The notes under the pieces: generated by a model
Seen by the model: the letters and a program-made list of their open reading frames with translations, nothing else
Told to the model about the DNA's origin: nothing
The model's database searches: none
Source of the DNA: Blepharisma stoltei ATCC 30299
Taxonomy: Eukaryota; Protista; Ciliophora
DNA: 64,000 nucleotides
Reading direction: 5' to 3'
Assembly: GCA_965603825.1 (NCBI GenBank)
Contig: CBFDEM010000035.1
Location: 716,131 to 780,130, forward strand
Shown here: positions 1-64,000 of the stretch, one piece after another
How the letters are laid out: each line of letters begins with the position of its first letter
Position numbering within the stretch: position 1 is the stretch's first letter
Program-made: the position numbers and the translations under genes

Positions 1-142
1 ATGGAAGGAAAGGATAGTGGGTTTTTTAATTTTGAGGTAAGAAGGGTATCTTAGTAATAATAATGAGTGGACTCATTTATTTTAGAGTGAAAACAGGGAA
101 CAGATATTTTAAAAAGAAATTATATTGATTATTTGCATTGAT

Positions 143-679
143 TTAAACAGCAGCACCATTTTCAGCTGCAGGGGAGTTCAAATCAACAGACTTAAACCCA
201 TTTTCTTCTTTTTTGTCTGCCTTCTCTGCTTTTGCACCTCCTTTCTCTCCTTTCTCTCCTTTCTCTCCTTTCTCTCCTTCTCCTCCTTCCTCTTCCTTAT
301 TAACTATATTTTTTTTGCAGCCACACGCAAGAGAAAAATACATAATTCCCTCAACCCAAAATACGATTGCCAGCACCAAAAAGAAAGCATTTCCAGTATC
401 AAACACAATCGTTCCCAAAAATAAACAGAACAGTGCTTTTCCAATATAGAACCCCAAAAATGAGACACAAGACATGAGGACCTTGCATGGCATTTCTGAC
501 AATGCCAGCAGAATACCAAATATTATATAGTAAATAGTCAAAAAAAAATCTCGGGCGTTGAATATACCAAGAGCAGAGAATTTATAGATCGCCAGAACGG
601 CCAGAGCCAGCCCCGAAATCAAACTTGTGATTTTTAACGCAGTGCTGATTTTCACATCATTAATTTCTTGTCCTACCAT
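143..679 (-). CDS. COPI-associated / Tvp15-like Golgi membrane protein
   Basis: 178-aa ORF with 3-4 hydrophobic segments, the pattern IYYIIFGILLALSE..FLGFYIGKALFCLFLG, and an acidic (GEK)n tail. Confidence 0.7.
   Translation of the reverse strand: MVGQEINDVKISTALKITSLISGLALAVLAIYKFSALGIFNARDFFLTIYYIIFGILLALSEMPCKVLMSCVSFLGFYIGKALFCLFLGTIVFDTGNAFFLVLAIVFWVEGIMYFSLACGCKKNIVNKEEEGGEGEKGEKGEKGEKGGAKAEKADKKEENGFKSVDLNSPAAENGAAV
238..292 (-). repeat. 9-bp coding tandem repeat (GEK)n
   Basis: (cctttctct)n on the + strand encodes GEKGEKGEKGEK in the tail of the 143-679 gene. Confidence 0.8.
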
Positions 680-1416
680 AATTAATTTATTATCAGAGAT
701 TACAAAATTTGAAACTCTTTACATTTGAATAGGAAAAACCATGAATTTTGCTGCAGGTAAATAATAGGAATTCTTTAGAGAATATTTTGTAAGGTCGTAT
801 AATAACTTGTAAATGAAATAATTTTATATTACTAAAAGTGCTATTTGTATTTAAGCTTTCTGAATTGCATAGGATTTATTTGGCTGTGTCAGGAAGGTAT
901 AATATTACTATATATTTATAAAGGCAGGTGATGTGAATATTTTATTTTCTTTATAAGGCTTATAGATTCAATAAAGGAATGCATTAAGTCAAATAATTCC
1001 TCAATAATCATTTATTTATTAATTTTTAGAACTTCCTAATAAAGGATTTCTCTCTTTATTTTTCAAAATAACTTCATAGAACTTTAAAAATTTCCAATTT
1101 CAAATCTCAGCAAAAATAAACTTCAAATCACAGCAACAAACAAAAAAAGTCATCCATCTTCAAACAGCAAATCCTCCAGCAGCAGCAGCTCCCTCCATCA
1201 ACAGAAGCTATTTCTCTAAAATATTTTTCACACAAACCCCTATTCTCACATTCTCATCCAAGATCAGCCGCCAATACAATTCTTGAATTACTTTGTGTCA
1301 ACTAGAATACTTCACAATCCTTCCATAAAGTTTTTCCAATCTTCCTACCAACCTTCAATCCTCCAGGAGACTAATAATAAGTTAGAAGTCATAAAACCTT
1401 AAATGGATATTAATAA

Positions 1417-2106
1417 ATGATAAGAAGACTTGTAGCTGAATTCGTAGGGACTTTCTTTCTAGTCTTTGGTGTAGGTGTGAGTCAAGGCCAGCCCTTCACA
1501 GTAGGAGGAACTTTATGGGCTGCTCAGATTTTCACAGGATTTTCTTCAGGTGGGCAATTCAACCCTGCTGTTACTTTAGCAATAATCACAAGAAAGCACA
1601 TTACCAAAACCCTTACAACACAAGAACTCAAAGAGCTGATGTGCTTCATTGCCGCTCAAATAACTGGATCTATCATGGCAGCCCTCCTTTCTTGGGGAAT
1701 CGTCCGATATGCTGCATATTTTGACGTTGCGCTTGGGTATAATAGAGGTGAGGCGTTTTTGGCTGAATTTTTATACACTACACTGCTCTGCGCAAATGCA
1801 ATTATGGCTGGGGTTTTAACAGATTCGAATTTATTGGTAGGAGCCGCTGTTTCTATGAGTGTTACTGCTGGAGATTGGTCTGTTGGGAATATCTCTGGAG
1901 GGTGCTTTAATCCAGCTGTTGGGTTTGGAGTGAATTTGATACACTTGTTTAAGGATGGAGACCATTTTGGAAACACTTGGATTTACATAATTGCGCCGCT
2001 TATTGGAGGAATTATGGGAGGACTTACTTCGACGATTTTTATAAAAGAGTTGCAAAGCCAAAGGAGCAAGGTCGCAGAAGAAGATGATCATCAGCATTCA
2101 ACTTAA
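1417..2106 (+). CDS. Aquaporin / MIP channel
   Basis: AEFVGTF start motif, two NPA boxes (SGGQFNPAVT, SGGCFNPAV), six hydrophobic segments. Confidence 0.95.
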   Translation: MIRRLVAEFVGTFFLVFGVGVSQGQPFTVGGTLWAAQIFTGFSSGGQFNPAVTLAIITRKHITKTLTTQELKELMCFIAAQITGSIMAALLSWGIVRYAAYFDVALGYNRGEAFLAEFLYTTLLCANAIMAGVLTDSNLLVGAAVSMSVTAGDWSVGNISGGCFNPAVGFGVNLIHLFKDGDHFGNTWIYIIAPLIGGIMGGLTSTIFIKELQSQRSKVAEEDDHQHST

Positions 2107-2295
2107 GTCTAATTAGCAAATAATATAAAACTCAATAATAAGCTGGTGTCCTGCTAAAGATAATATGCTAAATTCGCTAGAAATAAAAGCATTAATAGAT
2201 ATAAAATGCAAAACTCGTAGCTAAAATTGCATTTTATATGATTTTACTAAATTCAATATTTTAAAAAAATTTACCTGAAAGTAAAGTCAAAGTAA

Positions 2296-3300
2296 ATGGA
2301 AGAAGAGAAAGAAGCATTAGAGAGCATAAAAGCATTATTCAAGGACGCCTTTATCAGGAACAGCTACTTAGATGATGAAAGCGTCACCAATGAAGAGCTA
2401 CTAACCCTAGAGGACCTTTCACCTCTCGAAGTATATGAAAATTTAAAAGATCTCATAACAAATCTGCTTTTGTTTAAGGAAAACGTCATAAAATCCAACA
2501 CTGAAACCACAAGCTTAATTAAACGCACAGAACAATTCGAAAATATGCTGCAGAAGCTGGAAGGCGAAGTCCGGGCTCACATAAGGACCGAGCAGCAATT
2601 GAAACTTCACATTGAAACGTGCCAATGCAAAATTGACGAGCTGGAAAGAAAAAGCTTAAAAGACCGCCAGCTTATTGAAACACAAACACAAGATATCGAG
2701 CAAAAAGCACAACAAATAGAAAAACTTAGAAAAGAAAAACCTATTTCTTCAGATGATGCCAGAATCAGGTCAAAAGATATTGAAGACAAATACAAAGACG
2801 AAATTTCGAAAATTGCTACACAGAGGAAACTCTCTTTACTTCATGGAGGGAGTGAGCTATTGAAGCCTAATAAGGAAAAAGTGGCTTCAAAGATAAAAAA
2901 CACACATGAGAGAAGTGAAAAATATGCGTATTTAAGATCACTTCTCGACCAAAAAAGCAAAGAATGCGATCAACTAAGAAAAGATTACGAAAATTCTAAC
3001 GAAAAAATTAACGACATTCGAGAGCAGCACAAGTCTAAAAACCCAATCAGTATGCTTCACCCAAAATTCAAATCAATGAGCTCAAGACATCCTGGATCTG
3101 GAGGAAAACTCAGTCGAAACTCCTCCACAAAAACAATGTGCGAAGTAATTGATTTATTTAAAAAATCAGACTCAGCGCCTTTTTTTAAAAAGGAAACCCA
3201 GGATAATTTGAACTCTGCAAGAAAAAAGCGGAAAGAAGGCAAGCACGCAAGGAGTAACTCTGATAACTTCAAAGCTATGTTAATCGCTAAAGAAAACTAA
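2296..3300 (+). CDS. Coiled-coil protein of unknown function
   Basis: 334-aa uninterrupted ORF with a heptad-rich core (FENMLQKLEGEVRAHIRTEQQLKLHIE). Confidence 0.75.
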   Translation: MEEEKEALESIKALFKDAFIRNSYLDDESVTNEELLTLEDLSPLEVYENLKDLITNLLLFKENVIKSNTETTSLIKRTEQFENMLQKLEGEVRAHIRTEQQLKLHIETCQCKIDELERKSLKDRQLIETQTQDIEQKAQQIEKLRKEKPISSDDARIRSKDIEDKYKDEISKIATQRKLSLLHGGSELLKPNKEKVASKIKNTHERSEKYAYLRSLLDQKSKECDQLRKDYENSNEKINDIREQHKSKNPISMLHPKFKSMSSRHPGSGGKLSRNSSTKTMCEVIDLFKKSDSAPFFKKETQDNLNSARKKRKEGKHARSNSDNFKAMLIAKEN

Positions 3301-3327
3301 ATATACATAATTGTAAATTTAATTAAT

Positions 3328-3378
3328 CAGCCCTCTCCAACTTTGCTAGGATTTAAGCAAAGTCTTCACATTTGGCTG
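3328..3378 (-). promoter_or_regulatory. Putative SECIS element in the 3' UTR of the 3384-4115 gene
   Basis: Minus strand reads CAGCC AAAT GTGAA GACTTTGCT TAAATCCT AGCAAAGTT GGAG AG GGCTG. It has helix I (CAGCC/GGCTG), a UGAN/NGAN core, a 9-bp helix II and an apical AAA exactly 11 nt after UGA. Confidence 0.8.
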
Positions 3379-3383
3379 GGGGT

Positions 3384-4115
3384 TTAAGGGAAATAAGGTT
3401 TTACAGCTTCTATCAGATCTGTGAGGGTCAAATAAGTGCTGCTTTTGTGATAAACGTCATTTTTCTCAGAACCAATTTGTACTTGTACGTCAATTTCTCT
3501 TGATTTTCTGCTTTGCACTATAACTTGATCGCTTTTTAAATCAAGATTATTTATTAAAGACTTTGCCACTCTTTCTGAATTTCTTTTATATCCTCAAGAT
3601 CCACATAAATACACAAAAACTTTTTTACTAGCAGCATTATCTTCACTTTTAATTTTTTCTTTTGGTTTTTCATCTTTTGTTTCTTCGGTTTTTGAAGGGA
3701 CTTTTACATTTCTCTTCCTTTCTGGATTTTCAACTGGGGTTTTTGATCTTTTTTTATTATTTTTTGTTTCTTCCCCATCATCAATATATGCACTATCATT
3801 GCTTTTTGCCCCACAACTTAATGTAAAATAACCATCCCGCTCAAGTTCGGCAAGCTGGGACTTGTATCTTTTTGTATCATTTTCATGCTGTTTTTCAAAG
3901 CAGGACTTTTCTTCTTCAGAAAATTCCTTCCATCTCTTTTTTCCAATTTGACTAAGCTGTTTTAAAGTTAATTTTTTGCCATCTTCTATAGGCTGAGTTT
4001 TGAGGTCTTCAATGAAGAACTGGTATGAGGACAAAGGCTTTCGAGGGTAAAGCTTATTTTCTTGTTTATCATAAATACAGTCACTTGGAATTGATCTCTT
4101 TCTCCGTTTCTTCAT
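3384..4115 (-). CDS. HMG-box + SelW/Rdx-like domain fusion, probable selenoprotein (243 aa; UGA at 3594-3596)
   Basis: ORFs 3594-4115 and 3384-3569 are in frame across a single TGA. N-half is an HMG box (PRKPLSSYQFF..WKEFSEEEK..F). C-half VYLCGS[TGA]GYKR..EIDVQV..VYHKS matches SelW VYCGAUGYK..FEV..IHSK. Confidence 0.8.
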
Positions 4116-4336
4116 TTTAAATGGGCGGGCTTAATAAATAATTATATTGATTTCATTATAATAGAAAATGTAATTTATAAGTCCAATATTTTAATTGCAA
4201 TAATCCAAATTAGCTTAATTAAAACTGCTTATTACTTAAAAATCTATATTATCATTCCAGCTCTATAAATAAGCCCGATATATTTTCATAAATAATTTTA
4301 ATCTTTTATCAAGCATTATGAATCTGAAATTCTTAT

Positions 4337-4798
4337 TTAGGATTGGTTTGCGATATCTTCAAAGTTTTGTCCACCGACTAAATCCGGCACTTCTTCTTCT
4401 CCACCTTCTTTAGCTCCAGCTTGAACTAGCTCTTTTAGGACGTCTAGGTTTTTAGGCCCTAATTGAGTAATAATTCCTGGCATCAGATCTTTAATAGTTT
4501 TCACTTCGCCTGCTCCTGAAACCACAAAGAAATTGTCTTTTATGTTAGCAGTCACTTGTGGGTTTACAAAATGAAGCACAGTGTTGTCGTCTTTAAAGAA
4601 ATTGACTTCTTCTATTGCTGGCAATGGCTGCACTCCGAGTTTTGATATAGAAGATCGTAATTTCTTGTCATCTACCATAGTGGTTTTGTGAGGAACTTTG
4701 TTCTTGCGCTTCATTGAGCCTTTTCCACCGATTCTTGCGGATTCGCCAAACTTAGCTGCAAGTTTCGCACGAGCTTGAAGGACTTCTGGGTCTTCCAT
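4337..4798 (-). CDS. BTF3: Nascent polypeptide-associated complex beta subunit
   Basis: RIGGKGSMKRK, DDKKL, IEEVNFFKDD..VLHF.NP, MPGIITQLGP, EVPDLV..NFE motifs. Confidence 0.95.
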   Translation of the reverse strand: MEDPEVLQARAKLAAKFGESARIGGKGSMKRKNKVPHKTTMVDDKKLRSSISKLGVQPLPAIEEVNFFKDDNTVLHFVNPQVTANIKDNFFVVSGAGEVKTIKDLMPGIITQLGPKNLDVLKELVQAGAKEGGEEEVPDLVGGQNFEDIANQS

Positions 4799-4882
4799 TT
4801 ATTGATTATCTACCACAATATTAAAAATTCTAAGCAGAGTTACTATTACGAAACTAGAAAGATTCCAGCTTTAAATTAAAAA

Positions 4883-6253
4883 TTATGCTGATAATTTTTC
4901 TCGAAGCATTGCATGGCGCTTTCTTTTAAGTTCGTAAAGGGCATCGCTCTTCTGCTGGATCTCAGCAGAGGTTTCAGTGATTTCTTTTCTCAAGACTTCC
5001 AAATCAGAAGTCTCTTCTTGTGATGAGTGTAGCAGCTGCTTGTATTTTTTGCCTAAAAAAGAAATTTCATTTTCCAGTTTTTCAATTGAATTTGCAATTT
5101 GGTCTTCGTTCATTCCCTGTGGCTCATTAATTCTTACTAATCCAGTAACAGATTTCTGAAAAGGCTTTTTTTTAAGCGAAGACTTCAAAGGCCTTTCGTC
5201 TTCTTTTTTTGCGCAGACATCACAAAGGGGAGACACAGGCCTTTTAATGATTTTAGCAGAAAAGTTTTTCTTAAACTTTTTTGGTTTGCCTCCTTTGTAA
5301 GGGGAAAGATCTTTCCGATTTGATGAGCTAGATAATGATCCTAAATTTGTTTTTGTAGATGACTTTTTTGAGCTGCTTAGCTTATATTCTTCTTTATAGG
5401 AAGAAATTTCTTTTCTGCTTGAAGGAGTTTGTAGGGATTCTGCATTGGAATTTGCTGAGGTCTTTTGTGATCTATAAATTTCTTCGATTTCTTTTTGTAA
5501 TATCTCTAATTGCTGTTTTTGATTTGATGCAGTTTCATTTAAACTTTTATTTTTAAATTCCAGCTCTTTTATTTTTTCAATATAATCATTTTCTCTTATG
5601 CCCTCATCCTCATATAGCTAAGTAAATATTACTGCTTTTGGGTTCTTTGCAGACTTCTTCAGTAATTCGACTTCTTCTTCCAATATATAGTTAGCTCTTC
5701 TAAGCTGAGAGTTTTCTTCTTCTATCAGTTTTTTATCTTTTTCAATCCTAATTAGCATATTTTCGCTATTTTTGTGCTCATTGATTTCATTAGCCAACTG
5801 TCTTTTCAAATGCTCAATTTCCAAGCTTAAATTTTCTTTATCTAATTTAAATTGCTGATAATTCATTTTCTCTTGACTGCTCTGGTGCCAAATATGATCA
5901 TCTTTTATTCTCAATTTTTCATCATTGGTTGATAATTTTTCGCTCATTTCTTTAATTTTTTGCTCGAGCCCAAAAATTGTACTCTGCAAATATTTCTCTT
6001 TTTGACTTCAAATTTTTGCTTCATCTATCAGTCTTTCTTGCCACTTTTTGCTATCAAAGCTGCTTTTTGTCTCTATTGATGCTATTTTATCCTTTAATTG
6101 CGCATTCTCTGACTCTAGTGATCTTATTTTTTCATGGAGAGCCCTCATTGCGTTTGCATATGATCTCGAATTATAATAATGATTTGATGCTGAAGGTGAC
6201 GAAATTTCTGCAATATCTTTAATAGCTAATCGGTCAATATATTGCTCAGACAT
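4883..6253 (-). CDS. CEP57/translokin-like centrosomal coiled-coil protein (UGA=Trp at 6008-6010; intron 5618-5632)
   Basis: Three track ORFs join into one frame after UGA readthrough and removal of GTAATATTTACTTAG. N-terminal AMRALHEKIRSLESE resembles the Cep57 localisation domain; C-terminal IEKLENEI..YKQL..IQQKSDALYEL resembles the Cep57 microtubule-binding domain. Confidence 0.65.
5618..5632 (-). other. 15-nt spliceosomal intron
   Basis: GTAATATTTACTTAG; removing it deletes an in-frame TAG and restores the ORF. Confidence 0.85.
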
Positions 6254-6274
6254 TATTATTTTTCAAAAAATTCA

Positions 6275-6832
6275 TTAATTACTAGTTACTTTTCTCGCTT
6301 CTTTTGCAAGCTCTATATAAGGCTTTCTTTCTTCTTCACCCATCTCTTTCCAGGCCGCTCTCAACTCTTTGGCTCTTTCTCTATATTTCAGCTCTGGCTT
6401 TTTTTCTTTGAGGGAAAGTATCTGACTCTTGTAGTAGCAGTTGAATGGAGTTGTCCTGGAGCGTTTGGTTTTTTGGGCAGCTTGCTTTGGGTTTTGAATG
6501 TAAGACTCATTGGCTTTAGAAAGTTTGGCTTCTACCTCTTCGAGTTGTTTTATGAGAGCTTCTTTTTGGGAAGTAAGGTCTATAATATTCTTATATACCT
6601 CTTTTTGTTTCTTGTGAAGGTCATTGAACTTTTCTTTTTCAAAAGCGTCAATTTCATGCCAGAGCTTGGAGAGGAATTTGGTGTCTTTGATATCGGAGTT
6701 TTCCTTTGCAAAAAGCCTAAAAGGTGCGAGGGGTCTTGAGATTAGGCTTCTGTGAATTTTAGATTCACTAGCTGAGGTGCTTTGTTGTGCTTCAGATTTT
6801 GGCTCGTTAGTTTGTGACATTTTATAAATCAT
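6275..6832 (-). CDS. Tandem HMG-box protein
   Basis: SRPLAPFRLF..LSKLWHEI..EKEKF and RSRTTPFNCY..LRAAWKEMGEEERKPY. Confidence 0.85.
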   Translation of the reverse strand: MIYKMSQTNEPKSEAQQSTSASESKIHRSLISRPLAPFRLFAKENSDIKDTKFLSKLWHEIDAFEKEKFNDLHKKQKEVYKNIIDLTSQKEALIKQLEEVEAKLSKANESYIQNPKQAAQKTKRSRTTPFNCYYKSQILSLKEKKPELKYRERAKELRAAWKEMGEEERKPYIELAKEARKVTSN

Positions 6833-7059
6833 TTTTCGGCTAGCTATTTATAGTTTCGCGTATCTTTGGCGGTACTTAATTTCTTACTGTCTTAAAAATG
6901 ATCAAGAGTATAAAAAATATTTAAATAGAAAAAAGGAAGGATTATCAATATTTTTAATTATATTAAAAACCAGGCAAAATTATTTTATTTTTCCTAATCA
7001 TCAATATCAATAATCGTCTTTTTAACAGTTAAAATTCATCTTCATATTTTAAATTTAAA

Positions 7060-7581
7060 ATGGCACTTGAACTTCAGCATAACTGGAACGCTTGGTATGA
7101 CCACGGTGACCCAAAACGAACCTCCAAATCCTATGAGCAAACCTTACATAAAATCTGTTCCTTCCACACAGTCCAAGAATTCTGGGGCTGCTACAACAAC
7201 CTTCCAGTCCTTACAACTCTCAGCAATAAATCAGGCTACCACATAATGAAGACAGGAGTCAAGCCTATCTGGGAAGATCCTGAAAACTCAGGAGTCTGGC
7301 AGCTTCGAATAAAAAAAGAAGATGGGGTCCAAGTTTGGAAAGAAATTCTTATAGGACTTGTAAGTGGGCAATACGATGCAGCCTTAGAAAACTTCCCAAT
7401 CAACGGCGTGAGCATTTCCAATAAGCAAGGAGAATATCTTTTGAATATTTGGACTCACAATTCGTCAGAAAACAATAAAATTCCTGAATTCTTCTTATCA
7501 TTATGCCCAAATATACAGCCAACCTCTTCCCCTTCTTTTAGATGCTGCAGCAACCTGATTGAGAACAGTAAAGACCTCTAA
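7060..7581 (+). CDS. eIF4E-family cap-binding protein
   Basis: LQHNWNAWYD, FHTVQEFW, GVKPIWEDPEN and INGVSIS..LNIW. The W56-equivalent appears to be Tyr, so probably not the class I isoform. Confidence 0.9.
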   Translation: MALELQHNWNAWYDHGDPKRTSKSYEQTLHKICSFHTVQEFWGCYNNLPVLTTLSNKSGYHIMKTGVKPIWEDPENSGVWQLRIKKEDGVQVWKEILIGLVSGQYDAALENFPINGVSISNKQGEYLLNIWTHNSSENNKIPEFFLSLCPNIQPTSSPSFRCCSNLIENSKDL

Positions 7582-7616
7582 TTATTTTAAATTCTTATCT
7601 AAATCTGCTTAATTAC

Positions 7617-8246
7617 CTAACAACAGGCTTTCTTTTGACCTTTATCTTTCTTTCCTCCTGACAAATTGATTGTTGGCTTGTACTCTTCTTCTTCTTTTAC
7701 CTGAGAAAGGGCATTTCTGGCGATTGATTGGAATGCTTCATCGACATTTATAGCGTCCTTAGCTGAGGTCTCGAAAAACGGCATGTTTCCATTGTCTCTA
7801 CACCACTGTGAAGCTTTGGCGTTTGCAACTTTTCTTTCGCTTTCCTTGTCGAGCTTATTCCCAAGCACCACAAATGGGAAGTTTTCAGGGTCTTTAGGGT
7901 TGGACTGGCTTAAGAACTCATCTTTCCAGGAGCTGATATTATCGAAACTTTTACTTGAAGTTATGTCATATACCATTACACAACAGTCAGCACCTCGGTA
8001 AAACGCAACTCCAAGGCTTTGGAAACGTTCTTGGCCGGCTGTGTCCCAGATCTGAAGAGTTACGAGTTTATCATCAATCATTACTTCCTTGGTGAGGAAA
8101 TCGGCGCCAATTGTGGCTTTGTATTGCTGGGTAAAACGCTTGTTTACGTATTGGTTCATGAGAGAAGTCTTGCCAACTCTAAGTAGTGGTTACGCTGAGT
8201 CTCCTAAGATGATTACTTTCAACAAATGTTTCCTGCCTGATGCCAT
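7617..8246 (-). CDS. RAB7: Rab7 GTPase (intron 8179-8193)
   Basis: [23 protein letters not shown] after splicing, [42 protein letters not shown] and a C-terminal CC. Confidence 0.95.
8179..8193 (-). other. 15-nt spliceosomal intron
   Basis: GTAACCACTACTTAG interrupts the Rab P-loop; removing it restores GDSAVGKT. Confidence 0.9.
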
Positions 8247-8452
8247 ATTTTATAGTGCAACAAAAGAGTCAAAGAAAATTATTTATCAAAAAGAAACTTT
8301 ATGCATTTTGGGTAAGGAAAATAAATAAAGATAGTGACTATGACAGATTATAGAAAAATCGAACTGGTTAAACGAGGTAAGACCCCTAAATAAAAATAAT
8401 GATAAATATTCTTGCACATTTATTAGATAACCTTAAATTTATAAAGTATATT

Positions 8453-8500
8453 GTAATTGCCCGAGGATGACGCAAGATAGCGCCATCCTCGGGCAATTAC
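8453..8500. repeat. Perfect 17-bp inverted repeat (hairpin)
   Basis: GTAATTGCCCGAGGATG-acgcaagatagcgc-CATCCTCGGGCAATTAC. Confidence 0.9.
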
Positions 8501-9754
8501 TATAGATTTAAAGAAGAAAAAGTGGTATATAAAAAGCTCTATCATTTTATAGCAAAGATGTTAAAAAATTTATTTAAACTATTGCTCTCTATAAATGCTG
8601 CTACAGCACTTATTTGCTGATTTTTCATAGCGTTTATAAGTCCTTTTAGGCCTCTTTCAAAAATAATTAGCTATTTGATAAAAGCAATGCGATTTAACGA
8701 TGAATGTATTTAATCCTATTTTCAGCATTTCAAATTAAATAAGTTTTTAATTATAACTGAAAATATCAAACTAAAACAGTTATATTTATGCAATTGCTAA
8801 TATGAGTTATTGAACTATTATAAGCGATTTAGATCTTTTAAGTTATGACGCTATTGATAATTAAATAGGTCAAATTTAAATCAATTTAAACATTTTGAGC
8901 CGCAAAATGAGGCAACAAAGTTAATCTTAACGTATACAGCCACTTTAATAGAAAAGGTCTTCCAAAAAATAAAAAAGATCCTTTATTGAAAGAAATCGAA
9001 ACCAGGAGCAGCTCATAAAGACCGTCGGTAAGAAGTCGAAAGACCTGGAAGAGTTAAAAAATTAAGTTTCCAGCTTAAGGAAGAGCAGGTAAAAATGCAT
9101 CATGAAAATATGAAAGTAGACTTATTAAAAAACAACCACATAAAGACCACGGAGGGGTACCAATCAAAGAAAGCATTACAGACTTTGGAGCTATTAATGA
9201 ATAGAGAGAAAGGATGCCTAGACTTACTCAAGATTTATTGTCAAAGAAAAGATTTTACTGAAAAAGAAATAGAGCATCGAGAAATTATTGGAAAATTAAG
9301 AAAATTCCAAGCTAAAGCTGAATTCAGTTTTCTACAACGCAAGAAAGCTTAGTTAATATCCAAGAAATAAGCAAAATCCTAGAAAAAAATTATTCATTTA
9401 AAGGAGGCATATGAAATTTTTGTAAATAATTGTTTAGTTCATCTGAACCCGATTCCAAAAGCTCTTGAGCCGTTTCTTGATTCAACTAAACGTTAGCTAA
9501 AGGATGCTAGGACTTTTCCCTTCAGCTTGCTATTTTTTGACTACTCTTTTGTAAAAAATCTAAAAATTCTTCTTTTGTCACTTTAAACGGCTCTACAAAA
9601 ACTCTTTCAAAGGTATGACCCTTGCCAGAAATGTCCACGAAGTGAAATCACAGGACAAAGATAAAGGAGAGGTGAGCAGGAATACATATATAATTAGTAT
9701 AATGACTGCTTATTATTTTATTTTAAATCTGCATTTTTTGGAGTAGTTCAATAC

Positions 9755-10150
9755 GGTCTCGGCCTAATGCGTCATTAATAAAATTGATTTCTTCTTCAGG
9801 AAGGTTTCATTCATCCCCAGTGAAAAACCACTTACTTGATTTTCTTGCTTCAAATTATAAGCCCTATTAAAGTCCTGCAAAGCTGCTTCTTCTTGTCTGA
9901 GATTATTAAATACTCTAGCTCGGTTGCAGAAATGCAAAGGATTATTAGGTTCAAGTTTGATTGCCTCATCATAGCATTCTATTGCTTCTTGATACCTCTC
10001 TAAAATATAAAGATTATTGCCTTTGCGATTATAAAATTTGGCATTATTTGGATTGATTTTGATTGCCTTATCATAGCTTTCTACTGCTTCTGGGTGTCTT
10101 CCAAGTTCATCTAAAGCATATCCTTTATTACTTTAAACTTAGAATCACTG
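9755..10150 (-). pseudogene. TPR-repeat gene fragment
   Basis: SNKGYALDELGRHPEAVESYDKAIKINPNNAKFYNRKGNNLYILERYQEAIECYDEAIKLEP; no start codon and a broken frame upstream. Its 3' part has a homologue at ~24510-24595 (+). Confidence 0.8.
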
Positions 10151-10474
10151 TATTAAAATTTCACTTCTGAAAAATTATCATAGATACTAACTATCAAGCA
10201 AACTTGTATCAACTAATTCATAAAAAATCTTATTTGAGGTACAATCAATTAGTACACATGTGCGCTACCACATGATTTTTATGGTTTTCTGTGGCAATTT
10301 CTGCACCAAATTAAAATCCATTCACGAGAAATAAACCAGTTTAGAACTATAAAACAAATTAAAATAAGCACTAAGAACATAAAATATAATAGAACTGTTA
10401 GGATTATAATTTTTACCTGGGGAAATAAACTTTAACTAAGAAAAGAAATAATAGCTTATTATGATTCTATAATT

Positions 10475-11767
10475 ATGTCTGGAAGATGCTTCAAAGATGG
10501 TTGTACAAACCAGCTTTATGGGAAATGTGAATGCGAAGGCATTACCTTATTTTGCAAAGACCATGGCTTTGAGCACTGAGAAAAAAAATCTTCTAAAGGA
10601 CACTGATGCCTAAGAGTTTACTTTAAGCCAGCAGAAGAAATTAAGCAGCCAATTATTGATAAACTAATAGCACTCAAAGAAGATATCAAAAACTACAAAA
10701 TCGACGCACTTATCAACGCAAATACAATTATCAAGAATTTTAAAACTACGCTTGGAAGATATATTGATCAGATTAATGAAGTAGAAGCAAGAATCAATAA
10801 GATGCTTACAATTTTATATAGTGGAGAAGAGGTTCTTGACATTGCTAAAGATGATGATATGGAAAGTGTGCTTAAATTAAATGCTTCAGATGTTCAGTAC
10901 AAGATGATTGGGTGGTATATAAGGCCGTGCTACCTAGACTATAAAGATATCAACGCAGCAATTAGTAAAACTTATGGAATACCTTTTAATCCTTTTATGC
11001 AACCTATAGAAGATATCATTGAATGAAATGAACTCTCATTTTTTAGGAATTCCACTTCAAATTTTGCAACTATAAACTTAGATACATTCCAGATTTCTTC
11101 TACTGCAACTCTTCCAACTCAAGAACCAATTCATGGACACACTACAAGCTGTATACTTCCTGATTATACTTATTTCTATTGTTGCAATAACACTAGTTCA
11201 GGCTTAGTGTTTACTATTGACAAAAATAAAAATGTTAAATATCTCCAAAATTCAAAAGTAAATCATTATGCTCATCCTATCTTTTATAATAACTTCATCT
11301 ATTTAATTGGAGGAAGAAATAACTTGGCTGAAAGGTATGATTTTAAACGAAACGTGTGGGAAAGCATGGCTCCACTACCTCAAGGTTTTAATTTTACAAT
11401 TGGTTGCAATGCTTTATATAGAGATTTGATTCTTATAACGAGCTATTATATTCAAAAAATTATAATTTATAGCATAACTCAAAACAACTACCAAGAAGTC
11501 CCCAATTTGGTGTTAAATGCGAGTTATAAATTTATGCTGAGAGGGAATAAAAGAGTTTATTTATTTGAGAAAGGGGGAAGGACTTTTGAAAGTGCTGAAA
11601 ACAATGTTTTTAGTTGGACTCAAATAGGGACTAATAGCATTTATAGAAATTATAATCAATCAAGTGCTGTTCGCTATAAGGGTTGCCTTTACTTCGTTGT
11701 TTGTATTAATCAGCTGTGGAAATTCGATCTTGGTTCTAAGCAAGCATCTCAAGTCGCAACAGTCTAA
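10475..11767 (+). CDS. Cys/His Zn-finger (B-box-like) + coiled-coil + Kelch-like beta-propeller protein, copy A (3 UGA=Trp)
   Basis: Continuous frame under UGA=Trp. CFKDGC..CECE..FC..H..H at the N-terminus; Kelch motif IYLIGG..AERYD..WESMAPLP. Confidence 0.8.
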
Positions 11768-13374
11768 AATAAAATTTAGAACTTTAATAACTTTCTATAC
11801 TCTTAAACAAAATGGTAGTGTAGTAAATCTATTCTCTCACTATAGGTTTAGAGTTTAGCTAACTTACTCCTAAAACGTATAATACAAGTAAAATTGTGGT
11901 ATCATCAATAAATCTGCTTAAAAGCATGCCCTAACATTGAAGAGGGTCAATCAAGTCTGTCAGGGCTTTATAACATCTAGGTTTTAACACCATAAAATTT
12001 ATGTCAAAGTTTAGGGTATGACAAAGTTACCACTTTTCTCATTACACTTCATATATAGAGCCAAGAATCGCAATAAGACTAAGCAGTTTGATTTTCAGCA
12101 CAGTAATTAGTCTAATTTTATTTAATGTATAGCTTTTTAGGGCTATAATAATAAATGGATGCATACCCATTAAAATAGCTATATGCAGCCTCTAGATAGT
12201 GAATTTCAAAGTTGGAAGGAAGTTCAGCCTAATATTTTGAAAAAATGAGTAATTGCGATAAGCCAAATATAAGAGTCCTAGAAAATTATTAAATCACTAA
12301 ATATTCAATTAATTTTTACTAGTGAAGTGCTCCAGGATATTGTATAATTAAAAGCCGAGCATTTAAAAACAAAAGACGTAGCGGAAAACTTAAGGAACTA
12401 TATCAAAATTGACGTGAATTGAGTGAAATTGAATTGCTCAAATATAGGCATTATTATCATGGGAATTGCTAGCTTCTTGAATATAGCAAAATGCATATTC
12501 AAATCAATTTAATAAAAAAGAGCAAAGGGCATTAATCGTTTTGAAGCAATTGAAAGATATTTAGCAGCTGGGTTAGTATTCAAAGAAGATAAATTATCAA
12601 GAATAAGAGAGTTATCAGTGAAAATTCAGCAATCATCTATCAATAGACAAATCAGTGCTTGGATTTACTGGAAAGTAGATCTAAACAATATACTCGATTG
12701 AAGCCAACAAAATGAGGCTGCACAACTTTTCCATTATGCGAGTCAACTGCAGGATATTGTCTGGATCATAAAACTTTACAGGTTCTAAACAGGAGGAGTT
12801 CAAAATAGAAAAACTGTTGAAGGCTTTGAAAAAAACCGAATTTATGGATAATCTTTATTCTCCACTTCCAGCATTTCAGATTTTTACAATTAATGAAATA
12901 ATAAAAGATTGCTACGCTACTGCCAAGTTATTTCCAAACCAGAATAATTCATAGTTAGCGGACTACTGAAGTAAAGGAAAATCCCAAGCAATATCCAAAT
13001 AAAATCTTTATATAAGAGTTGCTGATATTTTTGACGAGCAATTGCTTTACTGTGGATATCATAATTGCTTTAAGAATGATGGAAACATTTTTTTATTTAA
13101 ATATCTTCTCGAAATAGTAGTATTCGATTAGTTATTATTCATTAATTATTGAAGAAAGACATGAAAGCGCATTGAAGCTAACGTATATTATTAATTTCAA
13201 TTAAACTTAGCTGAAAGTCTTGCTGGCTTTTCGAAAGAAAATCTTCAAGGCAAGCATCAACTTTGCAAGCTAGCAAATTGAAGAGATGCAGTATTTGCTA
13301 GAGAAGTGGTAAAGATTCAAATGAAAGCTGCTAAGATTATAAAGTTATAAATGCAATAATTAGCAAAAGTTATG

Positions 13375-13992
13375 AAAAAATTTTAATCCCTTTAGGCAAT
13401 ACAGAGAAAATGCTATTATATCAAATGAGCTTTCATCTTTTATGCATCCTATAAACTTAGATTTCTTCTACAGTAACCCTTTCAACTCAAGAGCCAATTC
13501 ACAAATACACCAGAAGCTGCATACTTCTAATTATACTTATTTTTATTGCTTTAATAATATTATTTCAGGGTAGCTTTTACAATTGACAAAATAAAAATGC
13601 TAAATAGCTTTAAAAATTAAAAGTGATTTGCTATGTTGATATGATATTTCATAATAGATTTATCTATTTATTAGGTGGAAAGAATAGCTTGGCTGAGAGA
13701 TATTATTTTAAGCAAGACTCATGGGAAAGAATGGCTCCATACCTTAAAGTTTGAATTTTAGTTATGGCTGCAATGCTTTATATAGAGATCTGATCCTTAT
13801 AACAAGCTATTATATCAAAAAAATCATAATTTATATATATCATACCTCAAAATAAAACAAAAAGTTTCCAAATGCATATTCTCATAAATTTATGTTGAGA
13901 AATAATAAGCTTATGCATTTGAGAAAGGCGGAAAAATTTTTGAAAGTTCTGAATACAATATTTTAAATTAGACTCAAATAGGGACTAATAGA
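13375..13992 (+). pseudogene. Decayed fourth copy of the Kelch-like gene (propeller part)
   Basis: Recognisable homology (TQEPIHKYT, IYLLGGKNSLAERY, GCNALYRDLILITSYY, TQIGTN) with stops and frameshifts; fused directly to a MORN relic. Confidence 0.8.
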
Positions 13993-15010
13993 TTAGCATT
14001 TCAAGAAAAGTTGCCTTAAAAGAAATAAAAATCTCCTATAGCTGCAAAGTGTCATTAGACACAAAATAGATCGCAAAAATTAGCCTAAAATAATCAATTG
14101 AAGCGAAATTCACCGAGGCTGCTCCTAGTAAAGCCTACTCTGCTCCTTCAGATCCACATTACCAGTATAAAGCTAAAACTAAATTTTTCCTCAAGTGAAA
14201 ACATTGGAAGATCTAGCATAAAAGAAATCCCTGAAAGCCAGATATCTGACTACTCAACTGTGACTGCTATACTTGCATTTTCAAGATCAGGGCCATTTAC
14301 AGTAAAAGAGCCTTTTAAAGATAGTGAGTCTAGAACCAAGCATGAGCCTGTAGAAATGGAAAACAGAGCTACATTCCCTATAAAATAATATTAATTTAGC
14401 ATATATATTAGAGAATGAAACGATAATTATCAAAGAAACAGCTTTGGTGTCCATGATGGGCTTCGATAAGATGGATTTTGGCTAAACAGCAAAGCAAATT
14501 AAAAGGAAGACTGATCCATGGAGATGGAGAAGTCTGAAAAGACGATAAAGCCCACGGCTCTGGAGTCTGTGTCTATGATAAACAGCATAGAGAAGGCACT
14601 GAAGCTTGACATAGCACAATACCAGGGAGAATATGTAGATGGAAAGAAAAAAGGAGGAGGTGGATCTCAATGGGCTGGTGGTCGCATTTATGAAGGCGAG
14701 TTTAAAGATAATGGCATTCATGGGGTAGGGATTTATATGTGGAGTGACGGGAGAAAATATGTAGGAGAGTGGATACATAGCAAAATGGAAGGGGCCGGAG
14801 CTTTTACGCGGATGACAGAATGTTATGAGAAGAAGCATATGTTGATGATAAAAAACAAGAGTATGGAGTGCTTGAGTGGCATATGAAAGAAAATATGAAG
14901 GAGGCTGATATAATGGAAAACAGCATGAACGAGTTTTATTATACTTCGATAGGAAGTAAAAGAGAAGGAGAATGGAAAGACGGCCAAAGAATGAAATGGA
15001 TGACTTATAA
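13993..15010 (+). pseudogene. IQ + MORN-repeat gene relic (MORN-A copy 1)
   Basis: LQSVIR IQ-like motif and YEGEFKDNGIHGVGIYMWSDGRKYVGEW MORN repeats; multiple frameshifts and stops. Confidence 0.8.
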
Positions 15011-15126
15011 TTTAGATAAGTAATATATCAATAGGAAAATTAATTATTTAATGTATTTGAGAAATTTTATTTAAGCACACATTTTATTAGGCAATAAATT
15101 AACACTGTTTTAATATTTTAAGAATT

Positions 15127-15918
15127 ATGGGAAATTACTCTTGCCTCATATGTCCAGATGAAAACGAAAAATCTACTTGAGAACTCCCATGCAACGACAA
15201 AAAGCCTAAAACGCAACCCAGTCGATTTGGAAAATGGAGCTATTTATATTGGAGAATTGGAATAAAAATAGCCTAGGGCCCGGGTTTGGGCTGCAGCTGT
15301 TTACTGATGGTTCTCAATATGAAGGGTATTTGATAAAAAATAAAGCAAATATAAAAGGAAGATTAGTCCGTGTCAATTGAGATGTCTATGAAGGCGAGAG
15401 GAAGAATGACAAGGCTTGTGGATACGGAATTTATGCATATATTTGCGGGGCAAGATATGAATTAACTGAAAAACTGATGAACAAAATGACACAGGGACTG
15501 AGTATCAGCCTAATGGATGAAAATATCATGGAGAGTATTTAAGTGGCCTAAGGCATGAGTTTAGAAAATATGAATTGGAGGATGGAAGTTCCTATGAAGA
15601 GCATTTTAAGGATAATAAATATCATGGAATGGGGGGTTTCACATGACGTGGTCGGAAAATAAGATCTATAGGAGAATGGGCAAATAATAAACTGCATGGG
15701 CAGGGCATTTTACATGGATTGATAGAGGATCATATATTGGGGAGTATGCTAATGATAAAAAGCAAGGATTTGGAGTTTTAGAGCGGCCTGATGGAAGAAA
15801 GTATGAAGGAAACTGGTATAATGACGAAGAGAATGGGATGAGCTGGTATATAGCTAAAGGAGTGAAAAAGAAAGTTGAGTGGAAAGATGGGATAATAAGA
15901 GCATGGACTACTGAATAA
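15127..15918 (+). pseudogene. MORN-repeat gene relic (MORN-B copy 1)
   Basis: MGNYSC start, GFGLQLFTDGSQYEGY and further MORN repeats; frameshifts and an internal deletion relative to copy 2. Confidence 0.8.
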
Positions 15919-17084
15919 TTGTATAATATTTATGCCTATTGTTTTAAAAATTTTTTTTTAAATTATATTGGGGTTAGTTTTCAAACAGAAATTTAGCAGA
16001 CCCAGACATGCCAGCAAAAGCCATCAATAATAGTATTAATCGAGATTATGCAAATTAAAATTATATATAAACAGAGATCCAGGATATTTATTCAGAGGTT
16101 TGCATACTAAAAGCCAAGCTATATGGGATATAGCAGAAATTTGGAAATTATCTCTTAAATTTATATATAATATACGAATGCTATTTTCAGCAATTAAACG
16201 AAATATATTAAATCGCTATTATTCCAAGCTTTAAAAGACCAAATATAATAAAATGAGCATAAGAGATCTCCTAAATAAACAACGAAAAACTGCTAGCTTT
16301 CTCACCTGCAAGGATTTTTCTGACTTTGGCTTTATTCGAAAATCTAGTTCCCTAGACTTCTATAGCGTTTTCTGTTATGCTTTCCAATATAATTTTAAGT
16401 TATTACTTTATAGCTTAGGGCTTCTTGTTCTCAACTGGGCTAAATCGATGAGCAATCATTATAAACTCAAAAGTATTAATTATTTATGCTTAAATAATGG
16501 CACATCATTAAAAAGTCCTCAAAACATATTATAAGATTTTAAAACTAATGCTGAGAAAATATTGAACAAGTGTATTTCTCCTAAAAATTAGCATTTTCAT
16601 ATGCTTTATTTCCATTTGTTTTAAAAACCTTCTCCAATTGATGTTTTTAAGTAAATTCAATGTTTAGTAGCGAAGAGGGTCTATTAAAATTAATTTAGAT
16701 TGTTTGAAAAGCTTCTGTGATTACCCGAAGATAATTTTCTCCGCTCTTCGCCACCAGCTACCTGCTGCCATCTTCAGGATTGGCGCTATGTAATGAGAAA
16801 AGTGGAAACTTTGTTATACCCTAAACTTTGACATAAATTTTCTGGTGTTAAAACCTAGCTGATATAAGACCTGATAGACTTTATGGAACCTTTCCCTGCG
16901 CAATATTAGTCTTCTAATTCAGGACATGCTTAAGCAGATTTATTGATGATACCACAATTTTACTTGTATTATACGTTTTAGGAATAAGTTAGCTAAACTC
17001 TAAACCTATAGTGAGAGAATAGATTTACTACACTACCATTTTGTTTAAGAGTATAGAAAGTTATTAAAGTTCTAAATTTTTATT

Positions 17085-18380
17085 TTAGACTGTTGCGACT
17101 TGAGATGCTTGCTTAGAACCAAGATCGAATTTCCACAGCTGATTTGGATAAACAACGAAGTAAAGGCAACCCTTATAGCGAACAGCACTTGATTGATTTA
17201 AATCTCCTGTGATGCTATTAGTCCCTATTTGAGTCCAACTAAAAACATTGTTTTCAGCACTTTCAAAAGTCCTTCCCCCTTTCTCAAATAAATAAACTCT
17301 TTTATTCCCTCTCAGCATAAATTTATGATAATTGCCATTTAACAGCAAATTGGGGACTTCTTGGTAGTTGTTTTGAGTTATGCTATAAATTATAATTTTT
17401 TGAATATAATAGCTCGTTATAAGAATCAAATCTCTATATAAAGCATTGCAACTAATTCCAAAATTAAAACCTTGAGGTAGTGGAGCCATGCTTTCCCACA
17501 CGTTTCGTTTAAAATCATACCTTTCAGCCAATTTATTATTTCCTCCAATTAAATAGATGAAGTTATTATAAAAGATAGGATGAGCATAATGATTTACTTT
17601 TGAATTTTGGAGATATTTAACATTTTTATTTTTGTCAATAGTAAACACTAAGCCTGAACTAGTGTTATTGCAACAATAGAAATAAGTATAATCAGGAAGT
17701 ATACAGTTTGTAGTGTATGCGCTAATTGATTCTTGAGTTGGAAGAGTTGCAGTAGAAGAAATCTGGAAGGTATCTAAATTTATAGTTGCAAAATTTGAAG
17801 AATTATTCCTAAAAAATGAGAGCTCGCTTGATATGATCATATTTTCTATATCATACATAAAAGGATTAAAAGGTTTTTCATAAGTTTTGCTAATTGCTGC
17901 ATTAATATCTTTATAGTCTAGGTAACACTCTTTTATATCTCATCCATTCATCTTACACCGGGCATCTGAAGCATTTAATTTAAGCACGCTTTCCATATCA
18001 TCATCTTTAGCAATATCAAGAACTTCATCTCCACTATATAAAATTGTAAGCACTTTATTGATTCTTGCTTCTGCTTTATTAATCTGATCAATATATATTC
18101 CAAGCGTAGTATTGAAATTCTTGATAATTGTATTTGCGTTGATTAGTGCGCCAATTTTGTAGTTTTTGATATCTTCTTTGAGTGCTATTAGTTTATCAAT
18201 AATTGGCTGCTTAATTTCTTCTGCTGGCTTAAAGTATAGTCTTAGGCAACGGTGCCCTTTAGAAGTTGGTTTTTCTAAATGCTCAAGGCTGTGCGCTTTG
18301 CAAAATAAGACAATGCCTTCGCATTCACATTTCCCATAAAGCTGCTTTGTACAGCCATCTTTGAAGCATCTTCCAGACAT
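17085..18380 (-). CDS. Zn-finger + coiled-coil + Kelch-like protein, copy B (UGA=Trp at 17940-17942)
   Basis: Two track ORFs are in frame across a TGA that aligns with TGG in copy A. Confidence 0.85.
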
Positions 18381-18874
18381 AATTATAGAATCATAATAAG
18401 CTATTATTTCTTTTCTTATTTAAAGTTTATTTCCCCAGATAAAAATTATAATCCTAACAGCTCGATTATATTTTATATTCTTAACCTTATCTGATTAGAT
18501 TCTTAAGATATAGCATAGGCATATTTTCCTTTAATAGTTTATTATATATTTATAGTGCTCTTTAAAGCTCTCTTATTAATTAAAATACGTCTTCTAAATA
18601 TTTATTTGAACTATTCATATCCTACTTTATTTTGTAATGGAGCAGAAATGAAGTCACAAGGCGCCCTGGGCTTATAGACCAAGATTTGGCACTGGCGAGG
18701 AATCTTATTACAGATAGGGTTTAGATGATGATGATGATTATGACAGCTTATTCTGGATGAGAAATTCTTGGACGATGCTGATAAATTCTCAGAAAATGAT
18801 TAAATAAGATTTTGAACGAGAAGAAGGTGATGAGGAAGAAGGAGAATACAGGGAAAGTGCACTGATTACTCTAA

Positions 18875-19482
18875 AGATATCTCCATTGTAACGGACTAAT
18901 CTTCCTTTTATGTTTGCTTTATCTTTTATCCAATACCCTTCATATTGAGACCCATCAGTAAACAGCTGCAGCCCAAACCCGTGCCTTTGGCGTTTTTTAT
19001 AACATTCTCCTATATAAATAGATCCATTTTCCAACTCGACTCGGTTGCACTTCATTCTTGGCTCATTTTCAGGAAATAGCTCATCAATTTTATAAGGCTC
19101 TAGTTAGCTCTGTCAACAGCTGTTGAGTAATCAGGGACTTCTTCTTTTGGGATTTCTTTTAAAAAAGATCTGGTAATATGGGCAGAGAAGGAGGGAAAAA
19201 ATGCTTAAGTAGGGGAGAGTCTCAGCTATTTTGTGCTTTTATTGGTTTTGTCCTGCTGATGATTTGAGTTATTTTACGATCTAAATAGCCACGGAGGACA
19301 CTTTGGAGATGGACGATTTCCAGCTTGCTGATTTGAATTTCAGTTTTGAGGCTTTTTATCATCGTCGCATGGAAATTCTTGTTCGAGGCTGGGCTTATGG
19401 AAGGTCTTTGCATTTCTTGGAAACTTTCTGTAATAAATTTTTCGTTTTCGTCTCGATATGTGAGGCAAGTGTAATTTCCCAT
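18875..19482 (-). pseudogene. MORN-B copy 2 (3'-truncated)
   Basis: MGNYTC start, IQ motif LQSVLRGYLDR, GFGLQLFTDGSQYEGYW; stops, and homology ends abruptly near 18875. Confidence 0.75.
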
Positions 19483-19597
19483 AGCTGTTAAAATATTATA
19501 ATAGTTTAGTTTATGCCTAATAAAATTTGTGCTTAAATAAAATTTATCAAATACATTAAATAATTAATTTTCCTATTGAAATATTACTATCTAGATC

Positions 19598-20720
19598 ATA
19601 AGTCATCCATTTCATTCTTTGACCATCTTTCCATTATCCTTCTCTTTTACTTCTAATAAAATCCGTCCATGCTGTTTTCCATTATACCAGCCTCCTTCAT
19701 ATTTTCTTCCATCAGGCACCCAAGTACTCCATATCCTTATTTTTTATCATAAAACATATCTTCATTTATATGTCATTCCATAAAAGTTCCGATCCCTTCC
19801 ATTTTACTATATATTTTTTATTATAATAAATTCTGCATTCATTAATAATAAATTTTATAATAAATGTATTATGGAGTATCTATTTTCCTAAATATTTTCT
19901 ACCGTCACTCCTCATATAAATCCTCGCCCTATGAAAACCATAATCTTTAAGCTGACCTTTATAAAAATCCCCCAGCCCATTCAAATCTGTCTTTCCCTTG
20001 TTTCTTTCCGCCTGCATATTCTCCTTGGTATCGTGCTCTGCCAAATTTCAGTGCCTTCTCCATTCTGTTTAGCATCTTTCCAATATAGCTCCGTTCATAT
20101 AGACATAGACTCGAAAGCCGTGGGTTTTGTCGTTTTTTCATTCACCTTTATAGATTTCTCCAACCCCATTGATCAGTCTACCTTTTAAATTTACTTTGTC
20201 GTTTAACCAAAATCCATTATATCGAAGCCCATCATGGACACCAAAGCCGTGTCTTTGATAATTATTGTTTAATTCTCGAATATATATGCTAAATTAACTA
20301 AATTTTAATTATTTAATTAATGGGGAGTATGCCCAGTTTTCCATTCGACAGGCACATACTTGGTTCTATGCTCGCTATCTTTAAAAGGCTCTTTTACTGT
20401 AAATGGTCCTGGTCTTGAAAATGCAAGATGAGTAGTCAGTGATTTCTTTTATGCTAGATCTTACAATATTTTCACTTGCAAGAAAATAATTAGTTTTAAC
20501 TTTTACTGAGTATTTGAATCTGAAGGGGCAGAAACACTTCAACTGACTTTGTTAGGTTAATACTTTTGATTTTTTGGGTGATCTATATAGCGCCTAAGTA
20601 CACTTTGCAGCTTTACGATGCCTCATAAAGAGATTTTTAGCTCTTTTAAAGGGACTGTTTCTTGTTATGCTAGGTTGCTTTATACTCTGATAGGTTAAAA
20701 GCTTTCTTATTCATAACAGG
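19598..20720 (-). pseudogene. MORN-A copy 2
   Basis: Reverse-complement homology to 13993-15010 (e.g. gaagcccatcatggacaccaaagc); frameshifts. Confidence 0.75.
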
Positions 20721-21664
20721 CTACGCCCTAAATTCGTAGACTTATAAAAATCAGCATTTCATCTATTACCCTCTCTATTTTGCCTTACTGGTGATTAAAT
20801 AGTCTGCAAAGCGTCATACTGAAGACTTAATTTTTCCCCTTGAATATTTTTCGTGCTTAATTCCTCAAACAATTCTTCCTTGTTTTTTGTTAAACTCTTG
20901 GAATTTGCTTTTAGAAGCAATAGAATCATAAGCTATTTATATGCTTGATGTCTTTTTTATTTAGCTCGATTCCTAGCTCGTTTTCTAAAATAAAATCATG
21001 GGACATTTTATTTTCAATAGAAATAATTTCTAGCAGGGGTCTTTAGTTGGACTTGCCGGGTCTTTAAATTTTGATTTAATTGGTTGGTTTAGGGTTTTGG
21101 ACCTGTATCTTTGCCCAAATAGCGGGACTGGTTAGATTTGAGCAGGTAAGACTTGGATTTGGATGATAATTTTCCAATGATGGAGTTATACCTTCTTATT
21201 AAATTGTCCTTGTGAGCTTCGTAAGACTTAGCCAAGGATAGTTGAGAAATTCATAATTAAGACATAAGGATTTTAAGGGGAAAATGCTGAGGGAATGCAC
21301 AATTTCGCTTTTCATGTATAATCAGTTTTGCATTCATTATTCTTTTGCGCTTAATTTGGTCCGAATTAAACGGATGATAAATCGTAAATATTATTATTAT
21401 TATTCTTTTGCGCTTATAAATGGCATTTTGAAAGAATTTAAATAATTGGCAAAGAAATGAAACTGAAAATTGGAATTGAATCGTCAATTTTTGCCTGTGT
21501 AATTATTTAGCAAGGCAATAGATTCTTTAAGTAGCCATTACAATTTATAGCAATTTGTATTCATCACGCTTTATTTATTGATATTTGCATTTATTTTTTG
21601 ATAATTATTTACAAATATTAATAACTTAATTTTATGAATTTCTAAAATACGCATCATTTTGGGA

Positions 21665-23957
21665 AATATGATTAATTGGCAGATTTACAATTATTTACCT
21701 TTGCAGAACCAAACCCTGACAGAGTAGAATACCAGTACATCGATCTAGACTCTCCAGTCATCGAAATAAAATTCTGCGGCGCTCAAGACGAAGTCACGCT
21801 TCTTCTCACCACTGAAAATTCAATATATCGCTCTGAAAACAAAGACTTTTCATGGAAGCTGCTTTCCCCAATTCTAGAAAAAGAAAAAAAAGGCAGGATC
21901 AACAGTAGGCAAGGTAATCCAAATAATCTTAAATCCAGCCTACAAGCAAGTCGTGGTGATGCTAGGAAGCACAGGCCTTAACTGGCTTTCAGAAGATTGT
22001 GGCAAAACAATAAAAGCTTTAAACTATGGACAACCAATGGAAGAATATCACTTTCATCCTACAGAAAGAGACTGGGGATTAGCAGCGTCCTGGAGCAAAT
22101 GCTCAGATTTCGTAGGTAAATCCTGCAAAAAATACAGAGCTGTTTATCTGACAAAAAATTTAGGAGAAACTTGGACAAAAGTTGTGGATTATACTGTCCA
22201 ATTTTCATGAGCATATAAAAATTTAGCACAAAATATCAGAAAAAATATCCCAAAAAAAAGAATTTATGTCACAAGAAGTTTGGAGGAATGAGACCAAAAG
22301 GTGGCAGGATGAAGCTATAATGTTGATATGATAAAAAGTGATGATTTTTTCAAAACCTCTTCAATTTTAGTCCCACATTGAATAAATTTTTACTAGCTGA
22401 AAAATACATTTTAGTAACTCAATTTATTGAAGAAGGATCACAAGATGTTTCTAACGAAGAAAATATAGAGAAGTTCTATAAAGCAGAATTGCCTATTAGA
22501 AGAATTCCTGAGAATAGCTATACTTTATTAGACACAAGTGAAGGGTCAATTTTTCTCAATATAAACGATTCTGGCCCAGACTCAAGATATGGAAGCATCT
22601 ACAAATCTGACGTCACAGGCAGAAAATTTGTATTCTCTCTCCTTCGCAACGTCAGAGATGCAAAAGGATACTGCGATTTTAACAGATTTTATGAGCTGAA
22701 GGAATTTATATAGCCAATATCTATGACCAGGAAAAAACTAACGAAGAATTTGATGCTTCTACCACAAAAAGGCAAACAATTATCGCAGATTTAGACCAAA
22801 GCTACAAGAAAACTGTTATTTCATTCAAAAAAGGAGGATTTTGGAATCCTTAACCCTCCAGAAATGGATTCTAGTGGTAAGCATGCCCTCTGCAAAGACA
22901 AAGACTGTTCCCTTCATTTACATTCCATTACTTCTCAAAAATTCGGTCCTGTTTATTCCTCAGTAAATGCTGTCGGAATTATCATAGGTGTGGGAAATGT
23001 TGGAAAATATTTATCCAATAAGCCTGACGAACTCAATACCTATTTATCAAGAGATGGCGGACTAACCTGGACTGAAATTAAAAAAGGGTCATATATTTAT
23101 GAAACCGGTGGCCAGGATTCTATTATAGTAATGCCTGATAGCCAACAAGCCACAGATAAGTTCTATTTATCTTGGGATGAGGGCCTTACTTGAGACTCAG
23201 TCAAATTTACTGACATTCCTATAGAAATTGACGATATTATCATTGAGTCCAAAGCGACATCTCAGAATTTCATTATATTTGGCAAAATATGAGAAAAAGG
23301 AGCCAGTATAGCCATTGATTTTTCTTCACTTCATCAGCGACAATGCAAAGGTGCTGATAAGCCAGGAGAAAGCAATAGTGACTATGAGCTGTGGAGGGAG
23401 GTCTTGGGATAAATGCTTGTTAGGCAGAAAAGTAGAATATGTCAGGAGAAAAAGAGAAAGCAAATGCTTTAATCGAGAAAAGTTCAAAAGAGGCACGTTT
23501 CTACATAATTGTGCATGCGTTATACCTAATTTTGAGTGCGATTTTTGATTTTCCAGAGAAAATGGAGGGCTGTGTAATAAAATTGAAGGGTCTATTGGTG
23601 AAGAAAAATGCCAGAACGGGGAAGAGTATTATGAAATTCCAAGTGGGCTCAGAAAAATATCCGGAGATACCTGTGAGCACGGGCTCAGTTTTTATTTAGA
23701 CCCACTTAAATATAAATGTGACCCCGAGTGAAATCATCAATCTCCTTTTCAATATAGCAATTATAATTGCCTTGATTTAACTTGCATTTTCAAATTTTAT
23801 CTGCAGAAAATGGACTGAATTTTAAAGGTCTAAATTTTTTAGCAAGGCTAGGTAGTTCGAAGGCCTCAGTGTTGCTCCTGAAGGTATGAAAAAAGAGCTT
23901 CCTGCTATAGGAAATGACACTTTTGACGAAGAATCCAAATTTAATCCTAATTCTTAA
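21665..23957 (+). pseudogene. VPS10/sortilin family gene, frameshifted
   Basis: Asp-box/BNR motifs (SEDCGKT, TKNLGETW, YLSRDGGLTW, SWDEGLT), CSLHLHS, GIIIGVGNVG and Cys-rich 10CC CLLGRK..YVRRK; at least five frame changes. Confidence 0.85.
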
Positions 23958-24917
23958 AATTATTATAAAAAATGAGCATCCGTAATGGGCTGGAGAATGC
24001 TTTAAAAGAAATACAAACTCATCCTGACAAAATCGACGAGTGTCTGAAAAAGACTATTTTTAAAGATTCTGATTCAATATTTATTGAATACAAAAGAAGA
24101 CCTTGAAAAACAAAAAATGCTCTCATAAATGAATTGCTGATATCGATGATCTGAATTCGTTAATTTGCTTTACTTTTTCAGCAAAAAAAGGCAAAAAATA
24201 AAGATCCTGAGCTAAGGCTTAAGGTTTGACAGAAAAAATCCTAGCTCTTAAATTCACAAGAAACTTGCTAATCAATCCGAACCATTGCACCTGAAACCGA
24301 GCTCCTAGCCAGCGGAGCAAAACCCTGGCGCCTGTAGTTAATAATGCAATTCCGAAGAACCGAAAAGTCTTCAAACCACGACTTCGTGGTCTAAAAACTG
24401 AATGTATGAGGCTCCCATAGATATTGAGGAATCTTTTCGAAATTAATTGGATGTGCTGGAAGTAAATATGAAAATACTCCTATTGATATTTTCAGCTTGG
24501 CCGGGTTTAATGAAGCCTTTCTGAAAAGAGATCAATTTTATAAACGACGTATTAGGCCGAGACTGTGTTGAGATACTCCGAAAAATGCAGATAAAAGCCG
24601 CTGAATCTAAAGAAGAACATCATCATCTTAACCCTATCCGTAATAAGGTTATTCTGCTCCATTACAAAATAAAGCAAGATATGAATAATTCAAATAAATA
24701 TTTAGAAGACGTATTTTAATTAATTAGAGAGCTTCAAAGCACAATATAAAAATATGATAAGCTATTCCAAGAAAATATGCCTGTGCTATATCTTAAAAAT
24801 TTAATCGGATAAGACTAAGAACATAAAATATAATTGAGCTGTTAGGATTATAATTTTATCTGGGGAAAGAAACTTTAACTAAGATAAGAAATAATAGTTT
24901 ATTATGATTCTATAATT

Positions 24918-26213
24918 ATGTCCAGTGGAAGATGCTTCAAAGATGGTTGCACAAACCAGCTTTATGGGAAATGCGAATGCGAAGGAATTACCTTATTTTG
25001 CAAAGAGCACAGCTTTGAGCACTTAGAAAAACCAACTTCTAAAGGCCATCGATACCTAAAGCTATACTTTAAGCCAGCAGAAGAAATTAAGCAGCCAATT
25101 ATTGAAAAACTAATAGCACTCAAAGAAGATATCAAAAACTACAAAATTGAACTACTTATTAACGCAAATACAATCATTAAGAATTTTAATACTACGCTTG
25201 GAATATATATTGATCAGATTAATAAAGCAGAAGCAAGAATCAATAAAGTGCTTACAATTTTATATAGTGGAGATGAGGTTCTTGATATTGCTAAAGATGA
25301 TGATATGGAAAGCGTGCTTAAATTAAATGCTTCAGATGCCCGGTGTAAGATGAATGGATGAGATATAAAAGAGTGTTACCTAGACTATAAAGATATTAAT
25401 GCAGCAATTAGCAAAACTTATGAAAAACCTTTTAATCCTTTTATGTATGATATAGAAAATATGATCATATCAAGCGAACTCTCATTTTTTAGGCATAAAA
25501 CTTCAAATTTTGCAACTATAAATTTAGATACCTTCCAGATTTCTTCTACTGCAACTCTTCCAACTCAAGAACCAATTCATGGACACACTACAAGCTGTAT
25601 ACTTCCTGATTATACTTATTTCTATTGTTGCAATAACACTAGTTCAGGCTTAGTGTTTACTATTGACAAAAATAAAAATGTTAAATATCTCCAAAATTCA
25701 AAAGTAAATCATTATGCTCATCCTATCTTTTATAATAACTTCATCTATTTAATTGGAGGAAATAATAAATTGGCTGAAAGGTATGATTTTAAACGAAACG
25801 TGTGGGAAAGCATGGCTCCACTACCTCAAGGTTTGGATTTTACAATTGGTTGCAATGCTTTATATAGAGATTTGATTCTTATAACGAGCTATGATATTCA
25901 AAAAATTATAATTTATAGCATAACTCAAAACAACTACCAAGAAGTCCCCAATTTGGTGTTAAATGCGAGTTATAAATTTATGCTGAGAGGGAATAAAAGA
26001 GTTTATTTATTTGAGAAAGGGGGAAGGACTTTTGAAAGTGCTGAAAACAATGTTTTTAGTTGGACTCAAATAGGGACTAATAGCATTTATAGAGATTATA
26101 ATCAATCAAGTGCTGTTCGCTATAAGGGTTGCCTTTACTTCATTGTTTATCCAAATCGGCTGTGGAAATTCGATCTTAGTTCTAAGCAAGCATTTCAAGT
26201 AGCAACAGTCTAA
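24918..26213 (+). CDS. Zn-finger + coiled-coil + Kelch-like protein, copy C (UGA=Trp at 25359-25361)
   Basis: Same architecture as copies A and B; in frame across one TGA. Confidence 0.85.
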
Positions 26214-27374
26214 AATAAAAATTTAGAACTTTAATAACTCTCTATACTCTTAAACAAAATGGTAGCGCAGTTAATCTATTCTCACTATAGGTTTAGAATT
26301 TAGCTTACTTACTCCTAAAAAGCATAATATAAATAAAATTTTGGTATCATTTATAAATTTGCTTAGGCATGTCCTGAATTAGAAGACTAATGTTGCGCAG
26401 GGAAAGTGTCCATGAAGTCTATCAGCTCTTATATCAGCTAGGTTTTAACACCAGAAAATTTATGTCAAGTTTAGGGTATGACAAAGTTACCACTTTTCTC
26501 ATTACATAACGCCAAGCCTGAAGATGGCAGCAGGTAGCTGGTGGAGAAGAGCGGAGAAAATTACCTTCGGGGAATCACAGGAGCTTTTCAAATAATCTTA
26601 ATTAATTTTAATAGACCCTCTTCGCTACTACACTTAAAAACATAAACAAATAATCTTGCCTAACCTCGAAGTAGTCCAAATATTCAAGCTATCCCACTCG
26701 ATTATGATAACGAATTCAGACAATTCTGCAGCATGGTCATCTTCAAAAGGGTGTGAGATAGTAAGAAAATACATAATTAATAAATAGCAAGTACAAGCCT
26801 TTTTCTGATACATCTATAAATAATGTGAGGGAAAAGCACAATCATCAAAAATAGTTGATTGATTATCTCTATTTATTTAAATAAATATCCAATTTAAAAT
26901 TATTGACTAAAACAAATTGTTGTTGTTGTTAGCTAAACGAATAATCATTTCTCCCTTTATGCAATTCTAATATTTTTATTTAATTTACTCTAAAATAAAA
27001 ATAGCTAATTCTTCATTTCAGCTTCTCTTTTAATTTATAAAAATTATGATTTGAGTTAAAAAAACTCAAAAATCCACTTTTTATATGAAAATATTTATAT
27101 AATAAGAAGCCCTGATGGAAGTGCGTTTTTGTAGTCGTTGAGGTCTTTATTAAATTATTTAGTATTGTTGACATAAAGCCATTAATATTTCAGCAGTGTA
27201 TAATTTTATTTAGATTGATAACTCAAAGAAAATGACGCTTGCCTGCTTCACAATATATAAAAATAAGAAAATGAGCATTATTCGAGAAGTTTATAAATTT
27301 TGACTAAAAAATAAGGAATTAAGGCATCAAAATTAAATTTATATCCTCAATAAAAAGCCAATTTACCATATAAT

Positions 27375-28330
27375 TTATAAAAATCACCCAAAAACCAATA
27401 AATAATTAAGAATTATTATCAATAAAACCCCCCTGTTGCAGACTTCTAAAATATTCCTCCCAAAGCTTACAGCACCGTTATTCTCATCAGGCAATCTCCC
27501 ATACTCATAAACATTAATCATATAGTGCACAAAATCCCTCAGCCTATCCACTTTAATCGCCACCGCAATTTCGTCGTCAAGACTCACCATCAGGTCAGCG
27601 ATGCCACTTTGGAAATCCCAATTAGCTATACTTGTGACCATCATAATCCTCCTTATGTCATTTTTCGAAAATTTTGTATTAATCCATTTCGGATTTGCAA
27701 GCAGGGTAGAAGGGGAATTTAAAGGCTTGCTCGTGTAAATTATTTTGAAGTCTCCTCCTTCTAAGGCTTCTATAATAGATAAAGCAGGCCTATGATGAGG
27801 CTTTATGAAATCATACTTTGCCTGGGCAAAAGATACGAAATAATTTGTATTTAAAAATCTAATGTAGAGGCTTGAGCCAAAGGTGCGACTAGATCCTTTG
27901 TCAGAGCCGAATTGTCTTTTACAAGGGAGGTGCTCCTCAGTGCAGTCTATTACTTGCGTGTCCTCATACTTATATAAAAAATATAAATGCACGTTTTCAA
28001 TTATGAATGGGCTTCAGTTCTTTTCGACGCACCAGGTCTTTCCAATGTGTTCTTGTAGTTCTAGCTTTCTATGGGCTGCTGTTGAAAACCTATAAAGGTT
28101 TATCTGCCGGCTGAAATTTGGCTGGCCTTCCATTAAGGTGGTAAATAAAAAAAACTTCGTCTGACAAAGCTCGAAAAAGGCGAGGATCCTCAGGGACAGA
28201 GAGCAGAAAATGATAGATCTTGAATATGGTTTGAGATTAAATATCGCAGAGAATTATTATAATTTTGATACCGCTCAACAATCCCATTAGTGTTAAATGA
28301 GTTTGACCCCGCTGTGGGACTGTATCATGA
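27375..28330 (-). pseudogene. Beta-mannosyltransferase (GT91/DUF3589)-like or related glyco-enzyme; frameshifted, 5' end unclear
   Basis: PEDPRLF and EKN[TGA=W]SPF motifs; 1-nt frameshift in the A-run at ~28147-28154. Confidence 0.5.
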
Positions 28331-29463
28331 CGATCTTGATGATCAACTTATTATTCTTGAAAAATTAAAGCATCTGAAAATTCACATGAAGAATTAATCA
28401 ATAATTTATTTGAAGAATCAAAATTTGAACAAAAATGATTGCTTTTAAGAGGTATGAGATGAATAAATTAAAAAGTGATACCATCAATAGCCAAGTGAAA
28501 AATATTAAAGAAGTGCAAGATGTGTTGTATAAGAAAATCAAAGATCACTGTGATTCAATAGCAGGATAAAATAAAAGCTTAATAAAACGAAAGAAAAATA
28601 AAAATCATTCAATACTTAAGCATAAATTCTCTTATAAATGCAGCAGAAAATATCTTCAAGGGTTATCATTCTTTAAAACAATAACAATCCCAAACCAAAA
28701 CAAATTTAAATAGCCGCCTTAAGATCTTTAAATTATGCTATAATTTAATATTAAGAATCACGTAAGTGGCTAGATTACGCATTTTTATTTAAAACATTTA
28801 TAAAAAGTGAGCAAATTTTGCTAAATTTTTTAATTTTAACTAAATTTATTAATAGCTTGTTCTTATGTATTATATAATAAACGAGAATTTGAATAAATGC
28901 GCTTTGGCAGGTAACCAGCATATATAAATAAGATGAATTAGGATTCAGATAACCAAAATTGTCCAGTTAATAAACCTATAAAATAATCAAGCTGATAAGA
29001 AATAAAATATATATTGGAAATTTTGCTTTCATAAAATAAACTTTAAGTTACCATTAAGTATTGGTATTAATTTTAGAAATTTTATATAACAATATGCAAT
29101 TCTTGAGGCTAGAAAATCGTCTTGCATTTTGAATTAGGTTTGCGTAAGCTGGAATTTTAAGCATATAACGTTGAAGGGCTCTGACCCAGCTATAGCTGTC
29201 TGCAAAAATATTATTTTCAACTCACCAACTCAACTTATTTTTACTGAAAAGCTTCAGCAGCACAATGACAGCTTGGATTTTCGTCCTTTTTCATTCGATT
29301 TTTATCAATTTTGGCCTAATATGAGTACTCCTTATCGCATTAATATCTCAGAGGTGACTATATTATTTCTTTATCAGGGTCAACTATTGCAACTTCAAGT
29401 AAATTTTTGTAGCATAAATTAAAAAATTAATAAATTTTTCATACAAAAATTAAGGAAGATTAG

Positions 29464-32400
29464 TTAAGACTTAATGGCTTCATTGCTTGGGCAAGCTTGT
29501 ATGAGAAAGTATCTAACAATCATGTAAATGGTTTCCATAATAAAGATCTCAATCAAAATTTCCCACAAGAAGCTGACAGCCCAATACCCACTCCACTCGT
29601 GGCAGAAGTCATAGCTCAGCATAGCAACCCCTACAATGGACCCAATCAGTACCGCCAGACCCACAATAACTCCAATGCTGGCCAGATTGGCGCTTTCTTT
29701 CTATTAATGCTAAATGTAACTATCATAATACTTCAACAGGAATCGTGATCGCCAAAGCCAAAATCATATACCCAAAGTATTTTCCTTCATAATTATCAAA
29801 CAGCGTCTGAGTTGCAGTTTCGCTTCCTGAGTTAATGTCTTCTGAACCATAATACAATAAGCCTTCTAATAATACCTCAAAGACGATAGCAACGATTAAG
29901 GTGAATACTCTTGCGACTCTTGAGAAAATAGGTCTGTGATAGATAAGTCCAAATACCAAGTGTCCTTCAATTAATTCTTGCAGCTCATATTTGATTTCAG
30001 GGTTGGTTTTTCAATAGATGCTTCGATTTGTTCGACAACAGAATTTTCAGTGAGATCGATATCTTTGGACTAAATACCTTCTTCGTCTGAGCTCTCAAAA
30101 TAGTCATCTTCAATGGATTCTTCACCTCGAGATGCATGAACACTTATGTCAGGACGCATGAGTCCTCTTAGAGTTGGTCTAGGAGAATGAGATGCTGGGG
30201 TCCTAGGAGGTGCATTCTTAGGGGCTTGAGTAGATGCAGAAGGACTAATTTGTCTATTATAGCCATCGTTGGAGCTAATAGCAAGCCAATAAATAGAACT
30301 ACCACAAGGATGTAGAGAGGAGCATAATTATCGTTACATGAGTTCTCTGGTATTGGAACATAAGACGGTGAGTTGACACTAGGATTCACCTCAGCAAGCT
30401 TGCACATTGAGAAGTGGTATACATTAAATGTGACGTTTGAGGTGGAATTGTTGATACTTACTATCTTGCAGTTCGACTCAGTCCAATTAGAGCTTGTCTC
30501 ATTGTAATACACACAGCCCCAGACCATGCCTTCACCAATGTTTTTGCTATAAGGCAGATCAATAAGGAATGGTTAATCTGAGAATGGGACATAAGTTTCA
30601 GCTGTTTGAATAATTGAATAATCCTTATATGTTCCTGAGTTTGCAAGACTAAAGATTGCAATAGCTGAAAAGTCATCAATAAACCCATGATAGAAATTAG
30701 CTCTCATATTCCATATATTTGTATTAGAAATCCAAAGTGCCTGGATAAGTAAGACTTGCAACTTCAGAATAGTAACGAGTAGTATTTTGCATATCTTCTG
30801 GGAAGTTTCTGTCTTTATAAATATAAGTTTTAGCGGTGTTTACAGCATTATTAATTGATGACTGGGTAACTAAGTCATTCGTGGTAGCTGCAATTGCCCA
30901 GGTTGTATAAAAGTTATTCACATAGAGAACGTACTTTTCAAAGCTTTGCTCAGAGAAGGTAGTATTGATGCCATAATTCAAATAGCTTTCACCTATTTCC
31001 ACTATAGCGTCTAAATTATCTGCAGTTGGTACTAAGGATGAGTAGGTCGTCAAAAATTTATCTACCCACACAATGAACTCTTCGAAGACATCGAGGGTCA
31101 TTAATCCTCTTTGGGTTGACAAAGAATAAACTGCGCCTAAAACACTGCCCAAAAGGGTATTTGTTATAGTAGTTTGACTAGAGACATAGGATTTCAGATC
31201 ACTCCAAATTGTGGCGAACAGTGAACTGTCAATTGAAGTGCTGCTGCAGAACAAAGTAATGGTTTATGATATGTTGTCTGGATCAAGAGTCAGCGTTGAA
31301 TAAGAAGTTCTTAAAGCATCTGACTGCAATCGTCTGCTGCTTTTGTAATTGCTGACAGATATAGATGATTTTATCGTATAGTCCATACAAGCATTGAGCT
31401 GGTTGCAAACACGTGCTAAAATAGTGATGGTGCCTGCAGGCAGGTAATAGGAAATTTGGGACTGTTCTGAAGTCGATCCAATAATCCTGTATAGTGGTTG
31501 CCCGATGATGGCGCATTGAGCGCCATCATCGGGCAACCTCTATATGTTGCTCCACTATCCGAGAATATTCAAAGGTGTATAGAATTGGATAATCCTCACC
31601 ATCACGGTCATAACAATTAGAAATTGATATTGAAAATGAAGTTGTCAAAGCTGTTTCTGAACTTGGATTAACTGAAGGGACTGTGTCTGAGCAAGCTGCT
31701 CCTAAGTTAACATTCAAAAGGCTAAGTCGACGCTAAAGCTTGACCTTCCAGATGTAATAGTCAAAGAAAATACATATGAAATATCTTCAGCAAGTGAGTT
31801 TGCATTCAAGGAAAGATAGGAAAGGTTATTTGGCGATATTTTTATTTTAGTTCCAGATGATTGAGACCATAGGATTGAGGTTCCATCGCCTCCAGAGACA
31901 CTGGCTGAGAATCTATTTAACATTTGATATTTAGCTTTTACGCTAATTGTTCGAATTGCAATAGTGATAGTTGCTGAAATATCTATGATATTGAGAGTTA
32001 TTGTATAGCTTGCTTTTCTTGAATCTTTAGAAATTGTGCAAGTTAAATCCCATTGATTTGCAACTAAACTTGCTTTAGGAATTGTCGAGGCGCTACTGCT
32101 TTGGCTTGAAAGGTGGAGCAAGCTGTTCCATCTAAATGATTGCTGCAGGTCCATGCATAGGCTAGGCCATCTGCTGAATTAGTATCTGGGTCTTTAGAAT
32201 TGCTTGCATCTATAGTAAAATCTATGTTTTTATTGACGTCTCCACTACCTTTGGATAGCTGAATAACAAGAGGTGATAAAGCCACTGTAATAGATACGCT
32301 GGCGCTTCCAGTTATTGGGGAACTATTAGTATTCTGAGTAGCTGTTGCAGTGAAAACATATGGACCTCCTGAAGCAAGCAAATTGCTTGAAATAGACAGT

Positions 32401-33855
32401 TTTTGTGTAGTTGTCGAAGAAGCAAGATTAGTGGCTGCAATACTGGATGGACCTGATGTGCAAGCCCATTGCCAAGATATTGACGTTGCCAGAGTTTCCA
32501 TAAATGGCTGCGACCAATGCTTTTACGGTCTTTGATTCTGAAGATTTCATAGAAATAGTGTTTCAAGAGTCAAATGAAACAATTAAAGTTTCTTGAGGAG
32601 AAGCTGTTGTTGTCATAGATGCAGAACTAGTGAGCATAAAGGTATTTGTAATTTGAACATTCACAGTTAAGGATGTCAAAGAGGATAAACTTGATTTAGG
32701 GATCGAATAGAGAACCCTGTTGCCTGTGAACTCAAATCTATCGGTATGGAGCTCCATTTGTATGTCAAAGAGGCTCCATAGTTGCCAGTCGACTTATCAG
32801 CAGAGTAAGCAACTGCATCATTATTGCATCCAAGTGAAGCAGTCTGTGGTCCTGATATCACGGCGACTGGACTTGGACTTGTTGCCATTTTAATTGATAC
32901 GCTTAGCGGCTGGTAATTAATGATGCATGGATCTTCAGTGTCTTTAAGGAGCCAAGTGCCGTCTAGATTAATTGCAGAATCTCTGAGGCTAAATTGGGTA
33001 CCCAAAGCAATTTTGAGAGTCTTAGCGCCAGATCAAGAACACACCGAGCCAGCTCCCAATCAATTGAAGTGTGTCATATGTCAAAACCTTGCTGCATGAA
33101 GGATCAACTGTTGTATCTATTGGTATTTAAATGATATTAAGACATATACATATAGTGAGCTGTATGATGCTGAAACAACATCTGTAGAAGCTAAATACTT
33201 TTTGCAGACCACACATTTGCTATCTGATAAGGTGTATCCAGAGTTGGAGAGACAGCTTTTAAGGCTGAATCATATCAAGCATTCGATGGGCAAGAGCAAG
33301 TAATTCAGATAGCTCTGCATTTGTAATACATGCAGTGCAGTTTTGCCCATTAGAAGTAGAGAGAGAAGTGCAAATATTATTGCAAATTGCGATACAGTTA
33401 TTGCTCGAATCTAATGAGAAGCCACTCTTGCAAGAGCATAGACCATTTGAGCTTACTTCGGCATTGGAATTGCAAGTTAAACAATTTGTTAGAGAGCTGC
33501 AAGCTGCACAAGATGATGGACATTGAGAGCACGCCCCGTTTACTGGAGTATAACCACTATTAAATTGGCATGAACTGGTTGCAGAATTAAAGCTAGCATT
33601 TGCAACACAGCTAGTACATACACTTGCTGAAGTACAATTAGCACATTGATTTGTGCAAGCATTACAAGTTGTTGAATATAAATAGTATAAATAATTGTGC
33701 ATTGATGGCAAAAATTAAAGGACAAATAATACCCGTCAACACATGAAGTACAATTTTTAGCAGTAGAGTAAAGCAAGAGCATGGTGAAGTGCAGGTAGGA
33801 CTAACGCAGGCAGATTTGCTTAAAACATAGCCATCAGCACATGTAGTACATGTTG
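29464..33855 (-). pseudogene. Large surface protein relic: Cys-rich furin/EGF-like repeats + REJ/PKD-like + GPS + multi-TM
   Basis: CxxC repeats, REJ-like IDASNSKDPD..YAWTC, GPS motif GCVYYNETSSNWTESNC..YHFS, and C-terminal TM segments; many frameshifts; 5' end missing. Confidence 0.8.
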
Positions 33856-35580
33856 TAGCGGATCCAGAGCATTTGCTGCCTCTTTATAATTTCATTTAGT
33901 TTGTTATTTTCTTCTATGTCTATACTCTCTATTGATTTTTGATAATTTTCGATTTCTCTATTTTTTGCGTTTATTTTTTCTTCATACCCAGTTTTTATTT
34001 CTTCTATTTCTGCAGCCAAGCCAGCTATTTGTCTATTCAAGCTATCAATCTCAATTTTATACCTCAAAGCCTCTTCTTGATATTGATTTCTGCTTCCATT
34101 GCTTGCACTTAATTTTCTTTCCAAATCTCTTACAAGGTCTTCATATTCTTTTTTTCATCATTAAGCTTGGCTAATCTTTGTAATAGCTGCTCATTTAAAG
34201 ATTTTTCTCTGTTTTTCAATTCTGCTTCTAATTTTGTTTTTTCTTCTGACAACTGTCCTAGCCCTTGATTCAAAAATTTAATAGCTTCTTCATCTGCTTT
34301 TCAATTGTTTTCTAGCTTCGCGTACTGCTTCTCTTGCTCATAAATCAATTTTTCATAATTTTTTTTTATTGCAATTTTCTCTTAATTTAATTTTTTAATT
34401 GAATCTTTGTCAGCTATTGCTTTTTGATTTAAAAAAATATTGTTGTTTTGTCTTCGTCTATCTTTTTTGCTAAGTCTTCAATTTGGGCTTTGAGATCCTC
34501 TATAATTGCATTATATTTCTGGTCTAAATCTTCAGTTTTAGTTTCTTGTGATTTTTGCAGTTCATTTTTTATTTCAAAATCTTCATTGGGCTGCTCAGCT
34601 ATAACAGCTTCTCCTTCAACTCCTGAAGGCTTCATAAAATTATGATTTTTTGGTTTTTTCCTTTTGTCTTTCAGCGACGTCCTTTTTGGGGCTTCTGATG
34701 ACAAAATCTCATATTCTTCTTCAAAATCGTTAGGGATAAATTGGCTTAAATTTGCAATATTGCCTGATTTTTGGCTTTTTGGATGATGGTATTTAAATCA
34801 TTTGCAAACTCTGCAGGTTTGGTAAATTCTTTAGAAGAAAGTGACAATAAGTGGCTATATGCATATTGCCAATATTTTTCGATTAAAAAATTTCTTTGTG
34901 ATGCATCAGAATTGGCGTTTTTGGCTATAGCGTCCACTATGGATTTAAGCAGGTCTTGCTTATTGGCAGTTTCTATTGGCAGTTTCTATTGCATTTGTAT
35001 TGAGCAGTAGCCAAATGAATTATTCTTTTGATAAATTCATGGCTCTTTTTTAGGGCTTGACGATGGCTCGATTTCGAATTTTTCGTCTGATTCTTTTCCA
35101 AAAGTAGCTGCCCTTGTCATTTTGGCTGGAGAAGCAGACTGTTTAAGTAGCAATTAATAATAAATGTTTTTTGTTAAAAAGTTTTCCTCTATAGCTTGGG
35201 CTCCGGGATTTCTATATTTATTTAAGGCTTCTATTAGTGCAGTAGTCATAGTTTGGCTATTTGCAATTTCAAAATGGCTTTCATCAAGCCCAAGCTTTTG
35301 TAATTCCTTATTATAGGATACTCTGAAATTCAAGAATCCTGATTTTCGTCAATCCTAATTCCTGCTGAGTTTTGAGAAGTTGTGTTACAATCATTGGATT
35401 TTCATTTCCTCCGAATTCATCAACAGAAGAGCTTGGGCTAGTATTAGCTCTATTTCCTGACTGAATATTTGATTTTTTTGGGCTGAAGAAATTGAATTTT
35501 ATTTCATTATTTCCTTTCCTCTCCTCATTGCTTTCTTGAAACAATTCATCGGTAATGTCTGAAGATTTCTTATCAGCCAT
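33856..35580 (-). pseudogene. Coiled-coil gene relic
   Basis: E/K/Q-rich heptad fragments in shifting frames with internal stops; 3' end fused to the Cys-rich relic. Confidence 0.6.
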
Positions 35581-37200
35581 TTTACAATTATATCAGCTTT
35601 TTTGCTCATATTATTCTCTTTATTTTCTTCCAGCTCTTTACGTCTCTTTTTAATGGACTCTTCTCTTCTTCTTTTAAACTCAGCAGTATTGTCTTTTATG
35701 AGGGAAAAATTCTGCACGACCCCTCACATCATTTCATGCTTCATCCGTCGCTCTTCTTCTTGCATTTTGAGGGCTTCTTTCATCTTGGCTTCTCTTTTCT
35801 GGGCAAGCTTGTATTCAATCATAGCCTTGGTTTTTTCAATTTTACTAGGGATTATTTTGGGTTTGTTTAGGATTGATAAGGATTTAGATCTTTTTGCCTT
35901 GGAAGGCTGGCCCCATTTTTATTGGCGTCAGCTTCTTTGTCAAGGAGTTTGAGGTAGTTGAAAGAAGACTGGTTTCGTTGAACGCAAAATGCTCAGGCTT
36001 TGTAGGGTTGAAAGACTGCTTGCAGGCGTCTAAGGTGCTTTGGAAATCAGCTTGGAGTCTGCGGAAGTCTGGGACTGCTTTGGCTTTGAACTTTTTAGTT
36101 TTCGGCTTTGGTTTAGGAATTTTTGAAGCTTTTTGCAGCTGTCTGTAGTATAATTCCATTCTGGGAGGCATCATGGCTAGGTTTAATGACTCGATTGCAG
36201 CTTTGCCGATTCTTTCTTTTCTAGCCAGTTCTCTTTCGCTTACAATTTTATCATACAGTGGGACCTTGTAGTCCATGACACTGGATTCGCTGTAAAAACG
36301 TGTTTTGGCATTTCCGCTGGCTCTGCCTTTGTTTTAGCCAAATCCCTATAATAAAAACTAAACCGCTTTTCATTTGCTTTTGTAATTGCAATTGAATTTT
36401 GCTTTACCTGCGTTCTCTTGTTCTTTCATAATCGTTCATAAAGCGGGATTTTTACTTCAGGAGGCACTGGTGTCGCTTTATAGATTTTATGGATTCTTTG
36501 ATTTCTTTTTCTTTTCGCTCAAGCATCTCTTTTGGCCTTCTTTCCTTTATAGACATTCCTTTTCTTTTTTCTCTTCTGTCAAATTTAAAAGGTTCAGGAA
36601 CCGTTATTGCGTATTTTGTTGCTTTAGGCTTGGCTTGATTTTTTGATTTTTAGCTTGCAGCCTTCAATAATCCTGCTCATATCGTCAGTTCTCTGTTTGT
36701 TCTGCTCCATAAAGGAATCATTAGTCGCACTTGACTGGGTCTCTGCTTTTGAATGAATCGGTTCAGCAAGTTGCTCTTGGAAACTTGGTAAAACAGCAGG
36801 AACTCGTCCATATTAATTCATTCTTCAGTCCCAATATTTTCCACTTGTTCCTCAATTTCCTTTTCTTTACTATTTTCATCAAACCCAAAAACTTCAGCCA
36901 AAAGAGGATTTTTCTTGAGCTCAGCTATAAAAACGCCTTTTTCCAGTCTCGAAGCTGTTTTTCGAGTCAGCCTTAAAAACTCTTCTTTTAGGAACTTTAT
37001 TATATCAGGTATTTCATTTTCTCTATTTGGGCTTGCAGCTTGGTTTTTAAAAAATCCTCGAATTTTTGTTCATAAATAATTTTTTGAGGTGCCACACAGC
37101 CAATTTTTTAGTCAGGGTGCCGAAACATGAAGCCAAAGTCTAAGTCTGGCGATGGGTTGACGCATCGGCCATAAGTTAGAAATTCAAACCCGGCGGACAT
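35500..37200 (-). pseudogene. FAM161/UPF0564-like gene relic
   Basis: ITVPEPFKF, KVPLYDKI and FKAKAVPDFRRLQ..F..PTKPEHFAF motifs; frameshifts. Confidence 0.7.
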
Positions 37201-37527
37201 ATTTTTATAGTGCAAGAATAAAATTTAAAGGAAAGGCTGTAGAGATTTGGTTAATTTGTATGTAATTCTTATAAATAATGGCAATATTTATTAATTCTAG
37301 CTCGGAAGATATGCCCATTATACAGTGTGGGTGAAAATATACGTTAACTTAAAGATAATAAGTAAGAAGCAATCAAAGCAATTGAAGCTCAGATTCTTGA
37401 TCCTCAATCTCTTTTGGAAGATTTTTAAGAATTTAGTTATTTGGGGATAATTTTTAATATTTCAAATAGATAATTTTGATATATTCTATTTTTAATTCAA
37501 TTATATTAATATGAAGGAAATAGTAAA

Positions 37528-38255
37528 TTAAGCTGATAAGTTCTTTCTGATCTTTTCGACGACCAAAGCTTGATCAGATCGGATAGAGTTTAGAATGAAC
37601 TTAGGTATTGATCCTTTAAAGTCAATATTTATCATGTAAACCATATGCGCTACTCTAGGAGATACTGGCATTAGCATAAAACAGCCTAAATAAAGATGAG
37701 CTCTTACAAAATTGGTTTCTGGGCAGTTCGGATGGGTTGTTGACATTGCAATGGCAACTATTTTGCCGCCTTCTAAGTTAACCTTCTTTGAATAAAGCAT
37801 AGATCTCGAGATGATACTGGGCCAGTTTGTTTATATTTTTGTTATGCAATTTCCATTTCATCATTTAATATGCCAATGATGTAGCCTGATTCAAAAATGT
37901 CATCATATTCTACTTTGCGGTTGATATCTTTAATATATTTCATTATTTCAATGGCTGGCCTATTCATATCTCCTTCAACTCTTACAATGTAAAGGTCACC
38001 TGCAGCTTTTCTTCTTGAAGCTTTAACAGTTTTGACTTTTAATTTTATTTCTTCCCAGCCTTCACTATCAGCTGCTAGTTTTTCTGCTTCTAACATAGCT
38101 TTGACAGCTTCATTACTTAGCTGTAAAATCATTTTTTTTTCTCATCTGGGATAGGCTGAGTAATTGCAAGTCCTGGCCGATCGTCAATTTTAGTTTCTTC
38201 TTCCTCATCAGAACCTGAGAAGAATACCATTTCGGCAAGTTCATATCCTAAAATG
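37528..38255 (-). pseudogene. START-domain lipid-binding gene relic
   Basis: GWEEI, RKVEYD, PVSSRD, HPNCPE..FVRA and IDFKGSIPKFILN; in-frame TAA at 37842-37844 plus frameshifts. Confidence 0.85.
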
Positions 38256-38256
38256 A

Positions 38257-38991
38257 ACAGAAGGGTTCGCGTCATTGATTCAATTATCTAGAACCCCCCC
38301 AATTCCACAATTATTTGCTGTTCTGTCTATTATGAACACCACTCAAGGCATAGAGAATCCCTTGAGAACTTTAATTTCCAGCTTAAACAAAACCTTTAAA
38401 GATGTAATTTTTAAATAGTTTCATATAAAAAAAAACCATGATGCTAAAGAGTTATTTACAGTTCTTATTGGCGAAATAGAAGAAAATATCACAAATCTCT
38501 TTTGTATAGTAGTGCATAAAACTCTGCATTGCCATCATAATGAGAGATATAGCATTGACCATGCAGAAGAAATAACCGAGAAATTCCTGTTTTTATGTGT
38601 ACCATATGGTGATGTTGAAAGCTATTTTATAAGGCTAGGAGAAGATCAATGATTTGAAGGGGAAAATTCTTTAAGGTGTAAACGCTCAAATACCTTAAAA
38701 AGAGCTAGAATTTCGACTAATAAAATAGACTTTCCATCGAATTTGGCAATTTATGTGCCGCCATCAGAATCGAGGAATGAAAATATTAAGACGAGTTTTA
38801 TTCAAGAAGATAATCTATATCTCCTTTATGGAGTCATTGCGTACAATCCTTATATTCTTCATTATTTTAGTTATGTTTTGATCGAAAATAACTGGATAAA
38901 ATTCGATGATGAAACTGTTACTTATGAAGCGCCAAGGCTTGATTTTGCTTACCTGTTGTTTTATAAAGCCACCTTTCTGCTAGCTGATTAA
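38257..38991 (+). pseudogene. USP (C19) deubiquitinase fragment lacking the Cys box (USP-1; intron 38404-38418)
   Basis: Starts at TEGF just after the missing Cys box; HDAKELF, LYGVIAY..HYFSY..WIKFDD..AYLLFY; the rest of the frame is open. Confidence 0.8.
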
Positions 38992-39124
38992 TTCAAATAA
39001 TAATTAATCTATTCTGAGAATTTTAAAATCTGATAAAAAAAGTTAATATATTATTTAAAAAAGCATTGGGACGGAAAACCTGTGAATTCAATATAAGTAG
39101 TTAAATTTATAGAGTTATTATTAC

Positions 39125-40621
39125 CTAATTTCTTTTATAAAATAGCATATAAGCGTTATCAAAGTCAGGGTCTTCATATGATACTGATATATCATTATAT
39201 TTTTCTCATTCTCCTTCTGTATTTATTGTATATGCAATATAATGGCCATAAGTGCTCACTCCATAATAGCAAATTATGCCATACAAGCAATAACTTACAT
39301 TATTGAGCTCTATTTCCCTAAATTCCTTAAATTCCCTCCTTATGCTCATCAAGCTGCTAGTTCTTTTTGGCATATAAAATGCTAAATTTAAGTGGCATTT
39401 TATCTCCAAAACATTTAATGTCGTATCTGCTAATCTCTCACAGTTTTGGCAGTAAAGCTGATTTTGATTGATATATTTCTTAGGCAACCTTTTATCATCA
39501 AAGTATTTTTTAATGTTTAAATAATGCGGAGGAACAGTCATAAACAGCTCTGTTTCGCAATTATAGCTCTTATGAAGATGAGTGTTATGGCATTCGAACA
39601 TTTGATCAATATAGACTTCAAAAAAATGATTTTGAGGGTTTAATTCATTACAAAATGAAATAATTTGGACGAATAGCTCCTTTGCATCATTTTGCCCGTA
39701 TCCTAAAAACTGCATATAAATTACCATAGGAAAATTCTGCCCAAGATCAGTTTTAAAAGTTTCTGCATTTCTCTCAACGCTATTGGCTGAACGGTATTTT
39801 ATTGAATTTAATAATTTGTTGAGAGATATTTCTAGAGAGGTTTGCAGTGAAAGATTTTCTGAAAACCCTGGAGTTGAAGCTAAAATTTGTAGAACAGAAT
39901 TCAAGTAGCAAGTGTTTCCGATATTCGGGATTCCAATTTTTGAAAAATATCCTAATGGTCTTCTTTTTCTAATTTTTTCTTCTGAAGAATATTCTTCATT
40001 AGCTCGTTTTTTTGGTACTTTTTCTTTGATTTCGCTCTCATACTTAAAACATAAAAACGACACTTGAAGTTCTGGGGGAAATTTTTCAAGTTTACTTATG
40101 TTAAGTGAACAATTTAATTGAGATCAGTTGCCCTTGTCTTTGAAAAAAAGCTTTTTTGAAGGAAATGATATTGCAGACACCAAAGAATATTGATAATTCT
40201 GAATAGTGATTTCATTTTTGATGCTTAGCTGGGATTTTTTAGATGAGATGAATAAGAGATCATATTTTTTATTGATGTCTTTCTTTATTTCTTCCTCTTG
40301 CTTATAAGAATCATCAGGGAGGCAAACTCATAATTTAGCAATATCTTCAATCTGTCCGCTGCTCGTAAAAAAAATCTTTATAAAATGCTTCAAATAGCTA
40401 AATCAATCAAACAATCGCAAGTTAAAATATTTAAAAAACATTTTCTTAAAAATTTCATTATCCTGATTTCCCTCATCTAATTCCTTAAATAAATTTTGCA
40501 AAGCAATCATCCAATTACAGGTTGATGAAATTTTTTGTAAAAATGAGTATTCCTTGTTTAAATTGTGGAAAAAGTAGAGATTAGACTTAAAATTCCAATA
40601 TTGATCGTTATGTGCTTTCAT
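39125..40621 (-). CDS. USP deubiquitinase with a degenerate N-terminal domain (USP-2; intron 39710-39724; UGA=Trp)
   Basis: GIPNIGNTCYLNSVLQ, QNDAKEL, GHYIAY, W(TGA)EKYND, AYMLFY; continuous frame from ATG 40621. Confidence 0.85.
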
Positions 40622-40705
40622 TTTTATTTGTAGATTCAAAACTTTTAATAGCTTAAGTTAGCAAAAGCTCTTTTGATATGAATTATAAAGAAATTTATAT
40701 TTTAG

Positions 40706-41251
40706 TTAATTTTCGGATTTTATAAAACCTCCAACCATTTGCTTCATAACTTTAATGGTAGAGTTATTACCAATTCCTAATGTTTGCAGGTCTATTTCAC
40801 CATTGCTGGTTAGAGAAAGGTACTTATTTCCTTTTATAATTGTCAATTCTTGGTTTCCAAAAATCTGCAAGAATCTTTCATAGAGGTGCTTAAATTGCAG
40901 ATTTGGAGGAACTTGAATTGTCCTTTTAGTTCCTTCATTGTCTTCAATGACTATAGAAATTTGCTGAGGAGCTTGCACTGGAGGCTGTTCAGGAGCAGGT
41001 GGGTTGGGGTTTTGAGGCCTTTGAACACTAACAACGCGGATAACTGAATTATTGGTGATATTTAGTTGCTGCAGTGTGAGGTTTTGGGAGTTCGGACCGA
41101 TGTATTTATTTCCATACATGACTGTGAGTTCGGTTCCACCAAACATAGTCTGCAGATGTCTAAGAAGCTCAGAATATTGCCAATCACTCTTGCCTTGCAG
41201 AATTTTTGTTGTTCCGGTAGCATCTTCGATTCTTAAAGTAAGATTTGACAT
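40706..41251 (-). CDS. Tandem di-ubiquitin-like protein UBL-1, C-terminal VGG + 6-aa tail
   Basis: Two internally homologous ~72-aa beta-grasp-like units (LRIEDATG..TLQQLNITNNSVIRVV and IVIEDNEG..DLQTLGIGNNSTIKVM) with a Pro/Gln linker; ends KQMVGG-FIKSEN. Confidence 0.8.
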   Translation of the reverse strand: MSNLTLRIEDATGTTKILQGKSDWQYSELLRHLQTMFGGTELTVMYGNKYIGPNSQNLTLQQLNITNNSVIRVVSVQRPQNPNPPAPEQPPVQAPQQISIVIEDNEGTKRTIQVPPNLQFKHLYERFLQIFGNQELTIIKGNKYLSLTSNGEIDLQTLGIGNNSTIKVMKQMVGGFIKSEN

Positions 41252-41509
41252 ATTTTATAGAAACATGCACAATGGAAAATTAATAAAATTCATAAATTTA
41301 AGAGTTTTAAGAAAGCTATTTGCGGAATTTCAAAAAAATTAGTAACTTATAAGCGAATTTGGCTAGTTTTACTAATAGCATATTTTAACTACTCAGCTGC
41401 TTAAAGTTCAATTGTAATAAACTCGTTACTGAAATATAGAAACTAAGCCAAATTTCAATTCATAGGAATAAATGTGTTTCTATCTAATCAAAAATTATTA
41501 TTAAAAATT

Positions 41510-42180
41510 AGTTTATATTTCTGTAAGACACCAAATAAAGGAGATTCCAATCAGGACTTCATCAATTGACCACTTAATCGTTAAATTCCTACCATAAGCC
41601 TTTTTTATCATCTTTAGCAAACGCTATAAAATGGTTTCCATAATAGAATATCGCTCCAAATATATTATATCTGAACGCTTCACCACTGCAGCATACTTAA
41701 TGACTCAGACAAATTTTTAGTAATCCCTCCAAATTTTTATAGCAATATTGAAGAATACCTTCGAAGCTACAAAACCCAGCAATATTCAGAAGCAATGATT
41801 TATTAAAATGTAACTTATGCGGCTCAAATTCGATTTCCATGATGAATGAGTCCTTATAAACAAGCCAACTTACTTGATATTGTCATTTCAAGGCATAGAT
41901 GCTATAGTCAGACTTCCTAAAAGTTTGGATTTTGAAGAAATCGGTGCTCTCTGTTTGAGTTGTGTCTTATACAGTTCATGGGTCTTCTGGGCATTATACA
42001 ACATACACAAAAGAAAATTACTCATCAATACATTATAATGATAAGCATATGCAAATATTGATTTTCAGAATGGAATTCCTAGGGTTTATTTAGTTTTTTA
42101 TTTGCTGAATTCTTTGGTTTCTTACTAAAAGCACTGCTGCATATGTATATTTAAGCGAGCATTGTCCAAATATTGGAGCT
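41510..42180 (-). pseudogene. Heavily decayed USP (USP-3)
   Basis: His-box relic YNIFGAIFYYGNHFIAFAKD..W*EFND..LYLVSY with stops; upstream part barely alignable. Confidence 0.6.
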
Positions 42181-42220
42181 TTATTAATTATTAATAGTAA
42201 ATCTTGTTTCCTAAATGTTT

Positions 42221-42673
42221 TTATCCAAATGCATCTCTAAATGTTCTTTCTCTTGCTATATTGAATCATTCTTCTCTGCTTATTAAGCAAATATCAGCTG
42301 CCTCACACATAAATCCATGCTCTGGCTCAGGCCTGTTCAGTAATTCGATGAGATAGTCAATGATAACCCTGGGATGGCAGTTTGGGTTTCACATATGGTT
42401 AAGCAGAGAATGACAAACTCTTCCATTGCTAGGGAAAATATTTGGATGGAATATGGGTGTCTGAAAATATACTTTGGGAGGCTTGCTTGGGTATTTTTTG
42501 GAAAATTTTATTAAAAATTCAAAAAGACCGCCTTCAAAAGCAGTGCCTTCAGGCCCATTGAGATTTCCGAGTCATTCATAGTAGTCTCCCTGGTGAGTAT
42601 TCACAGAAACAAAAGGCTGAGGATTTGCTTGCAAATCATTCAGTTCAGTCATAAGTCGTTGCAACGCTGCCAT
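42221..42673 (-). CDS. Ubiquitin-conjugating enzyme E2-1 (150 aa; 3 UGA=Trp; absent from the ORF track)
   Basis: [67 protein letters not shown]. Confidence 0.9.
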
Positions 42674-43239
42674 ATCAAGCTTATAAATTGTAATTCTACA
42701 AAAGTTAATAGCTTTAAAGAAGTAAAAAAGTAATCTTTTAAATTTTCGTTAAACTATAATTATAAATTACCCCATTCCTTGCTCTAAAGTATATTTTATA
42801 GCTTAAAAATTTCTGCTTATAGATAGTTATTTCCTTGATGTATGCTCACAGGCAAGAAGCTTAGGATTACCTTCCAAAAACTTAGTTCAGGTATGGTTTA
42901 TATTATTCTGATCAATTAAAAGAAAAATGCTATATCATTTTTCCTCCTTGCATATATCCATTCTATAGAATCTCTTAGTAAAAGTAATAATCATGATTAC
43001 ACAAGCCTGAACTCTTATTTATAAGTTGTCACCATAGAAAAGCATGGCGATTTTATCCAACTTTTAAATATCAATATAGCAACTACGTATTATGGCTAAA
43101 TTTAAAGTTTATTTTATAGTTTATTCTGGATTAAAGGCCCATTTGTATATCATTAACTTAGCCCTAATAACTCTAAGCTTGGCTACAACTAATCAAAATT
43201 TTATTTATAAGTCAATTTGCATTCAATAGATTTATAAGT

Positions 43240-43719
43240 TTATCCCATAGCGTGTCTATACGTATGCTCTCTTGCCTTCGCTATAAATTCATCTTTACTT
43301 CTTTTAAGGACAGTGGTTGGGTCATGGGCATACCCACCAGCTGCATTTGGGTCATTTAATAAAGCAATTATATAGCTTATAATGGTCTTTGGAGTAAATC
43401 TACTATTCCACCCACCGCCCACGCCACCACGAAAAATCGGCAAGCAAACATTTCCATTTCCATTTCCACTGTCTGAATAAACATTTGGATGAAAAATAGG
43501 AGTAATAAATTTGCACGTAGGAGGGTTAGTTGGATAATCAGCAGGGAAATTTAGCTGAAATTCGAAAAGTCCTCCTTCATATGGAGTTCCAGGCGGGCCA
43601 TTGAGAGTTCCCTTCCAAAGTCTGAAATTGTTTCCATCAATATCAGCTGTCGCATAAGGTAAAGGATCAGATCTCATCTCATTCAAGTCTCTCATAAGTC
43701 TTTCGGTTGCGCTGTCCAT
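43240..43719 (-). CDS. Ubiquitin-conjugating enzyme E2-2
   Basis: GPPGTPYEGG, FPADYPTNPP, FHPNV..GNVCL; Gly-rich inserts around the active-site Cys. Confidence 0.95.
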   Translation of the reverse strand: MDSATERLMRDLNEMRSDPLPYATADIDGNNFRLWKGTLNGPPGTPYEGGLFEFQLNFPADYPTNPPTCKFITPIFHPNVYSDSGNGNGNVCLPIFRGGVGGGWNSRFTPKTIISYIIALLNDPNAAGGYAHDPTTVLKRSKDEFIAKAREHTYRHAMG

Positions 43720-44298
43720 TTTTAATTATTAAGATTCTATAATTTTTTGAGGTTTTGTGCTATGATAGATTGATTTTATTTTATTTCATTATATAAATTA
43801 TAGATATCTAGCAATTCTTTGATTGAAACTCTTGCAGAAGAAAATTCAGATGCAGAGAATTTCTTTAGGATTGCTAAATACCAAAAAATAATATGCAGCA
43901 TGAACGATTATGAAGAAAACCTTGAGACTTCTTATTTTCTTCTTTATTAATTTTCTGGAAATTTTGGTTATTTCTGTGATCGAATGACAGAGCTATTCAA
44001 TAGCAGCTCCCTCTGTCTATAGAGACACAAATAATTAGTTAAAATTCATAATTCTATAAATTTCGCCCTATTGAATATATAAAAATGCAGCAAGAAGAAA
44101 AAGCTTTTAAAATTTTGATTCAGCTGTTGAAATGATATAAATAATTGAGAATTTATAAAAATTACAAAATGCGAGATATTACTTTATAAATGCAAATTAA
44201 ATAATAACAAATAAAACCTTTAATGAAATTAAAAATTATTTATTCAATTAAATCAAAAATTTATTTATGACATATTATCCATCTATAATTTATAGAAT

Positions 44299-44862
44299 AT
44301 GCAGGGCAACGACAACTCAATGGTAACTATAACTTTAATCGACATCGATGGTCGGCCAGCAGAAAAAGAGATAAATCTTAATTGAACCTTCTCTTTATTG
44401 GCAAGACCTCTATTAAACGAATATGAAGCAGATAATCAAAGTCTCGCTCTGAATAATGGAACACTTTTAAGGTTGGTAGATCATCAAAGCGAAAAACTTC
44501 GTGACTTAGGATTTGAGGGCGAAAAAGTAGTAAAAATAATGCATGCAAAAAAAGGCTGTCCAGATATATCAGTTCGCGTTGAAAATTTGATAAACTCATC
44601 AAAATTTAGTGTTATGGTAAACCCTTTATCAAAATGTTTTGATGTCTGCCAAATGCTTGAAACCAGGACTGGATTACGTCTATTAAATAATAGAGAAGCT
44701 TCTGTTATGGTGAAATCCGTTTATTTGAATTTTGAAAACAATTATTATAAAACGCTGAGAGATTTAAAAATAAAGCACAATGAAAGTTTGAATATCTTGA
44801 AATTTGAGCGTGGAGGTCTTTATTGTGCAAAACGAATCAATTATTATAAAGCACCAAATTAA
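44299..44862 (+). CDS. Tandem di-ubiquitin-like protein UBL-2, C-terminal RGG + 14-aa tail (1 UGA=Trp)
   Basis: MQGNDNSMVTITLIDIDG..NWTFSLL..KLRDLGFEGEKVVKIMHAKKGC, then ISVRVEN..KTLRDLKIKHNESLNILKFERGG-LYCAKRINYYKAPN. Confidence 0.75.
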
Positions 44863-44929
44863 ATGAAAAGAGAGTCGAATTGAATAATGATTAAACTTTT
44901 AGTAATTTTCTGATATATTTCTTATAAAA

Positions 44930-45628
44930 TTCATGCTGAGTCTCAAAAATATGCCAAAAACATATATTTTAATTGTTTTCTTATTTAATTTCATGTATTA
45001 AGAAATTTTTGACCCAAGCATACAGTCTATTTTTCTTATTCCAAGCTTATTACGAATGCCTCTCTCTAACTTTTAAAAAGTATCAGTCTTTTTGGTATCA
45101 AAAACACGAACTTCTTCATTAAATCAAACATAATTCTTATTTCATCCTTAAGCACTCTCAGAGTAGCCGAACTAGTAAATCTAAAGCTTTTAAAGAAAAA
45201 TTTCCTTGTGTTGCCAAATCTAGTCTCTTTTTGTAATCTCTGATAGTTTCTTCTTTCTAAATTCGATGTCTTGGTTAATTTTAAATTTAGTTTTCATTAA
45301 ATTAGTGAACTCAGAAAGCTTCATATTGCTACTTCTTATTTCAAGAAATTTCTTCTATCTCCATATACTACAGAGATATGCAAATCAGGGATAATTTTGA
45401 CCTCTAAGCAGCTGCTGTTCATGATTTTAAATCAAAGAGAGATTTTTCGCCATCAAGGTTGAAATTGAGGTAGGTTGCATTTTTGAGATTAGTGAGGATT
45501 TTGAGATCATTAGTCAGGGAAAGGGCAGCTTGTATATTGTAATAGAGCTCAAAAAATATCATACTGGCTGAGGCTTTAACTACAAAGTTTTCTCCTCCAA
45601 TTACATGAATTCTAATCCTTATGGACAT
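44930..45628 (-). pseudogene. Multi-UBL gene relic UBL-3
   Basis: First unit MSIRIRIHVIGG..YLNFNLDGEKSLFDLK resembles UBL-2 (YLNFENN..TLRDLK); frameshift at ~45425, then further decayed units with stops. Confidence 0.55.
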
Positions 45629-46566
45629 TTTATCGCTAAATCTATAAATTTTTATTAAATATGAAATTTTGCTTTTTATATATTTTATTATAAAAATTTT
45701 AGACCTAATAAGGAGATCTGTTAATTAGAATTTTATAGCAGCTTGCAAAGATCACAAACTGGAAGAGAATGTAGTAATTTATATCTAATTTCTTGTTAAA
45801 TTTTGCTATCTCAAGAGATGTAATGAATTTTTATATATATTATATCCTGAATGAGGGATTTTTATTTGCTATCTTGATTATTTCTTCTACTTTAAGTGGA
45901 AATATTTATCTTTTCGCATAACCTGTAGAGTGCAGAGAACAATTTGTCTTGAATAAATAAATATAGAGAATTTGCCAAATTACTCTTGCAGGTTTAAATT
46001 TCAAATAATATAATTAGCATACGATATAGCTCGCTATCAACTGCTAATTCAAGTTTTGGTAAATGATTGAGTTTATAGTGGCTTAGCTATAATTTATAAT
46101 CTAAGCTCTTCAGCATTATCATTTATGGCTAAAAATATCTTCAAAATATCATATTTTTAACCTGAATAAATTTCTTTATTAGAGAAATAAAATATTTCAT
46201 ATTTTCGACTTAATTTTTTAAACTACTGCAAGTATATGATGCATCAGATTTAAATACTTATTTCATAAAACAAGAATAATTTCTTCATGATTATTATTTA
46301 ATTACAAAATTCAAATAAAAAGCTAGATTAGAAAATGCCTAAAATTTATAAATTGCTTAAAGCAGCAATGAATATAAATTTTTTCTTTATAGAAATTACC
46401 TTTCATATCCATATAATCTTATATGTATTTTATCACTTTATATAAATATTTTGGAAATAAAAGATAGATCTTCAATGAAATTTTGGGTTCTCATTGTAAG
46501 CTTATTAAGAAAATATAATAAAATCTCAAAATTAGATATTTTAATAATTTAATAACATCTGTAGAA

Positions 46567-47018
46567 ATGGAAAGACTTCAAGCTGAGCTTAACGCAATTC
46601 AATTGGAAAGTCATTCAGAATACTCTTTGAAATAGTTAATAACAATTTTTTCCACTGGAAAGGCACTCTTCAAGGGCCTCAAGACACTCCTTACCAAAAT
46701 GGAAAATTTAGGTTCGAAATTGTTTTCCTCAAAATTACCCTGCATCACCTCCTGATTTTTTTCAAAACAAAGATTTTTCATCCCAATATATACGAAGTCA
46801 ACGGAGAAACTTGTGTGAGGGTTCTAAATATTTCTTATAATAGAAATATCCCAGCTAGAATTATTATTGCTTATGTATTTGATCTGCTGGCCAATCCTAA
46901 TTCTGATGCAGGGTATGTCCAAGATTCAACTCATGCTTATTTGTATAATAGGCCAGGATATACATCTATGGCTACTGAGTGTTCGATCCTCCTTATCTTA
47001 AGAAGAAAAAGCTTATAA
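46567..47018 (+). pseudogene. E2 pseudogene (E2-3)
   Basis: MERLQAEL, HWKGTLQGPQDTPYQNG, IFHPNIYEVNGETCV, PNSDAGY; several 1-nt frameshifts. Confidence 0.85.
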
Positions 47019-47245
47019 TAGAAGTATATTTTTAAGGATTTTATAAAAATTATTTTTAATAATAAAAAAATTTTCTAAATAGGACTACATTGCATTTTTA
47101 GAAATTGTAATATTTTCCTGCTGAAGTTTTATCTTAAACTCAATAATCATTTTCCAAGAATTTAAACAAACTTTGCAAAGACATAATAATTCATTATTTG
47201 CTTAATGATAAATTTCCTAACCAAATCCAATTTAAAAATCCAAAA

Positions 47246-49138
47246 TTAATTTTTATTTTTATAGAAAAGCATATAAGCGCATCTAAAATTCGGCTTATCA
47301 GCAAAAGAAACCATCGAATCGTTATACTCAACTCATGAATTTTCAGCCTCACAATAAGTATAAGCAAAATAGTGCCCAGACAAATTGGTCCCAATATGAC
47401 AGATAACTCCATAAAGTCTATAATTGTTGTTTTCAATTGTTATATTGTCTTCTGGAATAAAAGAGGTTGGTGCCGGAGTCAAATAGAAAACTAAATTAGC
47501 TCGGGTCTCAATAGAAGTTGTCTCAATTGTCATATCTCTCAAGCAGTCACATTTGTCACAATAAAGAGCATTCGCACCTTGAAATCTCTCTGGATTCTTT
47601 AATCCATCTATATAGCTTTGGATACTCCTTATCCTATTTGTAGGTACCACAAAAAACGAGGAGCTTTCTTCTGGAGAGCCTGCATCATGCCCTCTACAAA
47701 TAAACCTTTTAACTCTTTTTATCAAAAACAAGTCGAAATTAGGCTTTTCGTCAGCGACTTTTGAGATGATAATTTGGAAAAGCTCTTTAGAGTCATTTTG
47801 GGTGCATCCTTGGAACTAAATAAAGGCTACCATTGAGAATTCTGAGCTTAATTCATTTTTGAATTGGGAAATAGCAGAGGCTAAATTGCCTGATTTTGAT
47901 TTCATTAGCTTAAAGATATTAGAAAGATATGTGAAAAAAGGTTGATTTATCCAGGCTACTATACCTTCAAAACCTTCAGTGCTAACTAGAATTTGCAATA
48001 CAGAATTCATATAGCAAGTATTTCCAATATTAGGTAGGCCGCTATTGCAGTTCGCCAGAGATTTAGGTTTTGGGGTACACACGATGCCATATGCGTAAGA
48101 ATTATCAGTTCTTTTGATATCATATGCCGCATTATAGGGGTGAACTATGTTTTTTCTATCATCTTCAAAGCGATTTCTTCGACTTCTCTCATTTCCGATT
48201 TCGCTAATATTGCTCCCAATCGACTTTTGGACAATACTCTCCGTCTTATTCTCTTTTGAAGCTTGGAAATTTTGTAAACTTCAAGCAGGCACAGGATTTG
48301 CTTGAGAGTTCTGATATTTGTCTTCTCGGTAATGCAGGTCCTTATTTCTTCCCCAATTATCTTGAACTGGGCTAGGACTTTTGTAAATACTATAGATAGC
48401 ATCATACTGAGAATTCTGAGGATTCTTTACATGATCGAAGTTTTGATTTTCGCTCTTTGGTACTCTATTAAGATTACGGCTTTGTCTCTCATCTTGATCT
48501 TGGGTTTTATTTCCAAATGTATAACTTACGTCATAATGTCTTTTATCTGTATAATGAACATTTAAATTAGTATCTTTTAGCGCTACATCTCGGGTGACCC
48601 TTGAATTGATCTTAATATTTTGGTTTGTAATTTTTAATTTTTCTTCGTTCTGGTTTGGCTTTTGTTGAGGTGCTTGAATAGTCTTTGAAGATCCAGAACT
48701 TTGTTTTGGTTCTTGTGGCTTTGATGGCGTGCTTACAACTTTGCTAATTCCACTTCGACTTTCAGGCTTGCTTACGCCAGCATTGCTAGAATTTCTTGAG
48801 TTTGCATTAGATGACAATTTATTGCTATAGATGATACTTCTTGCTTTATCTTCATTTCCTTTTTTCCCTGAACTTTGACTTAGTTCTTGCGGTTTTGGTG
48901 GCGTGCTTAAAACTCTGTTATTTCCACTTCGACTTTCAGGCTTGCCTAAACCAGTATTGCTTGAATTTCTTAAGTTTGCATTAGTTGACAATTTGTTGCT
49001 ATATGAGATACTTCTTGCTTCACCTTCATTTATTTTTTTCTCTGTTATAGATTGGGTTTTTGGATTAATTGGTCTTCTTGGAATATCAGCATTCAAATAA
49101 TTATGATTGCCTTTGACCGGACCTGGAAATTTTCTCAT
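47246..49138 (-). CDS. USP deubiquitinase with a long S/N/K-rich disordered N-terminus (USP-4; intron 47816-47830; UGA=Trp)
   Basis: GLPNIGNTCYMNSVLQ, QNDSKEL, CDKC, GHYFAY, W(TGA)VEYND, AYMLFY; three track ORFs join in frame. Confidence 0.85.
48708..49030 (-). repeat. 174-bp-period internal tandem duplication in the USP-4 N-terminus
   Basis: ARSISYSNKLSTNANLRNSSN..KPESRSG..STPPKPQE occurs twice. Confidence 0.85.
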
Positions 49139-49999
49139 TTCTATAAATTAAGGTTACCGGAAAAATAAGTTACAAGATTTAATTAGAATAATTCCTATAA
49201 CTATTGAAGCAATTATTTTATATCAATAAGATAAAAAATTATATCTAGTAAACTAAGTCTAAAATTACTTTGTGAATATTTATCAAATCAAATTTCAACT
49301 TTGCTTTTCAAAATAAAATTATAGATTTAAATATCTCCAAGTCATTAATATGAATTATTATATAATTGATCACTAGCTTTATGCTTTTAGCTAAATAAAT
49401 ATCCTTCTAATACAAATGTGCTCTTTTAATATGATAGCCTAAAATTCACTTAGACTATCTGTGCTGCCAATACAAGGGATCAAGGTATAAAGGAACTCTG
49501 AGCTTCAAGTAATTTGATGTGCTATTCTACCTAAATTTTAATATAGAAACTGCTGATAATTTTTTTAGATTATGCTCAACTTTAGCATAACTGATTAATT
49601 CAAATTCTTTTTCATTAGTTTGAGGTTACACCAGCTAAGATCATATCTATTGTCAGTGATTTAATCAGTAGTAAATTTGATTCTATAAATTTAACATATT
49701 TTTCAACGCTAAAAGATAGTTTAAATGTTTAGAAAGATTTTAGAAGAATTTTTGATCTTCCAAGTCTTAAACTGAATATGCTAAGAAAATTCGTCCTCTA
49801 TTTCAAATTCATCTTGATAAAAGCAAATACTGATGATCTTTTATAGATTAAGCTACTGTAAATATGCATCAGAATAAAGTAATAACTTTCTTTGCAATTA
49901 TTAAAAGAAAATATAAAATTTATTCTAGATATTTGTTGGCCTCAAGCATAAAATATTTAAAATTTAATTCTACAAATTCAAGTATGAAAAACATAGAGA

Positions 50000-50938
50000 A
50001 TGATGATATTAAATTTTCTTAGGAAGATTTTTGGCTACTTTTTCGATTCTCCAAGGCCTATAATAAGTATACAAAATTTACCAACTCTAAGTATTGTTCC
50101 TGAAAAAAAGCTAGTATTTCCTATTTGAGCATCCCAGCCAGATGGCATAAAATCTCATAAACAGGGACTCCCTAATGTTGGGAATACCTGTTATTTAAAT
50201 GCTCTTCTACAAGTATTATCAAGCACTCCAGATTTTGTTCAAAAATTACCTTCAAATTCAAAAATATGTGTTTCACTGTCAAGAGTTATATCATGAGTCC
50301 AACAGAAAGGCAGACTTTCAATTTTCGCTGAAATAAAAAAGCTTCAGCTATATTTATTTCAAGAATTCCGCATGGTAATAAATACGTAGTTTAACGAGCA
50401 CTCAGAAAATGACCCAAAAGAGCTTTACTTATCATTAATGGGCCTTTTGCCAGATTCAAGCGATTTCTCTATAATTTTATATAAGAAAATTCTATGCAAA
50501 CTATGCCACAATTTTTCAAATTTAGAAGAGCCATCTCTCTTTTGCATTCTAAAAAATCCATCAAAAAAAGAAATTGAAGAGAAATTAAAAAATCTCGAAG
50601 AAGAAAAAGAGTATAAAGGGGGAAATTTATTGTATTGTGAAAATTGCTCGGCAAACAGGGAAATGGTAATGAGCACCTTTGGCATAAATATACCAAACAT
50701 TTTTGTATTTTATATTGGGAATGTGTTGGGCAAAAGAGCTCAAGGAGCTTATAATTTCTTTTATTGTGGTGATAAATTTGAGCTATATGGGGTAATATGC
50801 TATTATAATAGTGGGTGTAGGCATTATATTGCATATACATTAGATAATGCAGAGTGAATGCAATATAATGATGACCATATTAGCTACTCATCACCTGATT
50901 TTGAGCATGCTTATATGTTATTTTACAAAAAGACATAG
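50000..50938 (+). CDS. Minimal USP deubiquitinase (USP-5; intron 50375-50389; UGA=Trp)
   Basis: GLPNVGNTCYLNALLQ, ENDPKEL, CENC, RHYIAY, W(TGA)MQYND, AYMLFY; start codon uncertain. Confidence 0.75.
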
Positions 50939-51012
50939 CAAGCTAAATATACCTATTTATTATTTTAAAATAAAGTGATAATTGTAGAATGTATAAAAAT
51001 ATCCTTAATAAA

Positions 51013-51380
51013 ATGATTCATATAGCGCAAGAATTTAATAAGCTCAAACGAACTACATAAAGGAATCGAGTTAATATAGGACAAGTTTTTCCATTGGAAT
51101 GGACTGCTGATAGGCCTTAGAAACTCCTTTGAAGTTGGCAAATTTCGATTCAAGCTAATTTTCTATTCCAATTCTCCAACTTCTCTTCCGAATTTTTCTT
51201 CAAAACAAGAACTTTCCACCCAAATGTGGACTCTGACGGGAAAGCATGCACACAAGTTCTCAAATTCACTTTGAGGCCAAATATATCAATAAGCAGCATC
51301 TTGAATTCTATATGCGTTTTGCTAAGAGAGCCCTAACCTGATGCAGGGTATTTTAACGACGCAAGCCTTAGAAAGCAATG
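51013..51380 (+). pseudogene. E2 pseudogene (E2-4), closest to E2-6
   Basis: FHWNGLLIG, FHPNVDSDGKACT, SILNSICVLL, DAGYFND; stops and frameshifts. Confidence 0.85.
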
Positions 51381-51384
51381 ATAG

Positions 51385-52114
51385 GTTTACAAATTTCGTG
51401 AGGAGCATAGACAGCCACTCTTTTGCAGTGGCTTTATATGGAGTTTATAATATTATGAGAGAAAAAGAGATATCGAGCAGAATTTAAGGATTTTTAAAGA
51501 TCAAGCTAACCAAAAATTTTCATTCGTAAGCTCTATGCAGCTTGATACATTTGGCCACCAAGATTCAAAAGAGTTTTTAGTGTGCCTTTTATCAACATTA
51601 GAAGAGCTTTCTAGCGTAAGTTTGTCAAATATCACTCCAATTCAAGAGTCTATATGCATGAGTTGTATAAAGTCCCTACCATAATCAAGAAAATCAAAGC
51701 TTTTTTACGATTCCAAATAACCAAAAATCAAATCAGATGCATTTAAGAGACTTCAATGCAAGGTATAGAATTTTAGAGGAGATAATATACTCCATTGTCA
51801 ATTTTGTGAATCTCTGAGGAATATAAGTATTAAAACTAAGAGAATTTTATTCTGAAATGCTAATTTTTTATCTGCCAGCTTATAAAAATTTTCCTAATGC
51901 CAAAATTGAGGGAAAACTGAAGTTAGAAGAGTATGAATTCAGTCTCTATGGTTTTATATGAAGCTATGGCTCTGGAAATATTGGGCATTATACAACTCAT
52001 ATTAAAGATGGGAATGTTTGGAGATTATATAATGACTCAACTGTAAGTGATAAAAGCTATGATGCAGGAAATAGCTATTTAGTTTTTTATTTATTAAATA
52101 AGTCGAGGACTTAA
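51385..52114 (+). pseudogene. USP fragment without Cys box (USP-6; intron 51526-51540)
   Basis: HQDSKEF, LYGFI..GHYTTHIKDGNVWRLYND, YLVFY; frameshifts; abuts the E2-4 relic. Confidence 0.75.
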
Positions 52115-52308
52115 AAAATCCATAAATAATTTCAGTTAATTTTGTATCGTATAATGTAAATTTTCTTTTATTTCAATTATAAAAGAATTAACTTAAATTA
52201 ACAGGATATATCCTTTGCGAATTAGAAAAATAAATACTCATGCGCAAGGTTTAGCATATAACTATTTATTGAAATCTAGTTCCATTATTAAAATTTATAG
52301 AAATCAAA

Positions 52309-52749
52309 ATGCAACGACTTATGGACGAGTTTATCAATCTGCAAGACAGACCAGAACCTTATATCACTATAAACATAATAAATCACTCATTTTACAACTG
52401 AAAAGGAACACTTAATGGCCCTGATGGAACCCCATACGAAGGTGGCCTATTCGAGTTCGAAATTACATTTCCACCAAATTTCCCAACAAGTCCTCCTGAA
52501 TTTCTTTTTAAGACGCCAATTTTTCATCCAAACATTAGATCTGATGGGCACGTTTGTTGTGAAATCTTTTCAAATGCCTGAAACCCAAAAGTCCCTGTTA
52601 GAAACATCATTTCGTATGCAGTAGGATTATTAAATGAGCCTGAACCAAGAGCAGGATACCAAGGACCTGCCACAGAATTATGCTTGAAGAATCGAGAAGA
52701 TTTTAATAGGGAAGCAAGAAGATGGACTTTTGAGCATGCAATGGGGTAA
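52309..52749 (+). CDS. Ubiquitin-conjugating enzyme E2-5 (146 aa; 2 UGA=Trp; absent from the ORF track)
   Basis: MQRLMDEF..NWKGTLNGPDGTPYEGGLF..FPTSPP..IFHPNIRSDGHVCCEIFSNAWNP..ARRWTFEHAMG. Confidence 0.92.
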
Positions 52750-53666
52750 AAGGACAATTAAGATAATAAATTCTAGTAAATCTTAAGAATTTTTAATTAT
52801 CATTTTAAAATGTTTAGTAAGAGGTCTTAAGGTTATATAAATTGCAAAATACGAATACAGTGCAAAACGTATCACTGTTTTGAAAGACGATAAGTGATTA
52901 ACTAAAAGCATTAAACTTATAAAATTAGAGTAAAAGAGTCCAGCACAGATAGTAAGATTTACATATATTTCTGCAAGAGCATTGCTTGTCTTGGTCGGAT
53001 AAGATATTAAATATGAGCATCTGATCTTTAATCATATATTCAAAATTTAATTATATCAATGATAAAGGTAATTAGAATTGGCCTATATAATAAGAATGAA
53101 TAAAACTTATTTAGATTTTTACTCCTTAATATATTGCTTTAGAAAACCGTATATTGATTAAGTTCTTATTTTGTTAGGCATAATCTAATAATTTGAAATC
53201 AGCTAGAGAAATTGGAGTTGCAAATACTGGGTCCCTTAAGTTTGCGAATGCCTACTATATTTGGAATTTTCATATTGTCTATCGTTCATCAGCTAAAAGT
53301 TAAAGCCAATTCTCAGGCACAGCTAAAGTCAAATAATTGTATATGCTATAAAGGGCACAATTTCTAAACTAAACCCTAATTCTAAATTTAATTACTGATT
53401 CTATATCATTCAAAAATATATAATTTTTATCAATCAAAGCTGATTGGCAAGCCACTTAAAATGCATCCATAGCTTAGACTTAGAAAGAAATCCTGTGCTT
53501 CTTGAGGGCTTTAGTCAAGAGAAGTTATCTAAAATGAAATTTGTAGAGTTCAGAAAGTCTTTTCAGAAAATCAGATTTGACAGTGAATCTTAATGTAAAT
53601 ATAAGCATAAATCAAAGCAATATTATGCTAAAATAAATTATAGAATCATAATTATTTCCTTAGAAA

Positions 53667-55589
53667 ATGTCTGACGCACGAGTTTGAAAATTTTGCATCG
53701 CAGTCAATCTCACTTATTCCCTTAAACAATTTATCAATTTCGAAACCAATCTGTTGCTGTCTGAAACCTTAAATCAGGTACTAAATTCCTTACAATGAGA
53801 TGAACAAAATCAAAGGGAGCTAGCCTTTTTACGAGATGAGCTAGACCAAGTTTTAATAGATAATAGCTGAACTATTTCATGCATTGAAAAAGATCTTATT
53901 GATTTACCATTACAACAAAAGATCTTCTGTGCTGCTGATAAAATAATGATTTTAAAAGATCTTCCATCGAGAATTTGCTCAATTAAAATAAAAGAAAATG
54001 AAAATAGCTATTTTCTTGTCGCAGCGCTTTTAGAAAATGGCAAAGCACTTTATCATTGGAAAGATGAAGATTGATACAAAATTGGGTTTGATAAGTCCAT
54101 GCCTGATGAACCGCATTATTTTTACTTTTGCGAGGCTCCTCTACATGATATAGAGCGGATTTTAAACTCTAAATGCTATGAAAAAATATATTCGCTGCTT
54201 AGAGACTCGCATACCGAAAATGAGTCTCTACTAGATATTAGTGAAGCATCTGAAATAAACCAAAGAGCTAGCATAGATGAAAGTAAAGAAAGCAATGAAA
54301 TTATTGAAAAAGGGGTAAAAGATACAAAAAATCAAGAATTACAAACTGAAATTGACAATGAGCAAGTCTGCAAACTTAAGCTATCAATTAAAAATTTACA
54401 GCAAAATGTAAAAAAACTCGAAGGTTCAAATCAGAAATCGCAAAACCTAATAAATTCTTTGAAACATGAAATTCATGAGCTTAAGGAGCAAAGAAAAGCC
54501 TCAGAAGATATAAAAAATAAATATGAATCGGAAATCGCTAACCTTGAAAAAGAAAAGAAAGAAATGCATGACACCATTCAGCTCCTTCATAATCAAGGAC
54601 AACAAATGAGCGCGGGCCATAATTTCCAACTAGTCCAATTGGAAAAATTAAATCACGATTTAGTTTATGAGAATGAATCATTAAGAGAAGAATGCAGAAA
54701 ACTTAAAGAAAGTCAAATAATTGAGCTACCTCCCAATCGTAAGCACGGCCTTCCTAATTTAGGAAACACCTGCTATTTGAATTCTCTTTTACAAATATTT
54801 TCGAGTACTCCTGCCTTTGAGGCTGCACTTCAAAGTTTAACCCAGCCATTTTCAAAATCTCTTAAAGACCTTTTGCTCAATATGAAAAAGGACAACAGCC
54901 CTCGGACTATTGGAGGCTTGACAAAGTTATTTTTATCAAATCTGGTGCAAAATTATCCGTTTGTAAAAGTTATTTAGCTTGTAGCTTACACTCAGCAAGA
55001 TCCTAAAGAAGTTTTGAATATGATTTTAAGCAAATTAGGAGAAGAACAAAGGAATTTTGATATTTTTTCAATTGTTTTTGAGCAAAACCTAATATGCAGT
55101 AAAAAGCACAAATCAGCTTATTCAGATGTCAGCTCATTTTTAGTAATTCCTCCACAATATAAAGAATACCCAGAGAATTTTATCCTCAGCAAAATTAATA
55201 ATCCTTCAAAGATTAAATCATTTTGCAGTCCATGCAAAAAAGAAGCTGATATTAGCATTTCTGCGACTCTACCCGTCTACCCACAACATCTTATCTTTTA
55301 TTTTCCAGCTTCTCCTCAGGCTCTAAAACCTTATATTCATTTTAATAAAAACAATTGATATGAATTATATGGAGCTATTTGCTATTATCAAGAAGAAAGC
55401 TTTCATTATACTGCATTAACTAAAGATGGAGTTGATTGAAATGAGTATAATGATGAGCACGTTGAAGCTAAAAGCATAAACCCATCCCTAGTATTTTTAG
55501 CATTTTATTCTAAAGCACCTCCATCAATTCCTGGTACAAAGGCTGCTCCCATCCCTACATCTGTTAAAAAAAAGGAGAAATGATTCTAG
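53667..55589 (+). CDS. USP with degenerate N-domain + coiled coil (USP-7; intron 54963-54977; UGA=Trp)
   Basis: Continuous frame from ATG 53667; GLPNLGNTCYLNSLLQ, QQDPKE, FHYTAL, W(TGA)NEYND, FLAFY. Confidence 0.85.
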
Positions 55590-55633
55590 CGTATATTTCG
55601 CATTACTTTCTATAATAATTATTTTAGAATAAA

Positions 55634-56071
55634 TTAAACTGCATACATATGCGTCCACATCCTAGCTATTCTTTCATATTCCTCTTTATCAGCGCTTCTG
55701 ACTGCAGTTGCATCATTAAGGTATCCATCCTCAGTGCTAGGTTCACTCATCAGCACACAAATGCTATCAAGGATCGATTTTACTGTTGTTGTGCTTTGCC
55801 ACTTGTAATTAAGCAGCATTGTGCAAGCTTTGCCGTTCGAGTCCACGTTTGGATGGAAAATAATCGTTTTGAAGTAAAACTCTGGAGGACTTTGAGGGAA
55901 ATCTTGAGGGAAAAGAATCTCAAATTGGAATCTTCCGCCTTCAAAAGGAGTTTCTGGTGGGCCTATTAGTACCCCACCTCAGTGATAGAAATCATTGTTG
56001 ATTAAATAAACTAATAAACCGTCAGTTGGATCTTCACAAAATTTTGCGAAATCGGCCTGGAGCTTTTGCAT
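55634..56071 (-). CDS. Ubiquitin-conjugating enzyme E2-6 (145 aa; 1 UGA=Trp)
   Basis: HWGGVLIGPPETPFEGG, FPQSPP, FHPNVDSNGKACTMLL..W, ARMWTHMYA; head-to-head with the E1 gene. Confidence 0.92.
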
Positions 56072-56393
56072 ATATGTAGAATTATAAATAATAATTTTTT
56101 GCATTAGGGCCATAAAGAAATTAAAAAGTTTAAAATAAATGAATTAGGAAATGCATCTTGTGTTTTTATTGCTTCATTCTTATATGATAGAGTCTTCATG
56201 TCTTTCGCTAACTATTTTTCTATTTATCCAGAAATTGCTAAATTAGTCTTAAGTCCCTTAATATTTCTGGACTCAGGAATTTTGCCTAAGCTGATTTTCC
56301 CATAAACCCATCCTTACTTTACCTCGTTGCTCATATTTTCATCTTTATTCACACTTTTAACTGAGAACTAAGGATTCTACATTTTTGTTAATA

Positions 56394-59300
56394 ATGTCAA
56401 GTCAAGATCATCTCTATTCGCGCTCAATCGCTGCTATTGGTATGACGACTCAAAAAAAGCTTTTCACCATCCGAGTCTTGATTTCTGGTCTCCGAGGAGT
56501 CGGTCTAGAAATCGCTAAAAACTTGATCTTAGCTGGTCTCAATACAGTAACTTTGCATGATGATTCTATAATTTCGCTTTATGACTTAGGGACCAACTTT
56601 TACATAAGCGAGTCTCATATAAACCAAAACCGAGCTGAATCAGTTGTCTCCAAACTCCAAGAACTCAACCCAAACGTCTCAGTAAACATCCATAAAGGAG
56701 AAATTACCCAAGAAGTTATTTCTCAACACTCATTGGTGCTTCTTACAGAAAGTGATGGCGCCACGCTCAGAAGGGTGAATTCCATTTGCAGAGAGCTAAG
56801 TCCTCAAGTAGGTTTTGTGTCTGTTGAAGCCTGAGGAGTAGCTGGGCACATTTTTGTGGATTTTGGGGACAATTTCGAAGTTTCTGATAGAAATGGGACA
56901 GACCTGAAGAGTTATTTGATTACCAATATAAGCAAAAGCAATCCTGGAGTAGTAATGATAGATGAGAAGCAAAGGCAAATGCTTCAGAATGGAGAATATG
57001 TAAGGTTCAAAGAAGTGGAAGGAATGACTCCTCTTAATGATGGCAGAGAACGAATGGTGACTTATATAGACCAGCACAGCTTTTCAATAGATGAAGATAC
57101 CACAGAATACCCAGATTATGTAAAATATGGAATCGTTGAAGAGGTCAGAAAACCTTTCCATTATGATTTTCGGCCTTATGAAGTTTCTATTAAAAATCCT
57201 GAAGAATTAAAGCCTTTCATACAGTCTGATTACTCAAAAGAAAACAGGCCTCCTCATCTACATTTAGCTATGCTTGCTATCAGAAAATTCCAAGAAGTTC
57301 ATGGATTTCTCCCTGAAGTCCACAATGAAGACCACGCAAATCTCTGTGTGATTTATGCAAGGGAAATCAGAGAGGTTTCTTCACAAGAGTTTGGCATAGA
57401 TGCAATTGATGAATCCATCATCAAAAACGTCGCGAAGTATGCAAGACTGCAAATTCCTCCAGTTACTTCAATATTTGGAGGAATTGCGGCTCAAGAAGTC
57501 ATAAAATTCACTGGAAAATTTACTCCAATCCAGCAGTGGTTTCATATAGACTGGTTTGAGCTAATCCAGCCAACTGCAAGCATTGTTGACTCAAGGTATC
57601 ATGATCTCCAAGCCATTATTGGAGAAGAAGGAGTCAATAAGCTTAAATCAGTCAATTTATTTATGGTCGGGTCTGGGGCTTTGGGATGTGAATTGCTAAA
57701 GCTTTTTGCATTGTCTGGAATTTGCTGTGGGTCTGGAGAACTTACTGTCACTGACGACGATAACATAGAAGTCTCCAATCTGACGAGACAGTTTTTATTC
57801 AACATGACTAATGTGGGACAATCCAAAAGTGAATGCGCCACAAGGATAGCGAAAATTATGAACCCAGAAATTAACGTCACTGCTTTGAAAAACAGAGTTT
57901 GCCCAGAAACAGAAAACTTGTTTAACGATAGGTTTTGGGGGAAATTAAATGCAGTTTTTGGGGCTGTGGATAATGTACATGCACGAGTTTATGTAGATTC
58001 TAAATGTGTTTGGTATAAAAAGCCACTCTTTGAAAGCGGAACAGAAGGGACAAAAGCGAATTCTCAAGTAATCATTCCGTTTTTAACTCAAACATATTCA
58101 GATATTCCACAAATGTCTGAAGAGAAAATCCCTGAGTGTACTTTAAAGTCTTTTCCATATGCAATTTCTCACTGTATTGAGTGGTCTCGAGAAAAATTGT
58201 CAGATTACTTTACTTCTGGCCCTGGAGAGCTAAATAAGTACTTGGAAAACCCTGAGGCTTATATGCAAAAACTACGAAGCATGAGGAACGCTGCAATGCA
58301 AGTTACCCAGCTAAAGCAGCTAAAAGAATATTTAGAGCTTTCTAAAATAAGCAGCTTTGACGATTGTATTGCTGTCGCAAGACAAAAACTTAATGAGCTA
58401 TTTAATGAAGAAATTAGATCATTATTACATCAATTTCCCCCTGATGCAAAATGGTCAGAAGGTGGCGATTTTTGGTCAGGAACCAGGAGATTACCTGAGC
58501 CTTGCATTTTTGACACAGAAAAAGAAGATCATATAGGATTTATAGAAGCTTATGCAAATTTGGTAGCCTTTAACCTTAACATTCCACAGAATAGAGACAG
58601 GAATTACATAAAAGAAGTGGTGTCTAAGGTCCAAGTTAGGGAGTTTGTCCCAAGAAAAGTCTATATACAATTAGAAAATAGCGAGGATCAGCAGCCGCAA
58701 CCAACAGGAGAAACTGACATAAAATTAAGAGAAGAATTGCTGAGCTGGACTGAAGGATTTTCATTAGAAAATGCCAAGCCTATGACACCAATTGCATTTG
58801 AAAAAGATGATGATACTAATTTCCACATTGATTTTATCCACACTGCTTCAAATTTGAGGGCAAATAATTACAAAATTTCAACTATAGAAAGGCACAAAAC
58901 CAAGGTTATTGCTGGAAAAATCATCCCAGCTCTTGCAACTACAACTGCAGTTATTGCGGGAATCGGGGTAGCTGAATTTATTAAATATACTCTTGAGTTA
59001 GAATTAGAAAAAATGAGGGATAGCTTTATGAACTTGGCGAGTCCGTTTATCCTTTTCCCAGAACCTCGGCCTGCAATAGTGATTAAATCTGTTGAATATG
59101 ATGAAATTTTAGCTGCTCCCAAGAGGGCATATAATGACGGCTTTACCAAATGGGACGATATTGTCATTGATGGGCCTTGCACAATGGGAGAGCTAGTTGA
59201 CACTTTGAAAGAAAAATACAAGGTTTCCCCATTGCAGATTGCCTGTGGAAAGTTCTGCTTGTTTAATCAATATTCAAGAGATAATAAAGATGAGCTACTT

Positions 59301-59447
59301 AAAAGAGAAGTTTATGAGCTATACAAAGAAATTAGTGGAGACAAAACAGAGGGTAAAACGTCGGTTGGTCTCATATTATTTGCAGTCTCAGTTGAAGATA
59401 AAGCTCAAATGATGCTTCCACCTTTGAAGTATATTTTCAGTCATTAA
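56394..59447 (+). CDS. Full-length UBA1/UBA6/UBA7-type E1 activating enzyme (1017 aa; UGA=Trp at 56832-56834)
   Basis: YSRS..GLRGVGLEIAKNLILAG, GSGALGCELLK, DDDNIEVSNLTRQFLF, DNVHAR, catalytic PECTLKSFP..HCIEW, FEKDDDTNFHIDFI, AGKIIPALATTTA, C-terminal UFD. Confidence 0.97.
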
Positions 59448-59580
59448 CATTTAATTAAAATATATCGAAGTATTATTTCGCTTATTATTAGTTTAAATAT
59501 TTAACAATTTATAAAGATAGAAAATTAGATCATTTATTTTCCATTTTTACTTAATTTTATTAATTAATTGTAGATTTGAA

Positions 59581-61596
59581 ATGAAAATTCCTGAGGATCA
59601 GAAATACTGAGATTTATGCGCATCTATTTGCTTAATTAATACTATATCAGAATATCTTCATAATGATGAAGATCAAATTAGCAGTTTAATGCAAATAGAG
59701 CAAGCTCTAAAAGATTCTCAAAAATTTAACTTGAAAGAAGAATCAATAAAACAGCTGTGAGATCATACTGAAACGAAAAAAGATAGCATTTGAAGCTGGC
59801 TCAACATTATTTTGGATGGTTGTTATCTATGAAATTTGCTTTTTTATCGAGAAGAAAATACAACTTATATTTCTTCATTAAATTATTGAAAGTTAGCCTG
59901 AGGGGAATATATGAAAAATAAGTCTGCTTACTTAGCTTGTATCAGCAGTACAGATAAGCCTAAAGTCTTATTAGAAAATAGCTATGGTAAATTCTTGCTG
60001 GTGTTAGCATTTTCTAATTCTGAAAAAATTATGTATTATTTTAAGAAAAATTCATGATTTGCGTTAGGGAATAGAGAAGAAAGCATGGTAACTTTTCTCC
60101 CTGATATGTATTTATTGTACATAAGAACGGAAGATTGTCAATTTCACGAAGATATTAATTACGCTGAACAATTTTTGATTTTGAATAGCATGGATAACCT
60201 ATCAATTTTTTCAAAATTGGAACATTCATATTATTCTGAGCGATATGAGAAATCAAGAGACATAGAGACATTGACTAACGAAAATGATATTCTTAAAAAA
60301 TCGCTCAATAAAGAAGCACATAAATATTCGGAGAGACTTGAGAATCAAGAAAGAGATATAGAAAGATTGACTGCTGAGAATGAAACTCTTAACAAATCAG
60401 TAAATGAAGCTTCAGGTGCAATGTCAAAACAAAAATCTGAAATTGAAAAACTTAAAAATGAAATTTCTAATTTAAAACAGCTATTAAATAATAAAGAAAG
60501 AGAAGCAGAAAATCTAGAAAAAGCTAATAAAGCATTGGAATCTGAGCTCAACAAGCAAAAGCAAAGCAATAACTCGCTCCAAAGTGAATATGATAAGTTA
60601 ATGCAGTATAATAATAATTTATCTTCGAAAAACAAAGAGCAAGTGCAATCCGAGCTTGAAAAGTTTTATAGCAAGATAAATCAAGCCTGTGATGAACTTA
60701 ATCAAGGCATAATCTCAACAATTCATTGTCCAGAAGCTGAACTAGTTCGTAAAGATCACACCCTCAAACAGTATGACCTTTCAGCAAGTTCTCATTTGAA
60801 AGAATCAAAAACTTCTATATTTCCTAATATTAAACAGGGAATTCCCAATCTCGGAAACACTTGCTATTTGAACTCAGTTTTGCAAATCTTCGCAAGCACA
60901 AATACGCTTTTTGAATTTATTGGTACAAAAGAGGATAGCTTGTCAATAGCCTTATATAATGTTCTTTTAGCTATTCGAATGGGAAGCTTTGAAGCATTAG
61001 TAAGATCATTAAAATCAGAGATTGACGCAGTCTTTCCGATGTTCTTGCATGGAGAGCAACAGGATGCAAAAGAACTACTCGTAACACTATTTGATCATAC
61101 TTTAGATGCAAGAGCAAAATCATTATTCTCTTTTTGCTACCATGAGAAGCTGCCTTGCGATAACTGCGGAAAAGTATCACTTCTAATAAGGGAGGAAAAT
61201 TTACTTCTTATTCCAAGCCATGAAACAAGTATTACATCTTTTCTTAATAAAATAACAGAACCAAAAAGCATTCAAGGTCAAGGACTGAAATGTGAATCAT
61301 GCAATCAATTTTCAATTTTTAAAACAGAAATCACTAGTATTGAGTCTCCACATTACTTAATTTTCTACTTGTCTAGGTCAGAAAATGGAAACCCAAGGCC
61401 TTATAATTTTTTAGAAGAGACTTTAACATTAAATAGCCAAACTTACTGCTTGTATGGAGTTATTTGCTATTATAAGAATGGAAATGGAGGGCACTATACA
61501 GCATTTACAAGGGATGGAGACCAATGGAACAATTATAATGACAATATTGTTGGAATTAAAACCTTTGACCAAAATGATGCTTATTTAGGGTGTTAG
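59581..61596 (+). CDS. USP with degenerate N-domain + coiled coil (USP-8); intronless; 3' end overwritten by telomere
   Basis: Frame open from ATG 59581 with 7 UGA=Trp; GIPNLGNTCYLNSVLQ, QQDAKEL, GGHYTAF, WNNYND; ends AYL-GC-stop inside telomeric repeats. Confidence 0.85.
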
Positions 61597-64000
61597 GGTG
61601 TTAGGGTGTTAGGGTGTTAGGGTGTTAGGGTGTTAGGGTGTTAGGGTGTTAGGGTGTTAGGGTGTTAGGGTGTTAGGGTGTTAGGGTGTTAGGGTGTTAG
61701 GGGTGTTAGGGTGTTAGGGTGTTAGGGTGTTAGGGTGTTAGGGTGTTAGGGGTGTTAGGGTGTTAGGGTGTTAGGGTGTTAGGGTGTTAGGGTGTTAGGG
61801 TGTTAGGGTGTTAGGGTGTTAGGGTGTTAGGGTGTTTAGGGTGTTAGGGTGTTAGGGTGTTAGGGTGTTAGGGTGTTAGGGTAGGTGTTAGGGTGTTAGG
61901 GTGTTAGGGTGTTAGGGTGTTAGGGTGTTAGGGTGTTAGGGTGTTAGGTGTTAGGGTGTTAGGGTGTTAGGGTGTTAGGGTGTTAGGGTGTTAGGGTGTT
62001 AGGGTGTTAGGGTGTTAGGGTGTTAGGGTGTTAGGGTGTTAGGGTGTTAGGGTGTTAGGGTGTTAGGGTGTTAGGGTGTTAGGGTGTTAGGGTGTTAGGG
62101 TGTTAGGGTGTTAGGGTGTTAGGGTGTTAGGGTGTTAGGGTGTTAGGGTGTTAGGGTGTTAGGGTGTTAGGGTGTTAGGGTGTTAGGGTGTTAGGGTGTT
62201 AGGGTGTTAGGGTGTTAGGGTGTTAGGGTGTTAGGGTGTTAGGGTGTTAGGGTGTTAGGGTGTTAGGGTGTTAGGGTGTTAGGGTGTTAGGGTGTTAGGG
62301 TGTTAGGGTGTTAGGGTGTTAGGGTGTTAGGGTGTTAGGGTGTTAGGGTGTTAGGGTGTTAGGGTGTTAGGGTGTTAGGGTGTTAGGGTGTTAGGGTGTT
62401 AGGGTGTTAGGGTGTTAGGGTGTTAGGGTGTTAGGGTGTTAGGGTGTTAGGGTGTTAGGGTGTTAGGGTGTTAGGGTGTTAGGGTGTTAGGGTGTTAGGG
62501 TGTTAGGGTGTTAGGGTGTTAGGGTGTTAGGGTGTTAGGGTGTTAGGGTGTTAGGGGTGTTAGGGGTGTTAGGGTGTTAGGGTGTTAGGGTGTTAGGGTG
62601 TTAGGGTGTTAGGGTGTTAGGGTGTTAGGGTGTTAGGGTGTTAGGGTGTTAGGGTGTTAGGTGTTAGGGTGTTAGGGTGTTAGGGTGTTAGGGTGTTAGG
62701 GTGTTAGGGTGTTAGGGTGTTAGGGTGTTAGGGTGTTAGGGTGTTAGGGTGTTAGGGTGTTAGGGTGTTAGGGTGTTAGGGTGTTAGGGTGTTAGGGTGT
62801 TAGGGTGTTAGGGTGTTAGGGTGTTAGGGTGTTAGGGTGTTAGGGTGTTAGGGTGTTAGGGTGTTAGGGTGTTAGGGTGTTTAGGGTGTTAGGGTGTTAG
62901 GGTGTTAGGGTGTTAGGGTGTTAGGGTGTTAGGGTGTTAGGGTGTTAGGGTGTTAGGGTGTTAGGGTGTTAGGGTGTTAGGGTGTTAGGGTGTTAGGGTG
63001 TTAGGGTGTTAGGGTGTTAGGGTGTTAGGGTGTTAGGGTGTTAGGGTGTTAGGGTGTTAGGGTGTTAGGGTGTTAGGGTGTTAGGGTGTTAGGGTGTTAG
63101 GGTGTTAGGGTGTTAGGGTGTTAGGGTGTTAGGGTGTTAGGGTGTTAGGGTGTTAGGGTGTTAGGGTGTTAGGGTGTTAGGGTGTTAGGGTGTTAGGGTG
63201 TTAGGGTGTTAGGGTGTTAGGGTGTTAGGGTGTTAGGGTGTTAGGGTGTTAGGGTGTTAGGGTGTTAGGGTGTTAGGGTGTTAGGGTGTTAGGGTGTTAG
63301 GGTGTTAGGGTGTTAGGGTGTTAGGGTGTTAGGGTGTTAGGGTGTTAGGGTGTTAGGGTGTTAGGGTGTTAGGGGTGTTAGGGTGTTAGGGTGTTAGGGT
63401 GTTAGGGTGTTAGGGTGTTAGGGTGTTAGGGTGTTAGGGTGTTAGGGTGTTAGGGTGTTAGGGTGTTAGGGTGTTAGGGTGTTAGGGTGTTAGGGTGTTA
63501 GGGTGTTAGGGTGTTAGGGTGTTAGGGTGTTAGGGTGTTAGGGTGTTAGGGTGTTAGGGTGTTAGGGTGTTAGGGGGTGTTAGGGTGTTAGGGTGTTAGG
63601 GTGTTAGGGTGTTAGGGTGTTAGGGTGTTAGGGTGTTAGGGTGTTAGGGTGTTAGGGTGTTAGGGTGTTAGGGTGTTAGGGTGTTAGGGTGTTAGGGTGT
63701 TAGGGTGTTAGGGTGTTAGGGTGTTAGGGTGTTAGGGTGTTAGGGTGTTAGGGTGTTAGGGTGTTAGGGTGTTAGGGTGTTAGGGTGTTAGGGTGTTAGG
63801 GTGTTAGGGTGTTAGGGTGTTAGGGTGTGAGTGTTAGGGGTGTTAGGGTGTTAGGGTGTTAGTGGTGTTAGGGTGTTAGGGTGTTAGGGTGTGTGGTTTA
63901 GGGTGTAGGGGGTGTTAGGGTGGGTTAGGGTGTTAGGGGTGTTAGGGTGTTTAGGGTGTTTGGTGTTAGGGTGTTAGGGTGTTAGCGTGTTAGGGTGTTA
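61585..64000 (+). repeat. Telomere (TGTTAGGG)n = (CCCTAACA)n
   Basis: ~2.4 kb of 8-bp repeats running to the window end, G-rich strand pointing outward; this is the known heterotrich (Blepharisma/Stentor) repeat. Confidence 0.98.

What the first reader, a model, noticed from the sequence alone, without database searches (positions are those of the whole stretch)
38257..61596. Self-contained subtelomeric ubiquitin-like conjugation cluster (E1 + 6 E2 + 3 tandem-UBL + 8 USP)
Seen: over ~23 kb, every recognisable gene belongs to one enzymatic cycle. There is one complete E1, four intact and two decayed E2s, two intact and one decayed tandem-UBL genes, and five intact or nearly intact plus three decayed USPs. 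Much of this is invisible in a standard-code ORF track. Known: eukaryotic E1/E2/UBL/DUB genes are normally dispersed; physical clustering is typical of prokaryotic ubiquitin operons and antiphage UBL systems (Bil, CBASS Cap2/Cap3). A di-UBL with its own E1, E2 and USP parallels vertebrate ISG15/UBA7/UBE2L6/USP18. Inference: this is a private, fast-evolving UBL pathway, plausibly for defence or conflict given its position and turnover. I do not know of such a pathway described in ciliates.
Basis: partly seen in the sequence, partly recalled or inferred. Interest (0 to 1): 0.96.

Follow-up and report, generated by a model that had tools for sequence, protein, structure and literature searches.

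The report
Ciliate's clustered private ubiquitin-like system
The ciliate Blepharisma stoltei keeps a spare, altered set of ubiquitin-style tagging genes (activator, carriers, tags and erasers) side by side in clusters, and their sequences suggest a separate tagging pathway not described before, although no experiment has shown it yet.

Summary
The gene count is confirmed. The window is Blepharisma stoltei macronuclear DNA (UGA=Trp, 15-nt introns): 1 E1, 4 intact + 2 broken E2s, 2 intact + 1 broken tandem UBL, 8 USPs. The E1 is not the housekeeping UBA1, which lies unclustered on C28. It is a long-branch UBA1 paralogue that keeps its ATP motifs and catalytic Cys but has lost the crossover-loop Asp that binds ubiquitin Arg72 (kept in 116 of 117 database homologues). 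Six of seven linked UBLs have a non-Arg residue at position 72, and all end in Gly-Gly plus a short tail. All 8 linked E2s lack the UBE2D Phe62 E3-binding residue; I found no E3. Genes are under purifying selection, and several are transcribed and spliced. 'Self-contained' and 'subtelomeric' are overstated: the 23 kb is a near-identical copy of the end of a larger C15 cluster, and one of six paralogous clusters, three not shown to be terminal. Best reading: a lineage-specific UBL conjugation cycle, analogous to ISG15/UBA7 but unrelated by descent (0.7). Its role in defence is untested. The scan's first readers noted similar clusters on other contigs of this genome.

The parts
38220..38241 (.). 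Junction between a START-like-gene flank (paralogues on C38, C52) and the cluster copy
   Evidence: no depth over it in the second-strain run X12
38242..38991 (+). USP-a, 5'-truncated here (Cys box lost at the junction); complete on C15; 15-nt intron 38404-38418
   Evidence: intron spliced out in RNA-like run X9
39125..40621 (-). USP-b, intact triad, N-terminal extension, in-frame 15-nt intron 39710-39724
   Evidence: low RNA coverage broken at the intron
40706..41251 (-). UBL-1, two beta-grasp domains, proline-rich linker, Gln at position 72, Gly-Gly plus 6-residue tail
   Evidence: AF2 pLDDT 78, Foldseek to di-ubiquitin and ISG15, RNA depth 22 and 58
41514..42096 (.). USP-c remnants: minus-strand piece 41514-41672 and frameshifted plus-strand piece 41761-42096; still transcribed
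42221..42673 (-). E2-a, intact (HPN, catalytic Cys)
   Evidence: RNA coverage
43240..43719 (-). E2-b, intact, UBE2D-like
   Evidence: RNA coverage
43813..44103 (+). USP-gene fragments copied from the upstream part of the C15 cluster; begin at the 20-nt indel that separates the C35 and C15 copies
44299..44862 (+). UBL-2, di-UBL, Phe at position 72, Gly-Gly plus 13-residue tail; paralogue on C9
45007..45628 (-). UBL-3, frameshifted copy of the intact tri-UBL at C15:665413-666147
46567..47000 (+). E2-c, frameshifted copy of the intact E2 at C15:666615 (95% DNA identity)
47246..49138 (-). USP-d, intact triad, low-complexity N-terminus with a 174-nt duplication; intron 47816-47830
50000..50938 (+). 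USP-e, compact, intact triad; intron 50375-50389
50990..51400 (+). E2-d, broken (stops and frameshifts)
51362..52114 (+). USP-f, broken
52309..52749 (+). E2-e, intact
53667..55589 (+). USP-g, N-terminal domain, coiled coil, intact triad; intron 54963-54977
55634..56071 (-). E2-f, intact, head-to-head with the E1; the pair is kept on C11
56394..59447 (+). E1, 1017 aa, full UBA1 architecture, catalytic Cys582 intact, crossover loop altered (D573Q, P574M) and L551E
59581..61596 (+). USP-h, N-terminal domain, coiled coil, intact triad, no intron; last residues replaced by telomere here, complete on C15
61585..64000 (+). Telomere, 8-nt repeat

Best explanation
A lineage-specific UBL conjugation and deconjugation cycle built from duplicated ubiquitin-system parts and kept in paralogous gene clusters. 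Shown in sequence: a UBA1 paralogue with intact chemistry and an altered residue-72 pocket; mono-, di- and tri-domain UBLs with Gly-Gly plus a tail; UBE2D-like E2s with catalytic Cys; compact USPs with intact triads. Inferred mechanism: cluster USPs clip the tails to expose Gly-Gly; the one intact cluster E1 adenylates and thioesterifies these non-Arg72 UBLs instead of ubiquitin; it hands them to cluster E2s, which transfer them to substrates without a canonical RING or HECT partner or through an unlinked, co-diverged E3; other USPs remove the marks. E1-less clusters would use this E1 in trans. The most likely role is defence or conflict (about 0.4 on its own), inferred only from gene turnover and analogy with ISG15.
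For: Canonical UBA1 on C28 changes 2 of 165 invariant columns, the window E1 changes 16; Asp573 is kept in 116 of the 117 database homologues outside the cluster clade. Arg72 binds an acidic pocket of the crossover loop and is the E1 specificity filter (PMC12355090). Residue 72 is Q, F, C, Q, K, K, R in seven cluster UBLs, yet Gly-Gly is kept in all at 20-44% domain identity. Cluster E1s form a clade with support 100 on a 0.82 stem inside the clade of heterotrich-type UBA1s. dN/dS is 0.17-0.28 for E1, 0.14-0.16 for E2, 0.20 for UBL, 0.31-0.41 for USP. 13 of 14 USPs share one phase-0 15-nt intron and 12 of 13 full models keep the triad. Phe62 is replaced in 8 of 8 E2s. UBL-1, E2-a, E2-b, USP-a and USP-b have RNA-like coverage with a spliced intron. 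A second strain about 3% divergent carries the part of the cluster that I laid.
Against: No biochemistry. The pocket residue equivalent to human Gln608 is kept. One UBL on C11 keeps Arg72, and a canonical polyubiquitin gene sits beside the C18 cluster. Of four cluster E1 loci three are dead or broken (C11a lacks the Cys, C11b is frameshifted, C8 is fragments). USPs outnumber all else and keep the QxDxxE motif, so many may act on ubiquitin. No counterpart was found outside Blepharisma. E1 transcription is indirect.
Confidence: 0.7

Rival explanations
1. A second ubiquitin E1 with its own E2 set (like Leishmania UBA1b or UBA6). It still charges ubiquitin, and the UBLs are decoys, inhibitors or minor substrates.
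For: Leishmania UBA1b is only 28% identical to UBA1a, yet forms a ubiquitin thioester and differs in E2 choice (PMC7647121). Gln558 is kept. Polyubiquitin lies next to the C18 cluster.
Against: The near-invariant Asp of the Arg72 pocket is lost in all three cluster E1s. Gly-Gly plus tail is kept in all seven very divergent UBLs.
Confidence: 0.13
2. Mainly an amplified USP array. E1, E2 and UBL genes were carried along by segmental duplication and are decaying; no working conjugation cycle remains.
For: About 50 USP-family loci against one intact E1; many pseudogenes; duplicated mosaic ends; a LINE-like element borders the C15 cluster.
Against: Purifying selection on E1, E2 and UBL; E2 catalytic residues intact in 8 of 8 models; the E1-E2f pair is kept on two contigs; transcription and splicing.
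Confidence: 0.1
3. The cycle works, but serves a selfish or self/non-self role (a linked tag with its own eraser acting as poison and antidote at conjugation) and not pathogen defence. This shares the biochemistry of the best explanation.
For: Tight linkage of writer, tag and many erasers is what such elements need; the RNA-like runs seem to hold both strains, as in the published conjugation series (PMC9942806).
Against: Both strains carry the part of the cluster I could compare at about 3% divergence; no positive selection seen.
Confidence: 0.15
4. The clusters came from a giant virus or from bacteria as a unit.
For: The nearest non-Blepharisma hits to the compact USP domain lie on contigs with giant-virus-like gene content, at 24-30% identity.
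Against: The E1 nests inside ciliate UBA1s with support 100; E2s are UBE2D-like; genes have host-type introns and UGA-Trp codons; that search only saw proteins of 139-443 aa, which favours compact viral USPs.
Confidence: 0.03

Closest known systems
ISG15 / UBA7 / UBE2L6 / USP18 (vertebrates)
   Same: Di-UBL precursor with a tail after Gly-Gly, a dedicated UBA1-derived E1, its own E2 and USP.
   Different: ISG15 keeps the ubiquitin tail with Arg72 (PMC12355090); uses E3s such as HERC5 and its genes are dispersed (own knowledge). Here several UBLs, many E2s and USPs, clustered, independent origin, 13-16% identity.
FAT10 / UBA6 / USE1
   Same: Di-UBL with a second UBA1-like E1 and a dedicated E2.
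   Different: FAT10 is made mature and has no known eraser, and UBA6 also charges ubiquitin (own knowledge). The window E1 groups with ciliate UBA1s and scores higher to human UBA1 (570 bits) than UBA6 (518).
NEDD8 / SUMO discrimination at residue 72
   Same: Matched change of UBL residue 72 and the E1 pocket separates a pathway from ubiquitin (PMC12355090).
   Different: Those E1s are ancient heterodimers; this one is a single-chain UBA1 paralogue.
Bacterial ubiquitination operons (Bil, Bub, CBASS Cap2/Cap3)
   Same: E1, E2, UBL and deconjugase genes side by side; multi-domain UBLs (bioRxiv 10.1101/2024.11.21.623966, abstract only).
   Different: Here both strands, separate transcripts with introns, eukaryotic UBA1/UBE2D/USP parts, USP (C19) erasers and not JAB; analogy only.
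PUBL of the apicoplast; Leishmania UBA1b
   Same: Protist-specific UBL or second UBA1-like E1 (PMC7600729, PMC7647121).
   Different: PUBL is close to ubiquitin and organelle-targeted; UBA1b charges ubiquitin. Neither is described as clustered in the passages I read.

Membership tests
Canonical ubiquitin E1 (UBA1 orthologue) | IAD-FCCH-4HB-AAD-SCCH-UFD architecture, ATP motifs, catalytic Cys | tested here: met
Canonical ubiquitin E1 (UBA1 orthologue) | Acidic crossover-loop pocket for Arg72 | tested here: not met
   D573Q, P574M; Asp kept in 116 of 117 database homologues
Canonical ubiquitin E1 (UBA1 orthologue) | Orthology: the genome's conserved UBA1 | tested here: not met
   C28 gene holds that place; the window E1 is in a separate clade
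Type I conjugatable UBL | Beta-grasp fold | tested here: met
Type I conjugatable UBL | C-terminal Gly-Gly at the ubiquitin 75-76 position, exposed by processing | tested here: met
   position met in 7 of 7; processing itself not tested
Type I conjugatable UBL | Activation by an E1 and covalent attachment to substrates | not testable with these tools
   needs thioester and conjugate assays
ISG15 pathway | Ubiquitin-identical tail with Arg72 | tested here: not met
   PMC12355090
ISG15 pathway | E1 orthologous to UBA7 | tested here: not met
   UBA7 400 bits against UBA1 570; nests among ciliate UBA1s (UBA7 itself was not in the tree)
ISG15 pathway | Induced by infection | not testable with these tools
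   only contigs of RNA-like runs were available
UBE2D / UBC4-5 E2s | UBC fold, HPN motif, catalytic Cys | tested here: met
UBE2D / UBC4-5 E2s | E3-binding loops (Phe62; Ser-Pro-Ala 94-96) | tested here: not met
   Phe62 replaced and the motif altered in 8 of 8; residue roles from own knowledge
USP (C19) proteases | Cys box, His box and Asn/Asp triad | tested here: met
   12 of 13 full models; Pfam UCH
Bacterial Bil/Bub operons | Prokaryotic operon with minimal E1 and JAB-type deconjugase | tested here: not met
   full-length UBA1-type E1, USPs, introns, mixed strands

The most novel reading that the evidence does not exclude
A eukaryote has independently evolved a complete, physically clustered, E3-free UBL immune or conflict pathway, a ciliate counterpart of ISG15 organised like bacterial antiphage ubiquitination operons, in which one reprogrammed UBA1 paralogue serves a diversified panel of UBL tags, E2s and about 50 erasers in six clusters.
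Probability: 0.3. Interest if true: 0.92.

Novelty: new variant of a known kind. Interest (0 to 1): 0.74.

Why it matters
New eukaryotic UBL pathways with their own E1 are rare, and their genes are normally scattered. This one offers a recent, natural case of how an orthogonal pathway splits from ubiquitin: the E1 pocket, UBL residue 72 and the E2 surface all changed, and every part can be expressed and tested. It could be a first handle on innate immunity or genetic conflict in heterotrich ciliates, and a source of an orthogonal tagging toolkit.

Tried and rejected
Housekeeping-UBA1 reading: rejected. Relatives outside Blepharisma: UBL-1 word search found only itself; an 80-position UBL profile over 1.84 billion representatives returned this genome's UBLs, then repeat-rich ubiquitin-type proteins, of which I inspected eight; a metagenome scan with the E1 alignment gave one 39% hit. 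Neighbourhoods of four other heterotrich-type E1s, including a long-branch one that also lost the Asp and Cys (P0098), show no E2/USP/UBL cluster. RING and HECT regex scans of the window and of the C15 and C11 clusters were empty; none of 150 scored RING hits falls in a cluster, but only 0.7 was expected, so that test is uninformative. The USP N-terminal domain could not be identified: pseudo-USP idea inconclusive (7.1 bits against 6.5 for shuffles), AF2 pLDDT 36, no Pfam. Positive selection: none seen in pairwise dN/dS. Literature searches found no description of such a cluster; the library lacks most subscription papers.
Full report
Source. The genome has 41,464,486 bases in 64 contigs, an 8-nt telomere repeat, and proteins named Blepharisma stoltei in NCBI. 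This matches the published B. stoltei ATCC 30299 macronuclear assembly with UGA=Trp, 15-16 nt introns and many alternative telomere addition sites (PMC9942806). The window is C35:716131-780130.

Observation. They cover 76% of 38257-61596 and the gaps hold no ATG-started ORF above 55 aa. The USPs need one 15-nt intron, at the same phase-0 position about 70 codons after the Cys box in 13 of 14 family members, which points to one expansion. Their catalytic domains average 32% identity, yet 12 of 13 full models keep the triad.

Boundaries. Window 38242-61588 equals C15:667859-691225 apart from one 20-nt indel. On C15 the cluster runs on for about 14 kb upstream with further USPs, an intact tri-UBL, a mono-UBL and an E2, and ends next to a LINE-like element. 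The left junction removes the Cys box of USP-a; the telomere replaces the last codons of USP-h; both genes are whole on C15. The flank left of the junction has 92-97% paralogues on C38 and C52. A second-strain run (X12, about 3% divergent) shows the C15 form and no depth over the junction; the own-strain run is ambiguous, and cluster depth there (190-217) is not double that of the flank (250). So the C35 copy is a recent end exchange or partly an assembly product; I could not decide. The cluster itself is real either way.

Genome-wide picture. USP-family hits fall in six intervals: C15 654-691 kb, C11 1157-1179 kb, C8 218-247 kb, C9 489-509 kb, C12 2-26 kb, C18 546-564 kb. Related UBLs, E2s and E1s or E1 fragments map to the same intervals. 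14 of 89 E2 hits lie there against 0.4 expected. C15, C11 and C12 are at contig ends; C18 is internal; for C8 and C9 the contig length is not known to me.

The E1. It has all UBA1 domains, the ATP-binding motifs and Cys582. A canonical UBA1 on C28 is 48% identical, changes only 2 of 165 invariant columns, and has no cluster hits near it. The window E1 changes 16, among them D573Q and P574M in the crossover loop (human Asp623, Pro624 by the alignment) and L551E. Asp573 is present in 116 of 117 database homologues outside the cluster clade; the exception also lacks the catalytic Cys. Arg72 of ubiquitin binds an acidic pocket of this loop and residue 72 separates ubiquitin from NEDD8 and SUMO (PMC12355090); that Asp623 is part of the pocket is my own knowledge. 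The three cluster E1s form a clade (SH-aLRT 100) on a 0.82 stem within the heterotrich-type UBA1 clade; an AU test rejects a sister position to the C28 gene (p 0.008), so the duplication may be older than the genus, though long branches weaken this. C11 carries one copy without the catalytic Cys and one frameshifted copy; C8 has fragments; C55 has a separate pseudo-E1. The window/C15 gene is the only intact one found.

The UBLs. UBL-1 folds from its single sequence as two beta-grasp domains (pLDDT 78) and matches di-ubiquitin and ISG15 structures at 13-17% identity. UBL-2 gives ubiquitin-clan matches by features and structure. Seven cluster UBLs (one frameshifted) all have Gly-Gly at the 75-76 position followed by 1-13 residues; residue 72 is Gln, Phe, Cys, Gln, Lys, Lys and, once, Arg. 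Loss of the pocket Asp and loss of Arg72 in the linked tags is the main evidence for a private pathway. It is a correlation, not an assay.

The E2s. Best matches are UBE2D. All eight intact models keep HPN and the catalytic Cys, and all replace Phe62, alter the Ser-Pro-Ala loop and replace the Asp-Pro-Leu gate by Gly-Tyr/Phe. These are the canonical E3 contacts (own knowledge). No RING or HECT motif was seen in the window or the C15 and C11 clusters.

Selection and expression. Pairwise dN/dS is 0.14-0.41 for all four gene classes; some dS values are near saturation, and the E1 pairs involve the damaged C11 copies. In two runs guessed to be RNA, coverage is confined to genes, the USP-a intron is removed, and UBL-1, E2-a, E2-b, USP-b and the USP-c pseudogene are covered. 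Contigs cannot show levels or co-regulation.

Mechanism and rivals. Most likely the USPs mature the tags, the one E1 activates non-Arg72 UBLs, cluster E2s conjugate them with no canonical E3, and the USP array erases them (0.7). Rivals are a second ubiquitin E1 (0.13), a decaying USP array with passengers (0.1) and a viral or bacterial import (0.03). The biological role is open: defence about 0.4, a selfish or mating role about 0.15.

Novelty. It works like ISG15/UBA7 and is laid out like bacterial ubiquitination operons, but fails membership of both. I found no description in the searchable literature and no counterpart outside Blepharisma, which partly reflects poor sampling of UGA-Trp heterotrichs. 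First readers of this scan noted similar clusters on other contigs, unchecked. I rate it a new variant of a known kind, interest 0.74. Spliced and UGA-containing proteins were searched only as pieces by reference; the joined search was left out.

Noticed in passing
window 10436-11767 (+), 17085-18419 (-), 24888-26213 (+): Three close paralogues with a Cys/His-rich N-terminus, and Kelch repeats shown for one; a similar N-terminus heads a catalytically dead USP at C15:659347-660408. Possible substrate adaptors.
   Followed up: partly
C15:650462-653704 (L013): LINE-like element (endonuclease-like and reverse-transcriptase-like ORFs, read by eye) borders the C15 cluster.
   Followed up: no
C55:255878-258295 (L006, L010): Pseudo-E1 that has lost the ATP motifs and catalytic Cys (68 of 165 invariant columns changed) yet keeps a long open frame.
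   Followed up: partly
L027:10001-13042 (P0098): A UBA1 paralogue in the Stentor-like clade has independently lost the crossover-loop Asp and the catalytic Cys; it is not in a cluster.
   Followed up: partly
C18:546040-546921: Canonical polyubiquitin with a divergent fourth unit sits directly beside the C18 USP/E2/UBL cluster.
   Followed up: no
C27:183374-185902; C35:594416-596691; C12:46140-49009: Other arrays of two-domain ubiquitin-like genes, some a canonical unit followed by a divergent one, outside the USP clusters.
   Followed up: no
window 43811: The only difference from the C15 copy is a 20-nt deletion, at the start of a USP fragment copied from upstream C15.
   Followed up: partly
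L028-L032: Nearest non-Blepharisma compact USPs (24-30% identity) lie on contigs with giant-virus-like genes (D5-type primase, ribonucleotide reductase).
   Followed up: partly
window 9687-9804 and 24516-24592: Short stretches 82-84% identical to the last 130 bases before the C11 telomere.
   Followed up: no
window 53667-54200, 59581-60200; L022:3899-4450: Long USPs share an unidentified N-terminal domain of about 190 aa ahead of a coiled coil; no Pfam match and no confident fold.
   Followed up: partly

Follow-up and report, generated by a model that had tools for sequence, protein, structure and literature searches.

There is, by our estimate, a probability of roughly 70% that the genes UBL-1 and UBL-2 of Blepharisma stoltei encode precursors of tandem, ISG15-style ubiquitin-like modifiers. 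The two proteins belong to a family found almost only in Blepharisma, which looks like a private protein-tagging system since its genes lie in islands beside their own activating, carrier and trimming enzymes. Few ubiquitin-like modifiers with an enzyme cascade of their own are known, and most of these are ancient and widespread, the exceptions being ISG15 and FAT10 of vertebrates. The reading was put forward in a first-pass annotation and is supported, as it was borne out wherever it could be checked in silico; maturation by USPs and conjugation are what we infer.

The window, i.e., the whole stretch of 64,000 nucleotides that was analyzed, was found to be the right end of a somatic chromosome, with telomere repeats starting at position 61584. 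The island that contains both genes comprises seven USP genes or relics, six to seven E2 genes or relics, one E1 gene and three UBL genes (Table 1). UGA is read as Trp in B. stoltei (PMC9942806).

Table 1. Features of the subtelomeric island. Positions are those of the window.
Feature	Position	Strand	Basis
Whole island, reaching the telomere	38401..61583	.	Genome-wide Pfam scans mapped to the window, code-4 ORFs
USP P0154, 498 aa, adjoins UBL-1	39125..40621	-	Pfam UCH, E 4e-19; full-length protein
UBL-1, di-UBL precursor, 181 aa (public protein P0001)	40706..41251	-	ORF, AF2, Foldseek, contigs
UBL-1 stop codon	40706-40708	-	
UBL-1 tail FIKSEN, 6 residues	40709-40726	-	
UBL-1 Gly174-Gly175 codons	40727..40732	-	Family profile aligned to ubiquitin; USP co-fold
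UBL-1 unit 2	40727-40960	-	
UBL-1 Pro-rich linker, residues 78-97	40961-41020	-	
UBL-1 unit 1	41021-41251	-	
E2 (UBC fold)	42221..42673	-	PF00179, 99.5 bits, 3 sense TGA; contig-covered
E2, 159 aa	43240..43719	-	Pfam UQ_con, E 1e-34
UBL-2, 187 aa (P0006: 180 aa from annotated start 44320)	44299..44862	+	Code-4 ORF, family HMM, Atlas
UBL-2 in-frame TGA, Trp	44383..44385	+	Conserved Trp position of the family
UBL-2 Gly-Gly codons	44812..44817	+	Sequence; aligned with the family Gly-Gly
UBL-2 tail, 14 residues	44818-44859	+	
Pseudogene of a three-unit UBL	45007..45628	-	tblastn with the intact paralogue P0010
E1, UBA1/UBA6-type, 1017 aa	56394..59447	+	FCCH, 4HB, ThiF, SCCH and UFD domains

The UBL-1 ORF starts with ATG, is free of internal stops and ends in KQMVGG followed by FIKSEN. 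Unit 1 carries no Gly-Gly, and its end, VVSVQRPQ, passes straight into the linker. The earlier description of a two-unit protein with a Pro-rich linker, ending QMVGG before FIKSEN, was thereby found to hold. Two beta-grasp folds had been expected for each protein. For UBL-1, AF2 predicted two such domains with a mean pLDDT of 78, the linker and the C-terminal tail being disordered in the model, and the best Foldseek matches were linear di-ubiquitin and ISG15 (E 1e-11 to 1e-8), with 12-17% identity in the structural alignments to ubiquitin and ISG15. Two beta-grasp folds were likewise present in the Atlas model of UBL-2 (pLDDT 0.71), which matched tandem ubiquitin-like proteins (TM 0.59); the AF2 model of UBL-2, computed from its sequence alone, was unusable (pLDDT 30).

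For UBL-2 the first-pass annotation was right about the two units, the FERGG end and the KKGC at the end of unit 1: unit 1 ends at 44559 with AKKGC, and unit 2 (44560-44817) ends with KFERGG. The ORF noted at 44398-44862 was too short, however; about 100 nt of the gene lie upstream of it, and a sense TGA is read within the gene. Across the paralogues the column of this TGA has TGG in five and TGA in six. As the two codons alternate in the same column, a selenocysteine or a stop was rejected. Both units were also found, above what chance would give, by a family profile built without UBL-2 (24 bits), which gave 5 bits to ubiquitin itself.

A third multi-unit copy had been considered pseudogenised. 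This is in agreement with its tblastn match to P0010, an intact three-unit paralogue of 244 aa on another contig that ends NGG followed by FILLKL; the match is broken across all three frames and contains many stops. The first unit of the relic is still open (ORF 45419-45628, 74 aa, P0027).

Contigs from four public runs (X1-X4), which can only be guessed to be of RNA and in which a 100% identical copy on contig C15 is inseparable from the window copy, covered UBL-1, the E2s and the USP and left the intergenic DNA without coverage. This pattern is consistent with transcription. Gene-shaped contigs extended over UBL-1 from 40683 to 41199 without an intron, and UBL-2 had low-depth contigs only (44416-44763). 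The island also holds a frameshifted UBL, USP relics, E2 fragments and one USP truncated by the telomere, and the window copies could accordingly be decaying subtelomeric duplicates of little or no function, with single-unit members elsewhere as the working modifiers. The closest UBL-1 paralogue (on C18), which is truncated at its N-terminus and has a dN/dS of 0.48 relative to UBL-1, points in this direction, as does the failure of a word-indexed homologue search to find a UBL-1 orthologue outside B. stoltei. We nevertheless regard decay as very unlikely, because UBL-1 and UBL-2 are intact, are kept identical at two chromosome ends and lie under transcript-like contigs, and because UBL-2 has intact two-unit paralogues of the same layout (P0040 and C9:506k).

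The family was found to comprise at least 18 genes or relics, almost exclusively in Blepharisma, with dN/dS values between paralogues of 0.08-0.48. Over its full length its profile could be aligned with residues 2-76 of ubiquitin, which places the family Gly-Gly on G75-G76. Conservation of Gly-Gly in homologues had been named as a check on the reading, and at least 13 paralogues, as well as one 89%-identical MMETSP transcript, have the motif at this position. Several other members are broken or no longer have it. The tails that follow vary freely; they are unrelated to each other and 0-14 residues long (for example F, N, R, T, FIKSEN, KIQGLNNYQN, DFVCFYIPYK). Single-unit members have 82 aa and end KGG followed by F. 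The inner units of UBL-1, UBL-2, P0010 and a three-unit protein on C18 are without Gly-Gly.

Since fold and Gly-Gly register are those of ubiquitin, one could think of the family as merely divergent ubiquitin, NEDD8 or SUMO copies that use the housekeeping enzymes. This is hardly credible. The family profile gives ubiquitin 5 bits vs. 24-52 bits for family members, and at E <= 0.01 it picked up none of the canonical ubiquitin loci in the genome. Against the gathering cut-off of 25.4 bits for the Pfam ubiquitin domain (PF00240), UBL-1 reached 14.2 bits and a single-unit member 17.1 bits, and UBL-2 gave no match. With the low structural identity given above, these scores bear out the claim that none of the proteins closely resembles a known UBL. 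Arg72 of ubiquitin is needed by UBA1, and at this position most family members have Gln, Phe, His, Lys or Cys.

The distribution of the family is narrow. Word-indexed searches that started from UBL-1 and from the 82-aa member returned Blepharisma proteins and one MMETSP transcript only. In a profile search of 1.84 billion representatives the close relatives were all from Blepharisma, and elsewhere only generic polyubiquitin-like repeats and P0108, an 88-aa Gly-Gly protein, were found. On the 17.8-kb contig that carries P0108, no E1, E2 or USP was found with any of the genetic codes tried, and metagenome contigs scanned with the family alignment gave no match. We found no paper that links Blepharisma with ubiquitin-like modifiers or describes such a system, and ubiquitin is never mentioned in the Blepharisma genome paper.

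The annotation had also assigned the modifiers to the enzymes of the cluster, and the association turned out to be genome-wide, as the family co-localises with a diverged E1 subfamily, with E2s and with a compact USP subfamily. The family is spread over about eight islands, most of which are subtelomeric. DNA no more than 20 kb from a family gene makes up 1.08% of the genome; it holds 48 of 131 USP matches, 20 of 105 E2 matches and 7 of 16 E1 matches, counts that tandem and segmental duplication make too high. USPs were present at 8 of the 10 family loci. The best PDB matches of the island E1 are UBA1 and UBA6, about equally good. Its close paralogues are confined to other UBL islands, those with 85 and 77% identity lying beside UBL genes on C11, and the next closest, on C28, is 47% identical and is taken by us to be the housekeeping UBA1. 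The 159-aa E2 has both the HPN motif and the catalytic Cys, with an insertion between the two.

Co-folding with the neighbouring USPs had been suggested as a further check. The catalytic domain of P0154 (residues ~225-498, with Cys238, His460 and Asn476/Asp477) was co-folded as residues 225-498 with UBL-1 residues 95-181 and gave an ipSAE of 0.88 in three runs, a mark that 51 of 78 solved complexes and 2 of 108 mismatched pairs also attained; the large number of solved USP-ubiquitin complexes may have raised the score, and it does not decide which USP cuts, if any. The best control reached 0.01. Contacts agreed by at least 88% between runs, and partner pLDDT was at least 86. The predicted interface includes Cys238, His460 and Asn476/Asp477 of P0154 and UBL-1 residues 169-178. 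In this pose the UBL-1 tail is gripped by the USP, and the Gly-Gly lies in its catalytic cleft, at Cys238/His460.

Binding by a USP is all that this co-fold shows, and many UBL-domain proteins act non-covalently. The proteins could thus be ubiquitin-like but never conjugated, and the expanded USPs and E2s might, for instance, have them as non-covalent partners, as regulators or as decoy substrates. Some family members lack Gly-Gly or end Gly-Cys, one three-unit member has no Gly-Gly between its units, and no E3 (RING, HECT or RBR) was recognised by Pfam among the ORFs of the window, all of which would fit such a role. We consider it unlikely, since a Gly-Gly at the exact ubiquitin position in so many paralogues, followed by tails that vary freely, is what characterises a C-terminus that is processed and activated, and since a dedicated E1 subfamily accompanies the family.

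If UBL-1 and UBL-2 are precursors of conjugated modifiers, each would be made with a short tail behind its conserved Gly-Gly. A compact USP of the same island would grip the last beta-grasp unit and cleave after Gly-Gly, whereupon the island E1 would adenylate the freed glycine and hand the modifier to a diverged island E2. The modifier would then be joined to lysines of its targets, from which these USPs might take it off again. Unit 1, because it is without Gly-Gly, would be retained, giving one two-domain tag. This biochemistry is open to direct testing with recombinant proteins. Such a cascade would be young and almost exclusive to Blepharisma. Its modifiers would exist in many variants, some of them with two or three domains, and it would offer a natural set of matched tag, protease and E1 variants for studying the evolution of ubiquitin-like specificity. 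It would also raise the question of what use a second tagging pathway is to a ciliate.

As to what the islands are for, a tentative and rather improbable suggestion is a fast-evolving, ISG15-like conflict or immunity system of independent origin in a ciliate, which would mark foreign or non-self targets and have no part in housekeeping proteolysis. The features that prompted it are the subtelomeric position, the repeated duplication and decay, the diversified modifiers, the matched USPs and E2s and the private E1; symbionts, viruses and partner- or germline-derived material can be imagined as targets.

Compared with known systems, the family shares with ubiquitin and NEDD8 precursors the beta-grasp fold, the same Gly-Gly register and a tail of the kind cut off by a cysteine protease, and its single-unit members are of identical appearance to these precursors. 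The multi-unit members differ from polyubiquitin in that they are not strings of cleavable units, inner Gly-Gly being absent, and in their sub-cut-off Pfam ubiquitin scores. To have tag, E1, E2 and protease genes together is unusual for eukaryotes. Bacterial operons, such as those of the Bil type, have a UBL modifier, E1, E2 and deconjugating protease side by side, as the Blepharisma islands do, but the enzymes of Blepharisma belong to eukaryotic types (UBA1-type E1, USPs) and the islands have the genetic code and base composition of the host. In these three respects there was no sign of a recent bacterial origin.

FAT10, which works with UBA6 and USE1, is likewise a di-UBL modifier in which the tail ahead of Gly-Gly differs from that of ubiquitin, and the island E1 matched UBA6 about as well as UBA1. 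The Gly-Gly of FAT10 is free from the start and requires no trimming, however, its genes are not clustered, and there is no sequence kinship. Vertebrate ISG15 works with UBA7, UBE2L6 and USP18, one of each; Blepharisma has many paralogous modifiers, USPs and E2s, and the genes are clustered. The Blepharisma system is restricted to this genus as far as the searches reach. The motif before the tail is not LRLRGG, the linker is long, disordered and Pro-rich, and at 12-17% identity no sequence kinship to ISG15 is detectable; neither the structural alignments nor the search of 1.84 billion representatives gave a sequence relationship with ISG15 or FAT10 that goes further than the ubiquitin fold as such and would indicate descent. 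What UBL-1 and UBL-2 have in common with ISG15 is a C-terminal tail that would have to be removed, a UBA1-type E1, an E2 and a USP that are presumably their own and, as in FAT10, the architecture: a single chain has two beta-grasp domains in tandem, with Gly-Gly on the second only.

The ubiquitin-like (UBL) genes of the window are best explained, with a probability of about 0.7, by a tagging pathway private to Blepharisma, in which tailed UBLs work together with the USPs, E1 and E2s of the same island. Tailed precursors would be cut by the island USPs, the trimmed modifiers would be activated by the island E1 and carried by the island E2s before attachment to targets, and UBL-1 and UBL-2 would be two-domain tags in the style of ISG15.

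The genome has a size of 41.46 Mb in 64 contigs (window, C35:716131-780130), and B. stoltei is known to have 64 telomere-to-telomere contigs with CCCTAACA telomeres, UGA read as Trp and tiny introns (PMC9942806). Reading TGA as Trp nearly doubled the long-ORF content of the window, and genes that were otherwise split, those for USPs and E1 among them, then encoded full-length proteins. Because of this and the published reading of UGA (PMC9942806), code 4 was used for all gene models, while analysis inputs were stop-free pieces or public protein identifiers. The last ~2.4 kb of the window consists of TGTTAGGG repeats, which begin within the last USP ORF; for the C15 counterpart of this USP the Pfam model was matched right to its end.

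The ORF of UBL-1 agreed with the first-pass annotation in its two units, Pro-rich linker and C-terminus. For UBL-2 the two units, KKGC and the FERGG end stood, but the ORF had been drawn too short, the real start lying upstream of a sense TGA. This TGA falls on the conserved Trp column of the family, where five paralogues have TGG and six have TGA, and the gene is therefore intact. The third multi-unit copy, previously proposed to be pseudogenised, is by its sequence a true pseudogene, matching the intact paralogue P0010 only in fragments with many stops.

Coordinates and C-termini of UBL family members and other features (window positions unless a contig, C, or excerpted locus, L, is named; the hyphen after GG precedes the tail)
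Feature	Location	Strand	Structure	C-terminus
UBL-1	40706-41251	minus	181 aa; two units, Pro-rich linker	QMVGG-FIKSEN
UBL-2	start 44299 (public model P0006: 44320); in-frame TGA 44383-44385		two units	unit 1 KKGC; unit 2 FERGG + 14 residues
Third copy	45007-45628		fragments over all three frames	
P0010	C15		three units, 244 aa	NGG-FILLKL
UBL-1-like	C18		truncated	NGG-FIKSKN
Three genes	C9		two units	KGG + 10, NGG + 9, QGG-R
UBL	C8, C15		single unit, 82 aa	KGG-F
UBL	C11		single unit, 84 aa	KGG-N
UBL	C12 (two copies), C1		single unit, 95 aa	LGG + 10 residues
UBL	C12		single unit, 85 aa	GG at exact protein end
P0108	L025:10001-10267		single unit, 88 aa	KGG-T
Gly-Cys sites	44548-44559; L006:1252-1959 (minus); L022:644-913 (minus); L015:661-1257			
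MGGSSSS, MGGKSST starts	L015:661-1257, L016:524-1102 (C9)		UBL-2-type	
Contig block, UBL-1	40683-41199			
Contig block, UBL-2 (part)	44416-44763			
Contig over relic and E2 (run X2, record 12)	41482-42672			
USP relic	41482-42220	minus	stop-riddled	
E2	42221-42673			
P0154 residues 1-224	39950-40621	minus		
Last USP ORF	59581-61596			
Telomere repeats	from 61584			
Kelch genes	10475-26213		three, ~430 aa	
Duplicated island	38401-61583; C15 end, ~667-691 kb			

A six-frame profile search identified 36 units in the genome, which after code-4 reading gave at least 18 genes or relics, broken copies included. As the first-pass annotation anticipated for homologues, Gly-Gly was retained in at least 13 members and in an MMETSP transcript (89% identical) likewise ending KGG-F, while the tails were unrelated in length and sequence. 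Such a kept Gly-Gly with free tails is the pattern that would be expected of trimmed precursors. Paralogue pairs gave dN/dS values of 0.08-0.48. Gly-Cys replaced Gly-Gly in unit 1 of UBL-2, in unit 1 of its two-unit paralogue P0040 and at the C-termini of a C18 three-unit protein, which has no Gly-Gly between units, and of a C55 copy; two of the four proteins terminate there (KGC-stop). The MGG starts of two C9 paralogues are possible N-myristoylation signals, and Gly2 is absent from the UBL-2 of the window, unlike these.

Outside B. stoltei, only the MMETSP transcript and P0108, from a 24.6%-GC contig with TGA as Trp, were found, and a metagenome scan gave zero matches. With 33 bits on the family profile, where ubiquitin scores 5, P0108 may be a distant relative; no E1, E2 or USP was found within 8-10 kb of it.

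Two beta-grasp folds had been expected and were predicted for both proteins. In the AF2 model of UBL-1 (mean pLDDT 78), residues 3-77 and residues 98-170 each form a beta-beta-alpha-beta-beta-beta domain, and the linker (80-93) and tail (173-181) are disordered. Foldseek ranked linear di-ubiquitin and ISG15 highest among the structures matching this model (12-17% identity; E 1e-11 to 1e-8). AF2 gave no usable model of UBL-2 (pLDDT only 30); the structures nearest to its ESM Atlas model (pLDDT 0.71) were those of tandem ubiquitin-like proteins, with a TM of 0.59 across residues 2-170, and ISG15 was among the feature neighbours of the model. A profile built without UBL-2 recovered both UBL-2 units at 24 bits, whereas ubiquitin scored 5 bits on it. 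Since the family profile aligns with ubiquitin residues 2-76, the family Gly-Gly falls on G75-G76. The lack of close likeness to ubiquitin noted earlier was also evident from Pfam ubiquitin scores below cut-off and the low Foldseek identities. That the proteins are mere ubiquitin or NEDD8 variants served by housekeeping enzymes is highly improbable. The position of ubiquitin Arg72, on which UBA1 specificity bears, is seldom Arg in the family, which argues for the need of a dedicated E1.

The island runs from position ~38.4 kb to the telomere. Genes and relics taken together, it contains seven USPs and six to seven E2s, along with three UBL genes and one E1 of UBA1/UBA6-type (FCCH, 4HB, ThiF, SCCH and UFD domains). 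Paralogues of this E1 are 100% identical on C15 and 85% and 77% identical on C11, where they flank UBL genes; the paralogue ranking next, on C28, has only 47% identity and is presumably the housekeeping UBA1. DNA within 20 kb of family genes makes up 1.08% of the genome and holds 48 of 131 USP, 20 of 105 E2 and 7 of 16 E1 matches, counts that are not independent because islands expanded by tandem and segmental duplication. USPs were present at eight of ten family loci, and as all USP matches in this territory score weakly on the Pfam model they form a diverged subfamily. The majority of islands lie within ~40 kb of contig ends.

The whole island is duplicated at ~100% identity at the C15 end. 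The offset changes from 86,513 to 86,493, so that somewhere between UBL-1 and UBL-2 the two copies differ by an indel of 20 nt. To the left of ~38.4 kb the contigs diverge, and C15 carries P0010 in addition. The N-terminal half of P0154, the USP adjoining UBL-1, had no Pfam match and includes a stretch resembling a decayed USP C-terminal motif. At 12-28 kb from the island, three near-identical genes encode a Cys-rich N-terminus and Kelch repeats (Kelch_6, E 3e-8); no RING domain was seen in them.

A single study of 2022 supplied the contigs, which stem from four of its runs and whose library type is only guessed. Gene-sized blocks covered UBL-1, both E2s and the USP, and only parts of UBL-2 and the pseudogene; intergenic DNA was uncovered and splice joints were absent. 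The pattern fits RNA, with the window copy indistinguishable from the identical C15 copy. One contig spans both an E2 and the USP relic downstream of it, where coverage could reflect either an extended 3' end or transcription of the pseudogene. That the genes of this particular island are decaying duplicates without function is considered improbable.

The first-pass annotation also suggested co-folding a UBL with a neighbouring USP. The P0154 catalytic domain (225-498) and UBL-1 unit 2 with tail (95-181) scored 0.88 in all three runs against 0.01 for the best control. Of 78 solved complexes 51 attained that mark, and of 108 mismatched pairs 2 did so. Contact agreement was at least 88% and partner pLDDT at least 86. 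The confident interface comprises the catalytic residues Cys238, His460 and Asn476/Asp477 together with UBL-1 169-178, so that Gly-Gly and the first tail residues are predicted at the active site. As many such complexes have been solved, this demonstrates likeness to USP-ubiquitin complexes, not that P0154 is the maturase. Non-covalent UBL proteins or USP decoys might also bind a USP, but we regard such a role as unlikely, though less so than decay.

In public databases the proteins are unnamed or automatically labelled 'ubiquitin-like domain-containing', and a literature search found no paper on them. The proposed Blepharisma pathway resembles ISG15 with UBA7, UBE2L6 and USP18 in architecture and logic, whereas its UBLs are not members of the ISG15/FAT10 family by descent.
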